A DNA stretch of 64,000 bases from Candidatus Bathyarchaeota archaeon (GCA_963707955.1 OY970176.1:992001-1056000), one strand, 5' to 3'; positions 1 through 64,000 are shown, counted from the stretch's first letter. Notes: generated by a model from the letters alone, not told the origin. A program made the numbers and translations.

Positions 1-52
1 CGGAATGAGGGTTGGACGCTTCTAGACGCGTGAAAAGGAATGGTGAGTCGAA

Positions 53-646
53 ATGAGTGAGGGAGAAGGAAACCTAGAAGAAGAATTGAAACCCTTCAAG
101 GATCTGATTCCGAGCGACGTGGAGAAAGAACTGAAAAACGCGATAAATGAGAATGACGGGGACAAAATCAAGACTCTGCTTGAAGGGAAAATCAACCCTA
201 TACTTGACAGCTACACGGCGAAAATCAAGAACCCTGACCTCAATGAGGGAGAGCAGATCTTGTGGGTTCACGAAGTCACAAGAGGAATTTTTCACAAAGA
301 GACAGTTGAAAAATGGACCATAACAAACTTGAGAGCTATGAAATATTATCCAGTGACTAAAGAAAACCCGACTCAGCGTTTAGACTCCGTCGGCCTGGCC
401 GTCTCTGAGCCAATAATCATGAATCAGCATAGGGTCTCCAAGGGACAGCGAGTTGGCAACTTCACAGGAGTATACAGCGGCGTTTTTGTAGGTACAAGCG
501 TAGGCTCCAGCACAAGTACGAGCACAACTTACGGAGATTTAGTTTTCTTTATCAAGGGCACAGAAAAGCTTTGTTTTCCAAGTATCAGTGATCCTCATGG
601 CGTCCAACGTATGATTCAAACCATCAAAAAGCAAAGCAAACGTTAA
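53..646 (+). CDS. hypothetical protein (possible PH-like domain)
   Basis: 197-aa ORF preceded by GGTGA; no family recognised with confidence. Confidence 0.7.
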   Translation: MSEGEGNLEEELKPFKDLIPSDVEKELKNAINENDGDKIKTLLEGKINPILDSYTAKIKNPDLNEGEQILWVHEVTRGIFHKETVEKWTITNLRAMKYYPVTKENPTQRLDSVGLAVSEPIIMNQHRVSKGQRVGNFTGVYSGVFVGTSVGSSTSTSTTYGDLVFFIKGTEKLCFPSISDPHGVQRMIQTIKKQSKR

Positions 647-795
647 GCCTCGACCCTGACATTTTCCCGCTTTGATTTCATGCGGCAGTTCTTTCAGCGT
701 TTCCAAATCCTCGTCGCTGATGCCAAATTTTCCCGTTTCAGCAAGGTTGGTCCAGCGCGGGCATGAAACTTGCGTTTCCAAGCTGTGCATGCCCA

Positions 796-847
796 GGTTC
801 TGTTAACTCTTCGTGGGATGCTTCTCCATGTTAACTATCGTGGGATA
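796..847 (+). repeat. left terminal inverted repeat (two sub-repeats)
   Basis: Two copies of TGTTAACT(C)WTCGTGGGAT; begins GGTTCTGTT as IS257-type IS6 ends do. Confidence 0.92.
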
Positions 848-1005
848 CCACATATTTTTCTTCTATGGGTGAATGACAAATGACCGCATTACCTATAGAG
901 GGTTCACGTTAGGGTCATAATGATTCTGGATTCAGATTCCCCCTTAACAATTATTATATCATCAATCCGCTGCGTCGTAATACATCAGAAACAAGTGAAA
1001 TAACG

Positions 1006-2184
1006 ATGCAGCTAAACACGATTTACTGCGGAGACTGTGCACACGTTCTGGCCTACTTTCCAGAATGTTCAGTGGATTTGCTCTATGTTGACCCGCCGTT
1101 CTTCTCTAATAAACACTATGAGATAATATGGGGTAACGGCTACGAGCGACGAGCTTATGAAGACCGATGGAAAGGTGGCAAACGTGGCATTAAAAACTAC
1201 ATAGCTTGGATGCAACCAAAGATAGAACAATGTCATAGAATATTAAAGCCCACTGGAAGTATGTACCTCCATTGCGACTGGCGTGCTAATGCACACCTAA
1301 GAATTTTGATGGATAAAATATTCGGAGAAGAAAACTTTAGAAATGAAATTATCTGGTGTTATAGCGGTGGAGGTATACCGAAAAAGAATTTCCCAGGCAA
1401 ACATGATACAATATTTCGGTATTCCAAATCTAACGATTATTTCTACGTTCCAGAGTATCGTCCATATTCCGCTGGAACTTTACAGAGAGGTAGAACACAA
1501 GTTAAAGGAAAATACTATGCTAATGGATTGAGGAAAGAAGGCACACCTGTGCCTGATTGGTGGACGGACATAAAATGCCTTCACAGTCCAACGGATAAAG
1601 AAAAATTAGGCTATCCCACTCAAAAATCTGAGGCGTTGTTAGAACGAATAATAAAAGCATCGTCAAATCCGACGGATATTGTGTTAGATCCTATGTGTGG
1701 TTGTGGCACAGCCATTGCGACAGCTCACAAATTAGGGCGAAGATGGATTGGAATTGATGTTTCTCCCGTAGCGTGCAAGGTTATGACTGCACGAATGCAA
1801 AAACTGGGATTAAAAATTGCAGAAAACGATATTATTGGTCTTCCAAAATCAGTTGAACAGTTAGAAGCTATGGTCCCTTTTGAATTTCAGAATTGGGTCA
1901 TCCAAAAATTGGATGGCAGACCAAGCAGACGGAAAGTTGGAGACTTCGGTGTTGACGGTTGGCTTACAAATGGAGAACCCGTCCAGATAAAACAGTCAAA
2001 ACGTATTGGAAGAAATGTAGTTGACAACTTTGAAACCGCTATTAGAAGAGAGGGAAAGAAAGCCGGATTGATTGTCGCTCTTAGTTTTGGAAAAGGAGCC
2101 AACGAAGAGGTAGCCAGAGCAAAACAAGACGATGGCTTAGAAATCAGACTCAAAACAGTTAAAGACCTTATTAAAGAGATTTAA
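1006..2184 (+). CDS. beta-class N4/N6 DNA methyltransferase fused to a C-terminal Mrr-like PD-(D/E)xK domain
   Basis: DPPF catalytic motif, YPTQK and DPMCGCGT SAM-binding motif in beta order; C-terminal FEFQNW...D.GVDG...VQIKQ. Confidence 0.9.
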   Translation: MQLNTIYCGDCAHVLAYFPECSVDLLYVDPPFFSNKHYEIIWGNGYERRAYEDRWKGGKRGIKNYIAWMQPKIEQCHRILKPTGSMYLHCDWRANAHLRILMDKIFGEENFRNEIIWCYSGGGIPKKNFPGKHDTIFRYSKSNDYFYVPEYRPYSAGTLQRGRTQVKGKYYANGLRKEGTPVPDWWTDIKCLHSPTDKEKLGYPTQKSEALLERIIKASSNPTDIVLDPMCGCGTAIATAHKLGRRWIGIDVSPVACKVMTARMQKLGLKIAENDIIGLPKSVEQLEAMVPFEFQNWVIQKLDGRPSRRKVGDFGVDGWLTNGEPVQIKQSKRIGRNVVDNFETAIRREGKKAGLIVALSFGKGANEEVARAKQDDGLEIRLKTVKDLIKEI

Positions 2185-2367
2185 CTCCCGCAAGAACCTC
2201 TCATCTGCCATAGTCAGGGATGGACTTTTCTTATGAATGTAAATAACTCCGAAGCCTTTGCTGATTGCATCTTCTTTGGCATCTTCAATTTTTCTCTTCG
2301 ATGGGTTACACAAATGTATCCCGCTCTTGCAATAGTCAGCCCGATCATCAGTTCTTATGATTCTCAT
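2137..2367 (-). CDS. small hypothetical passenger protein
   Basis: 76-aa ORF with an AAGGAG RBS-like sequence upstream; overlaps the end of the methyltransferase. Confidence 0.45.
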   Translation of the reverse strand: MRIIRTDDRADYCKSGIHLCNPSKRKIEDAKEDAISKGFGVIYIHKKSPSLTMADERFLRELNLFNKVFNCFESDF

Positions 2368-2489
2368 AAGCGTGAGTCGCTCCTTTCAACCTCTTTGTTA
2401 CTCCAGGACATTTAAATTTTCAGTGGAAGCTTTCAGTGGAAGTGGTGTTTCCATTGGAACTTTTGAGAGGATGAGCCACAATAGCTGAC

Positions 2490-2672
2490 TCATTGTGTTT
2501 TTTCGCCTTTTGGTTCCACAATTAGTTTTTTGTCTTTGACTGTCAGTTCCAGTTCTTGACCGCCTTTCCAGCCCAATTCAGTTATTGCTTCATCTGGAAC
2601 TACGATAACATGTTTGTAGTGGTGTTTTTCCTTGTACTTCTAAGCAAGCTGTTTTTGGAGTTTAGCTTTCAT
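2490..2672 (-). pseudogene. AbrB/MazE-like DNA-binding protein with an internal TAG
   Basis: Manual translation MKAKLQKQLA*KYKEKHHYKHVIVVPDEAITELGWKGGQELELTVKDKKLIVEPKGEKTQ; swapped-hairpin pattern; stop at 2640-2642. Confidence 0.75.
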
Positions 2673-2812
2673 TTGGGCTTTTCCTTCTGGTCGTTAAAAA
2701 GGTAGTTGATAGCATCGTTGTGCGAGTGGCTTTCACCCTCGTGCATTAGCTCGCCAACCAGAGCATTTACGCGTTTTCGGTTGCTCTCCGTAACTTTTAT
2801 TGTCTTGTCAAT
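2669..2812 (-). pseudogene. 5'-truncated ribbon-helix-helix antitoxin-like gene
   Basis: Manual translation IDKTIKVTESNRKRVNALVGELMHEGESHSHNDAINYLFNDQKEKPK*; ATGA overlap with the AbrB-like start; no clear start codon. Confidence 0.6.
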
Positions 2813-2821
2813 CGATTCGGG

Positions 2822-3660
2822 TACTGCGAGTCAAAAAACGTGGTCAAAGACGGACTCCGCCACAACAAACACGGAAACATCCAAGTTTACCTCTGCCGAG
2901 ATTGTGGAAAACACTTCACCATAAACTTGGGCTTTAAGAAAATGAAGAGTACGCCTCAAATAATCACAAGCGCCCTACAGCTTTACTTCTCTGGAACATC
3001 TTTGCGGAATGTGGCGGAGTTCTTGAAGCTTCAAGGCGTGGAAGTCTCTTACGTAGCAGTTCACAAGTGGATAACCAAGTACGTCGGCTTGATGGACAAG
3101 TACATCGAGAAGTTAACGCCTCAAGTCGGAGACATTTGGAGGGTCTGACGAACTTTGGCTCAAGGTCAAAAGGCGACAAAAAATACCTCTTCGCAATAAT
3201 GGATGATGAAACTCGCTATTGGATTGCTCAAGAGGTGGCGGGTTCAAAGTACAAGCATAACGCACGAAAACTGTTCCAGTTAGCCAAGAAAGTGACTGGA
3301 ACGAAACCGAAGACGCTCATAACTGACGGGCTTCCAGCTTACCATGACGCTTACAAGAAAGAGTTCTGGACACTGAAGAAAGCCACAAGAACAGAGCACA
3401 TTAACGCTATAGAGCTGAGGGGCGACATGAACAACAATAAAATGGAGCGCATGAACGGAGAAGTCAGAGACCGAGAAAAGATACTGAGAGGAATAGAGAA
3501 AGACGACAGCACAATGCTCTCAGGATACCAACTCTACCACAATTTCATTAGACCCCACATGGCATTAGACGGCAAAACTCTCGCTGAGATGTACGGGCTA
3601 AAAGTCGAGGGCGAAAACAAGTGGAAAACTCTGATAGAGAACGCAAGCAAAAATGAGTAG
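2822..3660 (+). pseudogene. IS6/IS240-type DDE transposase, N-terminally truncated and frameshifted
   Basis: Partial Zn ribbon (YC...CRDC), HTH, then W-R-x-D-E broken by two frameshifts near 3143-3172; ITDGL, NNKMERMNG and YHNFIRPHMAL motifs. Confidence 0.9.
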
Positions 3661-3661
3661 A

Positions 3662-3907
3662 TTAGCTCGGTGTTTTCTTCAGTATCTCGCTTGTTTTTTG
3701 TAGTAAATCAATTAGATGACCCAACGTTTTCGCCCAAATGCGATACCTCATCGTCCCTTGATATTCTTCCTGTATGGAATATCCCTTACTATCTTTCTCA
3801 CACCATTCAGAAACTTCTTTCCACACATTTGGGGGAATCTCCACATCCCAAACTCCATTGTCCATCACATGAACTTTTAGGTATTTTCTTTCATCTGACA
3901 TTATCAT
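3662..3907 (-). CDS. hypothetical passenger protein
   Basis: 81-aa ORF convergent with the transposase, inside the right inverted repeat. Confidence 0.65.
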   Translation of the reverse strand: MIMSDERKYLKVHVMDNGVWDVEIPPNVWKEVSEWCEKDSKGYSIQEEYQGTMRYRIWAKTLGHLIDLLQKTSEILKKTPS

Positions 3908-3954
3908 GCCACAAGTTTATCTAAACTTGTTTTTGGCATTTAAGCATATTCGCT

Positions 3955-4017
3955 TATCCCACGATAGTTAACAGAGAACTATACTGAAGCCAAATCCCAC
4001 GAAGAGTTAACAGAACT
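3955..4017 (-). repeat. right terminal inverted repeat (two sub-repeats)
   Basis: Reverse complements of the two left sub-repeats, followed by the target duplication CATGCCCA. Confidence 0.92.
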
Positions 4018-4060
4018 CATGCCCAAAAGGCTTATTAGCGGATGTATTTTCGTGGTATCC

Positions 4061-5176
4061 ATGGAATCTGCCAACGTTGTGATTATAGGGGCAGGCGTCG
4101 TAGGTCTGGCTGTTGCCGCCAGCGTTTCTGAGAATAGTGACGGCGTGTATGTTTTTGAAAAGAACGCGCGGTACGGCCAAGAAACAAGCAGCCACAATAG
4201 TGCCGTCATCCATTCGGGCATCCATTACCCTAACAATTCTTTGAAAGCGAAGTTGTGCGTGAAAGGAAACACGATGCTGTATGCGCTTTGCGAGAAATAC
4301 CAGATTCCCTTCAAGAGGTTGGGCAAGTTGACTGTGGCCATTGGGGAAGAAGAGGTTGACGAGCTTGGCAAGCTGATGAGGATGGGCACAGACAATGGCG
4401 TGGAAGGCTTAAAGTTCTTGGACGGAGAAGATGTTAGGAAGTTGGAACCGAACGTTGAGGTTGAAAAGGCTCTTCTTTCACCGTCAACTGGCATAGTCGA
4501 GCCAGATGAGCTGATGAATCATTTCCATACGCGCATGCGCAAAAACAACGCGGTCCTGGCAACGGAGACTGAGCTTCAAAGTTTGAAGAAGGTCGATAAT
4601 GGCTATGAAGTGGGAGGGGTGAGCATGGGTGAGAAGTTTCACGTTACCGCCAAGACCGTTGTGAACTGTGCTGGGCTGTATTCCGACAGAGTCGCAGGCA
4701 TAGCAGGGCTGAACGTGGACAAGATTGGATACAGGCTTTACCCGTGTAAGGGAGACTATTTCAGAGTGGCTGGAAAACCTCTTGTCAAAATGCTTGTTTA
4801 TCCAGTTCCGAAGGGGCCCGGCCTAGGCATCCACTTGACGCCTGACCTGGGCGGGTCGATTAGGCTGGGACCGAACGCTTACTACGTTGACAAGATTGAT
4901 TACACCGTCGAGTCTAACGAGAAAGAGTTTCGAGAAGACGTGACAAGGTTTGTGCCGAAGATCCGCGAGTATCAGATTCATGAGGATTCTTCCGGGATAA
5001 GACCGAAGCTTGAGGGTCCGCAGGACGGTTTTAAGGATTTTGTCATAAGGCACGAGGCCGACCGGGGCCTTTTTGGTTTCATTAACCTGGTCGGAATAGA
5101 GTCCCCAGGTCTGACAGCCGCTCCAGCAATAGGCGAGCTTGTCGCCGAAATGATAGAGACCGAAATCAAGAAATAA
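4061..5176 (+). CDS. FAD-dependent oxidoreductase, LhgO/L-2-hydroxyglutarate dehydrogenase-like
   Basis: GAGVVG Rossmann motif, ETSSHNSAVIHSG, GIESPGLTAAPAIG; start moved to ATG 4061 because the ATG at 4019 lies in the target duplication. Confidence 0.9.
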   Translation: MESANVVIIGAGVVGLAVAASVSENSDGVYVFEKNARYGQETSSHNSAVIHSGIHYPNNSLKAKLCVKGNTMLYALCEKYQIPFKRLGKLTVAIGEEEVDELGKLMRMGTDNGVEGLKFLDGEDVRKLEPNVEVEKALLSPSTGIVEPDELMNHFHTRMRKNNAVLATETELQSLKKVDNGYEVGGVSMGEKFHVTAKTVVNCAGLYSDRVAGIAGLNVDKIGYRLYPCKGDYFRVAGKPLVKMLVYPVPKGPGLGIHLTPDLGGSIRLGPNAYYVDKIDYTVESNEKEFREDVTRFVPKIREYQIHEDSSGIRPKLEGPQDGFKDFVIRHEADRGLFGFINLVGIESPGLTAAPAIGELVAEMIETEIKK

Positions 5177-5662
5177 GGCCCTTATTTTGCACCGACACTG
5201 TCAGCACGTTTCAGGAACGTTCTAGGTAGCGCGCGCAAGAGAGCTTACACGCTTTGCATATACACTTTGCATATACGGTTGGCGAGGATAAGTGAAAAGC
5301 GCGCTATCAAAGTTGTTACGTTTGATGGAAACTTAGATCGCGCGTTAACATGGCGGAGCTAGTTTATGATTTGCTGAACTGCAAATTCAGCTTCCTATTC
5401 TGAGTCCTCGCCTAGGGACTGGTTAACATGGTTTTTGTTCTTCTTTTGGGGTTTGGGGACAGTTTCGGGTTTCGTGCGTGTCCATGCCTTCAATGGAAGC
5501 ATCTCTTTCCCAGAACACGGGAACGGAATTAAAACCATTTCTTACCATTTTCGGAAGAGACATACGTGCCATGCTTCGATGCCTCGGCTCTTGTGAGTGT
5601 AAATGCATTAACCTAAGTAGTTGTGCACAACGGTTAAGTATCTATCCAAGGAAATCAGGAGC

Positions 5663-6349
5663 ATGAATAAGATGGAAAAAGTGATACTTTCATGGAGTGG
5701 AGGCAAGGATAGCGCTCTCGCACTTTATGAGATTCAGAAAACCGACAGCTATAAAATACTTGGACTGCTGACAACGCTGACAAAAGATTATGATAGAATT
5801 AGCATTCACGGTGTGCGACGGACATTGCTCGAGAAACAGGCAGATTCCTTGGGTTTTCCTCTTGAGAAAGTGCTCATTTCAAAGAGCGCTTCAATCAAAG
5901 AATATGAATTTAAGATGAGTGAAATCCTTTCAAAATATTTGACTGTCGGGTTCTCCTCTGTAGTCTTTGGAGACATTTTTCTAGAGGATGTAAGAAAATA
6001 TAGAGAGGACTATCTGTCCAAGATGGGGATGAGAGGAATTTTCCCTCTATGGAAAAGGGACACCCATGAACTTGCTCACGCATTCATAGATTTGGGCTTC
6101 AAAGCGATTGTCACTTGTGTTGACTTAAACGTCCTTGACAAAAGATTTGCTGGCAGAATATTTAACGAGCAATTTTTGTCTGACCTTCCTTCGAGCGTTG
6201 ATCCCTGTGGCGAAAATGGAGAATTTCACTCATTTGTGTATGACGGACCGATATTCCAAGAGCAAATATCACATGAGATAGGGGAAGCTGTTTTGAGAGA
6301 AAATCGTTTTTACTACTGTGATTTAATACCCCTTCCAAAATCAATCTGA
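5663..6349 (+). CDS. PP-loop ATP pyrophosphatase (diphthine-ammonia ligase-like family)
   Basis: SWSGGKDS, FGDIFL and DPCGENGEFHS motifs. Confidence 0.88.
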   Translation: MNKMEKVILSWSGGKDSALALYEIQKTDSYKILGLLTTLTKDYDRISIHGVRRTLLEKQADSLGFPLEKVLISKSASIKEYEFKMSEILSKYLTVGFSSVVFGDIFLEDVRKYREDYLSKMGMRGIFPLWKRDTHELAHAFIDLGFKAIVTCVDLNVLDKRFAGRIFNEQFLSDLPSSVDPCGENGEFHSFVYDGPIFQEQISHEIGEAVLRENRFYYCDLIPLPKSI

Positions 6350-6753
6350 GCGCGCGCGTTTGCCCTGCCAAAGATGAAGAAGGCGATGCCGGAGTAAATC
6401 GGGTAGAACCATTCGACTGCAATCCAGTAACCTTTCGACAGAGTTATTTGCAGGTTTAAGACAAGGGCAACATCATCTAGGCTGATTAATGCGAGAGCGA
6501 AAAGATACGAAAGCAACACCAGCATGGTCACCACGTTGAATCTTAAGCCGCCCTTTACTTTGCCATAGAGCAAGAAAACCACAATTGAGGCAAGCGCGTA
6601 CAGGACATCAAGGGGCTTCCAGAAGGCATGTCCAAAAATCACATCTAGATTTCCAACGTAGCCTACTAAATGTGCATCTCCAAAAGTGAGTAAAATTAGG
6701 AGTGCACCGAAAGCAAGTGCTGTAATTTCGCTTTTGAAACCCATGTTTTCCAT
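6313..6753 (-). CDS. membrane protein (about 4 TM)
   Basis: Four hydrophobic segments. Confidence 0.7.
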   Translation of the reverse strand: MENMGFKSEITALAFGALLILLTFGDAHLVGYVGNLDVIFGHAFWKPLDVLYALASIVVFLLYGKVKGGLRFNVVTMLVLLSYLFALALISLDDVALVLNLQITLSKGYWIAVEWFYPIYSGIAFFIFGRANARAQIDFGRGIKSQ

Positions 6754-7106
6754 AACCTGAGCGTAAAAACAGCAGAAATACTGTTAAGTCTTTTGTGTTG
6801 ATCAGCGCGCGCGGCATCTTCTTGCCCAGTCATGATTACGCCTCATACTTCGGAGTTCTCGGCGCAGTATCACTTCTGTCAATGCCGCTGTATCCCCTGT
6901 GCGCTAAGTATCTGCGTAAGAACGCGAATAATCAATCGGAGCATGAAACGACAGTGCGCGCTGAAGCTTCAGGCTTTTGATCGTTGAAGCTTTTGTCCTC
7001 TCTTCGTCACTTCATTGCAGACGTATGCAACATTGAGGCAGTTTCAATCCCACGTTGATAATATTATGGTTTTACCGTCCTGACCGTAGAAAGCATCTTT
7101 GATTCC

Positions 7107-8015
7107 TTAGATGTGCGCGCGTTTACACTTTGGGCACAATCTGTTTCTTGACTTCTTGTCTTGGACGAATAGTCTGTTGCATCCAATTCCTTTCCCAGGA
7201 TGTGAGCAGACAAAAACTCCACGTCTTCTTTCGTCTTCGGTTTTGGCATAGACTGTCCAATAGATCTCCTTTATGACACCCGTGGGGCTCACCTCGCCGA
7301 TCTCAGCCATGGCATCGCTTCCCAATTCCCACCCGTGCCTAGTGGCCGGACGGATATCGCGGTCGGTAACGATTTCCTCACCGACTTGGGAGATGAGGAA
7401 GCTTTTGAATTGCTTGACATCTGGGTGAACACTGAAGTAGACGACCCTAGACACGTATCCGCCGGGGCAGACGTATGCTCCGATGACATTATCCGAGTCG
7501 GATCGCAGGTCTATGAAGGAGGAAGGGCTATCGCAGTGCCTGTAACATTGTCCCTCGAACGTTAGGTAAACTTCCACAAACTCCTTCAACGATTTACGAT
7601 GAGATGATGAGTGAGGATGCGAGATAGCCGGTTGTTTATGTGCGAGACTTTGATAGTAACTGCTCGAAAACAGCGCTTTCCAAGAACCTTCTGTCACCGA
7701 AACTGCCTCTGAAAAACCAGTTAATACGTGATCGACTCTCCCGTCCATGTGTTCAACAAAGACTTGAGGGATAAGATAATCCTCCGACCAATCGCCGTGT
7801 TCTTCGACGAGCCTGTCAGCTGCCTCAAGCTGCTCGGGGATCTCTATGTCAAGAGTAAGAAGCGGAACCCCAAGGTCTCTGGACATTTTGTTAGCATTAC
7901 GCAGAGAAAACGGTACACAGTGAGGACAATAATTCGCAAAAACGATAATGACTCGCTTAATCAATCCCCTGCGCCTCTCCCAGCTCCGCAACGACGCTCT
8001 TCGTCGCAGACACAA
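7107..8015 (-). CDS. thioredoxin-like CPHC domain fused to an unknown Cys-containing domain
   Basis: N-terminal YCPHC and IPQVFV; C-terminal Cys pairs including CPKC; start uncertain. Confidence 0.7.
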   Translation of the reverse strand: MCLRRRASLRSWERRRGLIKRVIIVFANYCPHCVPFSLRNANKMSRDLGVPLLTLDIEIPEQLEAADRLVEEHGDWSEDYLIPQVFVEHMDGRVDHVLTGFSEAVSVTEGSWKALFSSSYYQSLAHKQPAISHPHSSSHRKSLKEFVEVYLTFEGQCYRHCDSPSSFIDLRSDSDNVIGAYVCPGGYVSRVVYFSVHPDVKQFKSFLISQVGEEIVTDRDIRPATRHGWELGSDAMAEIGEVSPTGVIKEIYWTVYAKTEDERRRGVFVCSHPGKGIGCNRLFVQDKKSRNRLCPKCKRAHI

Positions 8016-8530
8016 TTAAAGACTTGCTACGAGGAGACGGACTTAGCATGTTATGTACCCAAAGCGCGCGCTGTATCATTTTTTTTGCACGGTCTGTAAT
8101 TTCGGCGCATGCGCTCAAATCAAGAGAATAAACGAATGAAAGGAACTATGAGGCACGCGTGAAGAGAATGCCATGCACCACGTAAGAGAGAAAGCTAGCG
8201 CGCTCGCAGGGACTTGAAACCCGCGGGGTGAATTTGTACTGTTTCCCTTTTTTTCTGTCACAGTACACATGCCTTTATGTTTATCAACATCGTCATTCAA
8301 CCCCCTCCTCTTTTTCTACGCCAGCGCAGTAGCCACCTAGCGAACACGCGCCAGAACCCTGTGAAATCACGTTTACCGACAATCTTATCGAAGGCGACTT
8401 TCAGTTCATTCAGCCATTACAAAAGTGTAGCGCGCGCTGGGTTTGGGGACGGGCAGTTCAGGTTTTTTCTCTATTATTTCTTGACCTTAATCGACACGCA
8501 CCAATTTACCAGTTAGAGCTCAGTTTTGAC

Positions 8531-9961
8531 CTATTTTGAGGAAAAAAGCGTAATTTGTAATTTGCGGATTGGCGTTTGTTTGTTCTTTTTTCTTTTTTTG
8601 GCGGCTAACACCGTCAGTAATAGTAGCGCGGCTAGTGTTAGGAGCGGTAGTGCGGTTGCTGTTGGGTATTCCGGTATGACGCCTGTACCGATTATCTGGA
8701 TGCTGTGGGTGATTTGGCTGGAGTTGAGGTAGATGCTTGTGTAGGTTTGGTTTTCAGTTATCACGGCTTCGGCGGTGATGTCCGTTCCGTCTAAGAACAC
8801 CTTCCAAGGACCGCTCAGTAGAGCCGTGGGTGTTGAAAGGTTGAAGTAGCCTGTGGTGTTGGCCGGGCCATTCAGGTTGAACGTGACTTCCTTGTCTGCT
8901 TGGTCAAAGTTGAACGCTGATACAGTGCTGTTGCTGACGAGCGAAACCGGGAAGACCGTGTTATCCCAGAAAACCTGAAGCGGGTTCACGGGGTTTATGA
9001 GCGGATAGTAGTCAACACCATGCCAAGGCAGGTTAGTGTCGCCCACGCCGTCGCCAGCGACTCTCCCGCCGCTGCCGTTATCTAGGCCAGTGTAATCGCT
9101 CCAGTAGTTCCCTCTTCCTCCCGCGCTCCAAATGTCAGTTTTAGAGAAATTTTCTGTTGTCGGTCCAAGAATATTGATAAAGTTGTTACTGAGGAATGTG
9201 TTGTTGTATTCAGCAGAGCTAATCACAGCGCTGCTATTTTCGATGTCATTCGTCAATATGGAGTTGCTGCTAGAGCTGTCCAGAACGATTGCTCCAAAGG
9301 AGCAATTCGTTATAACGTTGTCGCTCATGGTGTTGTTGGCAGATGCTTCAAAGTAGATTCCATATCCAAATATCAGGCCTACGTTCGAGCCTATTGTTGA
9401 AGACACGATATTGCGTGAAATGTTGCCGAAGAAAGAGTTGTCCAGCACTATCCCCGCAACGCCGCAGTACGTTATGACGTTCCCGCTTACGACGGAGCTG
9501 TTAGAATGATCAACGTAGAGACCCATGCCGCAGTACGTTATGACGTTTTCGCTTACGACGGAGCTGTTAGAATGATCAACGTAAAAACCCCATGAACTGT
9601 TTCTCACAGTGAAGCCATCGACTAGGACGTTGTCAGCTGTTAATGTAATGGCGTTGCCACCGTTGGACCCGTCTATTATCGTGTCTTCCTTGTCTGTTCC
9701 CAAGAGTGTCAGTGTCTTGTTTATGGTCACGTGCTCGTAGTAGATTCCGCTGTCTACAAGGATTGTGCTTCCATTCTGTGCAGCGTTGATTGCCTCTTGA
9801 ATTGTTGGAAAATCGCTCGGCACCCTAATGATGTTTGCATCAGCCTTAACAGTAGCAGCTTGGAAGCACGGCACCAAAGCCACCAAAAACAGAAATACTA
9901 ACGCCAAAAATGCAAATGCGTTAGAGAAGTCGCATCTAAAGCCCAAGGTTTTCCTCGCCAT
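8531..9961 (-). CDS. NosD-like parallel beta-helix surface protein with PEF-CTERM-like anchor
   Basis: Signal peptide, VPSDFPTIQEAIN, beta-helix repeats, GNYWSDY, C-terminal VIPEYP plus TM plus KKRKK. Confidence 0.88.
   Translation of the reverse strand: MARKTLGFRCDFSNAFAFLALVFLFLVALVPCFQAATVKADANIIRVPSDFPTIQEAINAAQNGSTILVDSGIYYEHVTINKTLTLLGTDKEDTIIDGSNGGNAITLTADNVLVDGFTVRNSSWGFYVDHSNSSVVSENVITYCGMGLYVDHSNSSVVSGNVITYCGVAGIVLDNSFFGNISRNIVSSTIGSNVGLIFGYGIYFEASANNTMSDNVITNCSFGAIVLDSSSSNSILTNDIENSSAVISSAEYNNTFLSNNFINILGPTTENFSKTDIWSAGGRGNYWSDYTGLDNGSGGRVAGDGVGDTNLPWHGVDYYPLINPVNPLQVFWDNTVFPVSLVSNSTVSAFNFDQADKEVTFNLNGPANTTGYFNLSTPTALLSGPWKVFLDGTDITAEAVITENQTYTSIYLNSSQITHSIQIIGTGVIPEYPTATALPLLTLAALLLLTVLAAKKRKKNKQTPIRKLQITLFSSK
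9461..9592. repeat. 66-bp tandem duplication (one beta-helix turn)
   Basis: Near-identical copies start at 9461 and 9527; protein YVDHSNSSVVSxNVITYCG occurs twice. Confidence 0.9.
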
Positions 9962-10027
9962 ACAATCATGGAAAGAACTTATATATATAATATTTGTTGA
10001 ATATATCTCAAGCTTGGAGAAGCGTTA

Positions 10028-13000
10028 ATGAAAAGATTGATTTGCGCAGTGTTGGTAACTGTCTTTTTCATTTCCTCGATTCCAGCCTTCACACTCGCTG
10101 CAGGCTCGGAGGCGCAAGCTGTACAGTTCAGAACCGTGTGGGAAAACCCGTACACGCTGACAACGTATCATCCGGACAACGAGGTCAACTCCACCTTCTA
10201 CACGTTTCCACAGGTGATTTGGAACGGCTCCCAGTACGTCAACTACATCCTGAACTCGTCCGACATGAGCGCAGGCATAGGCTCAGTGTACATCAAAGTC
10301 TGCCCCGACCACACGGTTTTCTACGATCCCCACCAGAAGGAGGAGGAAATAGAGAGTGAAAGCTGGAATGTCGAATGTTACAACACTTCAAGCCTGGAAT
10401 GGGAAACTGACTGTCCCATAAGCAACAGCGTCTGCTACCTGGTTAATTCGTCGGGCATATACTTCGACAGAACAACCATCCTCCGTTCAGGCGCCACCCT
10501 TGACGAGCAGTACTGGCTTAGAATAGGTTCAGAGCTGAAGATCTCAGTCACACTTCATCCCGTCCAAGCCACCGAATACAGTCTGATCTGGCAACTCGGC
10601 GGAGTTTCAGGCACAAAGGCACGGTGGCTCACGACAACACAGAACATAACTGCACAGCTCGTGAATGATCCGTCTTGCTCAAGTGTACAATTCGCCAGCG
10701 GCAACGAGTCCAAATCCCTCGTGGACTGGTCTGACGCCTTCATCTTCAACGAATCAACCGAGAAATACACAACGTGTTTTCAGCAGCTCGAATTCCAGAA
10801 AGGCGTTTCCGATGGCCAATGCCAAGCGAGAATATCGTTCGGAGACTTTATGTTAGCACCTGAAGAACCTTTGACGCTAGATCCCTATGTTGCTACCTTC
10901 AATTCAACAGGAGCCTCGTCGGGCTTTATCGAACAATACGGGCTTTCTTATCCTCCCCCCCTTCCCAACGGGGGAACACTCGTCGACACAGGTGATTCCC
11001 TTTATGTGGGTCAGAATTACAATCAGGGAAACGGCGGTTACATGATAGATCGAAGCTATCTCAGTTTCGACACATCGTCGATTCCTGCTATGGCCTACAA
11101 CATGAGCGCGACTCTGCAGTTGGAGGCGGGCCTTCTTAGTTCTCTAGTTAATTTCACGGTGCAAGTTTGGGGTGGCAACCAGCCCGTCTGCAGCGGCAAC
11201 CTCACGATTATGGATGGAACCCAGCCCATTTACAACGACGATCTGAACGCTGACAGCTGGGGTAGTGGAAGGGTTCAAGTAGCTGCGTGGAACACCGCAA
11301 ACTACCAGAGCGGCGTTTACGTCAACCTAACGATCCCTCCCAACCAAATCAACAAAGTGGACAGCACAGAGTTTGAGCTGAACTCGAGCAGAGAGGGAAC
11401 GCCGCCAGGGGGAGACGAGTTCGTCCAATTCTACGGTGACAACTCAACAGGCAACGGGCCAGAACTCGAAGTAAGCTACTGTCTAGACACGGTGACCATC
11501 AACGGGGAAACTTGGTTTTATCGTAATGCCAGCACTAGTAAGGTTGTAATCGTCCTATTCGGCGCTTACTGGTACGAAGATCATTTAGAGATTAGATCCA
11601 TTGATTGGCTAGGCGATCTTTCATATAACGACCGTCCTGAGAAAGACATCGGGAAGATAATGTTCATTGATGCTTTGATCGCAAGTGGATTTTCAGTTTA
11701 TACGCCAAGCTGCTCAAGCATAAACCCGGTGGATGCACCGAGCCAAGCCATTGGTTATGTAAGCAACTATAAATCCGATTCGACTTGGGTGCAAGATCTG
11801 ACTATGGATCTCATGTACAATGCAAGCTACACACAAGTGTATCTCTTCGGATTTTCTGGAGGAGGAATTGTTGTTGGGAATGAGATTCAGAAGGACTATG
11901 CTTTCAGATTCTCCGCCGCGGTAATGAATTGTGCTGTTGTTGATTGGAGTATTGCCACGGGTCAAATATACCATACTGCTGGCACTTCATCCAAAGCGAG
12001 GGTGGCCACGTCTTTCGTGGAAAATGTGAATGACACGCTGTCCACACTGCCCCCCACGATTGTCTACAATCAAATGCTTTCGTACTGGGGTAATGAGACC
12101 GTCCAAAAAGAGTGGCACGATTGGATGGGTGGTCATGGAGATTTCTTCACGCCCAATTGCACTTGCCTGGACCCACCTTACGAGAATGATTCGGTGGCAG
12201 TTATCGGCTGGTTCAACGCCTATCACCCGCCCAACACCCCTTTTATTGCAACTGGCAGTCAAACCATCGTTGCAAACACCGGTTACTCGTACTCTTCAGG
12301 CACGGTCGATCCTAACGGCCAAAACGTTTCATACCAGTTCAACTGGGGAGATGGGACGAGCAACACCACGGGATATTACCCCTCTGGAACGAATGTTACC
12401 TGCACTCATGCATGGTCCAACCAGGGTTCTTATAACATCACAGTGCTTGCACAGGACAGTCAGAACTCAAGCTTTTGGTCTCCACCGTTAACTGTAAACG
12501 TGTACTCCGCAAGCATAACAGGGTGCAACGTCTACTACAGCGATGCCTCGCAGAACCTGACAACTTTCGACATGGACGCACAACAAGATTATAATGTGAC
12601 CGTGAACTTCACATGGCATGCCGCGAGGACATACGATGTCTCTCTGCTTGTCGCCGTGCTCAATCCCAATGGTGTGTGGGCGTGGTACTCATATCCCGGT
12701 GTGTATTTCGATGTTTTGGATCCAAATAACTACACAGAACCCCTGCAAATAATGAAATGGATTCCTTCAGCAGGAACCGGCACCCTAATGATAACTCTTA
12801 CGTCCAATAGCTCCTACTGTGCAGTTCCATGGAACGAGGCTGTTAAGATCGTAAGCTCGAATAACCCTCCTAACTCGCCATCGTTTACCTATGGCACTTG
12901 GTCAGGATATAACGGAACTATCTATAATTACGGTGCCAACGCCACAGACCCCGACGGAGACAACATCCAGTACGTTTTCAACTGGGGCGACGGAACGGCC

Positions 13001-14053
13001 AACACGACGACGGCTTGGAGTGCATCAGGCGTGCAGGGAACCGCACACCACAAATGGACGTCGCCGGGAACGTACAACATCACGGTCTACGTGTATGACC
13101 CCTACAGAGCGTGCAGCAGCAACACCACCACGGTCACCATGACCCAAAGAGGCGGCGGCTGTCCATACGTTTACGATTGGAACGGCTCGGCATACGTGAA
13201 GGACAACAACATCTTGCCAGCGTCCGAGAATGGTAACGGCACCGACACCAAAGACTACTACCTGCTTCAGCAACCCCTCGTGCCCGTTTTCAGCACGAAG
13301 CAAAAGTCTGTGTACTCGCTGCAGATCGGCGAGTTCGAAAACGACACAGACTACATCGACCAGGCTCAACTCATAGCCGTAGACCATTCGCAGGGCACTG
13401 GCATAGCAGTGACCCAGCAGGGCCAAATCATCGCGTACAAGAACCTGGCCTCTCCCATAACGTGCATTGACAACAACGACAACAGCGAGCTGGCCGAGAT
13501 AAGCAGCATGAACGGAAACGTCTCCGACCCCTCCACGTACTATCAAGGCAACAAAGGCGACTGGCTACTCTTAGACTTCGGCACGGTCACAGGCCCCCAC
13601 GCCAACCTCATCCTAAGAGACGACATGAAATGCATCGCGGACAACTGCATAGACGTGCAGGTGCCTAACGCTACAGGCGGATGGCAAACGATTGACGTGC
13701 TGAACCCCAGAGACTTCTGGAGCATGGAAGCAGTCAACATGACAGCCTACCTGCCCGCGAACGGCGACTTCATCGTCAGACTGTTGTGGACGCAAACCCA
13801 CAGGCTCGACTACGTGGGACTCGACACTTCACCGCCCGCTCCAGTACAAGTAAGCTCAGCACCGCCAACACTGGCCATCCACTCAACTTTAGGCAACGTG
13901 ACTTCAAAGCTGCTGTACGACGACGAACAGTGCGTGGAACTAGTCAACGGCCAGCAGATAACAATATGGTTCACCCTGCCCAGCCAAGCAAAAGGCACGA
14001 CAAGAAGCTTCATCCTCTACACAGACGGCTACTACTACACGATAACACCATAG
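10028..14053 (+). CDS. large secreted multidomain protein: alpha/beta hydrolase plus two PKD domains plus C-terminal module
   Basis: Signal peptide; GFSGGG nucleophile elbow with later Asp and GGH; two YxFNWGDGT PKD motifs; GGGCPYVYDWNG module; many NxS/T sequons. Confidence 0.85.
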   Translation: MKRLICAVLVTVFFISSIPAFTLAAGSEAQAVQFRTVWENPYTLTTYHPDNEVNSTFYTFPQVIWNGSQYVNYILNSSDMSAGIGSVYIKVCPDHTVFYDPHQKEEEIESESWNVECYNTSSLEWETDCPISNSVCYLVNSSGIYFDRTTILRSGATLDEQYWLRIGSELKISVTLHPVQATEYSLIWQLGGVSGTKARWLTTTQNITAQLVNDPSCSSVQFASGNESKSLVDWSDAFIFNESTEKYTTCFQQLEFQKGVSDGQCQARISFGDFMLAPEEPLTLDPYVATFNSTGASSGFIEQYGLSYPPPLPNGGTLVDTGDSLYVGQNYNQGNGGYMIDRSYLSFDTSSIPAMAYNMSATLQLEAGLLSSLVNFTVQVWGGNQPVCSGNLTIMDGTQPIYNDDLNADSWGSGRVQVAAWNTANYQSGVYVNLTIPPNQINKVDSTEFELNSSREGTPPGGDEFVQFYGDNSTGNGPELEVSYCLDTVTINGETWFYRNASTSKVVIVLFGAYWYEDHLEIRSIDWLGDLSYNDRPEKDIGKIMFIDALIASGFSVYTPSCSSINPVDAPSQAIGYVSNYKSDSTWVQDLTMDLMYNASYTQVYLFGFSGGGIVVGNEIQKDYAFRFSAAVMNCAVVDWSIATGQIYHTAGTSSKARVATSFVENVNDTLSTLPPTIVYNQMLSYWGNETVQKEWHDWMGGHGDFFTPNCTCLDPPYENDSVAVIGWFNAYHPPNTPFIATGSQTIVANTGYSYSSGTVDPNGQNVSYQFNWGDGTSNTTGYYPSGTNVTCTHAWSNQGSYNITVLAQDSQNSSFWSPPLTVNVYSASITGCNVYYSDASQNLTTFDMDAQQDYNVTVNFTWHAARTYDVSLLVAVLNPNGVWAWYSYPGVYFDVLDPNNYTEPLQIMKWIPSAGTGTLMITLTSNSSYCAVPWNEAVKIVSSNNPPNSPSFTYGTWSGYNGTIYNYGANATDPDGDNIQYVFNWGDGTANTTTAWSASGVQGTAHHKWTSPGTYNITVYVYDPYRACSSNTTTVTMTQRGGGCPYVYDWNGSAYVKDNNILPASENGNGTDTKDYYLLQQPLVPVFSTKQKSVYSLQIGEFENDTDYIDQAQLIAVDHSQGTGIAVTQQGQIIAYKNLASPITCIDNNDNSELAEISSMNGNVSDPSTYYQGNKGDWLLLDFGTVTGPHANLILRDDMKCIADNCIDVQVPNATGGWQTIDVLNPRDFWSMEAVNMTAYLPANGDFIVRLLWTQTHRLDYVGLDTSPPAPVQVSSAPPTLAIHSTLGNVTSKLLYDDEQCVELVNGQQITIWFTLPSQAKGTTRSFILYTDGYYYTITP

Positions 14054-14314
14054 AAAGCAAAACCTAGAAACCCAAACCACATTCCTTTTTTTGTCCAGTG
14101 TACATGCCTTTACGTCCATGGCTTTGTCCTTATCATACAGCGTGCGCGGCTGGGTTTTCGCGCGCGCGCTCGTGTCGAAAAATAGCAAATCTTGGGGTTC
14201 CATCAAATCCTGAACGGAGCAGTTTTCTCATAAACTGTAGAAGCTACACGTCCGAGATTTTTTCGCTGAAGGGAACTGCTCCTTTTTTCCTCTGCACGGT
14301 TTTTCTGCTTTTGT

Positions 14315-14506
14315 TTAGTTTAGTTCGTAAATTCCGTGAGCTATCATAAGGAAGCCGATTACGACGCCTATTATCCCCAAAGGCAGCTCATACAACCCAA
14401 TGCCCACCAGAACAGCCCCTACAAGAATAGGTACACCAACTCTGAGGCCTCCCCTTCTCAGCAGAAGACCCATGAAGTCGTATATCTCGGACTCCTCTTC
14501 ACTCAG
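14315..14506 (-). CDS. small two-TM membrane protein (not in ORF track)
   Basis: Manual translation LSEEESEIYDFMGLLLRRGGLRVGVPILVGAVLVGIGLYELPLGIIGVVIGFLMIAHGIYELN*; possible CTG start. Confidence 0.45.
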   Translation of the reverse strand: MSEEESEIYDFMGLLLRRGGLRVGVPILVGAVLVGIGLYELPLGIIGVVIGFLMIAHGIYELN

Positions 14507-14598
14507 TCTTCAACACCTTTTCATTTTCTATCAAAATCCCATTAAAATCCCTATCGAGAGTATGCTCAGAACGATCGTACTCTTTTGTCATTCATTCA

Positions 14599-15073
14599 TT
14601 AAGACATCTTCTTGACATATTCGAGAACCTTTGGGATTCTGCTCGTCCCAGCTACAGTCAGTGCGGGAATGGCTCCCATGAGTACCATGAGCGGCCCAAC
14701 CAGTCCCGCAGGCGGTTCGTGGCTGAAGAAAAGGTTTGGAGATGCAAACTCGAAGGCGAAGAACACGACGTTCATTACAAGTATGGCTTCAGCCATGAGC
14801 CCACACCAAACAAGAGCAAATCGAACTTGGAATCTTCTGGTCCTTAAATGGCTGTAGAATAACTCAGACAAAACTGCCTGGAATGAGAATAATAGTGAGA
14901 GAAACAGTCATGAACACGCGTACAGCGGGAAAGAATGCCATCTGTCGATTCACTCCGAACGCGTCCCCGATCAGAGGCCACCCGAACAATATCAAGAAAC
15001 CGACAGCGAAAACATAGACTAACAGGAGATAATTGTAGAGGTCTGACCATCGGTAGCCGTAGTCTTTGCTCAT
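14599..15073 (-). pseudogene. membrane protein split into two overlapping ORFs (14864-15073 and 14599-14871)
   Basis: Two hydrophobic ORFs overlapping by 8 nt; either one frameshifted gene or two small genes. Confidence 0.4.
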
Positions 15074-15298
15074 AAAGTCAACCTAACCCGTATACGCCAG
15101 CCCTAACGCCAGCAGACCCAAACATATCGTAGCAATACCGAAGTCAGGGGTCAGGATCCAGCACGTAAACCCAAGCGCCATACTTATCTCGCTGATAATG
15201 TCAGTTATGAAGCTATTATACGTTTGCAGCATGTGTCGTGCCAGCGTCGTTGAATAAGCGCGCAGATACTAGAGAACAGTACAAATTCGCAATGTTTA

Positions 15299-15321
15299 TG
15301 GCGGGCCCGCCGGGATTTGAA
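15299..15321 (-). other. isolated tRNA 3'-end fragment (att-like scar)
   Basis: Minus strand reads TTCAAATCCCGGCGGGCCCGCCA (T-loop to CCA); 4 mismatches to the adjacent tRNA-Gly. Confidence 0.75.
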
Positions 15322-15330
15322 TACGAATTA

Positions 15331-15409
15331 TGGTGCGGTCGCCGGGATTTGAACCCGGGATCGCAAGCTTGGAGGGCTTGCGTCCTAAACCAGACTAGAC
15401 CACGACCGC
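15331..15409 (-). tRNA. tRNA-Gly(TCC), CCA encoded
   Basis: Acceptor GCGGTCG/CGACCGC, anticodon arm CAAGC-CCTCCAA-GCTTG, T-loop GGTTCAAATCC; C at position 33. Confidence 0.92.
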
Positions 15410-15458
15410 TCTATTTTGTGCAGTACATTAGCATTGGTGGGCTAGATAAGATTTCTTT

Positions 15459-16124
15459 TCATTCCCTGCGCGGCTTTTCCTCTGGCTTAAACAGTTTTTT
15501 CTCATACTTCGGTCTCGGCCTGAAACTTCCATGAAGGGCAGGCATGGATGTTCGTTGCCTTTCGAGATTCCTGATTCGCGCATACAGCTTCGAAACCCTC
15601 GTCTTGGAAGGTATCTTGGATCTGGGAATCTTAACGTGAACTGGGGTGAATGGTTTCTTGATTTCAGTGAACGCACGTTTCCTTCTGGTCTGTACCTGCT
15701 TCACTTTTCTGAAGAGAACGTAACCCTCTTTCACATTGACTTCCCGAACTTCCCAGCCAGCGTCCAGCCAACCGTGGGCGTGCGGACTGCTCGGCGAGTT
15801 GTCCCACCATTTCTCGCTGCGGTACGCGCTCATCGGCAGGTTCTCGCCGATTATGCCATCAATTCGTGCAAAACTAAGCTTGACGCTTCCGGTGAAGGCT
15901 CCTCTGAACCGCAGGTAACCCGTAAGACCAACATACTTGGAAACGGTCGTTCGTGAGACAACTCTTCTTGCACAGTTCAGACAGAACAATCTGGTTGGGT
16001 CACCTGTCACGACGTCAGGGATCATGCAGTCCCTGCAGTAAAACCGTCCGCATCTCTGGCACCGCCTGAGATAACTTGTTCGAAGCACTCTCTTGCAGAT
16101 TCCACATTCGTCCTTGAACGGCAT
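15459..16124 (-). CDS. Zn-finger protein with a conserved SFxxIxxIIG...W..AGW domain
   Basis: Four CxxC pairs at the N-terminus; LPMSAY...WW.N...W..AGW.V. Confidence 0.8.
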   Translation of the reverse strand: MPFKDECGICKRVLRTSYLRRCQRCGRFYCRDCMIPDVVTGDPTRLFCLNCARRVVSRTTVSKYVGLTGYLRFRGAFTGSVKLSFARIDGIIGENLPMSAYRSEKWWDNSPSSPHAHGWLDAGWEVREVNVKEGYVLFRKVKQVQTRRKRAFTEIKKPFTPVHVKIPRSKIPSKTRVSKLYARIRNLERQRTSMPALHGSFRPRPKYEKKLFKPEEKPRRE

Positions 16125-16262
16125 CTAAGCCTCCCACATCTACCAGGTGACCTATGTGACTAAGGAGAAGCTGTTGATATAAATCTCCTCTCCCTTGAAA
16201 GTGTACTTGAAATTCATAAGGGAATTAAGGACAAGTTGCACCAGTGCATGTTGTGAAAGAGC

Positions 16263-16676
16263 TTGCTCTTCAGTGAGTACCTTCACGAGAAAGCCGAGGA
16301 ATCGAGGCACAACGAGACCCTCGGCTATCTCATAGTAATAATTGGCTCTTTGTTCTTCATCGGAGGGCTTCTTGTGACGGTGATAACGGTTGCGAACCCA
16401 CAATGGTTCTTGATAATACCTTACCACCTGACGCCGAATCCGTACAGCCTTCTCAGTTTGTCCATGACTTCTGCGGGCCTCACCCTGCTCATCACTGGAA
16501 TAGCTTTAGGGATACACTACGCTAGAGAAAGATCATGGTACATGCAAGAATTGCACAGGTCACATTCAATGGAAGAACAGACACTTAAACTCGATAGGAA
16601 AGTTGAAACGAAAGTGCAGTGGCCGGAAATGGCTGAGACTCAGGCGGAGAGCAAAGCAGAAAGTTCAGGTCAGTAG
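16263..16676 (+). CDS. membrane protein (2 TM)
   Basis: Hydrophobic segments; ORF fills the gap between neighbours. Confidence 0.75.
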   Translation: MLFSEYLHEKAEESRHNETLGYLIVIIGSLFFIGGLLVTVITVANPQWFLIIPYHLTPNPYSLLSLSMTSAGLTLLITGIALGIHYARERSWYMQELHRSHSMEEQTLKLDRKVETKVQWPEMAETQAESKAESSGQ

Positions 16677-16677
16677 T

Positions 16678-18165
16678 CTAGCCTTTCACCACTGCCAACG
16701 GGACAAATCTCGCAACTTTCGTGGCTATGCCAACCTTGTCGCTCACTTCGACCACTGTGTCAACATTCTTGTAGGCCGGATCAGCCTCTTCGGCCAGAAC
16801 CGTGGCGCTCGCAGAGCGGACTTGGATGCCGCGTTTCTCCAAGGCTTTCTTGACGTCGCCACCCCAGAAATTGCGTTTTGCAGCACTTCGACTCAACCTG
16901 CGACCAGCACCATGAGCAGTCGAACCGAACGTTAACTGCATAGCCTTCTCTGCACCAACAAGAAGCCAAGAGCTGGTTCCCATGCTTCCAGGAATGAGCA
17001 CAGGCTGTCCTGCGGAGCGATAAGCTGCTGGAACCTCTGCGTGACCAGGTGGAAACGCCCGGGTCGCACCTTTTCTGTGAACCCAAACCTTCTTCTGAAC
17101 TCCGTCGACGTTATGAGTCTCTATCTTCGCAATGTTGTGCGCTACGTCGTAGACGAGTTTCAACCCGAACTTCTCAGGGTCCTCGTTGAAAACTTGCCGA
17201 AAACTCTGGCGAATCCAGTGCAGGATTGTCTGCCTATTGACGAAGGCGTAGTTGACCGCGCATGCCATGGCCTGAAAGTAGTCCTGTGCTTCCTGACTCT
17301 TTCCAGGCGCGCACGCAAGCTCTCTATCGGGCAACAACAGCTTGTATTTCTGAACAGCTCTTTCCATCACTCGAAGGTAATCCGAGCACACCTGATGACC
17401 AAGGCCCCTCGAACCGCAATGAATCATGAGTGTGACCTGCCCTTCATGTTCGATCCCAAAGGTCTTAGCTGTCTTAGCGTCGACGACCTTGTCAACCTTT
17501 TGGATTTCTAGAAAATGGTTTCCAGAACCAAGCGTGCCAATCTGCGTCAGACCTCTGTTCTTCGCGATTGATGACACCTTGTCAGGGTCAGCGTTTTTCA
17601 TGCAGCCGCTTTCCTCACAGTGGTCGGCGTCTTCAGGCCAGCCCAGCCCATGGTCGATAGCCCAGTAGACACCTTCTACTGCAAGCCTGTCCAAATCGTC
17701 TAGCGATACTTTGAAGTCTTTTCTTCGGCTTCCGAGTCCACACGGAACGTTATCAAAGATCGCGTTTGTGAGTTGACTAAGCTTCGGCCTCACGTCTTGT
17801 TCTGAGAGGTTTGTCGTGACAAGGCGAACACCACAGTTAATGTCATAACCTACTCCGCCAGGGCTGATCACGCCTTCTTCGTAGTCCGTTGCCGCAACGC
17901 CGCCGATTGGAAAACCATAACCCTCGTGACCGTCAGGCAAGGTTATAGCGTGCTTATAGATCCCCGGCAGATGGGCCACGTTTACGCATTGCTGGAGTGT
18001 CCTGTCTGTCTGCATCTTCTCCAGCAAGTCTCTGTTAGCGTATACTATGCCCGGAACCCGCATTCCCGACTTGTACTTGGGAATGCGCCACGAGTAATCG
18101 TCTATTTTCTCAAGCGGAACCTTCTCCGTCGGAGCCCGTCCTTCTCCCTCTTCCATTTCTTTCAC
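16678..18165 (-). CDS. rtcB: tRNA-splicing/RNA ligase RtcB
   Basis: PDGHEGYGFPIGG, GYDINCG, GSGNHFLE, HRKGATR and HGAGR motifs. Confidence 0.98.
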   Translation of the reverse strand: MKEMEEGEGRAPTEKVPLEKIDDYSWRIPKYKSGMRVPGIVYANRDLLEKMQTDRTLQQCVNVAHLPGIYKHAITLPDGHEGYGFPIGGVAATDYEEGVISPGGVGYDINCGVRLVTTNLSEQDVRPKLSQLTNAIFDNVPCGLGSRRKDFKVSLDDLDRLAVEGVYWAIDHGLGWPEDADHCEESGCMKNADPDKVSSIAKNRGLTQIGTLGSGNHFLEIQKVDKVVDAKTAKTFGIEHEGQVTLMIHCGSRGLGHQVCSDYLRVMERAVQKYKLLLPDRELACAPGKSQEAQDYFQAMACAVNYAFVNRQTILHWIRQSFRQVFNEDPEKFGLKLVYDVAHNIAKIETHNVDGVQKKVWVHRKGATRAFPPGHAEVPAAYRSAGQPVLIPGSMGTSSWLLVGAEKAMQLTFGSTAHGAGRRLSRSAAKRNFWGGDVKKALEKRGIQVRSASATVLAEEADPAYKNVDTVVEVSDKVGIATKVARFVPLAVVKG

Positions 18166-18229
18166 CTACTGCTACAGAAAGGTAATAAAGCGGAAATATA
18201 AACGATTTTACAGAATAGACTGATGAGGG

Positions 18230-19174
18230 CTACTTTGCGGAGACATTGCCATATTTTTCCGCAAACTTCAACGCGCCCTGCACACTGTGGTCAAACACCA
18301 CTCCGCCTAGAACCGGATGAGCTTTGACATATTTCACGGCTTTGCGGACAGATTCGTCGCTCTCAAGAATCTTGTCGCGAATGGCTTCAAAACCTTGCTT
18401 GTTCCGCAGTCCTTGTTCTGCAATGGACACCCAAAGCTTCAGTTGGTTCGCGTACGCTCGCAGCTTCTCAACCGCGCTGATTGCCTTGCCAAAATGACTA
18501 TAATACAGAGCCTTTGGATTAAGACCTATCAGCTTCTCCAAGGAAACCAGTGAGGCGTCCAAGCGGAAAGGCGGAGGTATGGTGGGCACGACAGCGTCGA
18601 TGTCTTTCAAGTAAATGCCGGCAGCGTCTCCTGGGAAGATTCCGCCGCTGAATGTTTCATAATAGCTCTGATGGTGAGAAGCGTGTCCGAGGGTTTCCAC
18701 AACTCTAAGTCTAACGTTGTTTCCAATGTCCACGGTCAAACCTTCTGCGGCTGCGATGATTCGCTCGGCCGGAACAGGCTCAGGCGCACCGTACAGTTCT
18801 GTTATCTCCTTTCCGAGAACTTCGCTTGACTGTTGCCAGAGTTTTTCGGGGTTCACGAGGTGAGAGGCGGCTGCAGGATGTACTATGACCTTTGCTTTCG
18901 GCAAGTTCCTCATGAGGGTTCCGACGCCTCCGCCATGGTCCAAGTGGATATGAGTGACGGCAACATAAGCAACATCTTCCAGTCTGACGTTAAGCTTCTC
19001 TAAGCCAGAAAGCAGGTTGGGCACCGAGGACGTAGGACCGGTTTCAACAATCGCCACCTGCTTTCCCTTTAGAACATAGCTGGCGATGAAATTCTCAAGT
19101 CCGCCTGGCGAAACGTCGACCAGAAATATGTGCTCCTCAAGTCTTGTCACGTTCATTTCAACATGAACCGCCAA
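18230..19174 (-). CDS. MBL-fold metallo-hydrolase
   Basis: THIHLDHGGG, GHASHH, GDAAG, SHFG. Confidence 0.93.
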   Translation of the reverse strand: MAVHVEMNVTRLEEHIFLVDVSPGGLENFIASYVLKGKQVAIVETGPTSSVPNLLSGLEKLNVRLEDVAYVAVTHIHLDHGGGVGTLMRNLPKAKVIVHPAAASHLVNPEKLWQQSSEVLGKEITELYGAPEPVPAERIIAAAEGLTVDIGNNVRLRVVETLGHASHHQSYYETFSGGIFPGDAAGIYLKDIDAVVPTIPPPFRLDASLVSLEKLIGLNPKALYYSHFGKAISAVEKLRAYANQLKLWVSIAEQGLRNKQGFEAIRDKILESDESVRKAVKYVKAHPVLGGVVFDHSVQGALKFAEKYGNVSAK

Positions 19175-19257
19175 GTGTTGGTGAAGTCTTAGCTGCCGCT
19201 AACCGTTTAAACATTTTCCTAGAAGCAGAAAACCTGCAGATTCGAATATGACCCTTA

Positions 19258-19485
19258 CTACTTGCGCAGCTGCTTCTTCTTCTCTCCAGGATCGGGCTCA
19301 GGCTCACCTGCGCCAAGAAGCACTCTGAGCGACCTAACTTCCTCTCTCAGCATGCTTACCTCACTCTCTAGGGCTTTAGCCTTAGAGTCGGCCATCTTCT
19401 TAAGCTCCTCAATCTCCAGCAGAAGATTCTTGCGCTCATTTTCCAAAGTCCTGAGATGCTCTACCATGTTCTTAAGATTGCTCAT
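19258..19485 (-). CDS. small coiled-coil protein
   Basis: Heptad-rich ORF; GGAG upstream of the ATG. Confidence 0.75.
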   Translation of the reverse strand: MSNLKNMVEHLRTLENERKNLLLEIEELKKMADSKAKALESEVSMLREEVRSLRVLLGAGEPEPDPGEKKKQLRK

Positions 19486-19572
19486 GAACGTGACTCCTTG
19501 TTCTCCCCGCTCGATACAAACTGATATGACAAATTTAAAGATTTTTGCAGAAGCCACGTTGGTGGAAGCGTT

Positions 19573-20010
19573 CTATATGTCAAGTATGAACCTCAGCGTG
19601 ACCTCGCTGGGGTGCTTGATGATTTCCATCCGATGATAAGTCACAGCTTTAACACCTACCTTCTGTAAGTGTTTGCTTGGGTCGAATTGTTCTCCCCATA
19701 TTCTCGCATTAAGCACGAGCCGATCCTGAATTTGGCCTAGGTGCCAGACTTCGAATTTAGAGTAGAGCATCCCGCTTACGTCAAACTTCACGAGCAAAGC
19801 TTCAAGCCAGTTGTAGAGGAGAGCGAACTCGTCTTCACCGGCCACCTCAACCCTGTCTTCAACATTGGGACTTACCTTTTCAACCTCTGTCATGACGTCA
19901 AACATGGCAAGCGCAGCGTTTTCAAAAGCTTCAGCCAAGTCCTTTCCGTAGGCGGCTATGTAGGCATCTGCCGTGTGTTCTAGAAATTCGAAGCCTTTCT
20001 TCTCAGCCAT
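19573..20010 (-). CDS. archease (RtcB cofactor)
   Basis: EHTAD, VKAVTYH and terminal DI. Confidence 0.96.
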   Translation of the reverse strand: MAEKKGFEFLEHTADAYIAAYGKDLAEAFENAALAMFDVMTEVEKVSPNVEDRVEVAGEDEFALLYNWLEALLVKFDVSGMLYSKFEVWHLGQIQDRLVLNARIWGEQFDPSKHLQKVGVKAVTYHRMEIIKHPSEVTLRFILDI

Positions 20011-20245
20011 TTCTTCAACCACGAAAATATTGAACGGGTTAATCTAAAAACAGTTTTGCTCACAGCTGAGAGCGATTTACTCACAGACTCTTGGAAGTTT
20101 TTGACACAGACTGGCGAAAAGTAGGTTGCTTCCGACTTGCTCTGAACAGCTTAAACATTGGACAGAACCTTTTCTTCGTTCATCCTTCACACACTGCTGC
20201 TCAGGCCACATTTCTCTTCAAATACTTCATAGAGGGGCTCATTAG

Positions 20246-20716
20246 CTAGCAAGGGCTTTGAGTGAGTTCCAGAAGAATTTCGACAGCTTTTGTGACAAAA
20301 ACTGTGCACTTTTTCTCGAAGGCATTTGTCTTGACAGCTTTGTCCCGCTGCTCGGGAACCGACAGATCAAATCCGATGAGTTCTTTACATAGGACGCTTC
20401 CGTTCTGCGCCTCAAATTGTTCGTAGAATTTCTGAGCAGTCTGGTACGCCTTCAATCGATTTTTCATCAAAGGCTCATTAGTTCCATACATTACACTAAT
20501 GGCCATCACCCCGCCAGTTAAAGCTTCACAGACTGATCCACATCTTCCGATTCCTCCCCCGAAACCGGTTGCAATCTTGGGAACCAATTCGTTCGTTAAA
20601 TTCAAGTGATCCAACATTGTCAGAAGGACACTTTGAGCACAATTGTAGCCTTCTCTGAAATGCTCTGCAGCTTTTTTACCAAGCTCACTTTTGTGATCCA
20701 AGGGTTCGGTACTCAT
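20246..20716 (-). CDS. C-GCAxxG-C-C family putative redox protein
   Basis: NCAQSV, GFGGGIG...VCEALTGG, LCKEL, C-terminal Cys. Confidence 0.88.
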   Translation of the reverse strand: MSTEPLDHKSELGKKAAEHFREGYNCAQSVLLTMLDHLNLTNELVPKIATGFGGGIGRCGSVCEALTGGVMAISVMYGTNEPLMKNRLKAYQTAQKFYEQFEAQNGSVLCKELIGFDLSVPEQRDKAVKTNAFEKKCTVFVTKAVEILLELTQSPC

Positions 20717-20729
20717 CCTAGAGCTGACG

Positions 20730-21773
20730 CTAAAAGTATTTCGGAACCTTTTGGACAGCGGCAACACAGAGTTTAACAACGTTCTCTGAGTCAGTTAAAC
20801 TGAGCAGCGATGTTGGGCTGTGAATATAGCGTGTTGGAACGGATATGCTGCCACTTGGAACTCCTTCCTTCGCCAAAGATATGCGGCTTGCGTCTGTCCC
20901 GCCTGGCAATCCTGCTTCGAGCTGGTATGGAATCTTGTTTTCCTCCGCCGCATCGACAAGCAGCCTCAACACTTTGGGATGAGTTATAAGCCCATTGTCT
21001 GCAACACTAAGTGACGGCCCCTTGCCAAGCTTCATGGGTGCGTCAGCTTCTTTGACGCCGGGTATGTCTCCGGCTATTGTTACGTCAAGCGCGATACCGA
21101 CGTCAGGGTATATTCCGTAAGCGGATGTCATTGCTCCCCTGCAGCCGACTTCTTCTTGCACTGTTCCGACGGCATACACCGTGCATTCTGTTTTTTCAAG
21201 ACGTTTCATCACTTCAACCATAACCGCGCAACCTATCCGGTCATCGAAGGCCTTGCCTATCACGATGTCTTTTCCAATCTGCGCGAATTTTACGTCAAAC
21301 TCAACGGGGTCTCCGACTTTTACCCCCATTTTCCAAGCTTCTTCTTGGCTTCTTGCCCCGATGTCTATGAACATTTCATCGCTGGCAATGACTCTCTTAC
21401 GTTCGTCTTCTTTCTGTATATGCGGAGGCTTCGATCCTATAATGCCGTGCAGCGGCCCCTTCTCGGTGTAGACCATGACTTTTTGAGCAAGCAGAACGCG
21501 GTCGTCTATCCCGCCTATCTTCATGAATTGCAGAAAGCCCTCTTTCGAAATGGTTTTAACAAGGAGACCTATTTCGTCCATGTGACCAGCAAGCATCACT
21601 CTGGGAGCATTCTTCTTTCCTTCCTTTACGGCTATCACATTCCCAAGCTTATCCTCTTTGATTTCGTCAGAGTAGGGTTTCAAGAACTTCTGAATCAAAC
21701 TTCTAACTTCGTCCTCTCTTCCCGCAACTCCACAAGCGTTTGACAACTTCTCCAACGTTTCAGAAAGCGTCAT
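20730..21773 (-). CDS. M42 (TET) metalloaminopeptidase
   Basis: GHMDEIG, KAFDDRIG, VQEEVG, RYIHSP. Confidence 0.96.
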   Translation of the reverse strand: MTLSETLEKLSNACGVAGREDEVRSLIQKFLKPYSDEIKEDKLGNVIAVKEGKKNAPRVMLAGHMDEIGLLVKTISKEGFLQFMKIGGIDDRVLLAQKVMVYTEKGPLHGIIGSKPPHIQKEDERKRVIASDEMFIDIGARSQEEAWKMGVKVGDPVEFDVKFAQIGKDIVIGKAFDDRIGCAVMVEVMKRLEKTECTVYAVGTVQEEVGCRGAMTSAYGIYPDVGIALDVTIAGDIPGVKEADAPMKLGKGPSLSVADNGLITHPKVLRLLVDAAEENKIPYQLEAGLPGGTDASRISLAKEGVPSGSISVPTRYIHSPTSLLSLTDSENVVKLCVAAVQKVPKYF

Positions 21774-22052
21774 TGCGAATCCTCTTGAAGACCAAACAGT
21801 CTCTGCTGTTTCATATTAAACAATTGCGGTAACTCTTCCCCGCAAAAAGAAAAAAGTCAAACAGAAGCAGCCCAAGAAAATTGCATAGCAAAAATTCCTG
21901 TACCAATTCTGGCGCCTAGAATTGCGGTTCAATGCCCTAGGACTGAAAAAATGACCACTGAGCTTTCTTTGCGTGATTAAGGTCCACAAATGCCGAAGAC
22001 AACGGCAATTCTTAAACCTCACTTGATTTAACAACTACGTCAAGGTGTCGCT

Positions 22053-23015
22053 TTGCCAGAGTCGCAGTTCAAGAAAGTATTCATCTTTTTTGACACTGAT
22101 AAACATGCAAGCCCCTTTGACATACTGACAACCGTGGATATCTTCCCTGAAGCTGAAATTCTCAAGTACGAAAACGTCACCGTCGAGGACGCTGAAAAAA
22201 TAGTCTATGACACGATATTTCCACGCGGGCCTGAAGGCGCAAAACACACGAAAATCTTCATAAACGGACGCGATTTCAGAATAGCAAACGAGATCCTAGA
22301 GAAAATTGAGAAGTGCATGTTTCCCCCGTTTGAAGTCGCAGTCATAATCGACCCTAGAGGCGCGTACACCACAGCCACCGCAGCGGTCGCAAAAACGTTG
22401 GAACTCTCTCTCGCAAGAGGTCTCGGAGACTTTGACAAGAAAAAGATCACGGTGCTGGCCGGAACAGGACCAGTCGGGCAAACAGCCGCAAGACTCTACG
22501 CGGCTGAAAGAGCCGAGGTAATCGTGACTTCCCGTTCCCTCCAGAAGGCTTGTTCTGTGGCGACCAAAATAAACGAGGAACTTGAAGTTGAAAGAGTTCG
22601 AGGCGTAGAAGCCCAAACCGCCGAAGACGTGGGAAAAGCTATTGAGAACGCTGACATGGTTCTTTCGGCAGGAGCTGCAGGAACAGAACTTCTTCCTCTA
22701 GAAGTGCTCAAAAAATGTGGAAAGAAATGCAGCATTGTGGCGGACATCAACGCTATTCCGCCGTTGGGGGTTGAAGGACTAAATTCTAACGCTGATGGAA
22801 AAGAGATTTTGCCTAACATTTTCGGAATTGGCGGGTTGGCAATTGGGAAACTTAAGAACAAGGTTGAAGCGGCACTTATCAGAAAGGCGGCTGAAGAACC
22901 GAAAGGAATCTTCGACTACAGAATAGCTTACGAAATAGCCAAGAGCACTGTAGCCGCAAAGAAAGAAGAAAAGAAACGAGTAGAAGCCGAAACGCCGAAG
23001 CACTGGCTACCTTAA
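22053..23015 (+). CDS. NAD(P)-dependent methylene-H4MPT/H4F dehydrogenase, MtdA/MtdB family
   Basis: DTDKHASPFD, IFPRGP, DPRGAYTTATA, GTGPVG, AGAAG, DINAIPPLGVEG, GGLAIGKLK. Confidence 0.88.
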   Translation: MPESQFKKVFIFFDTDKHASPFDILTTVDIFPEAEILKYENVTVEDAEKIVYDTIFPRGPEGAKHTKIFINGRDFRIANEILEKIEKCMFPPFEVAVIIDPRGAYTTATAAVAKTLELSLARGLGDFDKKKITVLAGTGPVGQTAARLYAAERAEVIVTSRSLQKACSVATKINEELEVERVRGVEAQTAEDVGKAIENADMVLSAGAAGTELLPLEVLKKCGKKCSIVADINAIPPLGVEGLNSNADGKEILPNIFGIGGLAIGKLKNKVEAALIRKAAEEPKGIFDYRIAYEIAKSTVAAKKEEKKRVEAETPKHWLP

Positions 23016-23063
23016 CGCATCTTATTCGCGAGGGCAAGTTGTACCTTTTGCTAGCACAGAGGT

Positions 23064-23360
23064 TCAGACTTGAAGGCTACCTGTGTTGAACCGTTCTATG
23101 GCACGTTCGAGAGCGTCGACCCATACTGCAAGCTCTGGCTTATTTTCGACAGCAACAACCTTTCCCCTATGGTCAACCGTCATTTCAACGACGTTCTTCA
23201 GGATTATCATCGGCTTCTCGGCCGCCCTTCCATCCTCTCCTCTGCGTGGAACCATGACCAAATCTGCGCCGTCAGCCTTGAGAAAAGTGTTCCTATCTAA
23301 GAAGAAGCCGTTTAAATAGCAATTCCTGAGCTTCACCTTCAAACGGCGCAACTCGCTCAT
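23064..23360 (-). CDS. hypothetical protein
   Basis: 98-aa ORF between divergent genes. Confidence 0.65.
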   Translation of the reverse strand: MSELRRLKVKLRNCYLNGFFLDRNTFLKADGADLVMVPRRGEDGRAAEKPMIILKNVVEMTVDHRGKVVAVENKPELAVWVDALERAIERFNTGSLQV

Positions 23361-23537
23361 CCGCGATGCCTTCCACTGGTTTGATAGTTGAAAGGACTCT
23401 TAAGGCTTTGATAATCGAACCGAGCAAAACCTCAAGGGAGAAGCGGACTATTTTTTAGTTTTTGTTTAACCAATTGTTAAATCTCAAAATCGCTTGTAAG
23501 AAAAGAAGTGAAGAATCAACGAGAAGGGTTTCTCTAT

Positions 23538-23858
23538 ATGAGCATAGAAAGGCAGATTGTTTCATACTTGATGAAGTATGGAAACACTAGAGAAATTGAT
23601 CTGATAAGCTATGGCGTGCAGAATTTTGTCCAACCCCCTGAAAAAATGAAGAAGATAATAGACCGTATGGCTGTCAAGGGCAAGATTCACCGCGTCGTCC
23701 ACAACAAGCTCAAGCCACCTGAAGTATACATAGGCCTAGAAGAGTCTCTTCCTATTCACCCGATGATAGAGGACCAAATCGCCAACGATGAAGCTAGGAG
23801 GATTCTTGAAGAAGCAGCTTCAGTGGCCGAGCATACAAGTGGAGATGGACGTCTATAG
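23538..23858 (+). CDS. hypothetical protein (winged-helix-like)
   Basis: wHTH-like pattern. Confidence 0.65.
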   Translation: MSIERQIVSYLMKYGNTREIDLISYGVQNFVQPPEKMKKIIDRMAVKGKIHRVVHNKLKPPEVYIGLEESLPIHPMIEDQIANDEARRILEEAASVAEHTSGDGRL

Positions 23859-24454
23859 AGTTTGACGCTTGCACCATGACATTACTGATTCTGCTTCAGA
23901 ACTAGTCAGTTTTGAAAATAGTTATCGCCAACAGGGAACAATGTGAGAGTCTCGGACGCTTTCGCTTAGATGCCTACTTTAATGGCGAATTACCATCTAG
24001 ACCCCCTTTTTCGCGCCGGTCTTTCAAGCATGGTGCCGACGCAGGGTCAGAAGAAGTGTTGCTGCTCCGGAAATGCATGCAAACCATGCAAGCCAATAGT
24101 TCGAACCAATGTGATCAAAAGCATCTATGGTGGTTTCGTTGACACCTAGAATTAGGGTAACGAGGCCTACTGCCAACAGGAAGATGTCCAATGTTTTAAG
24201 GGGTTTACCTCCAGACTTCAATGCTACGCTCTCCTTCGTGACAGTGCAACTGTGCCCTGTACAAAATACTGCTATTGAATACATGCTAAAAGGCTTCTCG
24301 CATATACTGTGTTTCAAAGAGATTTTCGAAGACTGGCTCCTTCAAAGCTCAGCGCGTGCGCTTAGTCCCCCGTAGCTGGTCGCCTTTGAAGTGACGAGCA
24401 CGATACCGCAACCGCTAAAAGTCTCAAGGAAGATGAAGAAGTACTCAAAGCTGG

Positions 24455-25459
24455 GTGAGTATGTCACAGAGCGCGACGGAGCCAAGGTTTACCGCAAGCG
24501 AAAATGAGCTAGAAGTCGTGGAACGTGGAGAAGACTGGTTTAAGGTTAAACATCGCCACACGGGAAACATTTGCACTATAATGGACACATTCGCCGAAAT
24601 GTTTCCGATGTGGGTTGGAAGAGTCTTGATAACAGGCGATACAGAGAAGTGGGCTCTGGCGGCGGCCACGAACGCAACCGGCCTAGCGACGAGTGTCATA
24701 ATGTCCCCAGCAGAGGCAGGGATAGAGGGAACGGTTTCTTCAGACAAGACTCCCGACAATCGAGCGGGTGTCTTGATGCAGGTGTACCATAACAACAGGT
24801 TTCAGCTGAAAGCGCAGATGATACTGCGTATAGGTCAATGCGTGATGACGTGTCCAACAGTCTCGGCTTTCGACGCTATGCCAAACGCTAAGAGAAAGCT
24901 AAAGGTTGGTCGGAGCTTAAGGTTGTTCGGCGATGGATTCCAAAGAAAGGGCATGGTTGGAGAAAGGAAGGTCTGGAGAATTCCGGTGATGGAAGGGGAC
25001 TTCATCGTTGAAGACAAGTTTGGAGTTGCACAGGCTACGGCGGGCGGCAACTTTCTGATAATGTCAACAAACAAGTCCTCAGGACTTGAGGCCGCGGAAG
25101 AGGCAGCAAAAGCAATCAAGGCCAGGCCAAACGAGGTGATCTTGCCTTTTCCAGGCGGAATCTGCCGCTCAGGTTCCAAAGCCGGCTCGCTCAAGTACAA
25201 GCTTAAGGCATCGACAAACCATCCCTTCTGTCCAAGATTGAGGACACTTATCGCCGATTCACAGGTGCCTGAAGACGTGAACTGCGTGTACGAGATCGTC
25301 ATTAACGGTTTAACGTTGGAAGCTGTTAAGAAGGCCATGGGAGACGGCGTTAAGGCCGCTACGAGCGTGCCCGGCGTTGTGAAGATCTCAGCGGGCAACT
25401 ACGGAGGCAAGCTTGGCCCGTACAAGGCATTCTTGAAAGAAGTTTTAGAAGTGGCCTGA
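24455..25459 (+). CDS. ftr: formylmethanofuran:tetrahydromethanopterin N-formyltransferase
   Basis: DTFAE, TPDNR.G, RIGQCVMTCPT, GGNF, SGSK, ASTN, SAGNYGGKLG. Confidence 0.96.
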   Translation: MSMSQSATEPRFTASENELEVVERGEDWFKVKHRHTGNICTIMDTFAEMFPMWVGRVLITGDTEKWALAAATNATGLATSVIMSPAEAGIEGTVSSDKTPDNRAGVLMQVYHNNRFQLKAQMILRIGQCVMTCPTVSAFDAMPNAKRKLKVGRSLRLFGDGFQRKGMVGERKVWRIPVMEGDFIVEDKFGVAQATAGGNFLIMSTNKSSGLEAAEEAAKAIKARPNEVILPFPGGICRSGSKAGSLKYKLKASTNHPFCPRLRTLIADSQVPEDVNCVYEIVINGLTLEAVKKAMGDGVKAATSVPGVVKISAGNYGGKLGPYKAFLKEVLEVA

Positions 25460-25530
25460 AGTCTGCTCCCAAAATCTTATCTGATGCATTGTAATGTAGG
25501 TTTAAGACAAAAAACGATTTGTGAGAACAG

Positions 25531-26796
25531 TTGAGTACTTCCAAGAAGACTTCTCTGGAACTGTTCAGGCTGAAAAGGACACTGATGACGCTGGCCGACA
25601 AGGAGGGGCGGGGAACCGAGCTTGTTTCACTCTACGTCCCGCCTGGAAAGCAGATAAGCGATGTCATAAACACCCTCAGAGACGAGTACGGAACTGCATC
25701 GAACATAAAGTCAACGACCACGCGCAAGAACGTAATGGAGGCCATCGTGAAGGTTCAACAACGCCTTAAGCTTTTCAAAGAGCCACCCGAAAACGGACTC
25801 GTGATATTCTGCGGAGCAATCCCACAGAACGGCGCGGGCAGCGAGCGAATAGAGACTTACGTGATCGTACCTCCGGAGCCGATACACGTGTACCTTTACA
25901 GGTGTGACGCAAGATTCCACACTGAATACCTGCAGGAAATGCTGAGAGAAAAGGAAACGTACGGCATCCTCCTCGTAGATTCCTCGGGCGCCACGCTTGC
26001 CACGCTGCAGGGCAGAAGACTTGAAATTATCAGGGAATTGACGTCCGGTGTACCGGGAAAAACTCGAGCCGGAGGACAGTCAGCCAGAAGGTACGAAAGA
26101 TTTCGAGAGATGAGGCTTCAAGAGTATTTTACGCGGGTAGGCGAACACGCTAACGAGACGTTTCTGCCTATTGAAAACTTGAAAGGACTGATAATCGGAG
26201 GCCCTGGACCCACGAAATACGACTTCGAAAAGGGAGAATACCTGAACTATATGCTTAAAAACAAGGTCATAGACACGATCGACACTGCTTATGTTGAGGA
26301 GCAGGGAGTAAAAGAAGTTGTTGAAAAAGCTCCTGAAGTGATGCGCAAGGTCCGTTACATCGAGGAGAAGAAGGTGGTCCAACAGTTCCTCTACGAGGTC
26401 GGCCACGACACTGGAAAGATAACCTACGGAGAAGAAGACGTCAGAAGGGCGCTGGAAACAGGTGCTGTTCACATTTTGCTGTTGTCGGAGGGACTGGACA
26501 TGACACGGGTCACATTGAAATGCAGTGCTTGCAGCTACCAGGAGCAGCACACAGTAAAGAACAAGGCTTTTGCAGAGTTTGAACAAAGCCTCATCGGAAA
26601 ACCCTGCCCAAAATGTAAAGCTCCTGCCCTGAACATAGTTGACAGACAAGACCTCATAGACGATTTTGCCAAGCTTGCAGAATACACGAACGCGACGGTA
26701 GAGATAATATCCACAGAAACAGAAGAAGGCCAAATGCTCAAAAACTCTTTCGGCGGAGTAGCCGCAATACTTCGATTCAAGCTTCACGAACAATGA
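25531..26796 (+). CDS. prf1: archaeal peptide chain release factor aRF1
   Basis: TASNIKS, YRCD and GGQSA motifs; C-terminal Zn ribbon. Confidence 0.98.
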   Translation: MSTSKKTSLELFRLKRTLMTLADKEGRGTELVSLYVPPGKQISDVINTLRDEYGTASNIKSTTTRKNVMEAIVKVQQRLKLFKEPPENGLVIFCGAIPQNGAGSERIETYVIVPPEPIHVYLYRCDARFHTEYLQEMLREKETYGILLVDSSGATLATLQGRRLEIIRELTSGVPGKTRAGGQSARRYERFREMRLQEYFTRVGEHANETFLPIENLKGLIIGGPGPTKYDFEKGEYLNYMLKNKVIDTIDTAYVEEQGVKEVVEKAPEVMRKVRYIEEKKVVQQFLYEVGHDTGKITYGEEDVRRALETGAVHILLLSEGLDMTRVTLKCSACSYQEQHTVKNKAFAEFEQSLIGKPCPKCKAPALNIVDRQDLIDDFAKLAEYTNATVEIISTETEEGQMLKNSFGGVAAILRFKLHEQ

Positions 26797-26851
26797 GAGC
26801 AAGGAGCGCATCCATCTGCAGTCTTGATCTAATGGGCCCAAAAAAGGATAA

Positions 26852-28033
26852 GTGTTGAACAGGGTCTACAGTCTGCGGGGGCGTGCGTTGAAACATCCGT
26901 CACTGTATCTAGACTGGTACATCCATGTGCCCAACGTCAAACACGATTTCCGCTCAAGCGGCATAGCATTCTTCAAGCACATTGTGAACCTAGGCGAAGT
27001 TGATTTAAGCGTCAACTATACACACGGCAACCCTGAAGCCCTCAACCAGATAGCCCACTGGTACAGCGTAAAACCCGAAAACGTGTTCATCTCAGGCGAA
27101 GGAGCCTCAGGCCAGAACGCACGAATGATCAGATACCTTGCAGAAAGGAACTCTGAGAAGAGAGAGGCAATAGTGGAGTACCCAACGTATGAACCTCTGC
27201 TAAGGACGGTTCAAGAACACTTCTCTCGCGTCAAAAGACTGGACAGACAGGAAAAAGACGCGTATGCACTTGACGCAGATAGGCTTCGCAAAATCGTCTC
27301 GACGAAAACAGGATTACTCGTCTTTACAAATCCTCACGCTCCAAGCGGAGCAGTGTCCGGTTTGAGTGAGCTCAGAGAAGTGATGAACGTGGCTCGAGAA
27401 TACAGTTTTCACGTGTTGTGCGATGAGATCTACGGTGAATTTGACCGAAAGGCTGTCCCCACACTCTTCTCGGTTGACCCAAAGCTTGGTTTAGTGACGA
27501 CGAGTTTCACGAAAGCCTACGGTCTTGGAGGCCTGAAGCTTGGGGTGGCATTGGCCGAAAAACAGCTGGTTGACGAACTCTACACAGACGTGTTGAACAC
27601 TGTGGGAAATGCCCCGAACATCGTGCAGCTTGTTGGTGCAGAACTTCTAGCCAGAGGGAAGGAAAGGCTTCAGAGGCACAAACAAGAATGGGGTCAGTTA
27701 AAAGAAAAAACTGAAAGGTGGTTTGAAGAAATGGGCCTGGAGTATTTTCCAAACAAGGTCAGTGTGACTTACTGGGTAAAACTGCCAATCAAGGACACGT
27801 ACAAGTGGGTTACTGAACAGACAGTACCGAAATACAACCTGGCCCCCGTGCCCGGCGCGTTCTTTCTCTTCAAAAGCGGCTACAGACTTGTAAGGTCAAA
27901 CATGGTAAGGTTAGGCCTCGGATTGATAAACCCGAAAGACCCAAAACTGACTGAGGCGCTTGAGGCGCTGGAAAGGGCTATAAAAGAACACAAATCTGAC
28001 ACCACGGACAGATTGCAATACCCTTTGGACTAG
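26852..28033 (+). CDS. PLP-dependent aminotransferase class I/II
   Basis: TNPHAPSG, DEIY, SFTKAYGLGG. Confidence 0.9.
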   Translation: MLNRVYSLRGRALKHPSLYLDWYIHVPNVKHDFRSSGIAFFKHIVNLGEVDLSVNYTHGNPEALNQIAHWYSVKPENVFISGEGASGQNARMIRYLAERNSEKREAIVEYPTYEPLLRTVQEHFSRVKRLDRQEKDAYALDADRLRKIVSTKTGLLVFTNPHAPSGAVSGLSELREVMNVAREYSFHVLCDEIYGEFDRKAVPTLFSVDPKLGLVTTSFTKAYGLGGLKLGVALAEKQLVDELYTDVLNTVGNAPNIVQLVGAELLARGKERLQRHKQEWGQLKEKTERWFEEMGLEYFPNKVSVTYWVKLPIKDTYKWVTEQTVPKYNLAPVPGAFFLFKSGYRLVRSNMVRLGLGLINPKDPKLTEALEALERAIKEHKSDTTDRLQYPLD

Positions 28034-28379
28034 TCAGATTCTGCGCGTTTGCAACCTTCCGATCTTTGCCCTTTCGCAGGTTTCACCGTCTAAGTGCCCT
28101 AAACTCTGACGAACTAGTGGATAAGTACACGGAGCGCTAGGGAGCCCGAACTGGAGCAGAGCTCCTTGACAATGAAATAAGGGCTTACACGGGGGCAGGA
28201 GTGAACTTTGGGGAAGCCGTGAACAAAGTCTATAAGCGCCAGCAAAAGAAGCCTTAGCAGCATCCTCGAAAAACCATACTTCAAAGGAAAGCAGCATCTA
28301 CTGACATGTTGCAGTTGGAAGATTGTTCCGCAAACGATTTAGACTTGCGGCGCGCAACAGAGAATTGGAGGACCGCAAA

Positions 28380-28613
28380 TTGCAGACCAGTAGGTTCTTC
28401 ACTGTCGACTTGACGAAGATCAAGGGAAAAGGCGATTTCAGCTGTCCGAAATGCGGAACCACGATTTCTCCCGATGACAGAAGCGAGAAGGCCTACAAGA
28501 TCTTAGAAACGCACGTGAGAGGAGACGAGTTGGACAGCATAATGCTGCAGTGTAATAAGTGCGAGAGCCAGATACACCTAACTGGATTCCACGCGTTGAG
28601 TATGACAAGATGA
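28380..28613 (+). CDS. small Zn-ribbon protein
   Basis: CPKC...ISPDD...CNKC; GGAGG before the TTG start. Confidence 0.8.
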   Translation: MQTSRFFTVDLTKIKGKGDFSCPKCGTTISPDDRSEKAYKILETHVRGDELDSIMLQCNKCESQIHLTGFHALSMTR

Positions 28614-28635
28614 CTATCGTGGCGGTCGTGTCGGT

Positions 28636-29169
28636 TCAAGGCTGGTTTCCGATACTTCCCAAGAGAGTAGCCAGGCTGTTTAAGGTCAAAGGGCGATAGT
28701 GAACCTCATCATCCAGACTAATCAGGAACCCCTCCATGTCGGAGATTTCTAGAAAAGAATAAGCGGCAAGCACTTTCTTGTGGTCTGCGTAATCGGAATA
28801 GTCCTTGTAGTACGCAATGATCACGCCGTCGTACCCTAAGCCCAACCCTCTCTCGAGCATGACGATTCCAAACCTGCTCTTTGCTAGCGCTTGCTTGGCT
28901 CTTCTCCTGGCCCCGTCCACTTCTTCAGTGGCGAGAGTTCTCTTGAGCTTAACAAAGGTTAAGCCTAACAGGTGATAGCCAAGCTTGCGGAAATCGGGAA
29001 CCATGGTGTATTCTTTGATTATTCCCTCTTTTTCCAGTCTTGATCTGAGCCGGGTTACTGTGGGCTGAGAGACCCGGAGCACCTTTGACAGCTCCCTGTC
29101 GCTTCTGCGACTGTTCTTCATAAGCTCAGAAACAAGCTTCAACTCGATTTCTTTCACGTTCACTCCCAA
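28636..29169 (-). CDS. Lrp/AsnC family transcriptional regulator
   Basis: NSRRSDRELSKVLRVSQPTVTR HTH. Confidence 0.92.
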   Translation of the reverse strand: MGVNVKEIELKLVSELMKNSRRSDRELSKVLRVSQPTVTRLRSRLEKEGIIKEYTMVPDFRKLGYHLLGLTFVKLKRTLATEEVDGARRRAKQALAKSRFGIVMLERGLGLGYDGVIIAYYKDYSDYADHKKVLAAYSFLEISDMEGFLISLDDEVHYRPLTLNSLATLLGSIGNQP

Positions 29170-29640
29170 CGTTAGTTAGCCTCGAATGAGCAAATAACAC
29201 TTTTGGGAAAACTCCGCTGCCTTGAGGTGACCTTTGCTCCGGTGCGATGCATACTAAAACCCTTCATACTCAGACGCTTAACATACCTTCATGCACATTT
29301 TCAGCGCGCGCGCTAATGCGCTCAACCCTTACTCTGGTCCTTCCGATTTCATCTGCTCCGTCACTGAAGCCAAGCTGCAGACGTGCCTGACGGTAAAATC
29401 AGCTTTTGAATGAACAGGCACCACTGTGTCTCTTTTTGCTCCCATTATCCATATAACTTGCGCAGTGCTACGGCCCTCATCAATTTTGACATTGGAGCAA
29501 GAGATTCACCGCTTGATGCCCGATGAAAATAATGGTTGAATGATGCTTCATTAGTAAAAAGCCTTGAGAATGGTAAGAGTCTCGAAGAGCTCGCTACTTT
29601 TATTTGGATCGAGCCATCCACCATTCACATGTGACCTGAG

Positions 29641-30126
29641 ATGAGCAAGAGCAACCAGCGATACGGAATGTGTGGTGTTTACTGCGGTCAGTGTCCGAAT
29701 GGCAATGGAAGAGTGAGGATGATGGCTGGGGAGTTGAAGAGGCTTGTTGACACGACTGGCTACGACTGGGTTAAGAACGTAGTTAAGTCATTCAGCTTTG
29801 ATGAGTTCAGAAAGGGTCTAGAGTGGTTCTCTGATTCGCAGTGTCCCATGTGTCTGAATGGTGGAGGCGCGCATTGCGAAAACAGAAAATGCGCTTCCAA
29901 GAATGGCCTTCAAAGCTGCCTCCTATGTGGGGACTATCTGACGTGCAAGAACACCGAGTATCAGAGAGACGCGTACCCCTTCGTCGTCGAGAATTACAAT
30001 CGCGTCAAACAAGTGGGCTTCGAGAAGCACCTTGAAGAGGAAGACGAAAGAGCAAGAGCAGGCGTGAACTTGATGGGTCATCTGGAACGAAGACGCTGCA
30101 AGGTCGTCAAACTAGAGGACAGATAA
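29641..30126 (+). CDS. Cys-rich DUF3795-like protein
   Basis: CGVYCGQC, CPMC, CA...CLLC...C. Confidence 0.82.
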   Translation: MSKSNQRYGMCGVYCGQCPNGNGRVRMMAGELKRLVDTTGYDWVKNVVKSFSFDEFRKGLEWFSDSQCPMCLNGGGAHCENRKCASKNGLQSCLLCGDYLTCKNTEYQRDAYPFVVENYNRVKQVGFEKHLEEEDERARAGVNLMGHLERRRCKVVKLEDR

Positions 30127-30272
30127 CGCGCACAAAAAGCTCGCCGCTTGAATTTTTCTGATATCGCGCTGTCGTTCTATTTCTCCGGGTCTCAACCTGT
30201 TTGGGTTCAAAAGCTTAATACTCTGATTCTGACGGATCACTCATCGTCAAACAACCTAGGCGGTCTGTTGAA

Positions 30273-31091
30273 TTGAGTTTGAAGAAGAGGGCTAAGTCAG
30301 GTCTGACACCACTGATCGAGCTCATCTCCCTCAAGAAAAGGAAAGCGCTGATCACTGGTTCAGGAGCAGGCATCGGCAGGGCCATAGCCTACAGGTTTGC
30401 CGAAGCAGGTGCAGGTTTGGAGCTTGTTGACATCAACGAAGAAAGCTTGAGCACGGTGAAACGAGAGCTCGAGCAGTTCAACGTTGAGATCAATGTTCAC
30501 AGGGTCAATCTAGCTAAGAAAGAAGAGATAGATGCTTTGTGGAAGAGGCTGGATGGAAGAGAGCCCGACATTCTGGTAAATAACGCTGGCATATATCCTA
30601 GCAAGTCCTTCCTCGACGTGGACGAAGCTTTTCTCAGGAAAGTCATGGAAATCAACCTGAACTCTGTTTTCTGGCTGTGCCAGCACATGATAAGGACCAG
30701 GTTGAAGAAGGGCGGAGTGATCATAAACATGGGTTCAATCGAAGCCATAATGCCTCTGAAACAAGACTTATGCCACTATGACATCAGCAAAGCAGGGATC
30801 ATGGTTCTTTCAAGAGCTCTGGCCAGCGAGTACGGTAGACACGGTTTCAGGATAAACGTGCTCGTTCCAGGCGGAACATGGACACAGGGAACAAAGAGCC
30901 TAGCGAAGGAAGCCGTGAAACTCAAGTTCAACGTCATCAAATCAGGCATAGAGTACAATATGAGGACTCCCCTGGGCAGGTTGGCCAAGCCAGATGAGAT
31001 CGCACGCATGGCACTAGTTCTCGCAAGCGACCTGTCAAGTTACGTGAACGGAACACTAATAGCCGTCGACGGAGGCTTTCTCTCAGCATAG
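30273..31091 (+). CDS. SDR family oxidoreductase
   Basis: TGSGAGIG, NNAG, YDISK. Confidence 0.95.
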   Translation: MSLKKRAKSGLTPLIELISLKKRKALITGSGAGIGRAIAYRFAEAGAGLELVDINEESLSTVKRELEQFNVEINVHRVNLAKKEEIDALWKRLDGREPDILVNNAGIYPSKSFLDVDEAFLRKVMEINLNSVFWLCQHMIRTRLKKGGVIINMGSIEAIMPLKQDLCHYDISKAGIMVLSRALASEYGRHGFRINVLVPGGTWTQGTKSLAKEAVKLKFNVIKSGIEYNMRTPLGRLAKPDEIARMALVLASDLSSYVNGTLIAVDGGFLSA

Positions 31092-31157
31092 CACCCCTAG
31101 ATTAGCGCAGTGGGGCTGCCCGTCACGCTACCCAGCAGGTTCACGTTTGCTTCTTCC

Positions 31158-31361
31158 GCGCGCTAGCGTGTTCCTAAATTCTTTCGGGAAGCAGCTTGCG
31201 TTGCTCATTTTGCTCTTCAACAATATTTGGAGGCTCAAAAATGACGACGGGGAGGGTGTGAGCACGAGAGCACCCAGCTCGAACCGTGAAAGTAACCATC
31301 GCCCATCGGAAAACGATGGGCCTCCTTCTTTAACGGAATTCAGGAACAAGCATGCGCGCTA
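31158..31361. mobile_element. MITE-like element, copy 1
   Basis: Imperfect 24-bp terminal inverted repeats GCGCGCTAGCGTGTTCCTAAATTC / GAATTCAGGAACAAGCATGCGCGC; homologous along its length to 53732-53935 in inverted orientation. Confidence 0.85.
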
Positions 31362-31441
31362 CCTAATTCTCAACCTACGTGAGAAGCAAGCTTTAAGAAC
31401 TTTAATAGCTGGTTTGCTAAGTTGTATGAAGGTCTGTTCGA

Positions 31442-31906
31442 ATGAAAGTCTTGATCGTCTATGATACAGTTTCAACTGTGAAGATGACGGCGAAGGTCGC
31501 TGAAACCATTCGTGAAGTCCTCAAAGAAAAAGGGTTTGATGTTGACTGTCTACATGTTAAAGATGTTGACTCCGCAAGTGTGAAGAATTATGATTGCGTC
31601 TTGGCTGGGTCGCCTACGCAGTGGAGAAGAGCAACGAGGCCTATTATGCAATTTCTGGAGAAGTTTGGCAAAGAAAAGTTCTCTGGGAAACTTGCGGCGG
31701 CGTTTGACACGCAACTGCAGACTAGGTTCAGTGGAAACGCAGCTGAAGGCATACAAAAGAAACTCGAGAAACTGGGTTATAGGATGATCGCGCCTCCGTT
31801 GGTGGCCTATGTTACAGGCAAGATGAATAGTATGCAATTGAAAGAGGGAGAATTGGAGAAAGCGAAGAATTGGGCGCAAGAAGTCGCCAAAGCGCTTTCC
31901 AAATAG
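31442..31906 (+). CDS. flavodoxin-like protein
   Basis: KVLIVYDT...T.KVAE, GSPT, AAFDT. Confidence 0.9.
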   Translation: MKVLIVYDTVSTVKMTAKVAETIREVLKEKGFDVDCLHVKDVDSASVKNYDCVLAGSPTQWRRATRPIMQFLEKFGKEKFSGKLAAAFDTQLQTRFSGNAAEGIQKKLEKLGYRMIAPPLVAYVTGKMNSMQLKEGELEKAKNWAQEVAKALSK

Positions 31907-32125
31907 AGCTTAAGTCAGTCTTGTAAGTCTTTGTCTGCGCGGTTATGTGACGCAGGGGTCCTTTGTTGCGCTGCTGAACAGCATCGTCTAGCATGTTCAG
32001 ATGGCTGTGAAGGTCGGGCGAAGTTGGGACTTTTCAGGTGGTGACGAAGAATCGCGGCTGGGCAATAGATGTTTGGAGGGGGTTGAGAGATTATGTGGAT
32101 TAGCGGTGCGCATTCAGTTCCAGAA

Positions 32126-32203
32126 TGGTGGGGCTGCCCGGATTTGAACCGGGGTCTAGAGAGCCCAAGTCTCCAAGCCTAGACCAAGCTAGCCGACAGC
32201 CCC
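32126..32203 (-). tRNA. tRNA-Pro(TGG), CCA encoded
   Basis: Acceptor GGGGCTG/CAGCCCC; anticodon loop CTTGGGC; T-loop GGTTCAAATCC. Confidence 0.95.
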
Positions 32204-32350
32204 TTTTTTCTTGGCGTTAGAGCCATTGTTGATGGTGTAGTTTAAGGCTTTTGTTCAAACAATGCTTGACATCAAAAGATTCATAGTCGAGGTCCATTTT
32301 CGTGGACTTACAAGATTTTCTCATGGCACGATGCATTCAGACCTGCGAGG

Positions 32351-32701
32351 CTAGAAAAAGGGCTGTCGTTCCTTTTTGAGGCTGCATTGGAGTATTTTTG
32401 GGCAGATTAGGCACTCGTCGGGGACGGGTATGTCCAATGACACGGCACTGACGAAACCTGAATAGTGGGCGCACTTCGCCGGTGAGTCGAAAACCTTTCC
32501 ATATTCAATTGCTTTGATATCCACGACCTTCAGGTTTTCAATTTGCATGTCTATCTTGGACATGCAGTGCGGGCAGGCGTAGAAAGTTTTTCTGGGAATC
32601 GTGGAGGGGTCCGTGAGGATCGTTGGCCTGTCGAAGGACTTACCGCATCCCCTGTACGGACATTTCAGTTTTGCGCTATGGTGGAGATGTAGTGGCGACA
32701 T
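32351..32701 (-). CDS. Cys-rich Zn-finger protein
   Basis: CPYRGC, YACPHC, CAHY, CLICPKILQC. Confidence 0.8.
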   Translation of the reverse strand: MSPLHLHHSAKLKCPYRGCGKSFDRPTILTDPSTIPRKTFYACPHCMSKIDMQIENLKVVDIKAIEYGKVFDSPAKCAHYSGFVSAVSLDIPVPDECLICPKILQCSLKKERQPFF

Positions 32702-32816
32702 CGCATATCCTTCTGTGGAGTGCCCATTAGTATCGTTCGTATTAATATTTAATAAAGCTTGCCGTTTAAGCGTGCAACAAAAATACACAAACTCAACTTT
32801 GCCATCTCCTTCGAAG

Positions 32817-32891
32817 AGCCTCGGCCGGGCTTTGAACCCGGGGCCTGCGGTTTACGAGACCGCCGCTCTACCGAGACTGAGCTACCGAGGC
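32817..32891 (-). tRNA. tRNA-Thr(CGT), CCA not encoded
   Basis: Acceptor GCCTCGG/CCGAGGC; anticodon arm GCGGT-CTCGTAA-ACCGC. Confidence 0.95.
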
Positions 32892-32962
32892 ATATGCCGC
32901 TTAGTAGTGAGAGGAACCCTTATTTTTAAGATGTTCGGAAATAGCCCTTGGACGCTGAGCTC

Positions 32963-33748
32963 ATGGAAAATTCAAGCATGCTGGATATAATTCTGGAAAG
33001 AACATCGATCAGAAGTTACGAGAAAGAAAAGAAAATCCCAGAAGAATTCGTGAAGAAAATACTTCTTGCTGGAATCAGAGCTCCCTCGGCCGGAAACATC
33101 CAACCGAGAACCATAATAGTTGTGAAAGATGAAGTCGTAAAAGAGCAGCTGTATCAGCTTTGCGAAGGCCAAGCGTTCATGAAAGCCGCCCCTCTCTGGA
33201 TCGTGATGTGTGTTGACCTCCATCGTCACCTAAAGGCTGCAGATCTGACGGGCGTAAAGTACGATTACACGGGCATTCTGCCTTACACGTTGGGCGTTTT
33301 GGACGCCTCGCTGTCGCTTGAAAACATGGTCATAGCCGCTGAAGCCTTAGGGTTGGGCAGTGTGATGATAGGATCAGTCATTGAACACCCAGAAGAAGCG
33401 AGCAAGATTCTGAAATTGCCCGAACATTGCTTGGCTTTCTGTATCCTGTGCGTTGGATACCCGAAAAGAAAATTCGGACCGAGAGAGAAATGGGACTACA
33501 GGATGATAGTCTGCGAAGACCACTACAGAGACATTGACGCGACCGACGTTGCAGAATACTGGAAGAAGTTCATGCTCAGTGATTTGAAACGTGGCGGAAA
33601 GGAAATCTCCCCAGAAATCATCGAAAGAATCTGCAACGAGAGAAATTATGGAAAGACCTACGCAAGTCACTACAAAGAAGAATTCGTCAGCGCTACAAAC
33701 AGGAAGCTGACTGAGTTCCTCAGAAAGCAAGGACTACTAAAGGACTAA
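32963..33748 (+). CDS. nitroreductase family protein
   Basis: RTSIRSY, APSAGNIQP, AAEALGLGS..IG, VGYP. Confidence 0.93.
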   Translation: MENSSMLDIILERTSIRSYEKEKKIPEEFVKKILLAGIRAPSAGNIQPRTIIVVKDEVVKEQLYQLCEGQAFMKAAPLWIVMCVDLHRHLKAADLTGVKYDYTGILPYTLGVLDASLSLENMVIAAEALGLGSVMIGSVIEHPEEASKILKLPEHCLAFCILCVGYPKRKFGPREKWDYRMIVCEDHYRDIDATDVAEYWKKFMLSDLKRGGKEISPEIIERICNERNYGKTYASHYKEEFVSATNRKLTEFLRKQGLLKD

Positions 33749-33769
33749 GTACCATTATGGTGGTCCTCA

Positions 33770-34759
33770 TTGGCAAGCGCTGAAAAACTGGGAGAGCGGA
33801 GGATAATCGAGATCATACAAAGCCGCTTAGACCATATGCCCAAAATGCCTGTGCCTTTCGGCGATGACGTATCCGCTTGCGAAATAGGAGGCGGCAACCT
33901 CGTGGTTTTGAAGACAGACATGCTTGTGGACAAGACCGATGTTCCTGCGGGCATGAATCTCTGGCAGGCAGCTCGAAAAGCCGTGGTCATGAACGTGAGC
34001 GATTTCGCAGCCAAAGGTGTTAAGCCGATCGCTATGCTCGTTTCCCTTGGCATACCGAGAAGTCTGAGACAGAGTGACGTCGAAGAATTGGGAGATGGTT
34101 TGAACGCTGGCGCACGTGAATACGGCGCATACGTGATCGGCGGAGACACGGGTGAGGCTTCAGACCTCGTGATCAGTCTTTCAGTTTTTGGGATGATTAG
34201 AAAGGGCAAACTAATGCTGCGGAGTGGAGCAAAACCCGGAGACCTCATAGCCGTGACTGGCCCCTTTGGAAAGCCGCCTGCAGGCTTAAAGATCCTCGTC
34301 GACAACTTCAAAGCGCCAAAAGAAATCAAGAAGACTCTTGTGCATTCCGTTTTGATGCCGCATGCTCGGCTTGAAGAGGGACTTGCCCTCAGTCAGACAG
34401 GAGCCGTCAGCGCGGCGATCGATTCAAGCGACGGCTTGGCCTGGAGTCTGCACGAGATCGCGAGAGCAAGCAAAGTTGGAGTGTCGATAAACTCGTTGCC
34501 AGTAGCAAAGGAAGCGGCGAGGTTCGCAAGGATAAACAAGCTTGACCCTTCGGCGCTGGCACTGTACGGAGGAGAAGAGTATGAGCTTATCTTGACAGTT
34601 AAGCCTAGGCTCTGGATTAAAGCTGAAAAGGCCGCTGAAAAAGCTGGTGGAAAACTCATGAAAATTGGAAAAACAACGGCTGGGAAGAATTTGCTAATGG
34701 AGACGAGTAGAAAGCACGTTCTAATTGCGCCGAAAGGGTATGAACACTTCAAAACATAA
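33770..34759 (+). CDS. thiL: thiamine-monophosphate kinase
   Basis: GDD, NVSDFAAKG, GGDT, IDSSDGL, GGEEYEL. Confidence 0.95.
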   Translation: MASAEKLGERRIIEIIQSRLDHMPKMPVPFGDDVSACEIGGGNLVVLKTDMLVDKTDVPAGMNLWQAARKAVVMNVSDFAAKGVKPIAMLVSLGIPRSLRQSDVEELGDGLNAGAREYGAYVIGGDTGEASDLVISLSVFGMIRKGKLMLRSGAKPGDLIAVTGPFGKPPAGLKILVDNFKAPKEIKKTLVHSVLMPHARLEEGLALSQTGAVSAAIDSSDGLAWSLHEIARASKVGVSINSLPVAKEAARFARINKLDPSALALYGGEEYELILTVKPRLWIKAEKAAEKAGGKLMKIGKTTAGKNLLMETSRKHVLIAPKGYEHFKT

Positions 34760-34997
34760 GTGTCGTTTTAATTTTCTTAGAGCCTCTTAGCTGAGGCTGC
34801 TCAAGAACTCGTAAGCGATAACGTTCAGCCAAAGGAGTTTTCACTGTGCAGTGCAGAATTCTTCCAGTTCTCTTCATGAGAAAACCTGTGTTATATGTTG
34901 AGTTTCCTATGTTCTGAGAGAAAACTTATATCGGGGGGATTTCGGTTGTATTTCATTCTCGTGTCTGAGCTCAGAATTTTGGGCGATAATTCAATCT

Positions 34998-35309
34998 TCA
35001 ACGCTTTCTGGTTTTCTTTTTCCTGTTTTTTACCTTTGCCACAGTGACTGAACGGGCTTGGTTCAGCCTTCGGATTTGAGCGTTCGGAAAGGCGCGACCA
35101 ATATCTCTTCGCAACTGTTCAATGTCTACTTGGCCATAAGTCTTAACGTCGACTATGGGTCTTTCGTCTTCGCCGTAGCTGACGGCGACCGTGTATCCCG
35201 AACCAACTTCAACATGGTTTGGTTCTAGGATGAAGCTCACCTCTTCTGAGTCTGTCGTAACTGCATTCTCTGATGCGCGTTTGTTCTTTCGTTCAGCCAT
35301 ATTCGTCAC
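34998..35309 (-). CDS. hypothetical protein
   Basis: 103-aa ORF with plausible protein composition. Confidence 0.7.
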   Translation of the reverse strand: MTNMAERKNKRASENAVTTDSEEVSFILEPNHVEVGSGYTVAVSYGEDERPIVDVKTYGQVDIEQLRRDIGRAFPNAQIRRLNQARSVTVAKVKNRKKKTRKR

Positions 35310-35489
35310 AACATTCTAACACTTTAAAAGCGTAGATTAAAGCGTTATTAAGTCTAAATATGAATCATTCATTTCAAGTCAGGACGTCTTGTGATTGCAC
35401 GTGTCAGCACCACTCTTAGATTATCCTAGCGTGCATGACACGTTTGTCTGGAGAAACTGTAAACATTGGGCGGAGGTACTGAAGAGCGC

Positions 35490-36050
35490 TCAAGTGACTT
35501 TTCGTCTGTCCATCATGAAGTTCAGGACTGTTATGCACGAAGCTGCAAGGTAGGGTTGTTTCCCGAGGCTGATTTTTTCGCCGTATCGCAACGCGTAGCC
35601 TTCGACTGTCTTGGGCAGGCCGATGTGGTCGCCTAGCACGAAGACTGGGTGTTCGCCTATCTCTACGGTTTCCACATCCTTTCCACTTTCCTCCAGCACG
35701 AATATTCTTGAGTCATTCGCCTTTTCTCTCAACAAAGCTTCAAAGCTTACTTTTGTTGCAGTTATGCCTGGATGGGGCAGGCCTGACAGGGTCCTTCGAA
35801 GAATGTCTTCCCACGTTTCCTGATCAGTTCGCACATCATAGAGGGTTGCGCCGTCAACCTTCAAATGCAACGGCGGGTTTGGTGGTCCGCTAAGCACTGC
35901 GTTGAAGACCACGTTTCTCCGCAGCCCATGTGAGAGGAACAGTGATGCGATAATGCACTCGTGCACCACGTCCAATCGACCAGCATCTCGCAGGTTTGTG
36001 AACCGAGCATCGGTCCTGCCCTTACGAGAATAGACGATGAACTCTCGCAT
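35490..36050 (-). CDS. trmY: tRNA m1-pseudouridine-54 methyltransferase (SPOUT)
   Basis: MREF, AGRLD, LFLSHGLRR, GPP.PP, FVLGDHIGL, ISLG. Confidence 0.93.
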   Translation of the reverse strand: MREFIVYSRKGRTDARFTNLRDAGRLDVVHECIIASLFLSHGLRRNVVFNAVLSGPPNPPLHLKVDGATLYDVRTDQETWEDILRRTLSGLPHPGITATKVSFEALLREKANDSRIFVLEESGKDVETVEIGEHPVFVLGDHIGLPKTVEGYALRYGEKISLGKQPYLAASCITVLNFMMDRRKVT

Positions 36051-36263
36051 TCGCAGCCCTGAAGCATGATGAGCTATTGTGAGAATTATCGTTTACTCTA
36101 TTGAGACACAACGACGGCATACTCTGAAGGATATAATTCCAGACAACACGTTTTTGTCGACAACTCTTTCGTATATTGCGCCATCAAGACTTTAGGCTGA
36201 CTCTTCTCAACAACTCCGAATAGCTTAATTTTGAGAACCTCAACAGTAAGCTAGCAACGCATT

Positions 36264-36340
36264 GCCTCCGTAGCCTAGACGGTTAGGGCGTTAGCCTTGT
36301 AAGCTGAAGGTCCCGGGTTCAAATCCCGGCGGAGGCTCCA
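36264..36340 (+). tRNA. tRNA-Thr(TGT), CCA encoded
   Basis: Acceptor GCCTCCG/CGGAGGC; anticodon loop CTTGTAA. Confidence 0.96.
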
Positions 36341-36654
36341 TTATTCTCAACGTTTTCAGCAGACGAAATCCCCCAGACTCAGGATGGAGAAACGCGCGAC
36401 TTGCCTTTCACGACTAGCATCGCGGGCCTAAAGGGCAAGAAACTCTGATGATGCGACCTCGGAGACAACAGCCTACGATTTTGAAAGCCACGACAAAAGA
36501 GCGTTTGATTGCAGCGACATAACCCTTATATCCACGAAAGGTGCTTCAGAAGTATTTTGGCTACTTACTTGAAGCCATAGATAAGATGCAACTCTCCATC
36601 GATCGGTGGTGAGTGAAGGGAGAAATGAGCGTGCCTAGGCGTACGCTCACGATG

Positions 36655-36713
36655 ACACCATGCATAGACTCAGGAAACTGAGAAGTTTCACCGAAACGTC
36701 AAACAGACACTGC
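36655..36713 (+). other. 5' strand of the pre-23S processing stem with bulge-helix-bulge
   Basis: GAAGTTTCACCGA pairs with 39781-39793; CGTC/GACG central helix with AAA and ATA bulges; CAGACACTGC pairs with 39762-39771; outer stem 36655-36671 pairs with 39807-39823. Confidence 0.88.
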
Positions 36714-36719
36714 CGTAAG

Positions 36720-39757
<3,038 letters not shown>

Positions 39758-39761
39758 ATAA

Positions 39762-39823
39762 GCGGTGTCTGGACGATATATCGGTGAAACTTCAATGTGC
39801 CAGAAAGAGTCCATGCATGGTGT
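39762..39823 (+). other. 3' strand of the pre-23S processing stem with bulge-helix-bulge
   Basis: Complementary to 36655-36713. Confidence 0.88.
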
Positions 39824-39899
39824 ACACACTTATTTCTCAAATGAACAAGCGAATCGTTTTTGTTAGTCTTTCACTCAAGAAATGTAGTAGTGAACGTGT

Positions 39900-40751
39900 T
39901 TGACCCTCATCTCAAAGTTTGATCCTTGGCGCTCTGCCCTGTGCACGTGCCCCCCTAAACTGACTTTCAATCCGTACACTGGCTGCGATCACGGATGCAC
40001 ATACTGCTACGCCTCAAGCTACATTTCAAGATTCTCTGAGTGCAGGCCCAAGAAGAATCTGATTCAAAGACTGAACAGTGAAGCGGCGAAGTTCACTGGC
40101 GAAATAATATCCATATCCAATTCTTCTGACCCTTACCCGAGGCTTGAAGCCAAAATGGCTTTGATGCGCAGTTGCCTAGAAATCTTTTCAGAAGACAACT
40201 GTAAGGTTCAGATAATCACGAAGTCCAGCCTTGTAGTCAGGGACATCGACCTGTTGGCAAAGATTCCCTCAATGGTTTCCCTGACCATCACAACGGACAA
40301 CGATGAAACTTCAAGGTTACTCGAACCCTATGCACCTCCTGTGTCAGAGCGTCTGAAGACAATCGAAAAACTGGTTCAGAAGGGTTTGCCAACTGCAGTG
40401 CGGATAGATCCGATTATACCGTTTGTGAATGACCGCTTCGAAAAATTGATTGAAACCCTTGCAGCCTTAGGCGTCAAGCACATCACCAGCTCGACATACA
40501 AGGTCAAGCAGGACGACTGGAGAAGGTTTAATGCTGCAATGCCTGAAGTCGCCGCCAGGTTGAGACCGCTTTACTTTGAAAGGGGTGAGAGAATGGCAGG
40601 CTACGTCTACTTGCAGCGCGATCTCAGGGAAAGTTTGATGGAGAAAGTTTCTGCCTCGGCTAAGAAAAACGGTATGAAGTTCGGCACATGCAGAGAGGGT
40701 TTAAGCCATTTGAACACAGGTGCGTGTGACGGCTCATGGTTGCTTGACTAA
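39900..40751 (+). CDS. radical SAM protein (SPL-like/Rv2578c-type)
   Basis: NPYTGCDHGCTYCYA, SDPY, ITKS, RIDPIIP. Confidence 0.92.
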   Translation: MTLISKFDPWRSALCTCPPKLTFNPYTGCDHGCTYCYASSYISRFSECRPKKNLIQRLNSEAAKFTGEIISISNSSDPYPRLEAKMALMRSCLEIFSEDNCKVQIITKSSLVVRDIDLLAKIPSMVSLTITTDNDETSRLLEPYAPPVSERLKTIEKLVQKGLPTAVRIDPIIPFVNDRFEKLIETLAALGVKHITSSTYKVKQDDWRRFNAAMPEVAARLRPLYFERGERMAGYVYLQRDLRESLMEKVSASAKKNGMKFGTCREGLSHLNTGACDGSWLLD

Positions 40752-40799
40752 TGATAATGCGCGCTAGCTTCAGCGCGTCCGAACTAGTGATAGCGCGGC

Positions 40800-40966
40800 C
40801 TTGCGAATCGTTCTACAGAATGGCAGAGCTTCCAGAAGAAGTCAAGGCAGACGTGGCACAAGCAAACATGAGAGACGGAGTAATAGAAGTGGTACTTCCA
40901 AAGAGAACACCGAAACAGAAGAAGAAAGTCCTTATAAAATACAGGTCAGTAACCCCGCCTTTTTGA
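40800..40966 (+). pseudogene. C-terminal fragment of an Hsp20 small heat-shock protein
   Basis: SFYR...LPEEV....AQANMRDGVIEVVLPK; the N-terminal half is missing. Confidence 0.7.
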
Positions 40967-41188
40967 GTTTGCCGGTTCTGTTGTGGAGATGTGATTTTTT
41001 GATTGTTGATATCAGATTCGATTTTGTATCGGATTAGGGGACTCACGTTACTACGCTGTTAGATATCTTCAGTTTTAGTTTCTTGTAAAATCAGACAAGT
41101 TGCCCGTTGTCGTTGTGTGAATCAATTGATGCCTAAAATTCGCAAATGAAGAAGCAAGGGATAAATTGCCCGTATCATGTGAAAAATA

Positions 41189-41473
41189 GTGATGCTAACC
41201 CATTCTCCAATCCTCCAGGTGAGGGGCAACAGAAGGGACAGGCTCGTAATAATCTCAGTCATGTTATCGTATGCGGCTAAGGGAGTGGGAAAAACCGAAT
41301 TAATGTACAAGGTTGGGTTGAGCTCCGCTCAACTGGACAAATACATACCTGTGCTCGTGAGGTCAGAACTGCTGGAAGTGTCAAACCACACGAAGAGAGC
41401 CTTGTATAAGACGACCAACAAGGGTAGAAGCTTCTTAAATATTTTTGACACTCTGGTCAGACTTCTAGACTAG
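41189..41473 (+). CDS. winged-helix transcription regulator
   Basis: RRDRL.II...KTELMYKVGLS...YKTT.KG. Confidence 0.88.
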   Translation: MMLTHSPILQVRGNRRDRLVIISVMLSYAAKGVGKTELMYKVGLSSAQLDKYIPVLVRSELLEVSNHTKRALYKTTNKGRSFLNIFDTLVRLLD

Positions 41474-41553
41474 CGGAACGAACGCGATCACCTGAGAACC
41501 CAACTCTTGGTTACCTGCTTTTTTCGCGCGGATACGCTGAAAGGATGAAGCTT

Positions 41554-41838
41554 CTATATGATATCATGCTGCTCCAGAGCGTGATCCCCTATCTCGCAGC
41601 CTTCTTTTTCGCAAAATTCTAGAATTTTTGACACGGCTCTCAAATCGATAGCTTTTATTCTTTCTTCCTCAGGCCCAACAACTTCAATTATGACGCCTAG
41701 TCCTGCTACACCGCCCATGCACGCGTACACGTTCTTGTAGATCCTTATGTCGTACTCCGGTGGAACGCCAGTTTCTTCCACCGCGGATTTAATCTTGTCT
41801 ATTAGAAGGTCAATGCTGCGCGACTGCATCGCTTTCAC
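41554..41838 (-). CDS. hypothetical protein
   Basis: 94-aa ORF downstream of an AsnC-domain gene. Confidence 0.7.
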   Translation of the reverse strand: MKAMQSRSIDLLIDKIKSAVEETGVPPEYDIRIYKNVYACMGGVAGLGVIIEVVGPEEERIKAIDLRAVSKILEFCEKEGCEIGDHALEQHDII

Positions 41839-41867
41839 GAAGTAGATCTCTCTGCAGCCGATTCGGG

Positions 41868-42110
41868 TTATTCATATCCCTTTTTGAAAGCTATCAAAGT
41901 CACCGTTTCTTTTACGCCGCTTATCCTGCGAATCTTGTCGAAAATGAATCTGTCAAGATCATCCATCGTGTCGAATGAAGCTTCAACGTGCAAGTCATAG
42001 ACACCGTACGTTGGAACCGCATGGTGGACGCCTGGTATTTTCCTGACTTCCTTGAGTACTTCTTCGTCTTTTCCTGATTCAACCTTCGCCAACACATAGG
42101 CAACCGTCAA
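41868..42110 (-). CDS. stand-alone Lrp/AsnC ligand-binding domain
   Basis: AYVL...YGVYDL...KIRRISGVKETVTLI. Confidence 0.9.
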   Translation of the reverse strand: MTVAYVLAKVESGKDEEVLKEVRKIPGVHHAVPTYGVYDLHVEASFDTMDDLDRFIFDKIRRISGVKETVTLIAFKKGYE

Positions 42111-42185
42111 GTCTATGCCCCTCCCTAAAGGTTAACGTTCTCATGGAGCCCGTAATAAAGATAACGTATCCGTTAGGCGCGCCTT

Positions 42186-42779
42186 TCAAGAGCTTGGCAT
42201 TATAATCGTCTGGTCATCACTGCCGTAGGTCAGCGTTTTTCCCTCTAGAAAGAGCTTGCCAACATAGGCGCACGTTATGGCATCCAGCTCGTCGGCGCTC
42301 ATTGCATTAGCTATGCCCTTGATCTGCAATTTCTTCAAACCGCCTCTCAGCTTATCGAGACCTTTCTGTTTTCTGGGTATTCCCAAGACATCTTGTGCGC
42401 CTCCAGGATACACTTCTATGACGTTGAAATGCATACTCTCAAGAGTTTTCCTCAGTGTTATTCCTCGGGAGGTGAGTTTTCTCATCGGACCGAGCGTAAC
42501 CGGGAAGAACTTTATTTTTCTTCTGAGAAGTTCTCGGTCACATTCTCTCAAGTGTGCGCCGGTTCTTTCGTCTATGGATTTTCTTCCTGCTGGGAGGCTG
42601 AGAGGCGCATCGACGGCGACTAATTTTGGTTTGGTTTCCTGTATTTTCTTTATTATTTCTCTATCTCCGTAGACCACACATGTCTTGACGTTCCAGTCTT
42701 CAAGGATACAAAAACCCGTGGGTCTAGTCTCGACACCTGCCAAGTCCAAGCCCACTATCGGCATATCATCCAGACTCAC
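42186..42779 (-). CDS. DUF429 family (RNase H-like) protein
   Basis: VGLDLAG, VDAPLS, IEVYPG, DELDAI. Confidence 0.88.
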   Translation of the reverse strand: MSLDDMPIVGLDLAGVETRPTGFCILEDWNVKTCVVYGDREIIKKIQETKPKLVAVDAPLSLPAGRKSIDERTGAHLRECDRELLRRKIKFFPVTLGPMRKLTSRGITLRKTLESMHFNVIEVYPGGAQDVLGIPRKQKGLDKLRGGLKKLQIKGIANAMSADELDAITCAYVGKLFLEGKTLTYGSDDQTIIMPSS

Positions 42780-42788
42780 ATTGATGGT

Positions 42789-43265
42789 TCATGAGACAAG
42801 TTGTGGCTCTTCCTGATAAGAGAGCGAGTATAATATGAGGTCTTCGTTCAGATAGTCTTTTCGCAGGTGGGCTTCTGGGACAAAGCAAAGTTCGGCGCAC
42901 ATTTTGCGCATGCCAATGTTCCATGGCCTTGTGAACAATTTCACTTTCTTTCTGCCAATTGCTTTAGCACGCCTTATGCCATCTCGGACAAGCTGCCTAC
43001 CGATTCCTTTTCTACGAAAAGCAGACTTTACGGCTACGAGATGCGATTGTGCCGGGTATTCTACGCTTTCTTCTGCCATGATTATGAATCCAGCAATTGC
43101 TGATTCCTCGTTCTCGTAGACAAGAATCTGTACGGGGCGCTTTGAAAATTCGATGAGCTGTTTGGTCGTGAGCGTTCCCAGTGCGATTTCGTCGCTGAAT
43201 GCTTCCGTGAGAATTTTGACGATAGCTGGTGCGTCTTTTTCGTTAAACTCCCTCATTACACGCAT
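42789..43265 (-). CDS. GNAT acetyltransferase
   Basis: VAV...FRRKGIG motif A. Confidence 0.88.
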   Translation of the reverse strand: MRVMREFNEKDAPAIVKILTEAFSDEIALGTLTTKQLIEFSKRPVQILVYENEESAIAGFIIMAEESVEYPAQSHLVAVKSAFRRKGIGRQLVRDGIRRAKAIGRKKVKLFTRPWNIGMRKMCAELCFVPEAHLRKDYLNEDLILYSLSYQEEPQLVS

Positions 43266-43289
43266 TAAGTTTCCCGTGAAACATGGAGA

Positions 43290-43365
43290 TGGTAGCCCGG
43301 GAGAGATTCGAACTCTCGTCAGCGGCTCCAGAGGCCGCCATGTTTGACCACTGCACCACCGGGCT
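43290..43365 (-). tRNA. tRNA-Gln(CTG), CCA encoded
   Basis: Acceptor AGCCCGG/CCGGGCT; anticodon arm GCGGC-CTCTGGA-GCCGC. Confidence 0.96.
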
Positions 43366-43447
43366 TTGTCACAAAGGGATTAAACAATGAAGTTTGGGAT
43401 AAATACTTTAGTGCGGAACAGGGAGGGACGAAAACAACGTGGGCTTC

Positions 43448-43651
43448 CTATTTTTGCTTCTTCAGCGTCTCTTCGATGCAGTGGCATTCTTGGGCGCTTG
43501 GATACCATTCTTCGCAGCACCAAAGCGTGGAGACGATTGCGTCTTGACTCTTCAAGTATCGTCTGGTGCAGAACACTTGGCTTGGGAAGTCGTAGGCGTT
43601 GTGGCTGGTGCAGTTTCCGCAGAATTTGTGTTTGGAAGATTTCTTCTTCAT
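43448..43651 (-). CDS. small Cys-rich protein
   Basis: CGNC..H, FC, WCCEEW, CHC. Confidence 0.75.
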   Translation of the reverse strand: MKKKSSKHKFCGNCTSHNAYDFPSQVFCTRRYLKSQDAIVSTLWCCEEWYPSAQECHCIEETLKKQK

Positions 43652-43658
43652 GTGGATT

Positions 43659-44681
43659 TCACTCCTTAACGACGGGGTCTTCGAATTTCACGTTCCGCGC
43701 TCGCTTGAAGTCTTTGCCGAGTCTCTCCACGACTGAGGCCACGATCGTTGGGAAGACGATCATCGCGTCGCTGATGACCATTACTTTGTCTGCTTGACCC
43801 TTCAGTTTTCCCCAGCTGACGGTCTCTTCTAGTGTCGATCCTGAGAGCCCACCCGTTTCTGCGCGGTCCATTGTTATGACGACGGCGTAGTCTATGCCTG
43901 ACTTTGTGGCCAGGGCTGCTGACTGTATGGTGTTTCTCGGCACTCCACCGCCTATGACTATCATGCCGTTTCTGGAAGCGCCTCGACAGATGCTGATTAT
44001 TTCCGATACGTCTTTGAAGCTGTCTACGACCAGCGTGTTCTTAAAAGCCCTGCGAGAGGCGTGGAGATGGTAGATGTAACCGAATTCTGAGTCGCGCACC
44101 GCAGGAATAAAGATTGGGGCTTTTGATTCGTAGGCCGCGCGCAGAATCGAATTAGGGTCTTTGAGTCTTTTGCCCAGTTCCCAAGCAAAATCCCTCGAGG
44201 AGAGAGGCTTCCCCTTGCATTCTGTGGCCATCTGGTCGTATATTTTCACGAGTTCACAGTCGAGTTTTATGAAGTCTTCCTCTGGGACGAAGACGTCGTA
44301 TATGCGGTAGGTATGATTTTTGTAGAGCATGTAATCGTCTACAAACCAGTGTCCTTTGTAGTGATGACCTCCTATGGCTTCTAAGGCGTCGTGAACCATG
44401 TTTGCTCCCGTTGTTACGAGGACGTCGATGAGGTTTTCACGAATCATGTCCGCAATCAGCGAGCGCATGCCTGCTGGAACCATGGCTCCTGCTAGGGCCA
44501 AGAAAATCGTGCAATCGTCGTCCCGAACCATGCGCTCGTAGATGTCGCATGCCGTTGAAAGTCTTCCTGCCCCGAAGGATCCCGAGTTTTGAAACTGTCG
44601 AACAAGCTGGTCTACGGTGAGTTTTCCTCTGATTCTCATGTGTTTTACTGGCTCGCGAAGGATCTCTTTCCTCTGCATCAA
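43659..44681 (-). CDS. dys: deoxyhypusine synthase family protein
   Basis: VTTGANMVHD, GGGVP, GGLSG...E.VSWGK with the catalytic Lys. Confidence 0.92.
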   Translation of the reverse strand: MMQRKEILREPVKHMRIRGKLTVDQLVRQFQNSGSFGAGRLSTACDIYERMVRDDDCTIFLALAGAMVPAGMRSLIADMIRENLIDVLVTTGANMVHDALEAIGGHHYKGHWFVDDYMLYKNHTYRIYDVFVPEEDFIKLDCELVKIYDQMATECKGKPLSSRDFAWELGKRLKDPNSILRAAYESKAPIFIPAVRDSEFGYIYHLHASRRAFKNTLVVDSFKDVSEIISICRGASRNGMIVIGGGVPRNTIQSAALATKSGIDYAVVITMDRAETGGLSGSTLEETVSWGKLKGQADKVMVISDAMIVFPTIVASVVERLGKDFKRARNVKFEDPVVKE

Positions 44682-44799
44682 AATACACGCTCAGAATCTC
44701 ACTCTTTGGTTGACTAAGAAGAAATATTTTGCTGTGCTGCTGCGGTGGGGAAGATTGAGATTAGAAGGGACAGATTCTGCGTCTGAGATGAGAGTTGGC

Positions 44800-45267
44800 T
44801 TATTTGACAACCAGGACTGGGCAGTGTGCGTTTTTTATGACGCCTTCGCTGACGCTTCCCATGAGAAGCTCTCTTATCCTGCTTATGCCTCTGGCACCCA
44901 TGACTATCAAGTCGAACTCTCCTTCTTTTGCTAGTGCGACGATTTCCTGCACGGTGTTTCCTTCCCTGAGAACAGTTTCGACCCTAACGTTTGCAGACTT
45001 GGCTTTCTGCTCACCGTCTGTTAGAACTCTGTTACCAACCATGCGTGCGGCTTCAACCATCTTCGCGATTTCTGCGGAGGTTACCACGGGAACTCCTGCC
45101 GGCGTCAGAGTAGTTGGTTCAGGAGCAATCGCAGCTGGCACAGTGACAGAGTAAACATGGAGTAGCGTCATCTTTGCGCGGAATTTCTTGGCGATTTGAA
45201 TTGCAGTTTCTAAGGCTCTCTCGGAATGTTCTGAACCGTCTAATGGGACCAAAACCTTCTCAAACAT
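44800..45267 (-). CDS. universal stress protein
   Basis: LVPLDGSEHS, DLIVMGARG, GSVS, CPVLVVK. Confidence 0.95.
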   Translation of the reverse strand: MFEKVLVPLDGSEHSERALETAIQIAKKFRAKMTLLHVYSVTVPAAIAPEPTTLTPAGVPVVTSAEIAKMVEAARMVGNRVLTDGEQKAKSANVRVETVLREGNTVQEIVALAKEGEFDLIVMGARGISRIRELLMGSVSEGVIKNAHCPVLVVK

Positions 45268-45367
45268 TTCGGTTGCTCCCGTACAGAAGCTGCTGTACGG
45301 TTTCAGATATAACCTTTGAATTCTTTTAAACTAGGCGGTATAGTGGGCTTGAGGTTTGGGCTTTTTG

Positions 45368-45601
45368 TTAGAGTAGGGCGAAGCTTGTTGACTTTATTCT
45401 TCCCTTGGTGTCAACGATGACTTCGAACCTCTCAGCCCATGGGTGTCCTTCCAGGTCTATTGGGCACGTGCCTCGGATTACCCAGATGTCGTTGTTGTGG
45501 TCGACTCCGGAGACTTCCACTTTGTCGGTGTTCTTCCTTTTCTTTAGAAAGTCAATCGCTATCTGCTGGGCTGATTCTACGCTGATGCTCTTTTCCTTCA
45601 C
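45368..45601 (-). CDS. small hypothetical protein (PepSY-like pattern)
   Basis: ISVESAQQIA...FEVIVD..G.I. Confidence 0.7.
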   Translation of the reverse strand: MKEKSISVESAQQIAIDFLKKRKNTDKVEVSGVDHNNDIWVIRGTCPIDLEGHPWAERFEVIVDTKGRIKSTSFALL

Positions 45602-45788
45602 CGCGTTTCCTCCGAAGCGTTGGTTTCACTATCTTCATGAGTGGTGTAAAAAGGGTTATGAACGAGGAATACTTAGCGAAAATAAGTGCGACTGAAGTGG
45701 CAGTGTGCTTCTGCTTATGTTTCGATAGGTTCAAATCAGCAGACGTTTATCTTAGAATTGATGCAGTTCTGGCTGGAAAAGGAATGTC

Positions 45789-46862
45789 ATGAGCGAAAGG
45801 AAGAGGATAATATTCCATTTGGACATGGACCATTTTTTCTCGGCGGTTGAGGAAAGGGAGCATCCGGAGCTCAAAGGTAAGCCTGTCATCGTTGGGGCTG
45901 CCCCCCTGGGTGGAAAGGGCAGAGGGGTCGTGAGCACTAGTAACTACGAGGCTAGGAAGTTCGGAGTGAGGTCGGGTATGCCTATTTCTAGGGCTTGGAA
46001 GTTTTGTCCACAGGGGGTCTATTTGCCTGTCAATTATGAGCTGTATGCAAGGGTGTCTAGCGAGATAATGGATATTCTGCGGAAATATGCTGACAAGTTT
46101 GAACAGTGGGGCATCGACGAAGCCTTCCTTGACGTGTCCTCAAGAGTGAGAGATTATGCGGAAGCGGAGGCTTTGGCATGGGAGATAAAGAAGAAAATCT
46201 ACGAGAAAGTAGCGCTGACTTGCTCGATAGGGGTGAGCTCGAACAAGCTCGTCGCCAAAATAGCCAGCGAAGCCCAGAAGCCCGATGGTCTGACAATTGT
46301 CAGGGGGGAAGATGTTGAAAAGTTTCTTGCTCCTCTGCCAGTTCGGAGGTTGCTGGGTGTCGGAAGGAAGACTGGACAGATACTTGAAGAAATGGGTATA
46401 AAGACCATTGAAGACCTGGCTCATTTTGACCCTGCGGTCTTGGCTGAATCTTTCGGGGTCATGGGCACTCAGCTTTACCTTATGGCTCATGGGATTGATA
46501 GAAGTGAGGTTGAGGAAAGGAGTGAGGTCAAATCCATCGGGCGAGACGTGACTTTTCTTGAGGATACCGACGACTTCGGCTATGTTTTGAATGCTTTGAA
46601 CGGGCTTTCTGAGGATGTGAGCAGGAATGTTTTGGACCAGCACCTCTTCTTTAAGACGGTAACGGTTAGAGTGCGTTACGAGAATTTTGAAACGCACACA
46701 CACAGCAAAACCCTGCCTTTCATGACAGACCGGTTGCAGGATTTGAAGAAAGCCGCTGGGGAACTGATGCAATCTTATCTTAAACCTGGCAGGAAGATCA
46801 GGCTTGTCGGCGTCAGAGTGTCCAGTCTTGTTTCGGGTTTCAAGCAGAAGAATCTCCTCTAG
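45789..46862 (+). CDS. dinB: Y-family DNA polymerase IV
   Basis: HLDMDHFF, NYEARKFGVRSGMP, IDEAFLD, KPDGL. Confidence 0.97.
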   Translation: MSERKRIIFHLDMDHFFSAVEEREHPELKGKPVIVGAAPLGGKGRGVVSTSNYEARKFGVRSGMPISRAWKFCPQGVYLPVNYELYARVSSEIMDILRKYADKFEQWGIDEAFLDVSSRVRDYAEAEALAWEIKKKIYEKVALTCSIGVSSNKLVAKIASEAQKPDGLTIVRGEDVEKFLAPLPVRRLLGVGRKTGQILEEMGIKTIEDLAHFDPAVLAESFGVMGTQLYLMAHGIDRSEVEERSEVKSIGRDVTFLEDTDDFGYVLNALNGLSEDVSRNVLDQHLFFKTVTVRVRYENFETHTHSKTLPFMTDRLQDLKKAAGELMQSYLKPGRKIRLVGVRVSSLVSGFKQKNLL

Positions 46863-47003
46863 TCTGCCGTAGACTGGAGGGAACTATCTTTCGTGCGGGA
46901 GCAGGATCTGGACTTTGCCATCTGGCCAACAATAGTTATTAATAAGACATTCGAGAAATTCTGTGCGTTCAGATTATAGAGAGAAGGCGAAAGGGAAAGG
47001 AAG

Positions 47004-48569
47004 ATGCCGGCTAATTCGGGCGTGAAGGTTGTGTTGACCGCTTCAGCGACTGAGATGAGTGACTTCGCCGATAATCCCTTTGTTGCCTTTGCAGGTGGTT
47101 TTGCCAAGGGACCAGTGCCTTTGTGGTTTTTGAGGAGAGCATTGTACCCGCCGGTCGAACGGAATGACGGTGACAGAAGGGCAAAGTATGCGCCCTACGG
47201 GTTAAGGAAGGTTGAAGCTCTGCTCTTGCAGAATGGTTTTGAAGAGTCAGAAGTGGCGGTTGTTCATCCGAGCAACCTTGACGAGTTCGTTGGGCCGAAC
47301 ACGAAGGTCGTAGGCATAACTTCTATGGATCCCACTGGGATGGCGTACGTTAGCAAGACTTATTCTTCAATAGTCGGCGGTGGAGAGCCGATGAACGCTA
47401 TTGAATTCAGGAAGCTGGTCAAGCAGAGGAGTATCCGAAGATACAGGCCTAAGGTGATCGTTGGAGGCTTCGGGTCTTGGCAGCTGGAACGGAAGAGAGT
47501 GGCTGAAAGATACGGTGTGGACTGCGTGGTCATCGGTGAGGGGGAAACGGCTGTCACAGATGTTTTCAAGAAGGCCGTGAACGGTGAACCCGTTCCGCGC
47601 GTCATTCGTGTTAGGAGTAGCGTTGAGGGTGACAAAGTGCCGCTTATCAGGCATCCAGCGATCCACGGTTGCGTGGAAATCTCCAGAGGTTGCGGTAGAA
47701 ATTGCCAGTTCTGCACTCCTACGATGCAGAAAAAGCGGGATGTGCCGCTGGAAAGGATACTGAAGGAAGTTGAAGTTACTACAAACGGAGGGTGCCCTCG
47801 TATCACGTTGGTGACTGAGGACCTTTTCCTTTATGGTTCGAAGGATCCTGGTTTCACACCAAACAGGGAGGCTGTTGTGAGGCTGGTTAGGAGCGTGGCT
47901 TCGGTTCCAGGGGTCAAGGCTGTGCAGCCGTCGCACAGTTCTTTGGCTCCCGTTGTTGCTGACCCTGCGATGGTCAAGGAAGTCGCTGATGTTTTGATTG
48001 AGCACAACTGGTATTATCACGGGAAAAAGAGGATTGTGACTTCTGAAGTGGGGATGGAGACTGGCAGCGTCAGGCTCATGCGGAAGTACATGGCTGGGAA
48101 GATGCTTCCCTTCAAGCCTGAGCAGTGGAAGGAAGTCGTGAATCAATCCTTTGGAATAATGAATGACAACGAGTGGTACCCTCTTGCCACACTGATAATT
48201 GGGCTTCCTGACGAGCGTGAAGAAGATGTTTTGGAGACGCTTGAACTGATGGATGACTTGAGGGATTACAGCGCCTTCTATGTTCCTCTGTTCTTTGTTC
48301 CCCTAGAGAATTGTCTCCTTATGAACGGGCGTGGAGCAGAGCTTGATTCTCTCACGAAGGCACGGTGGGAGGTTTTCGCGCGTTCCTGGGAATACAACGT
48401 CAGAATATGGGGAGACACTTTCTTGCAGCATAGAATTCCGAACCCGCTGCTCTTCAAGCTTGTAAAGAGGGTAGCGATTCCCTTCGGCGGTAAAGTTGCG
48501 GGACTCTATTATGGACTGAAGCACGGTGAAGAAATGGAGAAGGCAATCTGGCGTATGGCAAACGCCTGA
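47004..48569 (+). CDS. radical SAM protein with a B12-binding-like N-terminal domain
   Basis: APYGLRKVEA; EISRGCGRNCQFC. Confidence 0.92.
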   Translation: MPANSGVKVVLTASATEMSDFADNPFVAFAGGFAKGPVPLWFLRRALYPPVERNDGDRRAKYAPYGLRKVEALLLQNGFEESEVAVVHPSNLDEFVGPNTKVVGITSMDPTGMAYVSKTYSSIVGGGEPMNAIEFRKLVKQRSIRRYRPKVIVGGFGSWQLERKRVAERYGVDCVVIGEGETAVTDVFKKAVNGEPVPRVIRVRSSVEGDKVPLIRHPAIHGCVEISRGCGRNCQFCTPTMQKKRDVPLERILKEVEVTTNGGCPRITLVTEDLFLYGSKDPGFTPNREAVVRLVRSVASVPGVKAVQPSHSSLAPVVADPAMVKEVADVLIEHNWYYHGKKRIVTSEVGMETGSVRLMRKYMAGKMLPFKPEQWKEVVNQSFGIMNDNEWYPLATLIIGLPDEREEDVLETLELMDDLRDYSAFYVPLFFVPLENCLLMNGRGAELDSLTKARWEVFARSWEYNVRIWGDTFLQHRIPNPLLFKLVKRVAIPFGGKVAGLYYGLKHGEEMEKAIWRMANA

Positions 48570-48579
48570 CTCTTGATTT

Positions 48580-48852
48580 CTACTTCGGTTTTTTCTTCTT
48601 TATTCTTCGAATCTCGAACACGACGGGGTTCTCGCCGTCTGGGCACGCGTTGAAGATGACGTCTTTGTCTTCAGCCCAGGGAAAATCGACGCCAAAACGC
48701 ATCGCGTAGACTTTTGGAAGCAGAACCATCAGGGCGCTGTAGCAGATGTCTCCTTGGACGGTTCTTCCGTCGAAGACGATTTTATCGCCGACTCTGTGTC
48801 CGAAGTTGCACTTTCCTTTCTGACTCTTCACTGTCACTTCGACGACTGACAT
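48580..48852 (-). CDS. TIGR04076-like small Cys protein
   Basis: G.C..GH.VGD, IC..A, CPD..NPVVFEI. Confidence 0.88.
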   Translation of the reverse strand: MSVVEVTVKSQKGKCNFGHRVGDKIVFDGRTVQGDICYSALMVLLPKVYAMRFGVDFPWAEDKDVIFNACPDGENPVVFEIRRIKKKKPK

Positions 48853-48868
48853 GCTTGTTCACCCATTA

Positions 48869-49192
48869 TTACTTTGATGCCTCTGGGTATTTCTCTCTTA
48901 TCTTTTCGTCTGCTATCTTCGCGATCATCGCGCTGGAGATGAGCACGTGTTTGACGCCTCTGAGGTCAGCGAGGTCTGCGGGTTTCTGGTCCTGTGTGAC
49001 TAGCAAGAGGTTGTTTCTTCTTGCGTACTCGACTATGTCCTTGTCTTTCGCTCCTTTCAGGCCAGCATCCTGTGCGGTGACTGCTTCCCAGCCTAGGGTT
49101 TCAAAGTACTCTCTCAAGCCTGCGTACATTTCGTCGAGCAGAAGCTTCAATCCTGCCGCCTCTTCGGTCGGTCTTAGATGTGCAGTGTTCAC
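48869..49192 (-). CDS. Mut7-C/DUF5615 PIN-like protein
   Basis: LLLDEM, D.DIVEYA, LVTQD. Confidence 0.85.
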   Translation of the reverse strand: MNTAHLRPTEEAAGLKLLLDEMYAGLREYFETLGWEAVTAQDAGLKGAKDKDIVEYARRNNLLLVTQDQKPADLADLRGVKHVLISSAMIAKIADEKIREKYPEASK

Positions 49193-49224
49193 CTATTTAG
49201 ACGCTTCCACAAGTCTTGGCTGAC

Positions 49225-49500
49225 GCTACATCCCTGTATTCGCGTTTTGGCCTCGTCTATTCCACCCTCCCTCTCCCCCCCTAGGGTGTTAGTACTGCAC
49301 GTAGGCGTTCGTGAGGACCCTTCGGACTTGACGCGGGTCTGAAGAAAAGCGCGTAAGAAGGACTTGGCAGAGAGTCTGAGCAAGGATAGTGGCTTTCAAT
49401 GCATTTCAACATCAAGTCGCCTACTGGTTTCAGCTGCCCCTTGCAATTGCGGGCACGCCTGTCCCTTCCCTCTAGGGTGCCAGTTCCTTACTAGCCCGTA
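49225..49500. ncRNA. candidate structured non-coding RNA of unknown family
   Basis: No credible ORF; complementary pairs GTAGGC/GCCTAC, GACCC/GGGTC and GACTTGA/TCAAGTC (crossing); repeated pyrimidine tract plus CTAGGGTGYYAGT. Confidence 0.35.
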
Positions 49501-49598
49501 TCGAAGAAACTGCCGCATCCGGCATCTTTTGCTGTTTCGGCCGCTGGGAGAAAAGTCTTTAGGACGACAGGGCTTACGTAAGCTTGAGGTTGTAATGT

Positions 49599-50618
49599 TT
49601 GGTCTCCTTAAGGGTCTCTTTAAGGGCTTTGGCGCCTTCTTTAACGCGGATCACGGTGGCTGCTGCTGTCGGGGCGGCTTTGCACATCGGTCAAGGGAAC
49701 GGAGATTTGGTGGATGCGAAGGCTGTCGAGTTTTCGAGAGCTGTGCTGGCTCAGACGGATGTTGAGGGAGAAGTGATTGCCTGTGAAGGACCTAAGGACA
49801 ATGCGCCTGCGTTCCTGCGCAGAGAACTCGTGGGAACTGGGAATGGCCCCAAGGTTCAGTTCGTCATAGACCCCGTTGACGGCACGACGGCTGCGTCAAA
49901 GGGCAGAAAAGACGCGATCTCGGCTCTCGCGTGTGCACCAGCAGGATGCTTCCAAGTGCTTCCAGATGACGGGTACTACTTCAAGGTGGCAACTGACCAT
50001 CATTCAATCGGAAAAATCTCGTTAGAAATGTCAGTGGACGACATTGTGCGCACGGTTGCCCGCGAAAAAGACTTGCCCCTTGAGAACTTCACCGTTATAA
50101 TGTTGGAACGCGACAGGCACACGGGGATTCTGCAAAGTTTGAGAAAGCTGGGCGTAAGAATAATTCTTATTCCCGATGGTGATATTGCCGGGGCGGTTGT
50201 CACGTGCCGACCAGGCTCAGGCATTGACCTTCTCGTCGGTGCAGGCGCAGGTCCAGAAGCGACTATTGCCGCAACCGCGATCAAGTGTCTTGGAGGCACA
50301 ATGCTCGTCAAGGTTTGGAGAGACGAGAAAGATGATCAGAAACGGCTGGAAAGGTTGGCCATCGAAGGAGTGGACGTGGACAAGACTTACTGCGAAGACG
50401 AGCTTGCCAAGGGCAACGAACTTGTCTTTGCAGCCTCAGGCGTGACGAAGGGCGAACTCTTAGACGGCGTGCGCTTCATCCCAGAAGGCGCCGTGGTGAA
50501 TTCCATTTGCATGCGATTACCCAGCGGAACAGTGGAAAAGTCTGAAACGACCTTGCGGTTCAAGGGACACCCCGTGTACAAGAAGTTCTTACCTGGATCC
50601 CGCGGCGAAAGAGTTTGA
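49599..50618 (+). CDS. glpX: class II fructose-1,6-bisphosphatase (GlpX family)
   Basis: IDPVDGTT, R.RH, IPDGDIAG, GAGPE..IAA.A.KCLGG, FAASGVT.GELLDGV. Confidence 0.9.
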   Translation: MVSLRVSLRALAPSLTRITVAAAVGAALHIGQGNGDLVDAKAVEFSRAVLAQTDVEGEVIACEGPKDNAPAFLRRELVGTGNGPKVQFVIDPVDGTTAASKGRKDAISALACAPAGCFQVLPDDGYYFKVATDHHSIGKISLEMSVDDIVRTVAREKDLPLENFTVIMLERDRHTGILQSLRKLGVRIILIPDGDIAGAVVTCRPGSGIDLLVGAGAGPEATIAATAIKCLGGTMLVKVWRDEKDDQKRLERLAIEGVDVDKTYCEDELAKGNELVFAASGVTKGELLDGVRFIPEGAVVNSICMRLPSGTVEKSETTLRFKGHPVYKKFLPGSRGERV

Positions 50619-50685
50619 AAATGAAAACGTTAGGAAAGCGTACTCGGTTCGAAAGCCAATCTGGCTTTGATGCGAAGTTGGGAAA

Positions 50686-50835
50686 GTGACAGGAAAGACG
50701 ACCACTTTGCCTTGCGGATGCAAGTATCAAGACGACGGATACGTGGTAGTCCGTGTCCATGAATGCGCCTACCACAAGGAGAGACGAACAAGAAAGCGAC
50801 CGTACCGGCCTAAGGCCGAGTGCGTGAGACCCTAA
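50686..50835 (+). CDS. putative small Zn-binding protein (49 aa, not in ORF track)
   Basis: Manual translation MTGKTTTLPCGCKYQDDGYVVVRVHECAYHKERRTRKRPYRPKAECVRP*. Confidence 0.5.
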   Translation: MTGKTTTLPCGCKYQDDGYVVVRVHECAYHKERRTRKRPYRPKAECVRP

Positions 50836-50997
50836 AGCCGCGAGCCAAACAGTTCACAGTCTTATGGGCAAGCGTCTGCGTATTGCGAAGCTGATTTCAG
50901 CGTCGAGCGTGCCTACAACTGGTTATTCCAAGGGTGTATTTGAACTCTTTATTTAGAAGACGCAAGATTAAATGAGCAAATCGTTCTTTTTCAGTAG

Positions 50998-51528
50998 TTG
51001 GAGTCCTTAAAGATGAGGATTCACATAGCGAACAAAGTTTCGATAGTCTTGATACTGATGGCAGGTGCATCTCTGGTCTCCATGCTTGCCACTCTCAACA
51101 TAGACCACATCATTCATCATGACCTGTACAACTACGGTCTTCAGTTCAGCCCACAATGGGCTGATCCGTACTGGAGGATGGCAGCAGTCGTATTCTCAAT
51201 GGGATGGTTCATCATTCTAACCTCGGTGGCGTTTGAACTTCATTTTGTTATGCAATGGCGGCGTAGACACATCGAGCCCCAAGCCCCATGCGTCGCCCAG
51301 GAACAGGTTCAAAACCAACCGCCAATAACTGAAACAAAACCGAGCGATAAATTGGAGGAGAAAAAAGCAGAAACAACGGCTGAGGAAGAAGCGAAAACAA
51401 CAGCTCTTGTCGCGGAGACCGAAGACGATCTTAGCGAGTTTCGCGTACTCCTTGAAGAGATATCTGTAAGGACGGATGAGCCTGTTACACGTCAGAAAGC
51501 AGATGACAGCCAAGCAAACGAGAAGTAG
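50998..51528 (+). CDS. membrane protein with acidic tail
   Basis: Two TM segments flanking DLYNYGLQFS..WA.PYW. Confidence 0.8.
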   Translation: MESLKMRIHIANKVSIVLILMAGASLVSMLATLNIDHIIHHDLYNYGLQFSPQWADPYWRMAAVVFSMGWFIILTSVAFELHFVMQWRRRHIEPQAPCVAQEQVQNQPPITETKPSDKLEEKKAETTAEEEAKTTALVAETEDDLSEFRVLLEEISVRTDEPVTRQKADDSQANEK

Positions 51529-51577
51529 TGTCGCGCGCGCTAGAGAGCGTTCGACTGTCTCACAAACAGGGTGTGCG

Positions 51578-51889
51578 CTAAGATGGTTTGACTAGAACAG
51601 TGGCCCTCAGCTCCGCATACTTCTTTTCAATATCTTGCTTGAAAGCTGTGATTTCTGACGCGAGTTTCATCTTTGTTTCTGCTTCGAGACTCGATTTCAT
51701 GATTCTTTCATCAATCTTTTCAATATCATGCAAAGTGTTGTGTTTCATTTCTTCAGTCTTCTTCAACGTTTCCACCTTCTTTTTCTCAATGTCTGCCAAT
51801 CGACTTCTGACATCCACTTCTCTCTTGTGAAATTCTTCTCGTGTTTTTGTAAGCTTCTTCTCAAGCTCGAAGATCTCACTCACTTCCAA
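51578..51889 (-). CDS. coiled-coil protein
   Basis: Charged heptad pattern; GGAGG RBS. Confidence 0.75.
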   Translation of the reverse strand: MEVSEIFELEKKLTKTREEFHKREVDVRSRLADIEKKKVETLKKTEEMKHNTLHDIEKIDERIMKSSLEAETKMKLASEITAFKQDIEKKYAELRATVLVKPS

Positions 51890-52454
51890 TCATCCTCCAG
51901 CATACTTCTAGGTCGTCGTCGAATAAGCTTTTCTTCAGGCCTGCCTGAAGCAAAGTCTATCCTATGCTTAAATAGCCATGCGCACGCGAATTAAATAATT
52001 GCCTTAGAGCGCATGCATGAAGTGCAGCGCGCGCAAAACCAGAAGGGTTCATGCTCAAAGCGCGTCCGCGCTAACATGGAGACGCGAATTCGTCAAGGTG
52101 AGAGGGCACTCTCAAGACCGATACAGAGACCTTAGGACAGGTCGTTTCATTAGGAAGCCTTAGAGCGCGCGCTGGCCTTGTATGTTATCTCCATTAGTGA
52201 TTGCTTGTCAGGATGACGAACAAATATTACGGAACAAGCGCTGTTTTCGCACAAGTACTTAGCCTTGCGTGTGCCCTTTTTCAACGGTTTCCCACATTCT
52301 GGACAATTAACCATCTTCAAATTCCCTATTGGATAACTAAAGAAGATGATGTAAAAATGTTATGAATCTCGGATAGTGAAGGAAACTCTGCTTCTGCTAG
52401 CGCGCGCCCAAAAGCTAAAAGCCAAGTGTTCAGAGAGAGTAAAAGGTGATTTGG

Positions 52455-52682
52455 ATGCCTACGGCATATTTGTTGATAAATTCAGAAGAATATCACCCAA
52501 GGTTGATGAAAGCATTGAGGGAGATTAAGGGAGTTGAAGAAGCTTATCCTCTCTATGGCGTCTATGACATCATTGTAAGAACAAGAGCGGGTACTATGGA
52601 CAGGCTTAAAGAAATACATGACAAGATAAGGAGACTGGAGAAAGTTAGACAGACACTGACGATGATCGCGCATGAAGGATAG
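52455..52682 (+). CDS. stand-alone Lrp/AsnC ligand-binding domain
   Basis: TAYLLIN...YGVYDII...KIRRLEKVRQTLTMI. Confidence 0.9.
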   Translation: MPTAYLLINSEEYHPRLMKALREIKGVEEAYPLYGVYDIIVRTRAGTMDRLKEIHDKIRRLEKVRQTLTMIAHEG

Positions 52683-52714
52683 AAAAGGTAGCGCGCGCTA
52701 GTAAGTAAGTAATT

Positions 52715-52850
52715 TCTGTGTCTGTTTGTTGTGTGTGACTCAGTCACTCTCACAGTCACAGGTTCTCTCAGACTCTCTCTCTTTGTGTGTCAGAGTATGA
52801 AGTAAGAGAGAGGTAGATAGAGAGAAAGAGTAACAGAAGAAGAAAAAGGG
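52715..52850. repeat. low-complexity TG/CT/AG dinucleotide tract
   Basis: Runs of TGTG, CTCTCT and AGAGAG seen directly. Confidence 0.7.
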
Positions 52851-52920
52851 TGAAGTTTTATCCAACCAACCACACACCATTTGGGGAAAAACCTCGCACG
52901 CGCGCTACGAAGGGTAACGA

Positions 52921-53355
52921 TTAGTAAGGTCGGGCGGGAATTCCCTTGATTTTGGCTTTAGGCGTCACATCTTTTGTGACTATGGCTCCAGCAGCTACGT
53001 TGGCCTCTTCTCCGATTGTGACTCCTGCGACAATGACAGCATTGGCTCCTATGACAGCTCCACGTTTTATAGTGACTGGCTTGACTTGCCAATCATCCCA
53101 ATGCTTCAAGAGGTCTGGATGCTTGTCATTCGTTACCGTCGTATTAGGACCAACGAACACATAATCCTCGATGACCGTTCCTTGAGGAATGAATACATGC
53201 GCTTCAATTTTGCAGTGAGAGCCGATTTTAGCTCCGCCTATTTCGACAAAACTCGCAATTTTAGTGCCTTCACCAACCTCACTGTCATAGATGTTAACAA
53301 GCTCAGGATGATGGATTTTGACTGAGGAATGAATTTTGCAACGTTCTATCGGCAT
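52921..53355 (-). CDS. hexapeptide (left-handed beta-helix) acetyltransferase, WbpD-like
   Basis: VFVGPN...TND, IGANAVI..GVTIG, AAGAIVTKDV, G.PAR. Confidence 0.92.
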   Translation of the reverse strand: MPIERCKIHSSVKIHHPELVNIYDSEVGEGTKIASFVEIGGAKIGSHCKIEAHVFIPQGTVIEDYVFVGPNTTVTNDKHPDLLKHWDDWQVKPVTIKRGAVIGANAVIVAGVTIGEEANVAAGAIVTKDVTPKAKIKGIPARPY

Positions 53356-53731
53356 GACGATTATTACTCATGGCTCTGCTTAATTGCATTTCGTCTGAGA
53401 ATAACTGCGAGGTAAAGGCTAATTATGACTATTGGGAGATCGCTCTATCTGCCAAGATACAGAAATGTTTCTTCCGACCACGTTTATGGACCGAGCTCGA
53501 CAAAATTCTACGGACTCAGTTCTGCTTTACCTGTTTGCAGAGTAGGCTTTGCAGACTGCAGATTCGTATAGGCGGGCTTACGAACAACCCCAGGAGAGGT
53601 GGAATGATCTGTTTCTAGCGTGCGCGCTCCTTGCGAGGCGCCGCGCGCGCTAAATGGGTTCAAGTCCAAACTTAAAGAATAGGGAAAAGCCATGTCCGAT
53701 AGGCGCGCATACGTGTTCCTAAATTCGGCTT

Positions 53732-53935
53732 TAGCGCGTATGCCTGTTCCTAAATTCAGTTCAAGAGCTGGCATGGCGTTTTGCGACGAGGGATTGTTAC
53801 TGTCATGGTTCGAGCCGCTTGCTCTCTTGCTCTCACGCCCTCCTCCCCGGGTATCCTATATGATCCAAATATGGTTCATGAGCAAAGTAGGACTAGCTGC
53901 TCCCCGAAAGAATTTAGGAACACGCTAGCGCGCTA
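53732..53935. mobile_element. MITE-like element, copy 2, with an extra orphan end at 53703-53726
   Basis: TAGCGCGTATGCCTGTTCCTAAATTC ... GAATTTAGGAACACGCTAGCGCGCTA; inverted homolog of 31158-31361. Confidence 0.85.
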
Positions 53936-54005
53936 ATCCTTATCCAAGATTAATAACGTTTTTCTCCTTTGCGTGCGTCAATAGAATGTTGGAATGTGGG
54001 TACTT

Positions 54006-54455
54006 ATGAACGTGCGGGAACTGATGATCACGAACGTAATCACCGTAGAAAAAAACATGACGGTGCAGCTGGCTGCGGGTACCATGAACAAGAAGAGAAT
54101 AGGCTGCTTGGTGACCGTTGACGGAGAAGGAGTGAAAGGAATCCTGACAGAAAGAGATATGCTAGTTAGAGTCTTGGAAGCAGGCAAAGATCCCAAGACA
54201 ACCAGGGTCTCAGACGTTATGACCCAGAGCATTATTTTCGGGAATCCAAACATGCAACTAGTTGAAGCCACGCGTTTAATGTTTCAAAACGGGATTAAGA
54301 AGCTGCCAATACTAGAGGACAATCGATTGGTCGGCCTAGTCACGCTGACCGACATAGCTCGCGCGACAAGCTGCGACAAGAAAACCATTGATCTCATTGA
54401 AGCACTGTCAAACATGCACAAGATCAGCTCATCCCAACAAGACATCAGCGTATGA
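54006..54455 (+). CDS. CBS domain protein
   Basis: Tandem CBS motifs GILTERD and VGLVTLTDI. Confidence 0.93.
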   Translation: MNVRELMITNVITVEKNMTVQLAAGTMNKKRIGCLVTVDGEGVKGILTERDMLVRVLEAGKDPKTTRVSDVMTQSIIFGNPNMQLVEATRLMFQNGIKKLPILEDNRLVGLVTLTDIARATSCDKKTIDLIEALSNMHKISSSQQDISV

Positions 54456-54933
54456 ACACGTACATAAGCGCACGCTTCTATTCACGCGCGCTACGCGCCA
54501 TCTCGCACTCGGCAAAGTGTGTGAATCAAGGCCCCTTGCGCAAACGCAGGACAAGCGAGGGATGATCGAAGAAAGCTCGGGACACTAGCAGTAATTCTGG
54601 AGAGAATCTATTAGCATCTTCAAACCAAAAAACGTGGAGTTTTCTCTTCAAAGTATTCTATTGTAATACATAGGTATTACTTCATGCGCGCGGGCTGATA
54701 TCACTGTCACGCTAGTCGAGAAACTGGTAGTATATGAAAAGTCTTTTATTCGCCTGCTTCACAGACATTGAAAGCTAGGCACGCGCGCAGCATATCTTGA
54801 GTACACGATGTGATTGTGTGAGTAGCAAAGATGGTTTGTGCTTTGTAGAGCTGGACGCCTAAGGTTGAGGGTGAGAGTTGAAAGAAACTTCTGAGAACAG
54901 TCTTTCTTGGACCCTGAAGGAGCAGGATCTCTT

Positions 54934-56214
54934 ATGCTGACCTGGCCATATATCGGATTAGTCTGCACGTTCGTCATTGTCTATGCATGGTCGTTCTATA
55001 ATCTGCCAATTTTGGTGGCAGGCGTAAAGAGTCTACGGCAAAGCAAACAAAAGCCCGGCAGAAAGCCTGCTGAAAGAAAAGCTTTTCCAGGTTTTTCAAT
55101 AATTGTGCCAGTGAAAAATGAGGAAAAAGTGGTAGGCAGATTGCTGAATGCTTTGTCCGAGTTGAATTATCCTGCAGACAAGAAGGAAATAATAATCGTT
55201 GAGGATGGTTCGACCGATAGAAGCCTTGATGTGTGCGAAGCCTTTGCTAGGGAGCAAAGGCTGAACATAAGAATTGTTCAAAGACGGTTTTCTGATGGTA
55301 AGCCCTCGGCCTTGAATAGTGGTATCACTTATGCGCAGGGCGAAATAGTAGGCGTTTTTGACGCAGACAGTGTTCCTGCAAGCGATGCTCTGTTGAACGT
55401 TTGCAGGTACTTCGAGGATCCGCAGGTGGCGGCAGTTCAGGGTCGAACACTGTCGATTAACTCTGAGGAAAACATGCTGACCCGAATCATTTCACGAGAG
55501 GAGGACGTTTGGTGTGAAGCATATTTGCGCGGCAAAGACGCTCTGAACTTGTTTGTCCATTTGAAGGGAAGCTGTCAGTTCATCAGGCGAGATGTTCTGA
55601 AACAGGTAAATGGCTTTGATGAGAATGCCTTATCTGAGGATATGGAGCTTTCAGCGAAGACAACCGAAAAAGGCTACAAGATCAAGTATGCCCCAGACGT
55701 AAGATCGTGGCAGGAGAGCCCATATGAATTAAAGCAGTTATTCAGGCAGCGCACTCGTTGGTTCAGGGGAACCATGGAAGTGGCCCTGAAGTATGGTCGA
55801 TTGATGGCCAAGCCGAGCAAAAAGAGCTTTGATGCCGAAGCGACTCTCTTTGGGCCCTTTGTCTTAATAGCATCGTTGCTGACGTACATTGCGTCTTGTT
55901 ACGTGACGTTCACGCCTTTTCCGCTGGGTGTTTTGTTGCAGATCATGGCAGAGCTGACAGCGCTGGGCGCCACCGTCATTGTACTTCTTTGTGGCCTAGC
56001 CCTGCTCTACACGTCGAAGCCCAGAAAAGCATCAGACCTGCTGTGGGTCCCATTCGTCTATGCCTATTGGAGTGCGCAGGCTTTCATCGCACTTTATGCA
56101 ATGCTGCTTATGATGCTACGCAGGCCGCGCAAGTGGTTGAAGACGGACAAAAAAGGATCGATTACGCGTGCTACTTCCAACTCTGTTATCATGAAGCCGC
56201 AAGAGTACGTTTGA
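54934..56214 (+). CDS. GT2 membrane glycosyltransferase (cellulose synthase-like)
   Basis: EDGSTD, KPSALN, DAD, SED and QRTRW motifs. Confidence 0.95.
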   Translation: MLTWPYIGLVCTFVIVYAWSFYNLPILVAGVKSLRQSKQKPGRKPAERKAFPGFSIIVPVKNEEKVVGRLLNALSELNYPADKKEIIIVEDGSTDRSLDVCEAFAREQRLNIRIVQRRFSDGKPSALNSGITYAQGEIVGVFDADSVPASDALLNVCRYFEDPQVAAVQGRTLSINSEENMLTRIISREEDVWCEAYLRGKDALNLFVHLKGSCQFIRRDVLKQVNGFDENALSEDMELSAKTTEKGYKIKYAPDVRSWQESPYELKQLFRQRTRWFRGTMEVALKYGRLMAKPSKKSFDAEATLFGPFVLIASLLTYIASCYVTFTPFPLGVLLQIMAELTALGATVIVLLCGLALLYTSKPRKASDLLWVPFVYAYWSAQAFIALYAMLLMMLRRPRKWLKTDKKGSITRATSNSVIMKPQEYV

Positions 56215-56326
56215 GGTGTTGATAGGCGGCGTGAACATTAAGAATAGCAATCCCAGACGGCTGGCATTTTGACGGAAAAGTTGAGCAACTGGGCGTACCC
56301 CATATTAAGACAGAAGCGATGACCGG

Positions 56327-57802
56327 ATGAGCTTAAAATCCTTGCCTCGTCGTGCCTCCGCTGATTCAAGAATTTTCGTTGTTCTGGCTTTTCTAGGACC
56401 ATTTGTAGCGCGGCTATTGCCCGAATTACTGATGGGGCCATTCATGACCGGTTTTGACACTGTTGCATACTATGTTCCTAGAACTTTAAGCTGGATCCAA
56501 GGAGGAAGCAGTTTTGTTCAGATCATGGCTTATCCGCCTTTGTTTTATGTCTTACCTGTCCAATTGAGTCTTTTCGGCATTCCATTGACTTGGTCGTTGA
56601 AAGTTCTGCCGCCTATCTTGCTTGGCTTTCTAGGACTTGCTGTCTACGTCTATGCGAGAAAGGCTCTTGTCTGGTCGCACCTTGAAAGCCTCGGTGTTTC
56701 ATGCTTGGCGACTTTGTATTTCGTCAGCTTGAGAATTTCTTGGGACATGCTCAGAAGCGAGCTGGGACTGATTCTGTTTTTTGTCTTTTTGATGTTGCTG
56801 CATACTGGTTGGGAGAGGAAGAATTGGCAGAGTTTTCTGTTATCATTATTTATGGTTTTGGTTGCGCTCTCCCACCAGCTCGTGGCTTTGATAATGTTTT
56901 CAGTAGTTCTCGCGCTCTGCATCCAGAAACTGTCGAAGAAGGAGCACGATGCTTTCGGGAGATTAGTTGTTGCAACACTGCCAAGCTTGGCTGTTTTCGG
57001 TTTGATCCTGGGTGCCGACTATGTTGTTTCTTTGGGTTTTTCAACAACGAGTGCGAGTCAATGGTTTTCATTATTTGAGTTTTCGTCATTTTCTGATGCG
57101 CTGATTGGCACAGTTGGGTTTTGGCTGTTCTGCTTCTTGCCGCTGTTGCCCTTTGCATGGGTTGGGTGGAAGAATTTTAGTAACTTAGAGTTGAAAACTT
57201 GGATCCTTTGGTCTCTAATCGGTATTTTGCTCGGAATCGGAGCTTCGTCTGGGTTGTTTCCGATGAGTTACAGGTGGACCTTGCTGATGTCTTTCCCAAT
57301 GGCTTTTTTTGCCATTGAAGGCATCAAACATTTCAGGTTTCCTCGTCTGAGGCTGTTTCTAAGCGGGGTCTTAATCCTCTTGAGCTGCAGTTTCATGTTC
57401 TTGCCTGCCGAGCTGGCTTTTCCATATTTCAGTTTGTTCCCCAAATACGTTCCATCATCTATGCTACAGAACAGTGTGCCCTTGAGCGATTGTGAGGATG
57501 TCGTCAGGGTCATGTCTTGGTATGGTCAGAATGTTGGAGCCAGCGGCACTCTGCTCCTTCACGACGCGTTCAGCGGATGGGCAGACTTGTATTTGAATGC
57601 TGGTTGCCGAGTCGTCGATTACGGTTATGAGAACCCTCAAGCAGCAGCCGAAAAGTTGGTGGCAGATGGACCTGGAAGTGTATACGTAATCTGGTGGGTT
57701 CCTGGTGAAGGCTGGCATGGTTTAAGCAGCCTGCCCTCTAGTTTCTTTGAGGTTTTTAGGAGCGGTAGAATTGCTGTTTATGAGTATAACAATACTGCTT
57801 AA
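56327..57802 (+). CDS. multi-pass membrane protein, probable GT-C glycosyltransferase
   Basis: GFDT..YY and YPPLF followed by about 12 TM segments and a soluble tail. Confidence 0.75.
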   Translation: MSLKSLPRRASADSRIFVVLAFLGPFVARLLPELLMGPFMTGFDTVAYYVPRTLSWIQGGSSFVQIMAYPPLFYVLPVQLSLFGIPLTWSLKVLPPILLGFLGLAVYVYARKALVWSHLESLGVSCLATLYFVSLRISWDMLRSELGLILFFVFLMLLHTGWERKNWQSFLLSLFMVLVALSHQLVALIMFSVVLALCIQKLSKKEHDAFGRLVVATLPSLAVFGLILGADYVVSLGFSTTSASQWFSLFEFSSFSDALIGTVGFWLFCFLPLLPFAWVGWKNFSNLELKTWILWSLIGILLGIGASSGLFPMSYRWTLLMSFPMAFFAIEGIKHFRFPRLRLFLSGVLILLSCSFMFLPAELAFPYFSLFPKYVPSSMLQNSVPLSDCEDVVRVMSWYGQNVGASGTLLLHDAFSGWADLYLNAGCRVVDYGYENPQAAAEKLVADGPGSVYVIWWVPGEGWHGLSSLPSSFFEVFRSGRIAVYEYNNTA

Positions 57803-57864
57803 CCAGTTGGAATAATCCTGAAAGTGCTTTCGGTCCATTTTTCCAAATGCCATCTGTGCGCGCT

Positions 57865-58671
57865 TCAGGAAGGCCGGGCAATCACGAGTATGCCCGTGCA
57901 CATGTTCTTAGCTATGTGTTCCAAAAACTTGAAGGATCGCCAATTTTCTAACCCATAGGAATTGATCACTTTGAATCCATTGTCCTCAAGCAAGTCTGTG
58001 AGAGAGTATAAAGTGAAAGGACGAATGTGTCCAGCGGGCTTCCACGTGTCGAGTCGTTTCTTTAAGAATTCCATTCTGTATCCATAACTCAGTTTTTTTG
58101 TTGACACCTCTGTATTAATTGGCTGAATGCCCAAGGGCACAAGGATTCGATTCTTCCAGCAAACAGTGTTCAGTGTTGTGACAAGCAAGATGCCATCTTT
58201 CGAAATTGAGTCCCTCATTGATAGAACAAGAGAATCTGTGTCGAAGATATGCTCAATTGTCTCAAAAATCGTGAATACTTGAAAATCTCGTAGCGGAATC
58301 GGTTCTGAACCAAGATCGAGACGAATAAATTCGATGTTCTGTCTGTTGCATTGTTGTTCACACTGAGCTGACGCGTCAACTCCCACTGTTTTAATGACCA
58401 TCTGAGTCGTTTTTCCTAAGAAATCTGCAAAAGCTCGTGTGCCTCTGCAATCGCCGCATCCCAAGTCAACGTAGTTTATCGATTTTCGGTTTTTCCTCCA
58501 AATGTTTCCAGCGTCTTCGAAGAACTTTTGTACCCAAGCAATTGAAGCTACTTCAGAGTATCTTGGAGGCGTTAATTCATATCTGTCTCTCTTGTCCCAG
58601 AAGGTTTGTGATGCTTGTAGGCCAAGTCCCTTCGGTTTTGCTTCATCCACTTGGGCGTTTCTCCTTGTCAA
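57865..58671 (-). CDS. class I SAM-dependent methyltransferase
   Basis: VDLGCGD, ETIEHI, GHIR.FT. Confidence 0.9.
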   Translation of the reverse strand: MTRRNAQVDEAKPKGLGLQASQTFWDKRDRYELTPPRYSEVASIAWVQKFFEDAGNIWRKNRKSINYVDLGCGDCRGTRAFADFLGKTTQMVIKTVGVDASAQCEQQCNRQNIEFIRLDLGSEPIPLRDFQVFTIFETIEHIFDTDSLVLSMRDSISKDGILLVTTLNTVCWKNRILVPLGIQPINTEVSTKKLSYGYRMEFLKKRLDTWKPAGHIRPFTLYSLTDLLEDNGFKVINSYGLENWRSFKFLEHIAKNMCTGILVIARPS

Positions 58672-61588
58672 TTCGTCTAGATAGGACTGAAGATATCTTC
58701 TTCCTAAATGGCGTAATGGCTATTATTAATATTAAGTAGGTAAAACCTATCGACACTGCTGTCAATCCAATTGTCATTTGCGAGCTTGTTGTGCCTATGA
58801 GTATGTTCGTTTCTTTTGAAGCCAAACTTGTCCCATTTACGATCCATGCCTTGAAAAAGACATTCGCCTGCACCTCCTCACTGGCGGCAGGTGTTTCCAT
58901 TTCTTGAAGCCCATTGTATAGATATTGATCTACAACTGCGTAGTCTGATCCCCCGTTCAAAACAGTCATAGCGGACCCTTCAGAACTATCCTGTTGAACT
59001 GAGAAAACCGGTTCTTCATGAACTTGGCGCACAGCGAATAATCCTAGAATGTCTGCGGTTTGTACGTGAATTCCTGAAAACTTGGAGATTGAGGCTTCAG
59101 AAGATAAGGAGACGGTGGAGAGATTTGGCTCTGTTGGAAAGGACATTTCCAAATTGTTATTGACGTAGACTTTGACTTCGTCGAATGTTCGGCTTAAGGT
59201 TACATTGATTGGATTATTCTCTCCCATGAGGTCATGGCCCACATATGTAGTTATCACGTCAGAAGTGTATGAATCACCCTGCTGAACTGCTAGTTCCAGG
59301 AAACCGTTGTTATGGAAAATTACGAAGTACTTGGAGTTGCCTGTATCTATTAGCGCCCTGGGCCCTTGAAAATCATATTGACCCCATCTGGAAACGTTGA
59401 CTGTAAAGTTGAGCATGAAGCTACCGTACGTGCCTAGGGGAAACGAAGTTGAATTAAGAACCAAATCATCAAATTGGTGAGTGTCAGCCCACGTGTTTGA
59501 ACTTGGGACTTTGACGATGTCATCTGCAGACAATTGACAATCGGTTGAAAACACGTCGACGTTGCTCGAGGTCGCTAACTTGTTTAGAGTGAGAGTTTCT
59601 ATGTTTTCGCCATTGAATGTTACTGTCAAATTCAGACTAGCAACTGAACCATCATATGTGGGCCTCAATGCATACATTTGGTAGGTATCGTTGTTGACAA
59701 AACTCGGGATGCTGAGCTGATTGATTTGTTCTTCGGAATTCAGAAATACAGGTAGATCTTGGAAGTCTATCAGTTGAAAAGCATATTTCAGCGTGCTTGT
59801 GTCATCGTAGAAGACATAGTTTCTTGTTGCGTACAGAGTGGGCAGACAGTTTTGGTTTTCAAAAATTGTGTAGTTGCCTTGCTGCTCTAGGAAATGCAAT
59901 CCGCTGTCGTTTTCTATGTCGTCAACAACGCTTGTAATGTTGTTGTTGAAAGATTCAGGAAATATCAATAATTCGTTTGGCTGGAAAACTTTGCTTACGA
60001 CCACGTACTTCGCAGAGAAGAGACCCAGAATCTTGCTCCAAGGAACAGAGGCTCCGTCAGTCAGTTCCAATGTTTGGTCATTCACATTGGACACCAATTG
60101 GAAAAGACGGAAGTTTGGAGGGAGATAAAGCTCTGCCTTGTGAGTGTATGGGATTAGTACTCCTCTATCATTGGAATAGTTCTGGCTCAGGAGGTTCGCA
60201 AGCTTCGAATATCCAGTGTCGAACAAGTTTCCCCATTGTAAATTATCTGAAATCTGCTGTAGAGGAGTATATCCGGCATAACTGATGAGCCATGGACTGT
60301 TGTACAGGACAACCGATGCGACTAAAAGTATGACTGCAGTTCCTTTGGCGATTCTTTTTTTTCTGGTTTTTCCGTAGGTTTCAAGTTTTTTGAAGGCGAC
60401 GAAAGTTGTTGTTAGTAATGACAGGAGGAGGATAACACGAAGTTCGGTGGGGCTTTCCCATGTTTGAAGTATGAAGCTGAACAATTTTCCCGCTAGAATG
60501 GGATCATTTGGTAGGTACTTAATGAATTCTATTAGGATGATGGAGTTGACGAACACAAGAATGTTCATATAGAAAAATGCTTTGTCTGTTTGCGCTACGT
60601 CTTTTCGCAAAAAGAGAAGCAGAATTGATGCGAGAAAAACAATGAATAGAGCATATCCGAATAGATTCGTGTAGGCGCTTGAGTCGTACCATGAATTTTG
60701 CCCCAAACCTACTCCAGAGTCTCCTCCAAGCCTGAATAATGTGACAGGGTTTGCATTCGCGTAGCAATATTGAATGTTGGACAGAAAATTGCCGAGGTTC
60801 CCTTTAAAGTAGGTTGCAAGAGGAGCGAAGTTGATGTTGTTGACGGACAAGATTAGGGGAGCGTTGACTATAATAAAAACGAACACAAACAAAACTACGT
60901 TAGTTACTGATGCCCTCACGAAGCAACGAGTTTGGCCGTACTTCCGAAGACAAATTACGACAAAAGTCGATACTAGGTATATTGAGATAAGGGCGGCTGA
61001 AAGGAAGAACTGTTCATGAGCTGAAACAGAAAGTGACAAAAACATCGCGCTTATCAGAAAATTTCTTGATAGACGACCTGGGTTGGACTGTTGGCTTATC
61101 TCACGTAAGGTTCTTATGAAGAATTTCAGTGCCAGCGGTAGAAACACCATGACAAATGCGTAAAGCATTGAGGCAAAATAGTACGGAGTTATTGGATTGA
61201 TAACATACATTGCTGAAACGATGAGACACCAGAACTTCTTGGTGAGAAACTCTCTAGAAAAAGTGTAGAATGAGAGCATCGAAAGGAAGTACAATAGGAA
61301 AGGATAGATCAGAGTCAGAGGAATGCTCAGGGCGTTTAAGAGGTAAGACAGTGGAAACAGGAAACCAGTCCTGAACGTAGAAAGGACGGCGATGTCGCCC
61401 AAGTATGATTCTCGTATCACTTTGGGCCCTAGGATGTCGACTATAGTCTGCTTGGTCCAATAGACGTTGTCGCCAATTACAAGACTTGGCAACGTTAGCA
61501 CGTTGTACGTAAGAAATATGGATAGGATGAGTAGCACAGCAGCTATGATGGAGAAATGGCAAATAGCCCTAAGTCGTTGATGTTTCAT
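58643..61588 (-). CDS. large multi-pass membrane protein (GT-C/AftD-like) with an extracellular lectin-like domain
   Basis: N-terminal TM bundle, Asn/Ser/Thr-rich beta domain, C-terminal TM; located in a glycosylation cluster. Confidence 0.75.
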   Translation of the reverse strand: MKHQRLRAICHFSIIAAVLLILSIFLTYNVLTLPSLVIGDNVYWTKQTIVDILGPKVIRESYLGDIAVLSTFRTGFLFPLSYLLNALSIPLTLIYPFLLYFLSMLSFYTFSREFLTKKFWCLIVSAMYVINPITPYYFASMLYAFVMVFLPLALKFFIRTLREISQQSNPGRLSRNFLISAMFLSLSVSAHEQFFLSAALISIYLVSTFVVICLRKYGQTRCFVRASVTNVVLFVFVFIIVNAPLILSVNNINFAPLATYFKGNLGNFLSNIQYCYANANPVTLFRLGGDSGVGLGQNSWYDSSAYTNLFGYALFIVFLASILLLFLRKDVAQTDKAFFYMNILVFVNSIILIEFIKYLPNDPILAGKLFSFILQTWESPTELRVILLLSLLTTTFVAFKKLETYGKTRKKRIAKGTAVILLVASVVLYNSPWLISYAGYTPLQQISDNLQWGNLFDTGYSKLANLLSQNYSNDRGVLIPYTHKAELYLPPNFRLFQLVSNVNDQTLELTDGASVPWSKILGLFSAKYVVVSKVFQPNELLIFPESFNNNITSVVDDIENDSGLHFLEQQGNYTIFENQNCLPTLYATRNYVFYDDTSTLKYAFQLIDFQDLPVFLNSEEQINQLSIPSFVNNDTYQMYALRPTYDGSVASLNLTVTFNGENIETLTLNKLATSSNVDVFSTDCQLSADDIVKVPSSNTWADTHQFDDLVLNSTSFPLGTYGSFMLNFTVNVSRWGQYDFQGPRALIDTGNSKYFVIFHNNGFLELAVQQGDSYTSDVITTYVGHDLMGENNPINVTLSRTFDEVKVYVNNNLEMSFPTEPNLSTVSLSSEASISKFSGIHVQTADILGLFAVRQVHEEPVFSVQQDSSEGSAMTVLNGGSDYAVVDQYLYNGLQEMETPAASEEVQANVFFKAWIVNGTSLASKETNILIGTTSSQMTIGLTAVSIGFTYLILIIAITPFRKKISSVLSRRIDKEKRPSG

Positions 61589-62184
61589 GTAACTATCTCT
61601 TAGACAGATTCCCGTTTCAGCTCATTTTTTCTACGTATGATATAAATCTATATACTTGAGCACCATTCGGTTCAGGTTGAATTGTTCTGATCTTGAGATT
61701 CTGTCTGTCCTCGCTAGCGCGCGCACCAGAATAAACACAACATTTCTTTGTTCAAGACGCCATTCCCTTCAAAGAATGTTTCATGAGCCATGCTGGAGAG
61801 CGATTTTTGGTCGCTCAGCTATACTCTTCAGATAGATGCACGCACCATTAAGCCTGTGAGTATCGGTGGTGAAGGTGTTGAGCCTGTTATCCAAGTCCAG
61901 CTTAGCGCGCGTGAACTAGCATGCGCAGGTCTAATACGAATTAGTTTTTCTGGTATTGGCTATCTTTTGGAAAGAAATTAAGTGCGATGACTATTCCTTT
62001 AAGTACTTGACAACTCCATTTGCAAAACCTGGGTCACTCTTGTGGGAAAAATCTTTTATTCATAAGCCGTTAACCCTAGATAGTTTGGAGCGTTCGGAGG
62101 CTGCAGTTATAATCAGAGATGGCACGTGTAAACCGTCGAATGCTTTACATGTGTCAGGTCACGACAGTTTTGATTTTGGCAAGG

Positions 62185-62360
62185 GTTGTTTGGTTAGGCT
62201 GAAGTTGAAGGCTCTCCGATCAGGCGTATGGTTTCGGACGTTAAAAAGAATCGATCGAGTCCTCATTGACGTAACCTTGCAGGTTGCCAGCAGAATTCGA
62301 AGCCCAATCCTGTTGAAAACGCCGTTGCCCGTTGTGACACAGTCAAAAAACTCTTTGGCG
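62185..62360 (+). pseudogene. fragment of a putative conserved hypothetical gene
   Basis: LVRLKLKALRSGVWFRTLKRIDRVLIDVTLQVASRIRSP..L reads as protein-like and loses coherence at the GCGCGCGCGC run (62358). Confidence 0.35.
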
Positions 62361-62621
62361 CGCGCGCTGTTTGACGGCAACGCAAGCAAAAACTCATATA
62401 TTCTGTCAGAAGAAATGTTTCTTGGGTGGGGGTATCAATCTACTCACGGCGCACAAGCGAAGATGTCACTGTTATTCCTTACGCCGCAAATTCGACTTCA
62501 GATAGAGCTCTGAGAGATGTACCACTAAACACGGGTGAAGTTTACTCGATATGGTATGCTAACGAAGAAGTACAAGGTTTCAAGATGATACATTCCGACA
62601 ATAGCATCGAGATTTTCCAAT

Positions 62622-63816
62622 ATGTACCGTAGGAAGAAGCAGGTTAGAATCTGCTTTGTCTCCAGTTTTCCGCCATCCAGAGGTAGGTTATCCGAGTACG
62701 CATTTGCTCTCATTAATAGTCTCCAAAAACACTCAGAAATCACGAAAATCGACATCCTCGGTGATACAATCAATGGTAAGACAACCGTTCCAATCAGCGA
62801 CAAGACGGTTCTACATCGAGTTTGGAAACCGGAAAAGCCCGTTTCGTTACTCATGGTCCCTATGTATATTCTCAGAATACGTCCTGACATAGTGCATTTC
62901 AATCTGCACATGGCAGTCTTTGGGAGAGGTAGACTTTCGAATTTTATTGGGCTTGGACTTCCTCTACTCTGCCGCTTGATGGGTCTAAGAGTGCTTGTTA
63001 CGTTACACAATATAACTGAAAGGATAGACCTTCAAAAGACAGGATTTAGCAACAGCTTTATCAACAAAATCGGAGCATTGTTTGCAACAAAACTTCTAAC
63101 CCTAAGCAATATGCTAACAGTGACTGTGAAATCTTACGTGGAGTTACTCAGAACCAAGTACAAATGCAAGAACGTTGTCTGGATTCCTCACGGAACGTGG
63201 TATTCTGGACCTCTCAACAGCGATTGTGGGGAAAAGGACACTATCTTGTACATAGGTCATCATGGGCCTTACAAGGATTTGGAATTACTCTCCAAATCGT
63301 ATCATTTGATTAGGAAGAACAGAAGAGTAAAATTAATAATAGCTGGATCATCACACCCAGACTACCCGAACCTTCTCGAGGAATGGTATGACAAGTCTCC
63401 AGATAAGTCAGATGATATGGATTTCCTCGGGTATGTACCTGAACAGGAACTACCGAAGCTTTTTGGTTGTGTAAGCGTGGTGGTCCTACCTTATTACACC
63501 TGCACTGGCACGAGTGGAGTCGCGCATCTTGCCAGTCTCTTTTGGAACCCCTATCGTGGCAACGGATTTGCCAGAATTTCGTGACCTTGTCAGCTCAGGA
63601 TGCGGAATAGTTCTGAGCGGACACACTCCTGAAGAGTTGGCCGGAAAGATCGAGAGCATACTCGACAGGACAACTCTAGTGCAGGAACTAAGGAACAAGA
63701 ACAACTGCTTTGCCAAACAGAGATCGTGGGATGTGATCGCTTCCCAATTCTGCACGCTTTACGCAAATCTTCTGGATGGAAAAAAGCTGCCCGAAGAAGT
63801 AGGCAATGGGCCATAA
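62622..63816 (+). pseudogene. GT4 glycosyltransferase with one frameshift
   Basis: LPY...TSGVAHLAS continues in another frame as SFGTPIVATDLPEF; one extra base near 63537. Confidence 0.85.
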
Positions 63817-63834
63817 CGCAGAAGGCCTTAGCAG

Positions 63835-64000
63835 ATGAAGATTCTTCAGATTTCCCCCGAATACCCTCCATATAATATTGGCGGTGGGGGGCTCGTAGTT
63901 CAGGAAGTCGCACGAAATCTATCAAAAAGAGGACATAATGTCGAAGTGATATCCGGTTACTATCCTACAGGCTCAATCTTTTACAAAGTCCTATTTGACC
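63835..64000 (+). CDS. GT4 glycosyltransferase, partial (runs off the window)
   Basis: Manual translation MKILQISPEYPPYNIGGGGLVVQEVARNLSKRGHNVEVISG. Confidence 0.85.
   Translation, partial: MKILQISPEYPPYNIGGGGLVVQEVARNLSKRGHNVEVISGYYPTGSIFYKVLFD

Follow-up and report, generated by a model that had tools for sequence, protein, structure and literature searches.

HIP1 (GCGATCGC), the octamer of cyanobacteria, is a G+C-rich palindrome that ranks first among over-represented words, is lineage-specific, has an unsettled function and origin, is common inside genes and has been linked to cognate methylases. The motif described here, tAGCGCGCGCTa, is a palindrome of 10–12 bases with some 400 copies in the non-coding DNA of G000, the 2.35-Mb genome of a soil/sediment archaeon that holds our window (the whole stretch of 64,000 nt that was analyzed). 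It resembles HIP1 in its octameric G+C-rich palindrome, its rank as top word, its lineage specificity and its unsettled function and origin, but it is 33 times rarer in ORFs, has copies at indel joints and occurs in a genome that lacks a C5 methylase. REPs, of the REP/BIME and RAYT system, are extragenic imperfect palindromes of 20–40 nt with a GTAG head that co-occur with a RAYT gene and are targets of particular insertion sequences (IS). Our motif is likewise a short extragenic palindrome with hundreds of copies, often past gene ends, that serves as an IS insertion target; in contrast to REPs, its unit is 10–12 nt with no longer consensus, and Y1_Tnp matches were found in 0 of 31 genomes.

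Footprints of the Tc1/mariner type and target-specific IS also bear comparison, being short TA-flanked palindromic remnants, and here IS5-family elements are bordered by half motifs with the full motif at polymorphic empty sites; however, there are motif-rich genomes without the IS or any adjoining repeat, and mariner and Harbinger transposases were not found in 31 genomes. Integron cassette arrays are similar in that single small genes lie between recurring palindromic joints and the same cassette has different neighbors in relatives. Their attC sites are imperfect inverted repeats of 57–141 bp, next to an IntI integrase, in one orientation and one array, whereas the joint here is 8–12 bp, has copies genome-wide in both orientations, and most solo motifs replace DNA without end sites. 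Alternating G/C is the classic Z-DNA-forming sequence, and (CG)n break and deletion hot spots share with our motif both this alternation and adjacent deletions with one end fixed at the tract. The reported instability of (CG)n Z-DNA concerns much longer tracts, and it would explain fragility but not the de novo appearance of a run of exactly 8–10 nt. Finally, the filler and microhomology signatures of end joining (bacterial/archaeal Ku-LigD NHEJ) include short insertions without a template at the joints of deletions that range from a few nt to kb, as here; known fillers vary in sequence, whereas ours is one constant palindrome, and Ku did not co-occur with it across 251 genomes. Primase-mediated MMEJ in Saccharolobus (PMC12019639) was compared as a further system of filler and microhomology end joining.

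A description of the motif was not found in a literature search conducted outside subscription journals. In the window, GCGCGCGC gave 18 overlapping matches, against a mean of 0.78 and a maximum of 5 in 100 dinucleotide-preserving shuffles. Across G000, 464 copies were observed against 25–34 expected under Markov orders 0–3 (z = 74), making it by far the most over-represented octamer (rank 1). The remaining palindromic octamers made of G and C only showed no enrichment in this genome (e.g., GGCGCGCC, 20 versus 22–34 expected), nor did GCGC and CGCG alone, and AGCGCT was depleted. A compositional artefact is ruled out by the Markov backgrounds, the shuffles and the lack of enrichment of other G+C-rich palindromes. 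The first-pass annotation had proposed that (GC)n runs mark junctions of accessory genes, a reading that hinged on enrichment over a Markov background split by coding and intergenic DNA; the genome-wide enrichment proved extreme.

The consensus unit, tA(GC)4-5Ta, is a free-standing palindrome. Among 231 copies in G000, flank information was confined to positions −2/−1 and +1/+2 (A at −1 in 166 of 231, T at +1 in 162 of 231), while the logo was flat beyond −2/+2, without conserved surrounding sequence. By run length, we counted for non-coding A(GC)nT 97 copies at n = 2 (187 expected), 55 at n = 3 (16 expected), 96 at n = 4 (1.4 expected), 19 at n = 5 (0.12 expected) and 0 at n = 6. One-mismatch variants were enriched 1.2- to 5-fold in non-coding DNA. 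The commonest 10-mers adjoining runs of at least 8 nt occurred at most three times in G000, and at most twice in the distant genome G080. A longer repeat or MITE as carrier of the motif is ruled out by the flat flank logo and the lack of recurrent neighbors.

With respect to genes, as delimited by a simple purpose-made ORF caller (79% coding), 362 of 419 GC runs in G000 were wholly outside ORFs, at a density of 0.77 per kb versus 0.023 per kb inside (33 times). Genome-wide, a stop lay within 15 nt of 11.2% of motifs and of 5.1% of random intergenic positions; for starts, the corresponding figures were 1.0% and 5.7%. Convergent spacers were slightly richer (1.05 per kb versus 0.68–0.74), and gene-relative positions were broad overall. 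The proximity to stop codons noted by the first-pass annotation stands in the window for 3 of 15 runs, each no more than 8 nt from a called stop (6350, 51532 and 52691); genome-wide it is a modest 2-fold effect. Counts ranged from 0 to 25 per 50 kb across G000, following non-coding, low-G+C islands, and no chromosome-scale pattern of the origin/terminus type was seen at that resolution.

We compared G000 with its closest relative, G001 (about 93% identity), using 1.89 Mb (about 79%) of the latter. The motif was almost confined to non-coding, strain-variable DNA. Specifically, non-coding DNA without alignment to G001 (295 kb) held 337 intergenic motifs and aligned non-coding DNA (192 kb) held 39 (p = 2e-36), a density 5.6 times higher in the unshared fraction. 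This scarcity in shared non-coding DNA and the near absence from ORFs are unlike a DNA uptake sequence (DUS/USS type), which would be over-represented across the core genome, genes included. Reciprocally, 43 of 259 motifs in G001 were wholly inside blocks, though 63.5% of the sampled G001 was aligned. Homology between the close species also stops at the motif: of 460 intergenic block ends in G000, 65 had a motif no more than 5 bp away (1.4% for random intergenic sites) and 42 fell inside one (0.8% by chance), an association with p = 2e-43, and in G001 46 of 575 block ends were within 5 bp, versus 0.2% of random positions. The association with gain and loss breakpoints that the first-pass annotation had called for is therefore strong in both genomes, and its reading of the motif as a junction signature holds. 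In the 30 cases where a motif lay inside a shared block, 15 were kept and 15 changed, roughly the neutral rate of drift (0.93^8 = 0.56 expected), and about half of the changes were losses or replacements of the whole run.

In the window, all 16 positions listed for (GC)n runs by the first-pass annotation fell on alternating G/C runs, with offsets of 0–2 nt; 15 were runs of 8–11 nt containing GCGCGCGC, the site at 7115 had 7 nt, and the shorter versions reported near 40751 and 57865 were the 6-nt GCGCGC at 40760–40765 and at about 57859–57864. The scarcity claimed for core blocks was borne out, in that 14 of the 15 motif runs were outside G001-shared blocks, which cover 15325–38869 and 39448–50926 almost continuously, and one was at the very edge of a block. 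This last copy, gtaGCGCGCGCaag at 5229–5236, is where the shared block 4018–5229 stops, at the first base of the motif. In G001-unshared DNA, a 9-nt copy (6350–6358) directly follows the stop of a diphthamide-synthase-like ORF (5621–6349), another 9-nt copy is at 6805–6813, gtaGCGCGCGCtgg is at 8430–8437, and an 11-nt copy (14159–14169) is 105 nt beyond the stop of a 1341-aa ORF with PKD domains. The 7-nt run GCGCGCG (7115–7121), 7 nt from the stop end of a minus-strand ORF (7107–8015), is the exact start of a block (7115–8041) that matches a non-syntenic G001 contig (C3), the neighboring blocks matching C13, and the motif at 8064–8071 is 22 nt past the end of the C3-matching block. At 29221–29451, a 231-bp segment carrying a (GC)5 copy (29304–29313) is represented in G001 by a lone GCGCGCGC between the same flanks (row 84 of the G000/G001 comparison). 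An N4/N6 methylase at 1006–2184 was located in variable DNA, and the only known RNA families in the window were rRNA and tRNAs.

Synteny ends at 50926, and a 35.6-kb stretch without collinear counterpart in G001 or G007 begins at 50927; its part in the window (50927–64000) contains 8 of the 15 motif copies. The first, of 9 nt (51532–51540), is 3 nt past the stop of ORF 50998–51528. It is followed by a minus-strand segment (51541–52026) with a 103-aa ORF (51578–51889; Pfam match absent) that was 94% identical in G004 and 89% in G009, genomes whose core genes are about 70% identical to those of G000. After copies at 52027–52034 and 52165–52172, the latter overlapping the final codons of the small zinc-ribbon ORF, comes a minus-strand segment (52173–52399) with a multi-copy 56-aa zinc-ribbon gene and its upstream region, inverted relative to its neighbor in G007; among ten aligned copies of this gene, homology stopped at the upstream-side GC run in five (four distinct). 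The motif at 52400–52407 is the joint to a plus-strand segment (52408–52690) with a 78-aa gene for an Lrp/AsnC ligand domain (52446–52682), present in G007 at 94% identity, motif-bounded and with different neighbors, and gtaGCGCGCGCtag (52691–52698) is 8 nt past the stop at 52682. In keeping with the single-gene shuffling envisaged by the first-pass annotation, in the handful of cases read small genes between motifs turn up in other species next to different neighbors and in the opposite orientation. Further along, a 9-nt copy (53642–53650) precedes a stretch similar to the 3′ end of a tRNA, and a MITE of about 180 bp from the IS5-type family (53734–53933), with ends ..GCGCGt-ATGCCTGTTCCTAAATT .. 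AATTTAGGAACACGCTA-GCGCGC, has half-length GC runs as flanks and a solo MITE end just upstream, at about 53703–53727. The last copies are ctaGCGCGCGCacc (61717–61724), 128 nt upstream of a minus-strand 981-aa ORF (58643–61588), and a (GC)5 copy (62358–62367).

Among public sequencing runs, four from one study carry the window stretch as short-read contigs. The joints listed for these connected 52686 to 53532 (one contig, side 21) and 53727 to 53910 (one contig each in two runs, side 25); being at repeats and with sides below 30, they carry no weight here. Anecdotally, the loose end that follows 52686 in X4 is similar to the neighbor of G007 type.

The motif also stands alone where the other genome has a segment, hereafter X, the segment missing from the "empty" allele. 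In 99 simple indels between G000 and G001, an exact motif was at the empty allele in 24 (3.1% of random windows) and a one-mismatch motif in a further 16 (6.9% of random windows), while about 60% of indels had no motif. The longest GC run at empty sites was bimodal, with 26 of 99 at 8–10 nt against 2.1 expected. The letters inserted at joints were typically (A)GCGCGCGC(T/TA) and were not derived from the flanks. Of the X segments opposite a solo motif that had no MITE ends, 17 of 19 had no motif at either edge.

Direction could be assigned using outgroups in five or six events only, and the branching order among the three close genomes is not firm. In row 51, a 3.3-kb X is syntenic in G001, G003, G009 and G004 and is missing from G000 and G007, both of which have the motif with the same right end and left ends about 105 bp apart; this joint has no TA flanks. 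In rows 211 and 212 X was largely ancestral. In row 38, X and motif are both missing in five other genomes, with X in G001 and A+GCGCGCGC plus 13 nt in G000; rows 38 and 116 are derived insertions in G001 without motif at their edges. Two sites had equal-length replacements, G003 having TCGAGACC instead of the motif at G000 position 1647583, and G007 having CTTCCCCCAT at the site of AGCGCGCGCG of G000 in row 116. In row 217, X1 of G000 stands between direct GCGCGTG repeats, at a site with a single motif in G001 and another segment, of 2.4 kb, in G007. One-sided nested deletions keep the motif, and at least one deletion occurred via plain microhomology (GTCGAC). With the outgroups, a few polarized events show new copies arising at deletion joints whose ancestral sequence lacked such a run, and show that a copy, once in place, outlasts the loss or replacement of the DNA to one or both of its sides.

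The IS5-type IS of the genus and its MITEs were bordered by tA-GCGCGC on both sides, with flank GC runs of (6,6) in 22 of 56 end pairs. Flank-run sums of 12 (24 cases), 13 (7) and 14 (2) equal the solo run lengths of 8, 9 and 10 plus 4, arithmetic that fits a putative 4-bp GCGC duplication (8-nt site to 6 + 6). At polymorphic MITE sites, three of four empty alleles could be read as a GC run, and all three had an 8-mer of motif type (one exact, two with one mismatch); a bare TA was present at none of the three. Rows 120, 137 and 172 of the comparison bear on the same point. Together, these data show the IS5-family IS and its MITEs to insert into the motif, in keeping with the idea of a mobile-family target in the first-pass annotation.

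Beyond the genus, the distribution of the motif was patchy: it was abundant in parts of Bathyarchaeia and in one further lineage of the phylum, with sister genera devoid of it. In G080, from a distant family (39% G+C), it was the top octamer, with 124 copies in 400 kb versus 1–5 expected, and 73 of 84 runs were outside ORFs, with flanks A..T or TA..TA and no recurrent sequence adjoining any GC run. Several candidate enzymes were tried against this distribution. A complete Pol-Ku-ligase/phosphoesterase operon is present in G000, and Ku/NHEJ appeared promising as generator in the first 31 genomes (Ku in G000 and 7 of 10 other genomes of the genus versus 1 of 20 others), but was ruled out by the sample of 251 Bathyarchaeia genomes (6 of 23 motif-rich versus 64 of 228 others; odds ratio 0.9). 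Matches to DDE_3 (IS630/Tc1-mariner), DDE_Tnp_4 (PIF/Harbinger) and Y1/RAYT (PF01797, for which control genomes gave matches) were found in 0 of 31 genomes, and these transposases were rejected as generators. A link to C5 methylase was rejected too, PF00145 giving no match in G000 and matches in only 3 of 31 genomes. The IS5-type transposase is ruled out as a necessary generator, since DDE_Tnp_1 and IS-protein matches were absent from two motif-rich genomes, G004 (39 copies of AGCGCGCGCT; 93% complete) and G008 (56 copies), and there was no class-wide association (13 of 23 motif-rich versus 87 of 228 other Bathyarchaeia genomes; p = 0.12). The multi-copy zinc-ribbon gene as agent was rejected as well, with no match in four of five distant motif-rich genomes and one at only E = 0.003 in the fifth.

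The account that we place first, while holding it tentatively, is that tA(GC)4-5Ta is an iterated self-complementary sequence marking the joints of DNA that has been broken and rejoined. In a break-and-rejoin reaction, the motif would be inserted, or made anew, as a short palindromic linker: every end to be rejoined would have an A(GC)n tail, and these tails, being self-complementary, would pair. Such a site may be fragile or re-cut, so that scars would give rise to more deletions and insertions and accumulate in accessory islands. That unrelated lineages have the motif in a patchy manner suggests an agent that moves horizontally. The equal-length replacements are awkward for a simple filler, and we know of no precedent for a filler of constant sequence. 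More doubtful, although possible, is the full version, in which a number of archaeal lineages, namely families of Bathyarchaeia plus at least one further genus of the phylum, would share an undescribed break-and-rejoin activity that writes a constant A(GC)4-5T linker, the linker being fragile or re-cut and driving nested deletions and the capture of small genes in either orientation, and the generator being a new, horizontally spread repair or recombination enzyme.

Alternatively, the motif could be the core site of a candidate site-specific nuclease or recombinase, that is, a cassette-joint system in which the motif causes rearrangements and is not their scar. Staggered cuts in the palindrome would admit any segment in either orientation, duplicating the site, and recombination between sites would delete the interval. 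This would suit the motif-gene-motif arrays (six copies at 51.5–53.7 kb of the window; in G007, 15 matches in 3.9 kb at locus L001 and 17 in 4.6 kb at L009), the two small-gene segments that are motif-bounded in G000 and G007 and differ in order and orientation, the direct repeats around X1 in row 217, the one-sided nested deletions and a phyletic patchiness typical of mobile systems. However, most X segments opposite a solo motif have no edge motif (17 of the 19 without MITE ends), and X is ancestral in the polarized cases, so that motifs arise where a site was missing; additionally, the sites drift at about the neutral rate, and the enzyme families tested are absent or do not co-occur with the motif. 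We consider such a system unlikely.

It is less probable still that the motif is an excision footprint of cut-and-paste transposons with GCGC ends, in which the duplication and end nucleotides are rejoined, as in Tc1/mariner. Four nt from each IS5-type end plus TA would give TAGCGCGCGCTA; the motif-type 8-mers in place of a bare TA at all three readable empty MITE alleles and the flank-run sums also speak for it. Yet these sums are explained just as well if the elements insert into the motif and duplicate 4 bp, and an IS targeting the motif is the simplest reading of the IS5 data. The motif is plentiful in G004 and G008, which lack the transposase, and dense in G080, where no repeat adjoins the GC runs; the class-wide association is absent, the IS630/mariner, Harbinger and Y1 families are missing from the 31 genomes, and joints such as row 51 have no TA flanks.

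A selected functional site near accessory genes, whether bound by an abundant protein, acting as terminator or insulator, or forming Z-DNA, appears to us very improbable. Palindromic 10-mers suit dimeric proteins, the alternation of G and C suits Z-DNA, and the stop-codon excess, start depletion and slight convergent-spacer excess would follow; against this, half of the copies in shared blocks are kept, near the neutral expectation, conserved non-coding DNA holds fewer copies per kb than variable non-coding DNA, by the factor given above, gene-relative positions are broad, and sister genera do without it. We give least weight of all to a HIP1-like process, by which methylation-linked or biased mismatch repair would turn near-matches into the palindrome and selection would clear genes: the lineage-specific top-ranking octamer, the enriched one-mismatch variants and the equal-length replacements at two sites are as it predicts, but C5 methylase is absent from G000 and rare elsewhere, GCGC and CGCG are unenriched and AGCGCT depleted, the exclusion from ORFs is unlike HIP1, and roughly half of the gains and losses took the form of whole-run indels at rearrangement joints, an outcome not expected from conversion.

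Whatever its mechanism, the motif is of practical use as a marker of accessory islands and indel joints in assemblies of Bathyarchaeia. It is a safe haven targeted by an IS5-family element, and its patchy distribution is a clean phyletic signal by which co-occurrence could lead to the gene responsible. Should the motif be written where breaks are rejoined, each copy would stand as a dated record of one deletion or insertion. It would then provide a direct read-out of gene loss and gain in uncultured archaea that are globally abundant in sediment and soil, and would point to an end-joining or recombination chemistry as yet undescribed in archaea.

Alternating G/C runs were present at every position where the first-pass annotation had placed palindromes that it took to mark junctions of accessory genes. 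Fifteen of these were 8-11 nt long and contained the octamer GCGCGCGC (hereafter, the motif); the remainder were real but below 8 nt, namely a 7-nt run at 7115 and the two described as shorter versions, each of 6 nt. The window held 18 overlapping matches to GCGCGCGC, against a mean of 0.78 and a maximum of 5 in 100 dinucleotide-preserving shuffles. The genome-wide comparison to a Markov background that had been proposed gave 464 overlapping matches in the window's genome (G000, one contig of 2,346,764 bp with 47.9% G+C, in which the window occupies C1:992001-1056000), where 25-34 were expected under orders 0-3. GCGCGCGC was the most over-represented octamer of G000 (z = 74), and only words extending it, such as AGCGCGCG and TAGCGCGC, came next; other G+C-only palindromes in this genome occurred at expectation, with no excess. 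Runs of at least 8 nt numbered 455 (267 of 8 nt, 130 of 9, 56 of 10, and 2 of 11), or one per 5.2 kb, and the window had 15 in 64 kb, making it a typical sample of a genome-wide feature.

Alignment of 231 exact 8-nt runs placed A at position -1 in 166 and T at +1 in 162, with weaker preferences for T at -2 and A at +2 and no conservation beyond these positions. With flanks this flat, the unit is tA(GC)4Ta on its own, and the possibility that it forms the core of a MITE or a longer repeat was ruled out. In non-coding DNA, A(GC)nT was depleted at n = 2 (97 versus 187 expected), in mild excess at n = 3 (55 versus 16), hugely in excess at n = 4 (96 versus 1.4) and n = 5 (19 versus 0.12), and absent at n = 6. 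One-mismatch variants of the motif were 1.2- to 5-fold enriched in non-coding DNA.

Based on a crude, purpose-made caller (2152 ORFs, comprising 79% of G000), 362 of 419 GCGCGCGC runs were located wholly outside ORFs, 43 inside, and 14 across an ORF end, corresponding to 0.77 motifs per kb outside the crude ORFs versus 0.023 per kb inside. The proximity to stop codons noted at first pass was found genome-wide, at about twice the background: 11.2% of motifs lay within 15 nt of a stop, as compared to 5.1% of random intergenic positions. The corresponding values for starts were 1.0% and 5.7%. Convergent spacers were slightly richer in motifs than other spacers (1.05 versus 0.68-0.74 per kb). Motifs were spread across the chromosome at 0-25 copies per 50 kb, and were densest in islands with low G+C and low coding density.

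We compared G000 with G001, the closest relative available, which is approximately 93% identical within shared blocks. The comparison involved one close relative, with the relatives being metagenome-assembled genomes, and used 1.89 Mb of G001 (all of contigs C1-C13, the initial 20 kb of C14-C21, and 5 kb of C24), a share of about 79%. Alignment gave 296 blocks, none overlapping, that together made up 51.6% of G000; ends of blocks no more than 300 bp from the limit of a contig or sampled stretch were excluded (17 of 592 in G000). Intergenic motifs were concentrated in variable DNA, with 39 in 192 kb of shared non-coding sequence (0.20 per kb) versus 337 in 295 kb of unshared sequence (1.14 per kb; p = 2e-36), and in G001 only 43 of 259 motif runs were wholly within blocks, though 63.5% of the sampled sequence aligned. 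Moreover, the ends of homology coincided with motifs, as the proposed mapping of synteny breakpoints, here against G001 rather than close strains, made evident: 65 of 460 intergenic block ends in G000 were within 5 bp of a motif, versus 1.4% of random intergenic positions (p = 2e-43), and 42 of the 460 were inside one, versus 0.8%. For G001, 46 of 575 block ends were within 5 bp of a motif, versus 0.2% of random positions. The apparent scarcity of runs in the core blocks of the window held as well, with all 15 placed outside G001-shared blocks or at a block edge. Specifically, the block at 4018-5229 stopped on a motif's first base, a block matching a non-syntenic G001 contig began precisely at the 7-nt run (7115), and synteny with both G001 and G007, another species of the genus, ended at 50926, just ahead of a motif-rich stretch.

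Among 220 collinear gaps between G000 and G001, 99 were simple indels, with at most 25 bp on one side and at least 60 bp on the other. The empty allele carried an exact motif in 24 of these and a one-mismatch motif in 16 more (p = 4e-15), where the chance rates in random 50-nt intergenic windows were 3.1% and 6.9%, respectively. At empty sites, the length of the longest G/C run was bimodal, with 8-10 nt in 26 of the 99 versus 2.1 expected. Read base by base, the usual joint was flankL-(A)GCGCGCGC(T)-flankR in one genome and flankL-X-flankR in the other, with a segment X of 160-3700 bp. Neither edge was at a motif in 17 of 19 X segments that lacked MITE ends, and the letters of the motif at the joint were not derived from the flanks. 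Of the motifs at least 15 nt inside shared blocks (n = 30), 15 were kept and 15 changed in G001, close to what neutrality predicts at 93% identity. In about half of the changed cases the entire run was lost or replaced, and two of those kept varied between (GC)4 and (GC)5.

To read the direction of events, X-bearing loci were searched in five further species of the genus and the joints then inspected, giving five or six polarized events, with the branching order of G000, G001 and G007 not fixed. At gap 51, a 3.3-kb X was syntenic in G001, G003, G009 and G004, and is thus ancestral; it was missing from G000 and G007, both of which had a motif at the joint. The right ends of these two agreed within 1 nt and the left ends were about 105 bp apart, which is a nested, one-sided further deletion with retention of the motif. 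At gaps 211 and 212, X was largely present in G007 and more distant species, so that the G000 motifs mark deletions. At gap 38, neither X nor the motif was present in G004, G008, G009, G003 or G007, while G001 had a 2.6-kb X with a multi-copy repeat at its end and G000 had A+GCGCGCGC and a further 13 nt, most simply explained by an insertion and a subsequent deletion that left the motif.

Gap 84 (window 29221-29451) comprised 231 bp with a central (GC)5 in G000 and only GCGCGCGC in G001, and at gap 36 G001 had about 510 bp plus a MITE in a split motif where G000 had the motif alone. Gaps 116 and 217 had three states (the motif by itself, X1, and either a distinct X2 or an unrelated 10-mer), with direct GCGCGTG repeats flanking the G000 segment at gap 217. 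At gap 79, a 3-kb G000 segment with mobile repeats had entered precisely at the right-hand edge of a motif that stood alone in G001 and was degenerate (CGCGGCCGT) in G007. Two sites had equal-length replacement instead of insertion, and one G007-specific deletion was motif-free, having occurred via GTCGAC microhomology.

Some X segments were IS or MITE copies with ends of the form GCGCGC-(ATGC/TAGC)-KTGTTCCTRAATT. A 1.05-kb IS copy at 389080-390150 of G000 encoded a split IS5/IS4-type transposase (domains DUF772 and DDE_Tnp_1), for which the open frames spanning the match were 341 aa in G003 and 329 aa in G009. The G/C runs bordering the element ends were 6 + 6 in 22 of 56 end pairs, and their sums of 12 (24 cases), 13 (7) and 14 (2) equal the solo lengths of 8, 9 and 10 plus four. 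Four polymorphic MITE sites had an orthologous empty allele, which held the motif octamer in three (one exact, two with one mismatch) and no run in the other, with a bare TA in none of the four. These patterns fit an element that enters the motif and duplicates 4 bp (GCGC); by arithmetic alone, the reverse process of precise excision would serve equally well. The first-pass idea of a target for a mobile family is borne out by an IS5-family element. Separately, a 1.75-kb insertion in a motif at 1559002-1560752 of G000, missing from G001, had MITE-type ends on both sides and no transposase; it encoded a 284-aa MEDS-domain protein and a 107-aa ORF, and looks like a passenger-carrying IS derivative.

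The element is nonetheless not required for the motif. Its end pattern had 52 matches in G000 and 88 in G001, and 0-2 in G004, G008 and G009, which had 39, 56 and 82 copies of AGCGCGCGCT, respectively; G004 and G008 had no DDE_Tnp_1 match at all. MITE ends were the sole recurrent neighbors of short G/C runs in G000 and G001, and G080, a distant motif-rich genome, had no recurrent neighbor.

Several window regions serve as examples, rather than a count, of cassette-like organization. At 51.5-53.7 kb, single small genes were set apart by six motifs. A segment with a 103-aa ORF (51541-52026) had 94% identity in G004 and 89% in G009, far above the approximately 70% of core genes there, implying recent transfer. 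The zinc-ribbon segment (52173-52399) was multi-copy in relatives, and in five of 10 aligned copies (four distinct) homology stopped, on the upstream side, at a G/C run. Its 56-aa ORF (CPEC..C..C; 52150-52320, minus strand) had a conserved upstream region and several copies per genome in G009, G007, G001 and G004; as the agent behind the motif this protein was rejected, being not found in four of five distant motif-rich genomes. In G007, AsnC-type and zinc-ribbon segments were again adjacent and motif-bounded, with differing order and relative orientation. Stretches like a tRNA T-arm or 3′ end (GGGTTCAAGTCC, GGGTTCGAGTCC) adjoined motifs at window 53655-53672 and at about 3800-3950 of a G007 locus (L001, contig C9), as remnants of integrase attachment sites would look, and one G000-specific 3.5-kb insertion elsewhere (gap 184) abutted tRNA-end-like sequence.

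Beyond the cassettes, a dispersed, C-rich repeat (..CCCTCTCCCCCCCTAGGGTG..; about 180 bp) at 49223-49400 had dozens of copies in G001 and G007 at 74-89% identity; there, depth of public-run contigs rose about 5-fold and short-read contigs broke, and such contigs added nothing firm over the window. An N6/N4 DNA methylase gene (1006-2184) probably belongs to a mobile restriction-modification unit, because its segment differed between the two genomes (gap 992802-996017; 3215 bp in G000 versus 2367 bp in G001). A 23S rRNA gene (36718-39758) followed tRNA-Thr (36264-36340), and the 64 kb contained no 16S rRNA gene; the rRNA genes thus appear unlinked.

The distribution of the motif was patchy. In a first sample of 31 genomes, all 10 other genus members had 7-92 copies of AGCGCGCGCT, and 20 from other genera of the family and order had 0-1. 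Among 251 Bathyarchaeia genomes at least 80% complete, 23 were motif-rich (at least 10 copies, with at most 5 of a reversed-pattern control), including every genome of family f35 (five, with 13-131 copies), most f26 genomes (up to 119), one from f36 (83), and, within the window's own family, four further genera. In the first 400 kb of G080 (f35, 39% G+C), the motif was the top octamer (124 matches versus 1-5 expected), with 73 of 84 runs outside crude ORFs, A..T and TA..TA flanks, and lengths up to 14 nt. The octamers next in over-representation in the same stretch (G080:C1:1-400000, L202-L221), AGCTAGCT, TAGCTAGC and GCTAGCTA (44, 37 and 34 versus 7-8 expected), make up a second iterated word, palindromic or tandem, of that genome. 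In a 301-genome phylum sample, the 12-mer TAGCGCGCGCTA was multi-copy in g110, a genus of another class, where eight of 12 genomes (G277, G305, G333, G379, G347, G354, G385 and G298) had it; ranked by size, the copy numbers were 35, 28, 26, 14, 11, 9, 4 and 1. The phenomenon therefore extends beyond Bathyarchaeia. We found no description of the motif in the literature searched.

Of the candidate generators, Ku (PF02735) seemed linked in the first sample, because G000 has a compact Pol-Ku-ligase/phosphoesterase operon (G000:C1:957178-960233, about 32-35 kb upstream of the window start), and Ku was present in G000, seven of 10 other genus genomes, and one of 20 others. The operon encodes a 247-aa LigD-type primase-polymerase matching only profile positions 1-214 of 254, a 281-aa Ku, and a 464-aa ATP ligase fused to a LigD 3′-phosphoesterase, followed by a DUF72 gene. 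The class sample removed this link: Ku was present in 70 of 251 genomes, concentrated in f24, f34 and f1, and in six of 23 motif-rich genomes versus 64 of 228 others (odds ratio 0.9, p = 1). DDE_Tnp_1 (PF01609) was not associated with the motif either (13 of 23 versus 87 of 228; odds ratio 2.1, p = 0.12). DDE_3 (IS630/mariner), DDE_Tnp_4 (Harbinger) and Y1_Tnp (RAYT) had no match in the 31 genomes, and C5 methylase (PF00145) was matched in three of them and not in G000.

Collectively, these results establish that the motif marks insertion and deletion joints in accessory DNA, that new copies can appear where a deletion was joined, that sequence next to an existing copy is a hot spot for loss, gain or replacement, and that the motif serves as a target for an IS5-family element. 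With moderate confidence, we attribute the motif to breakage and rejoining. The main rival is a candidate site-specific nuclease or recombinase, with the palindrome as its site, which would better explain the arrays and orientation changes but does not account for motifs that arose at positions previously lacking a site. The fit is poorer for transposon footprints, for HIP1-like conversion and for a selected binding site. Under breakage and rejoining, the joining of ends would write or regenerate one constant linker, A(GC)n, complementary to itself, and would leave a site that is fragile or cut again; together, linker writing and fragility would account for the de novo scars, the nested one-sided deletions, the three-state sites and the accumulation of motifs in islands.
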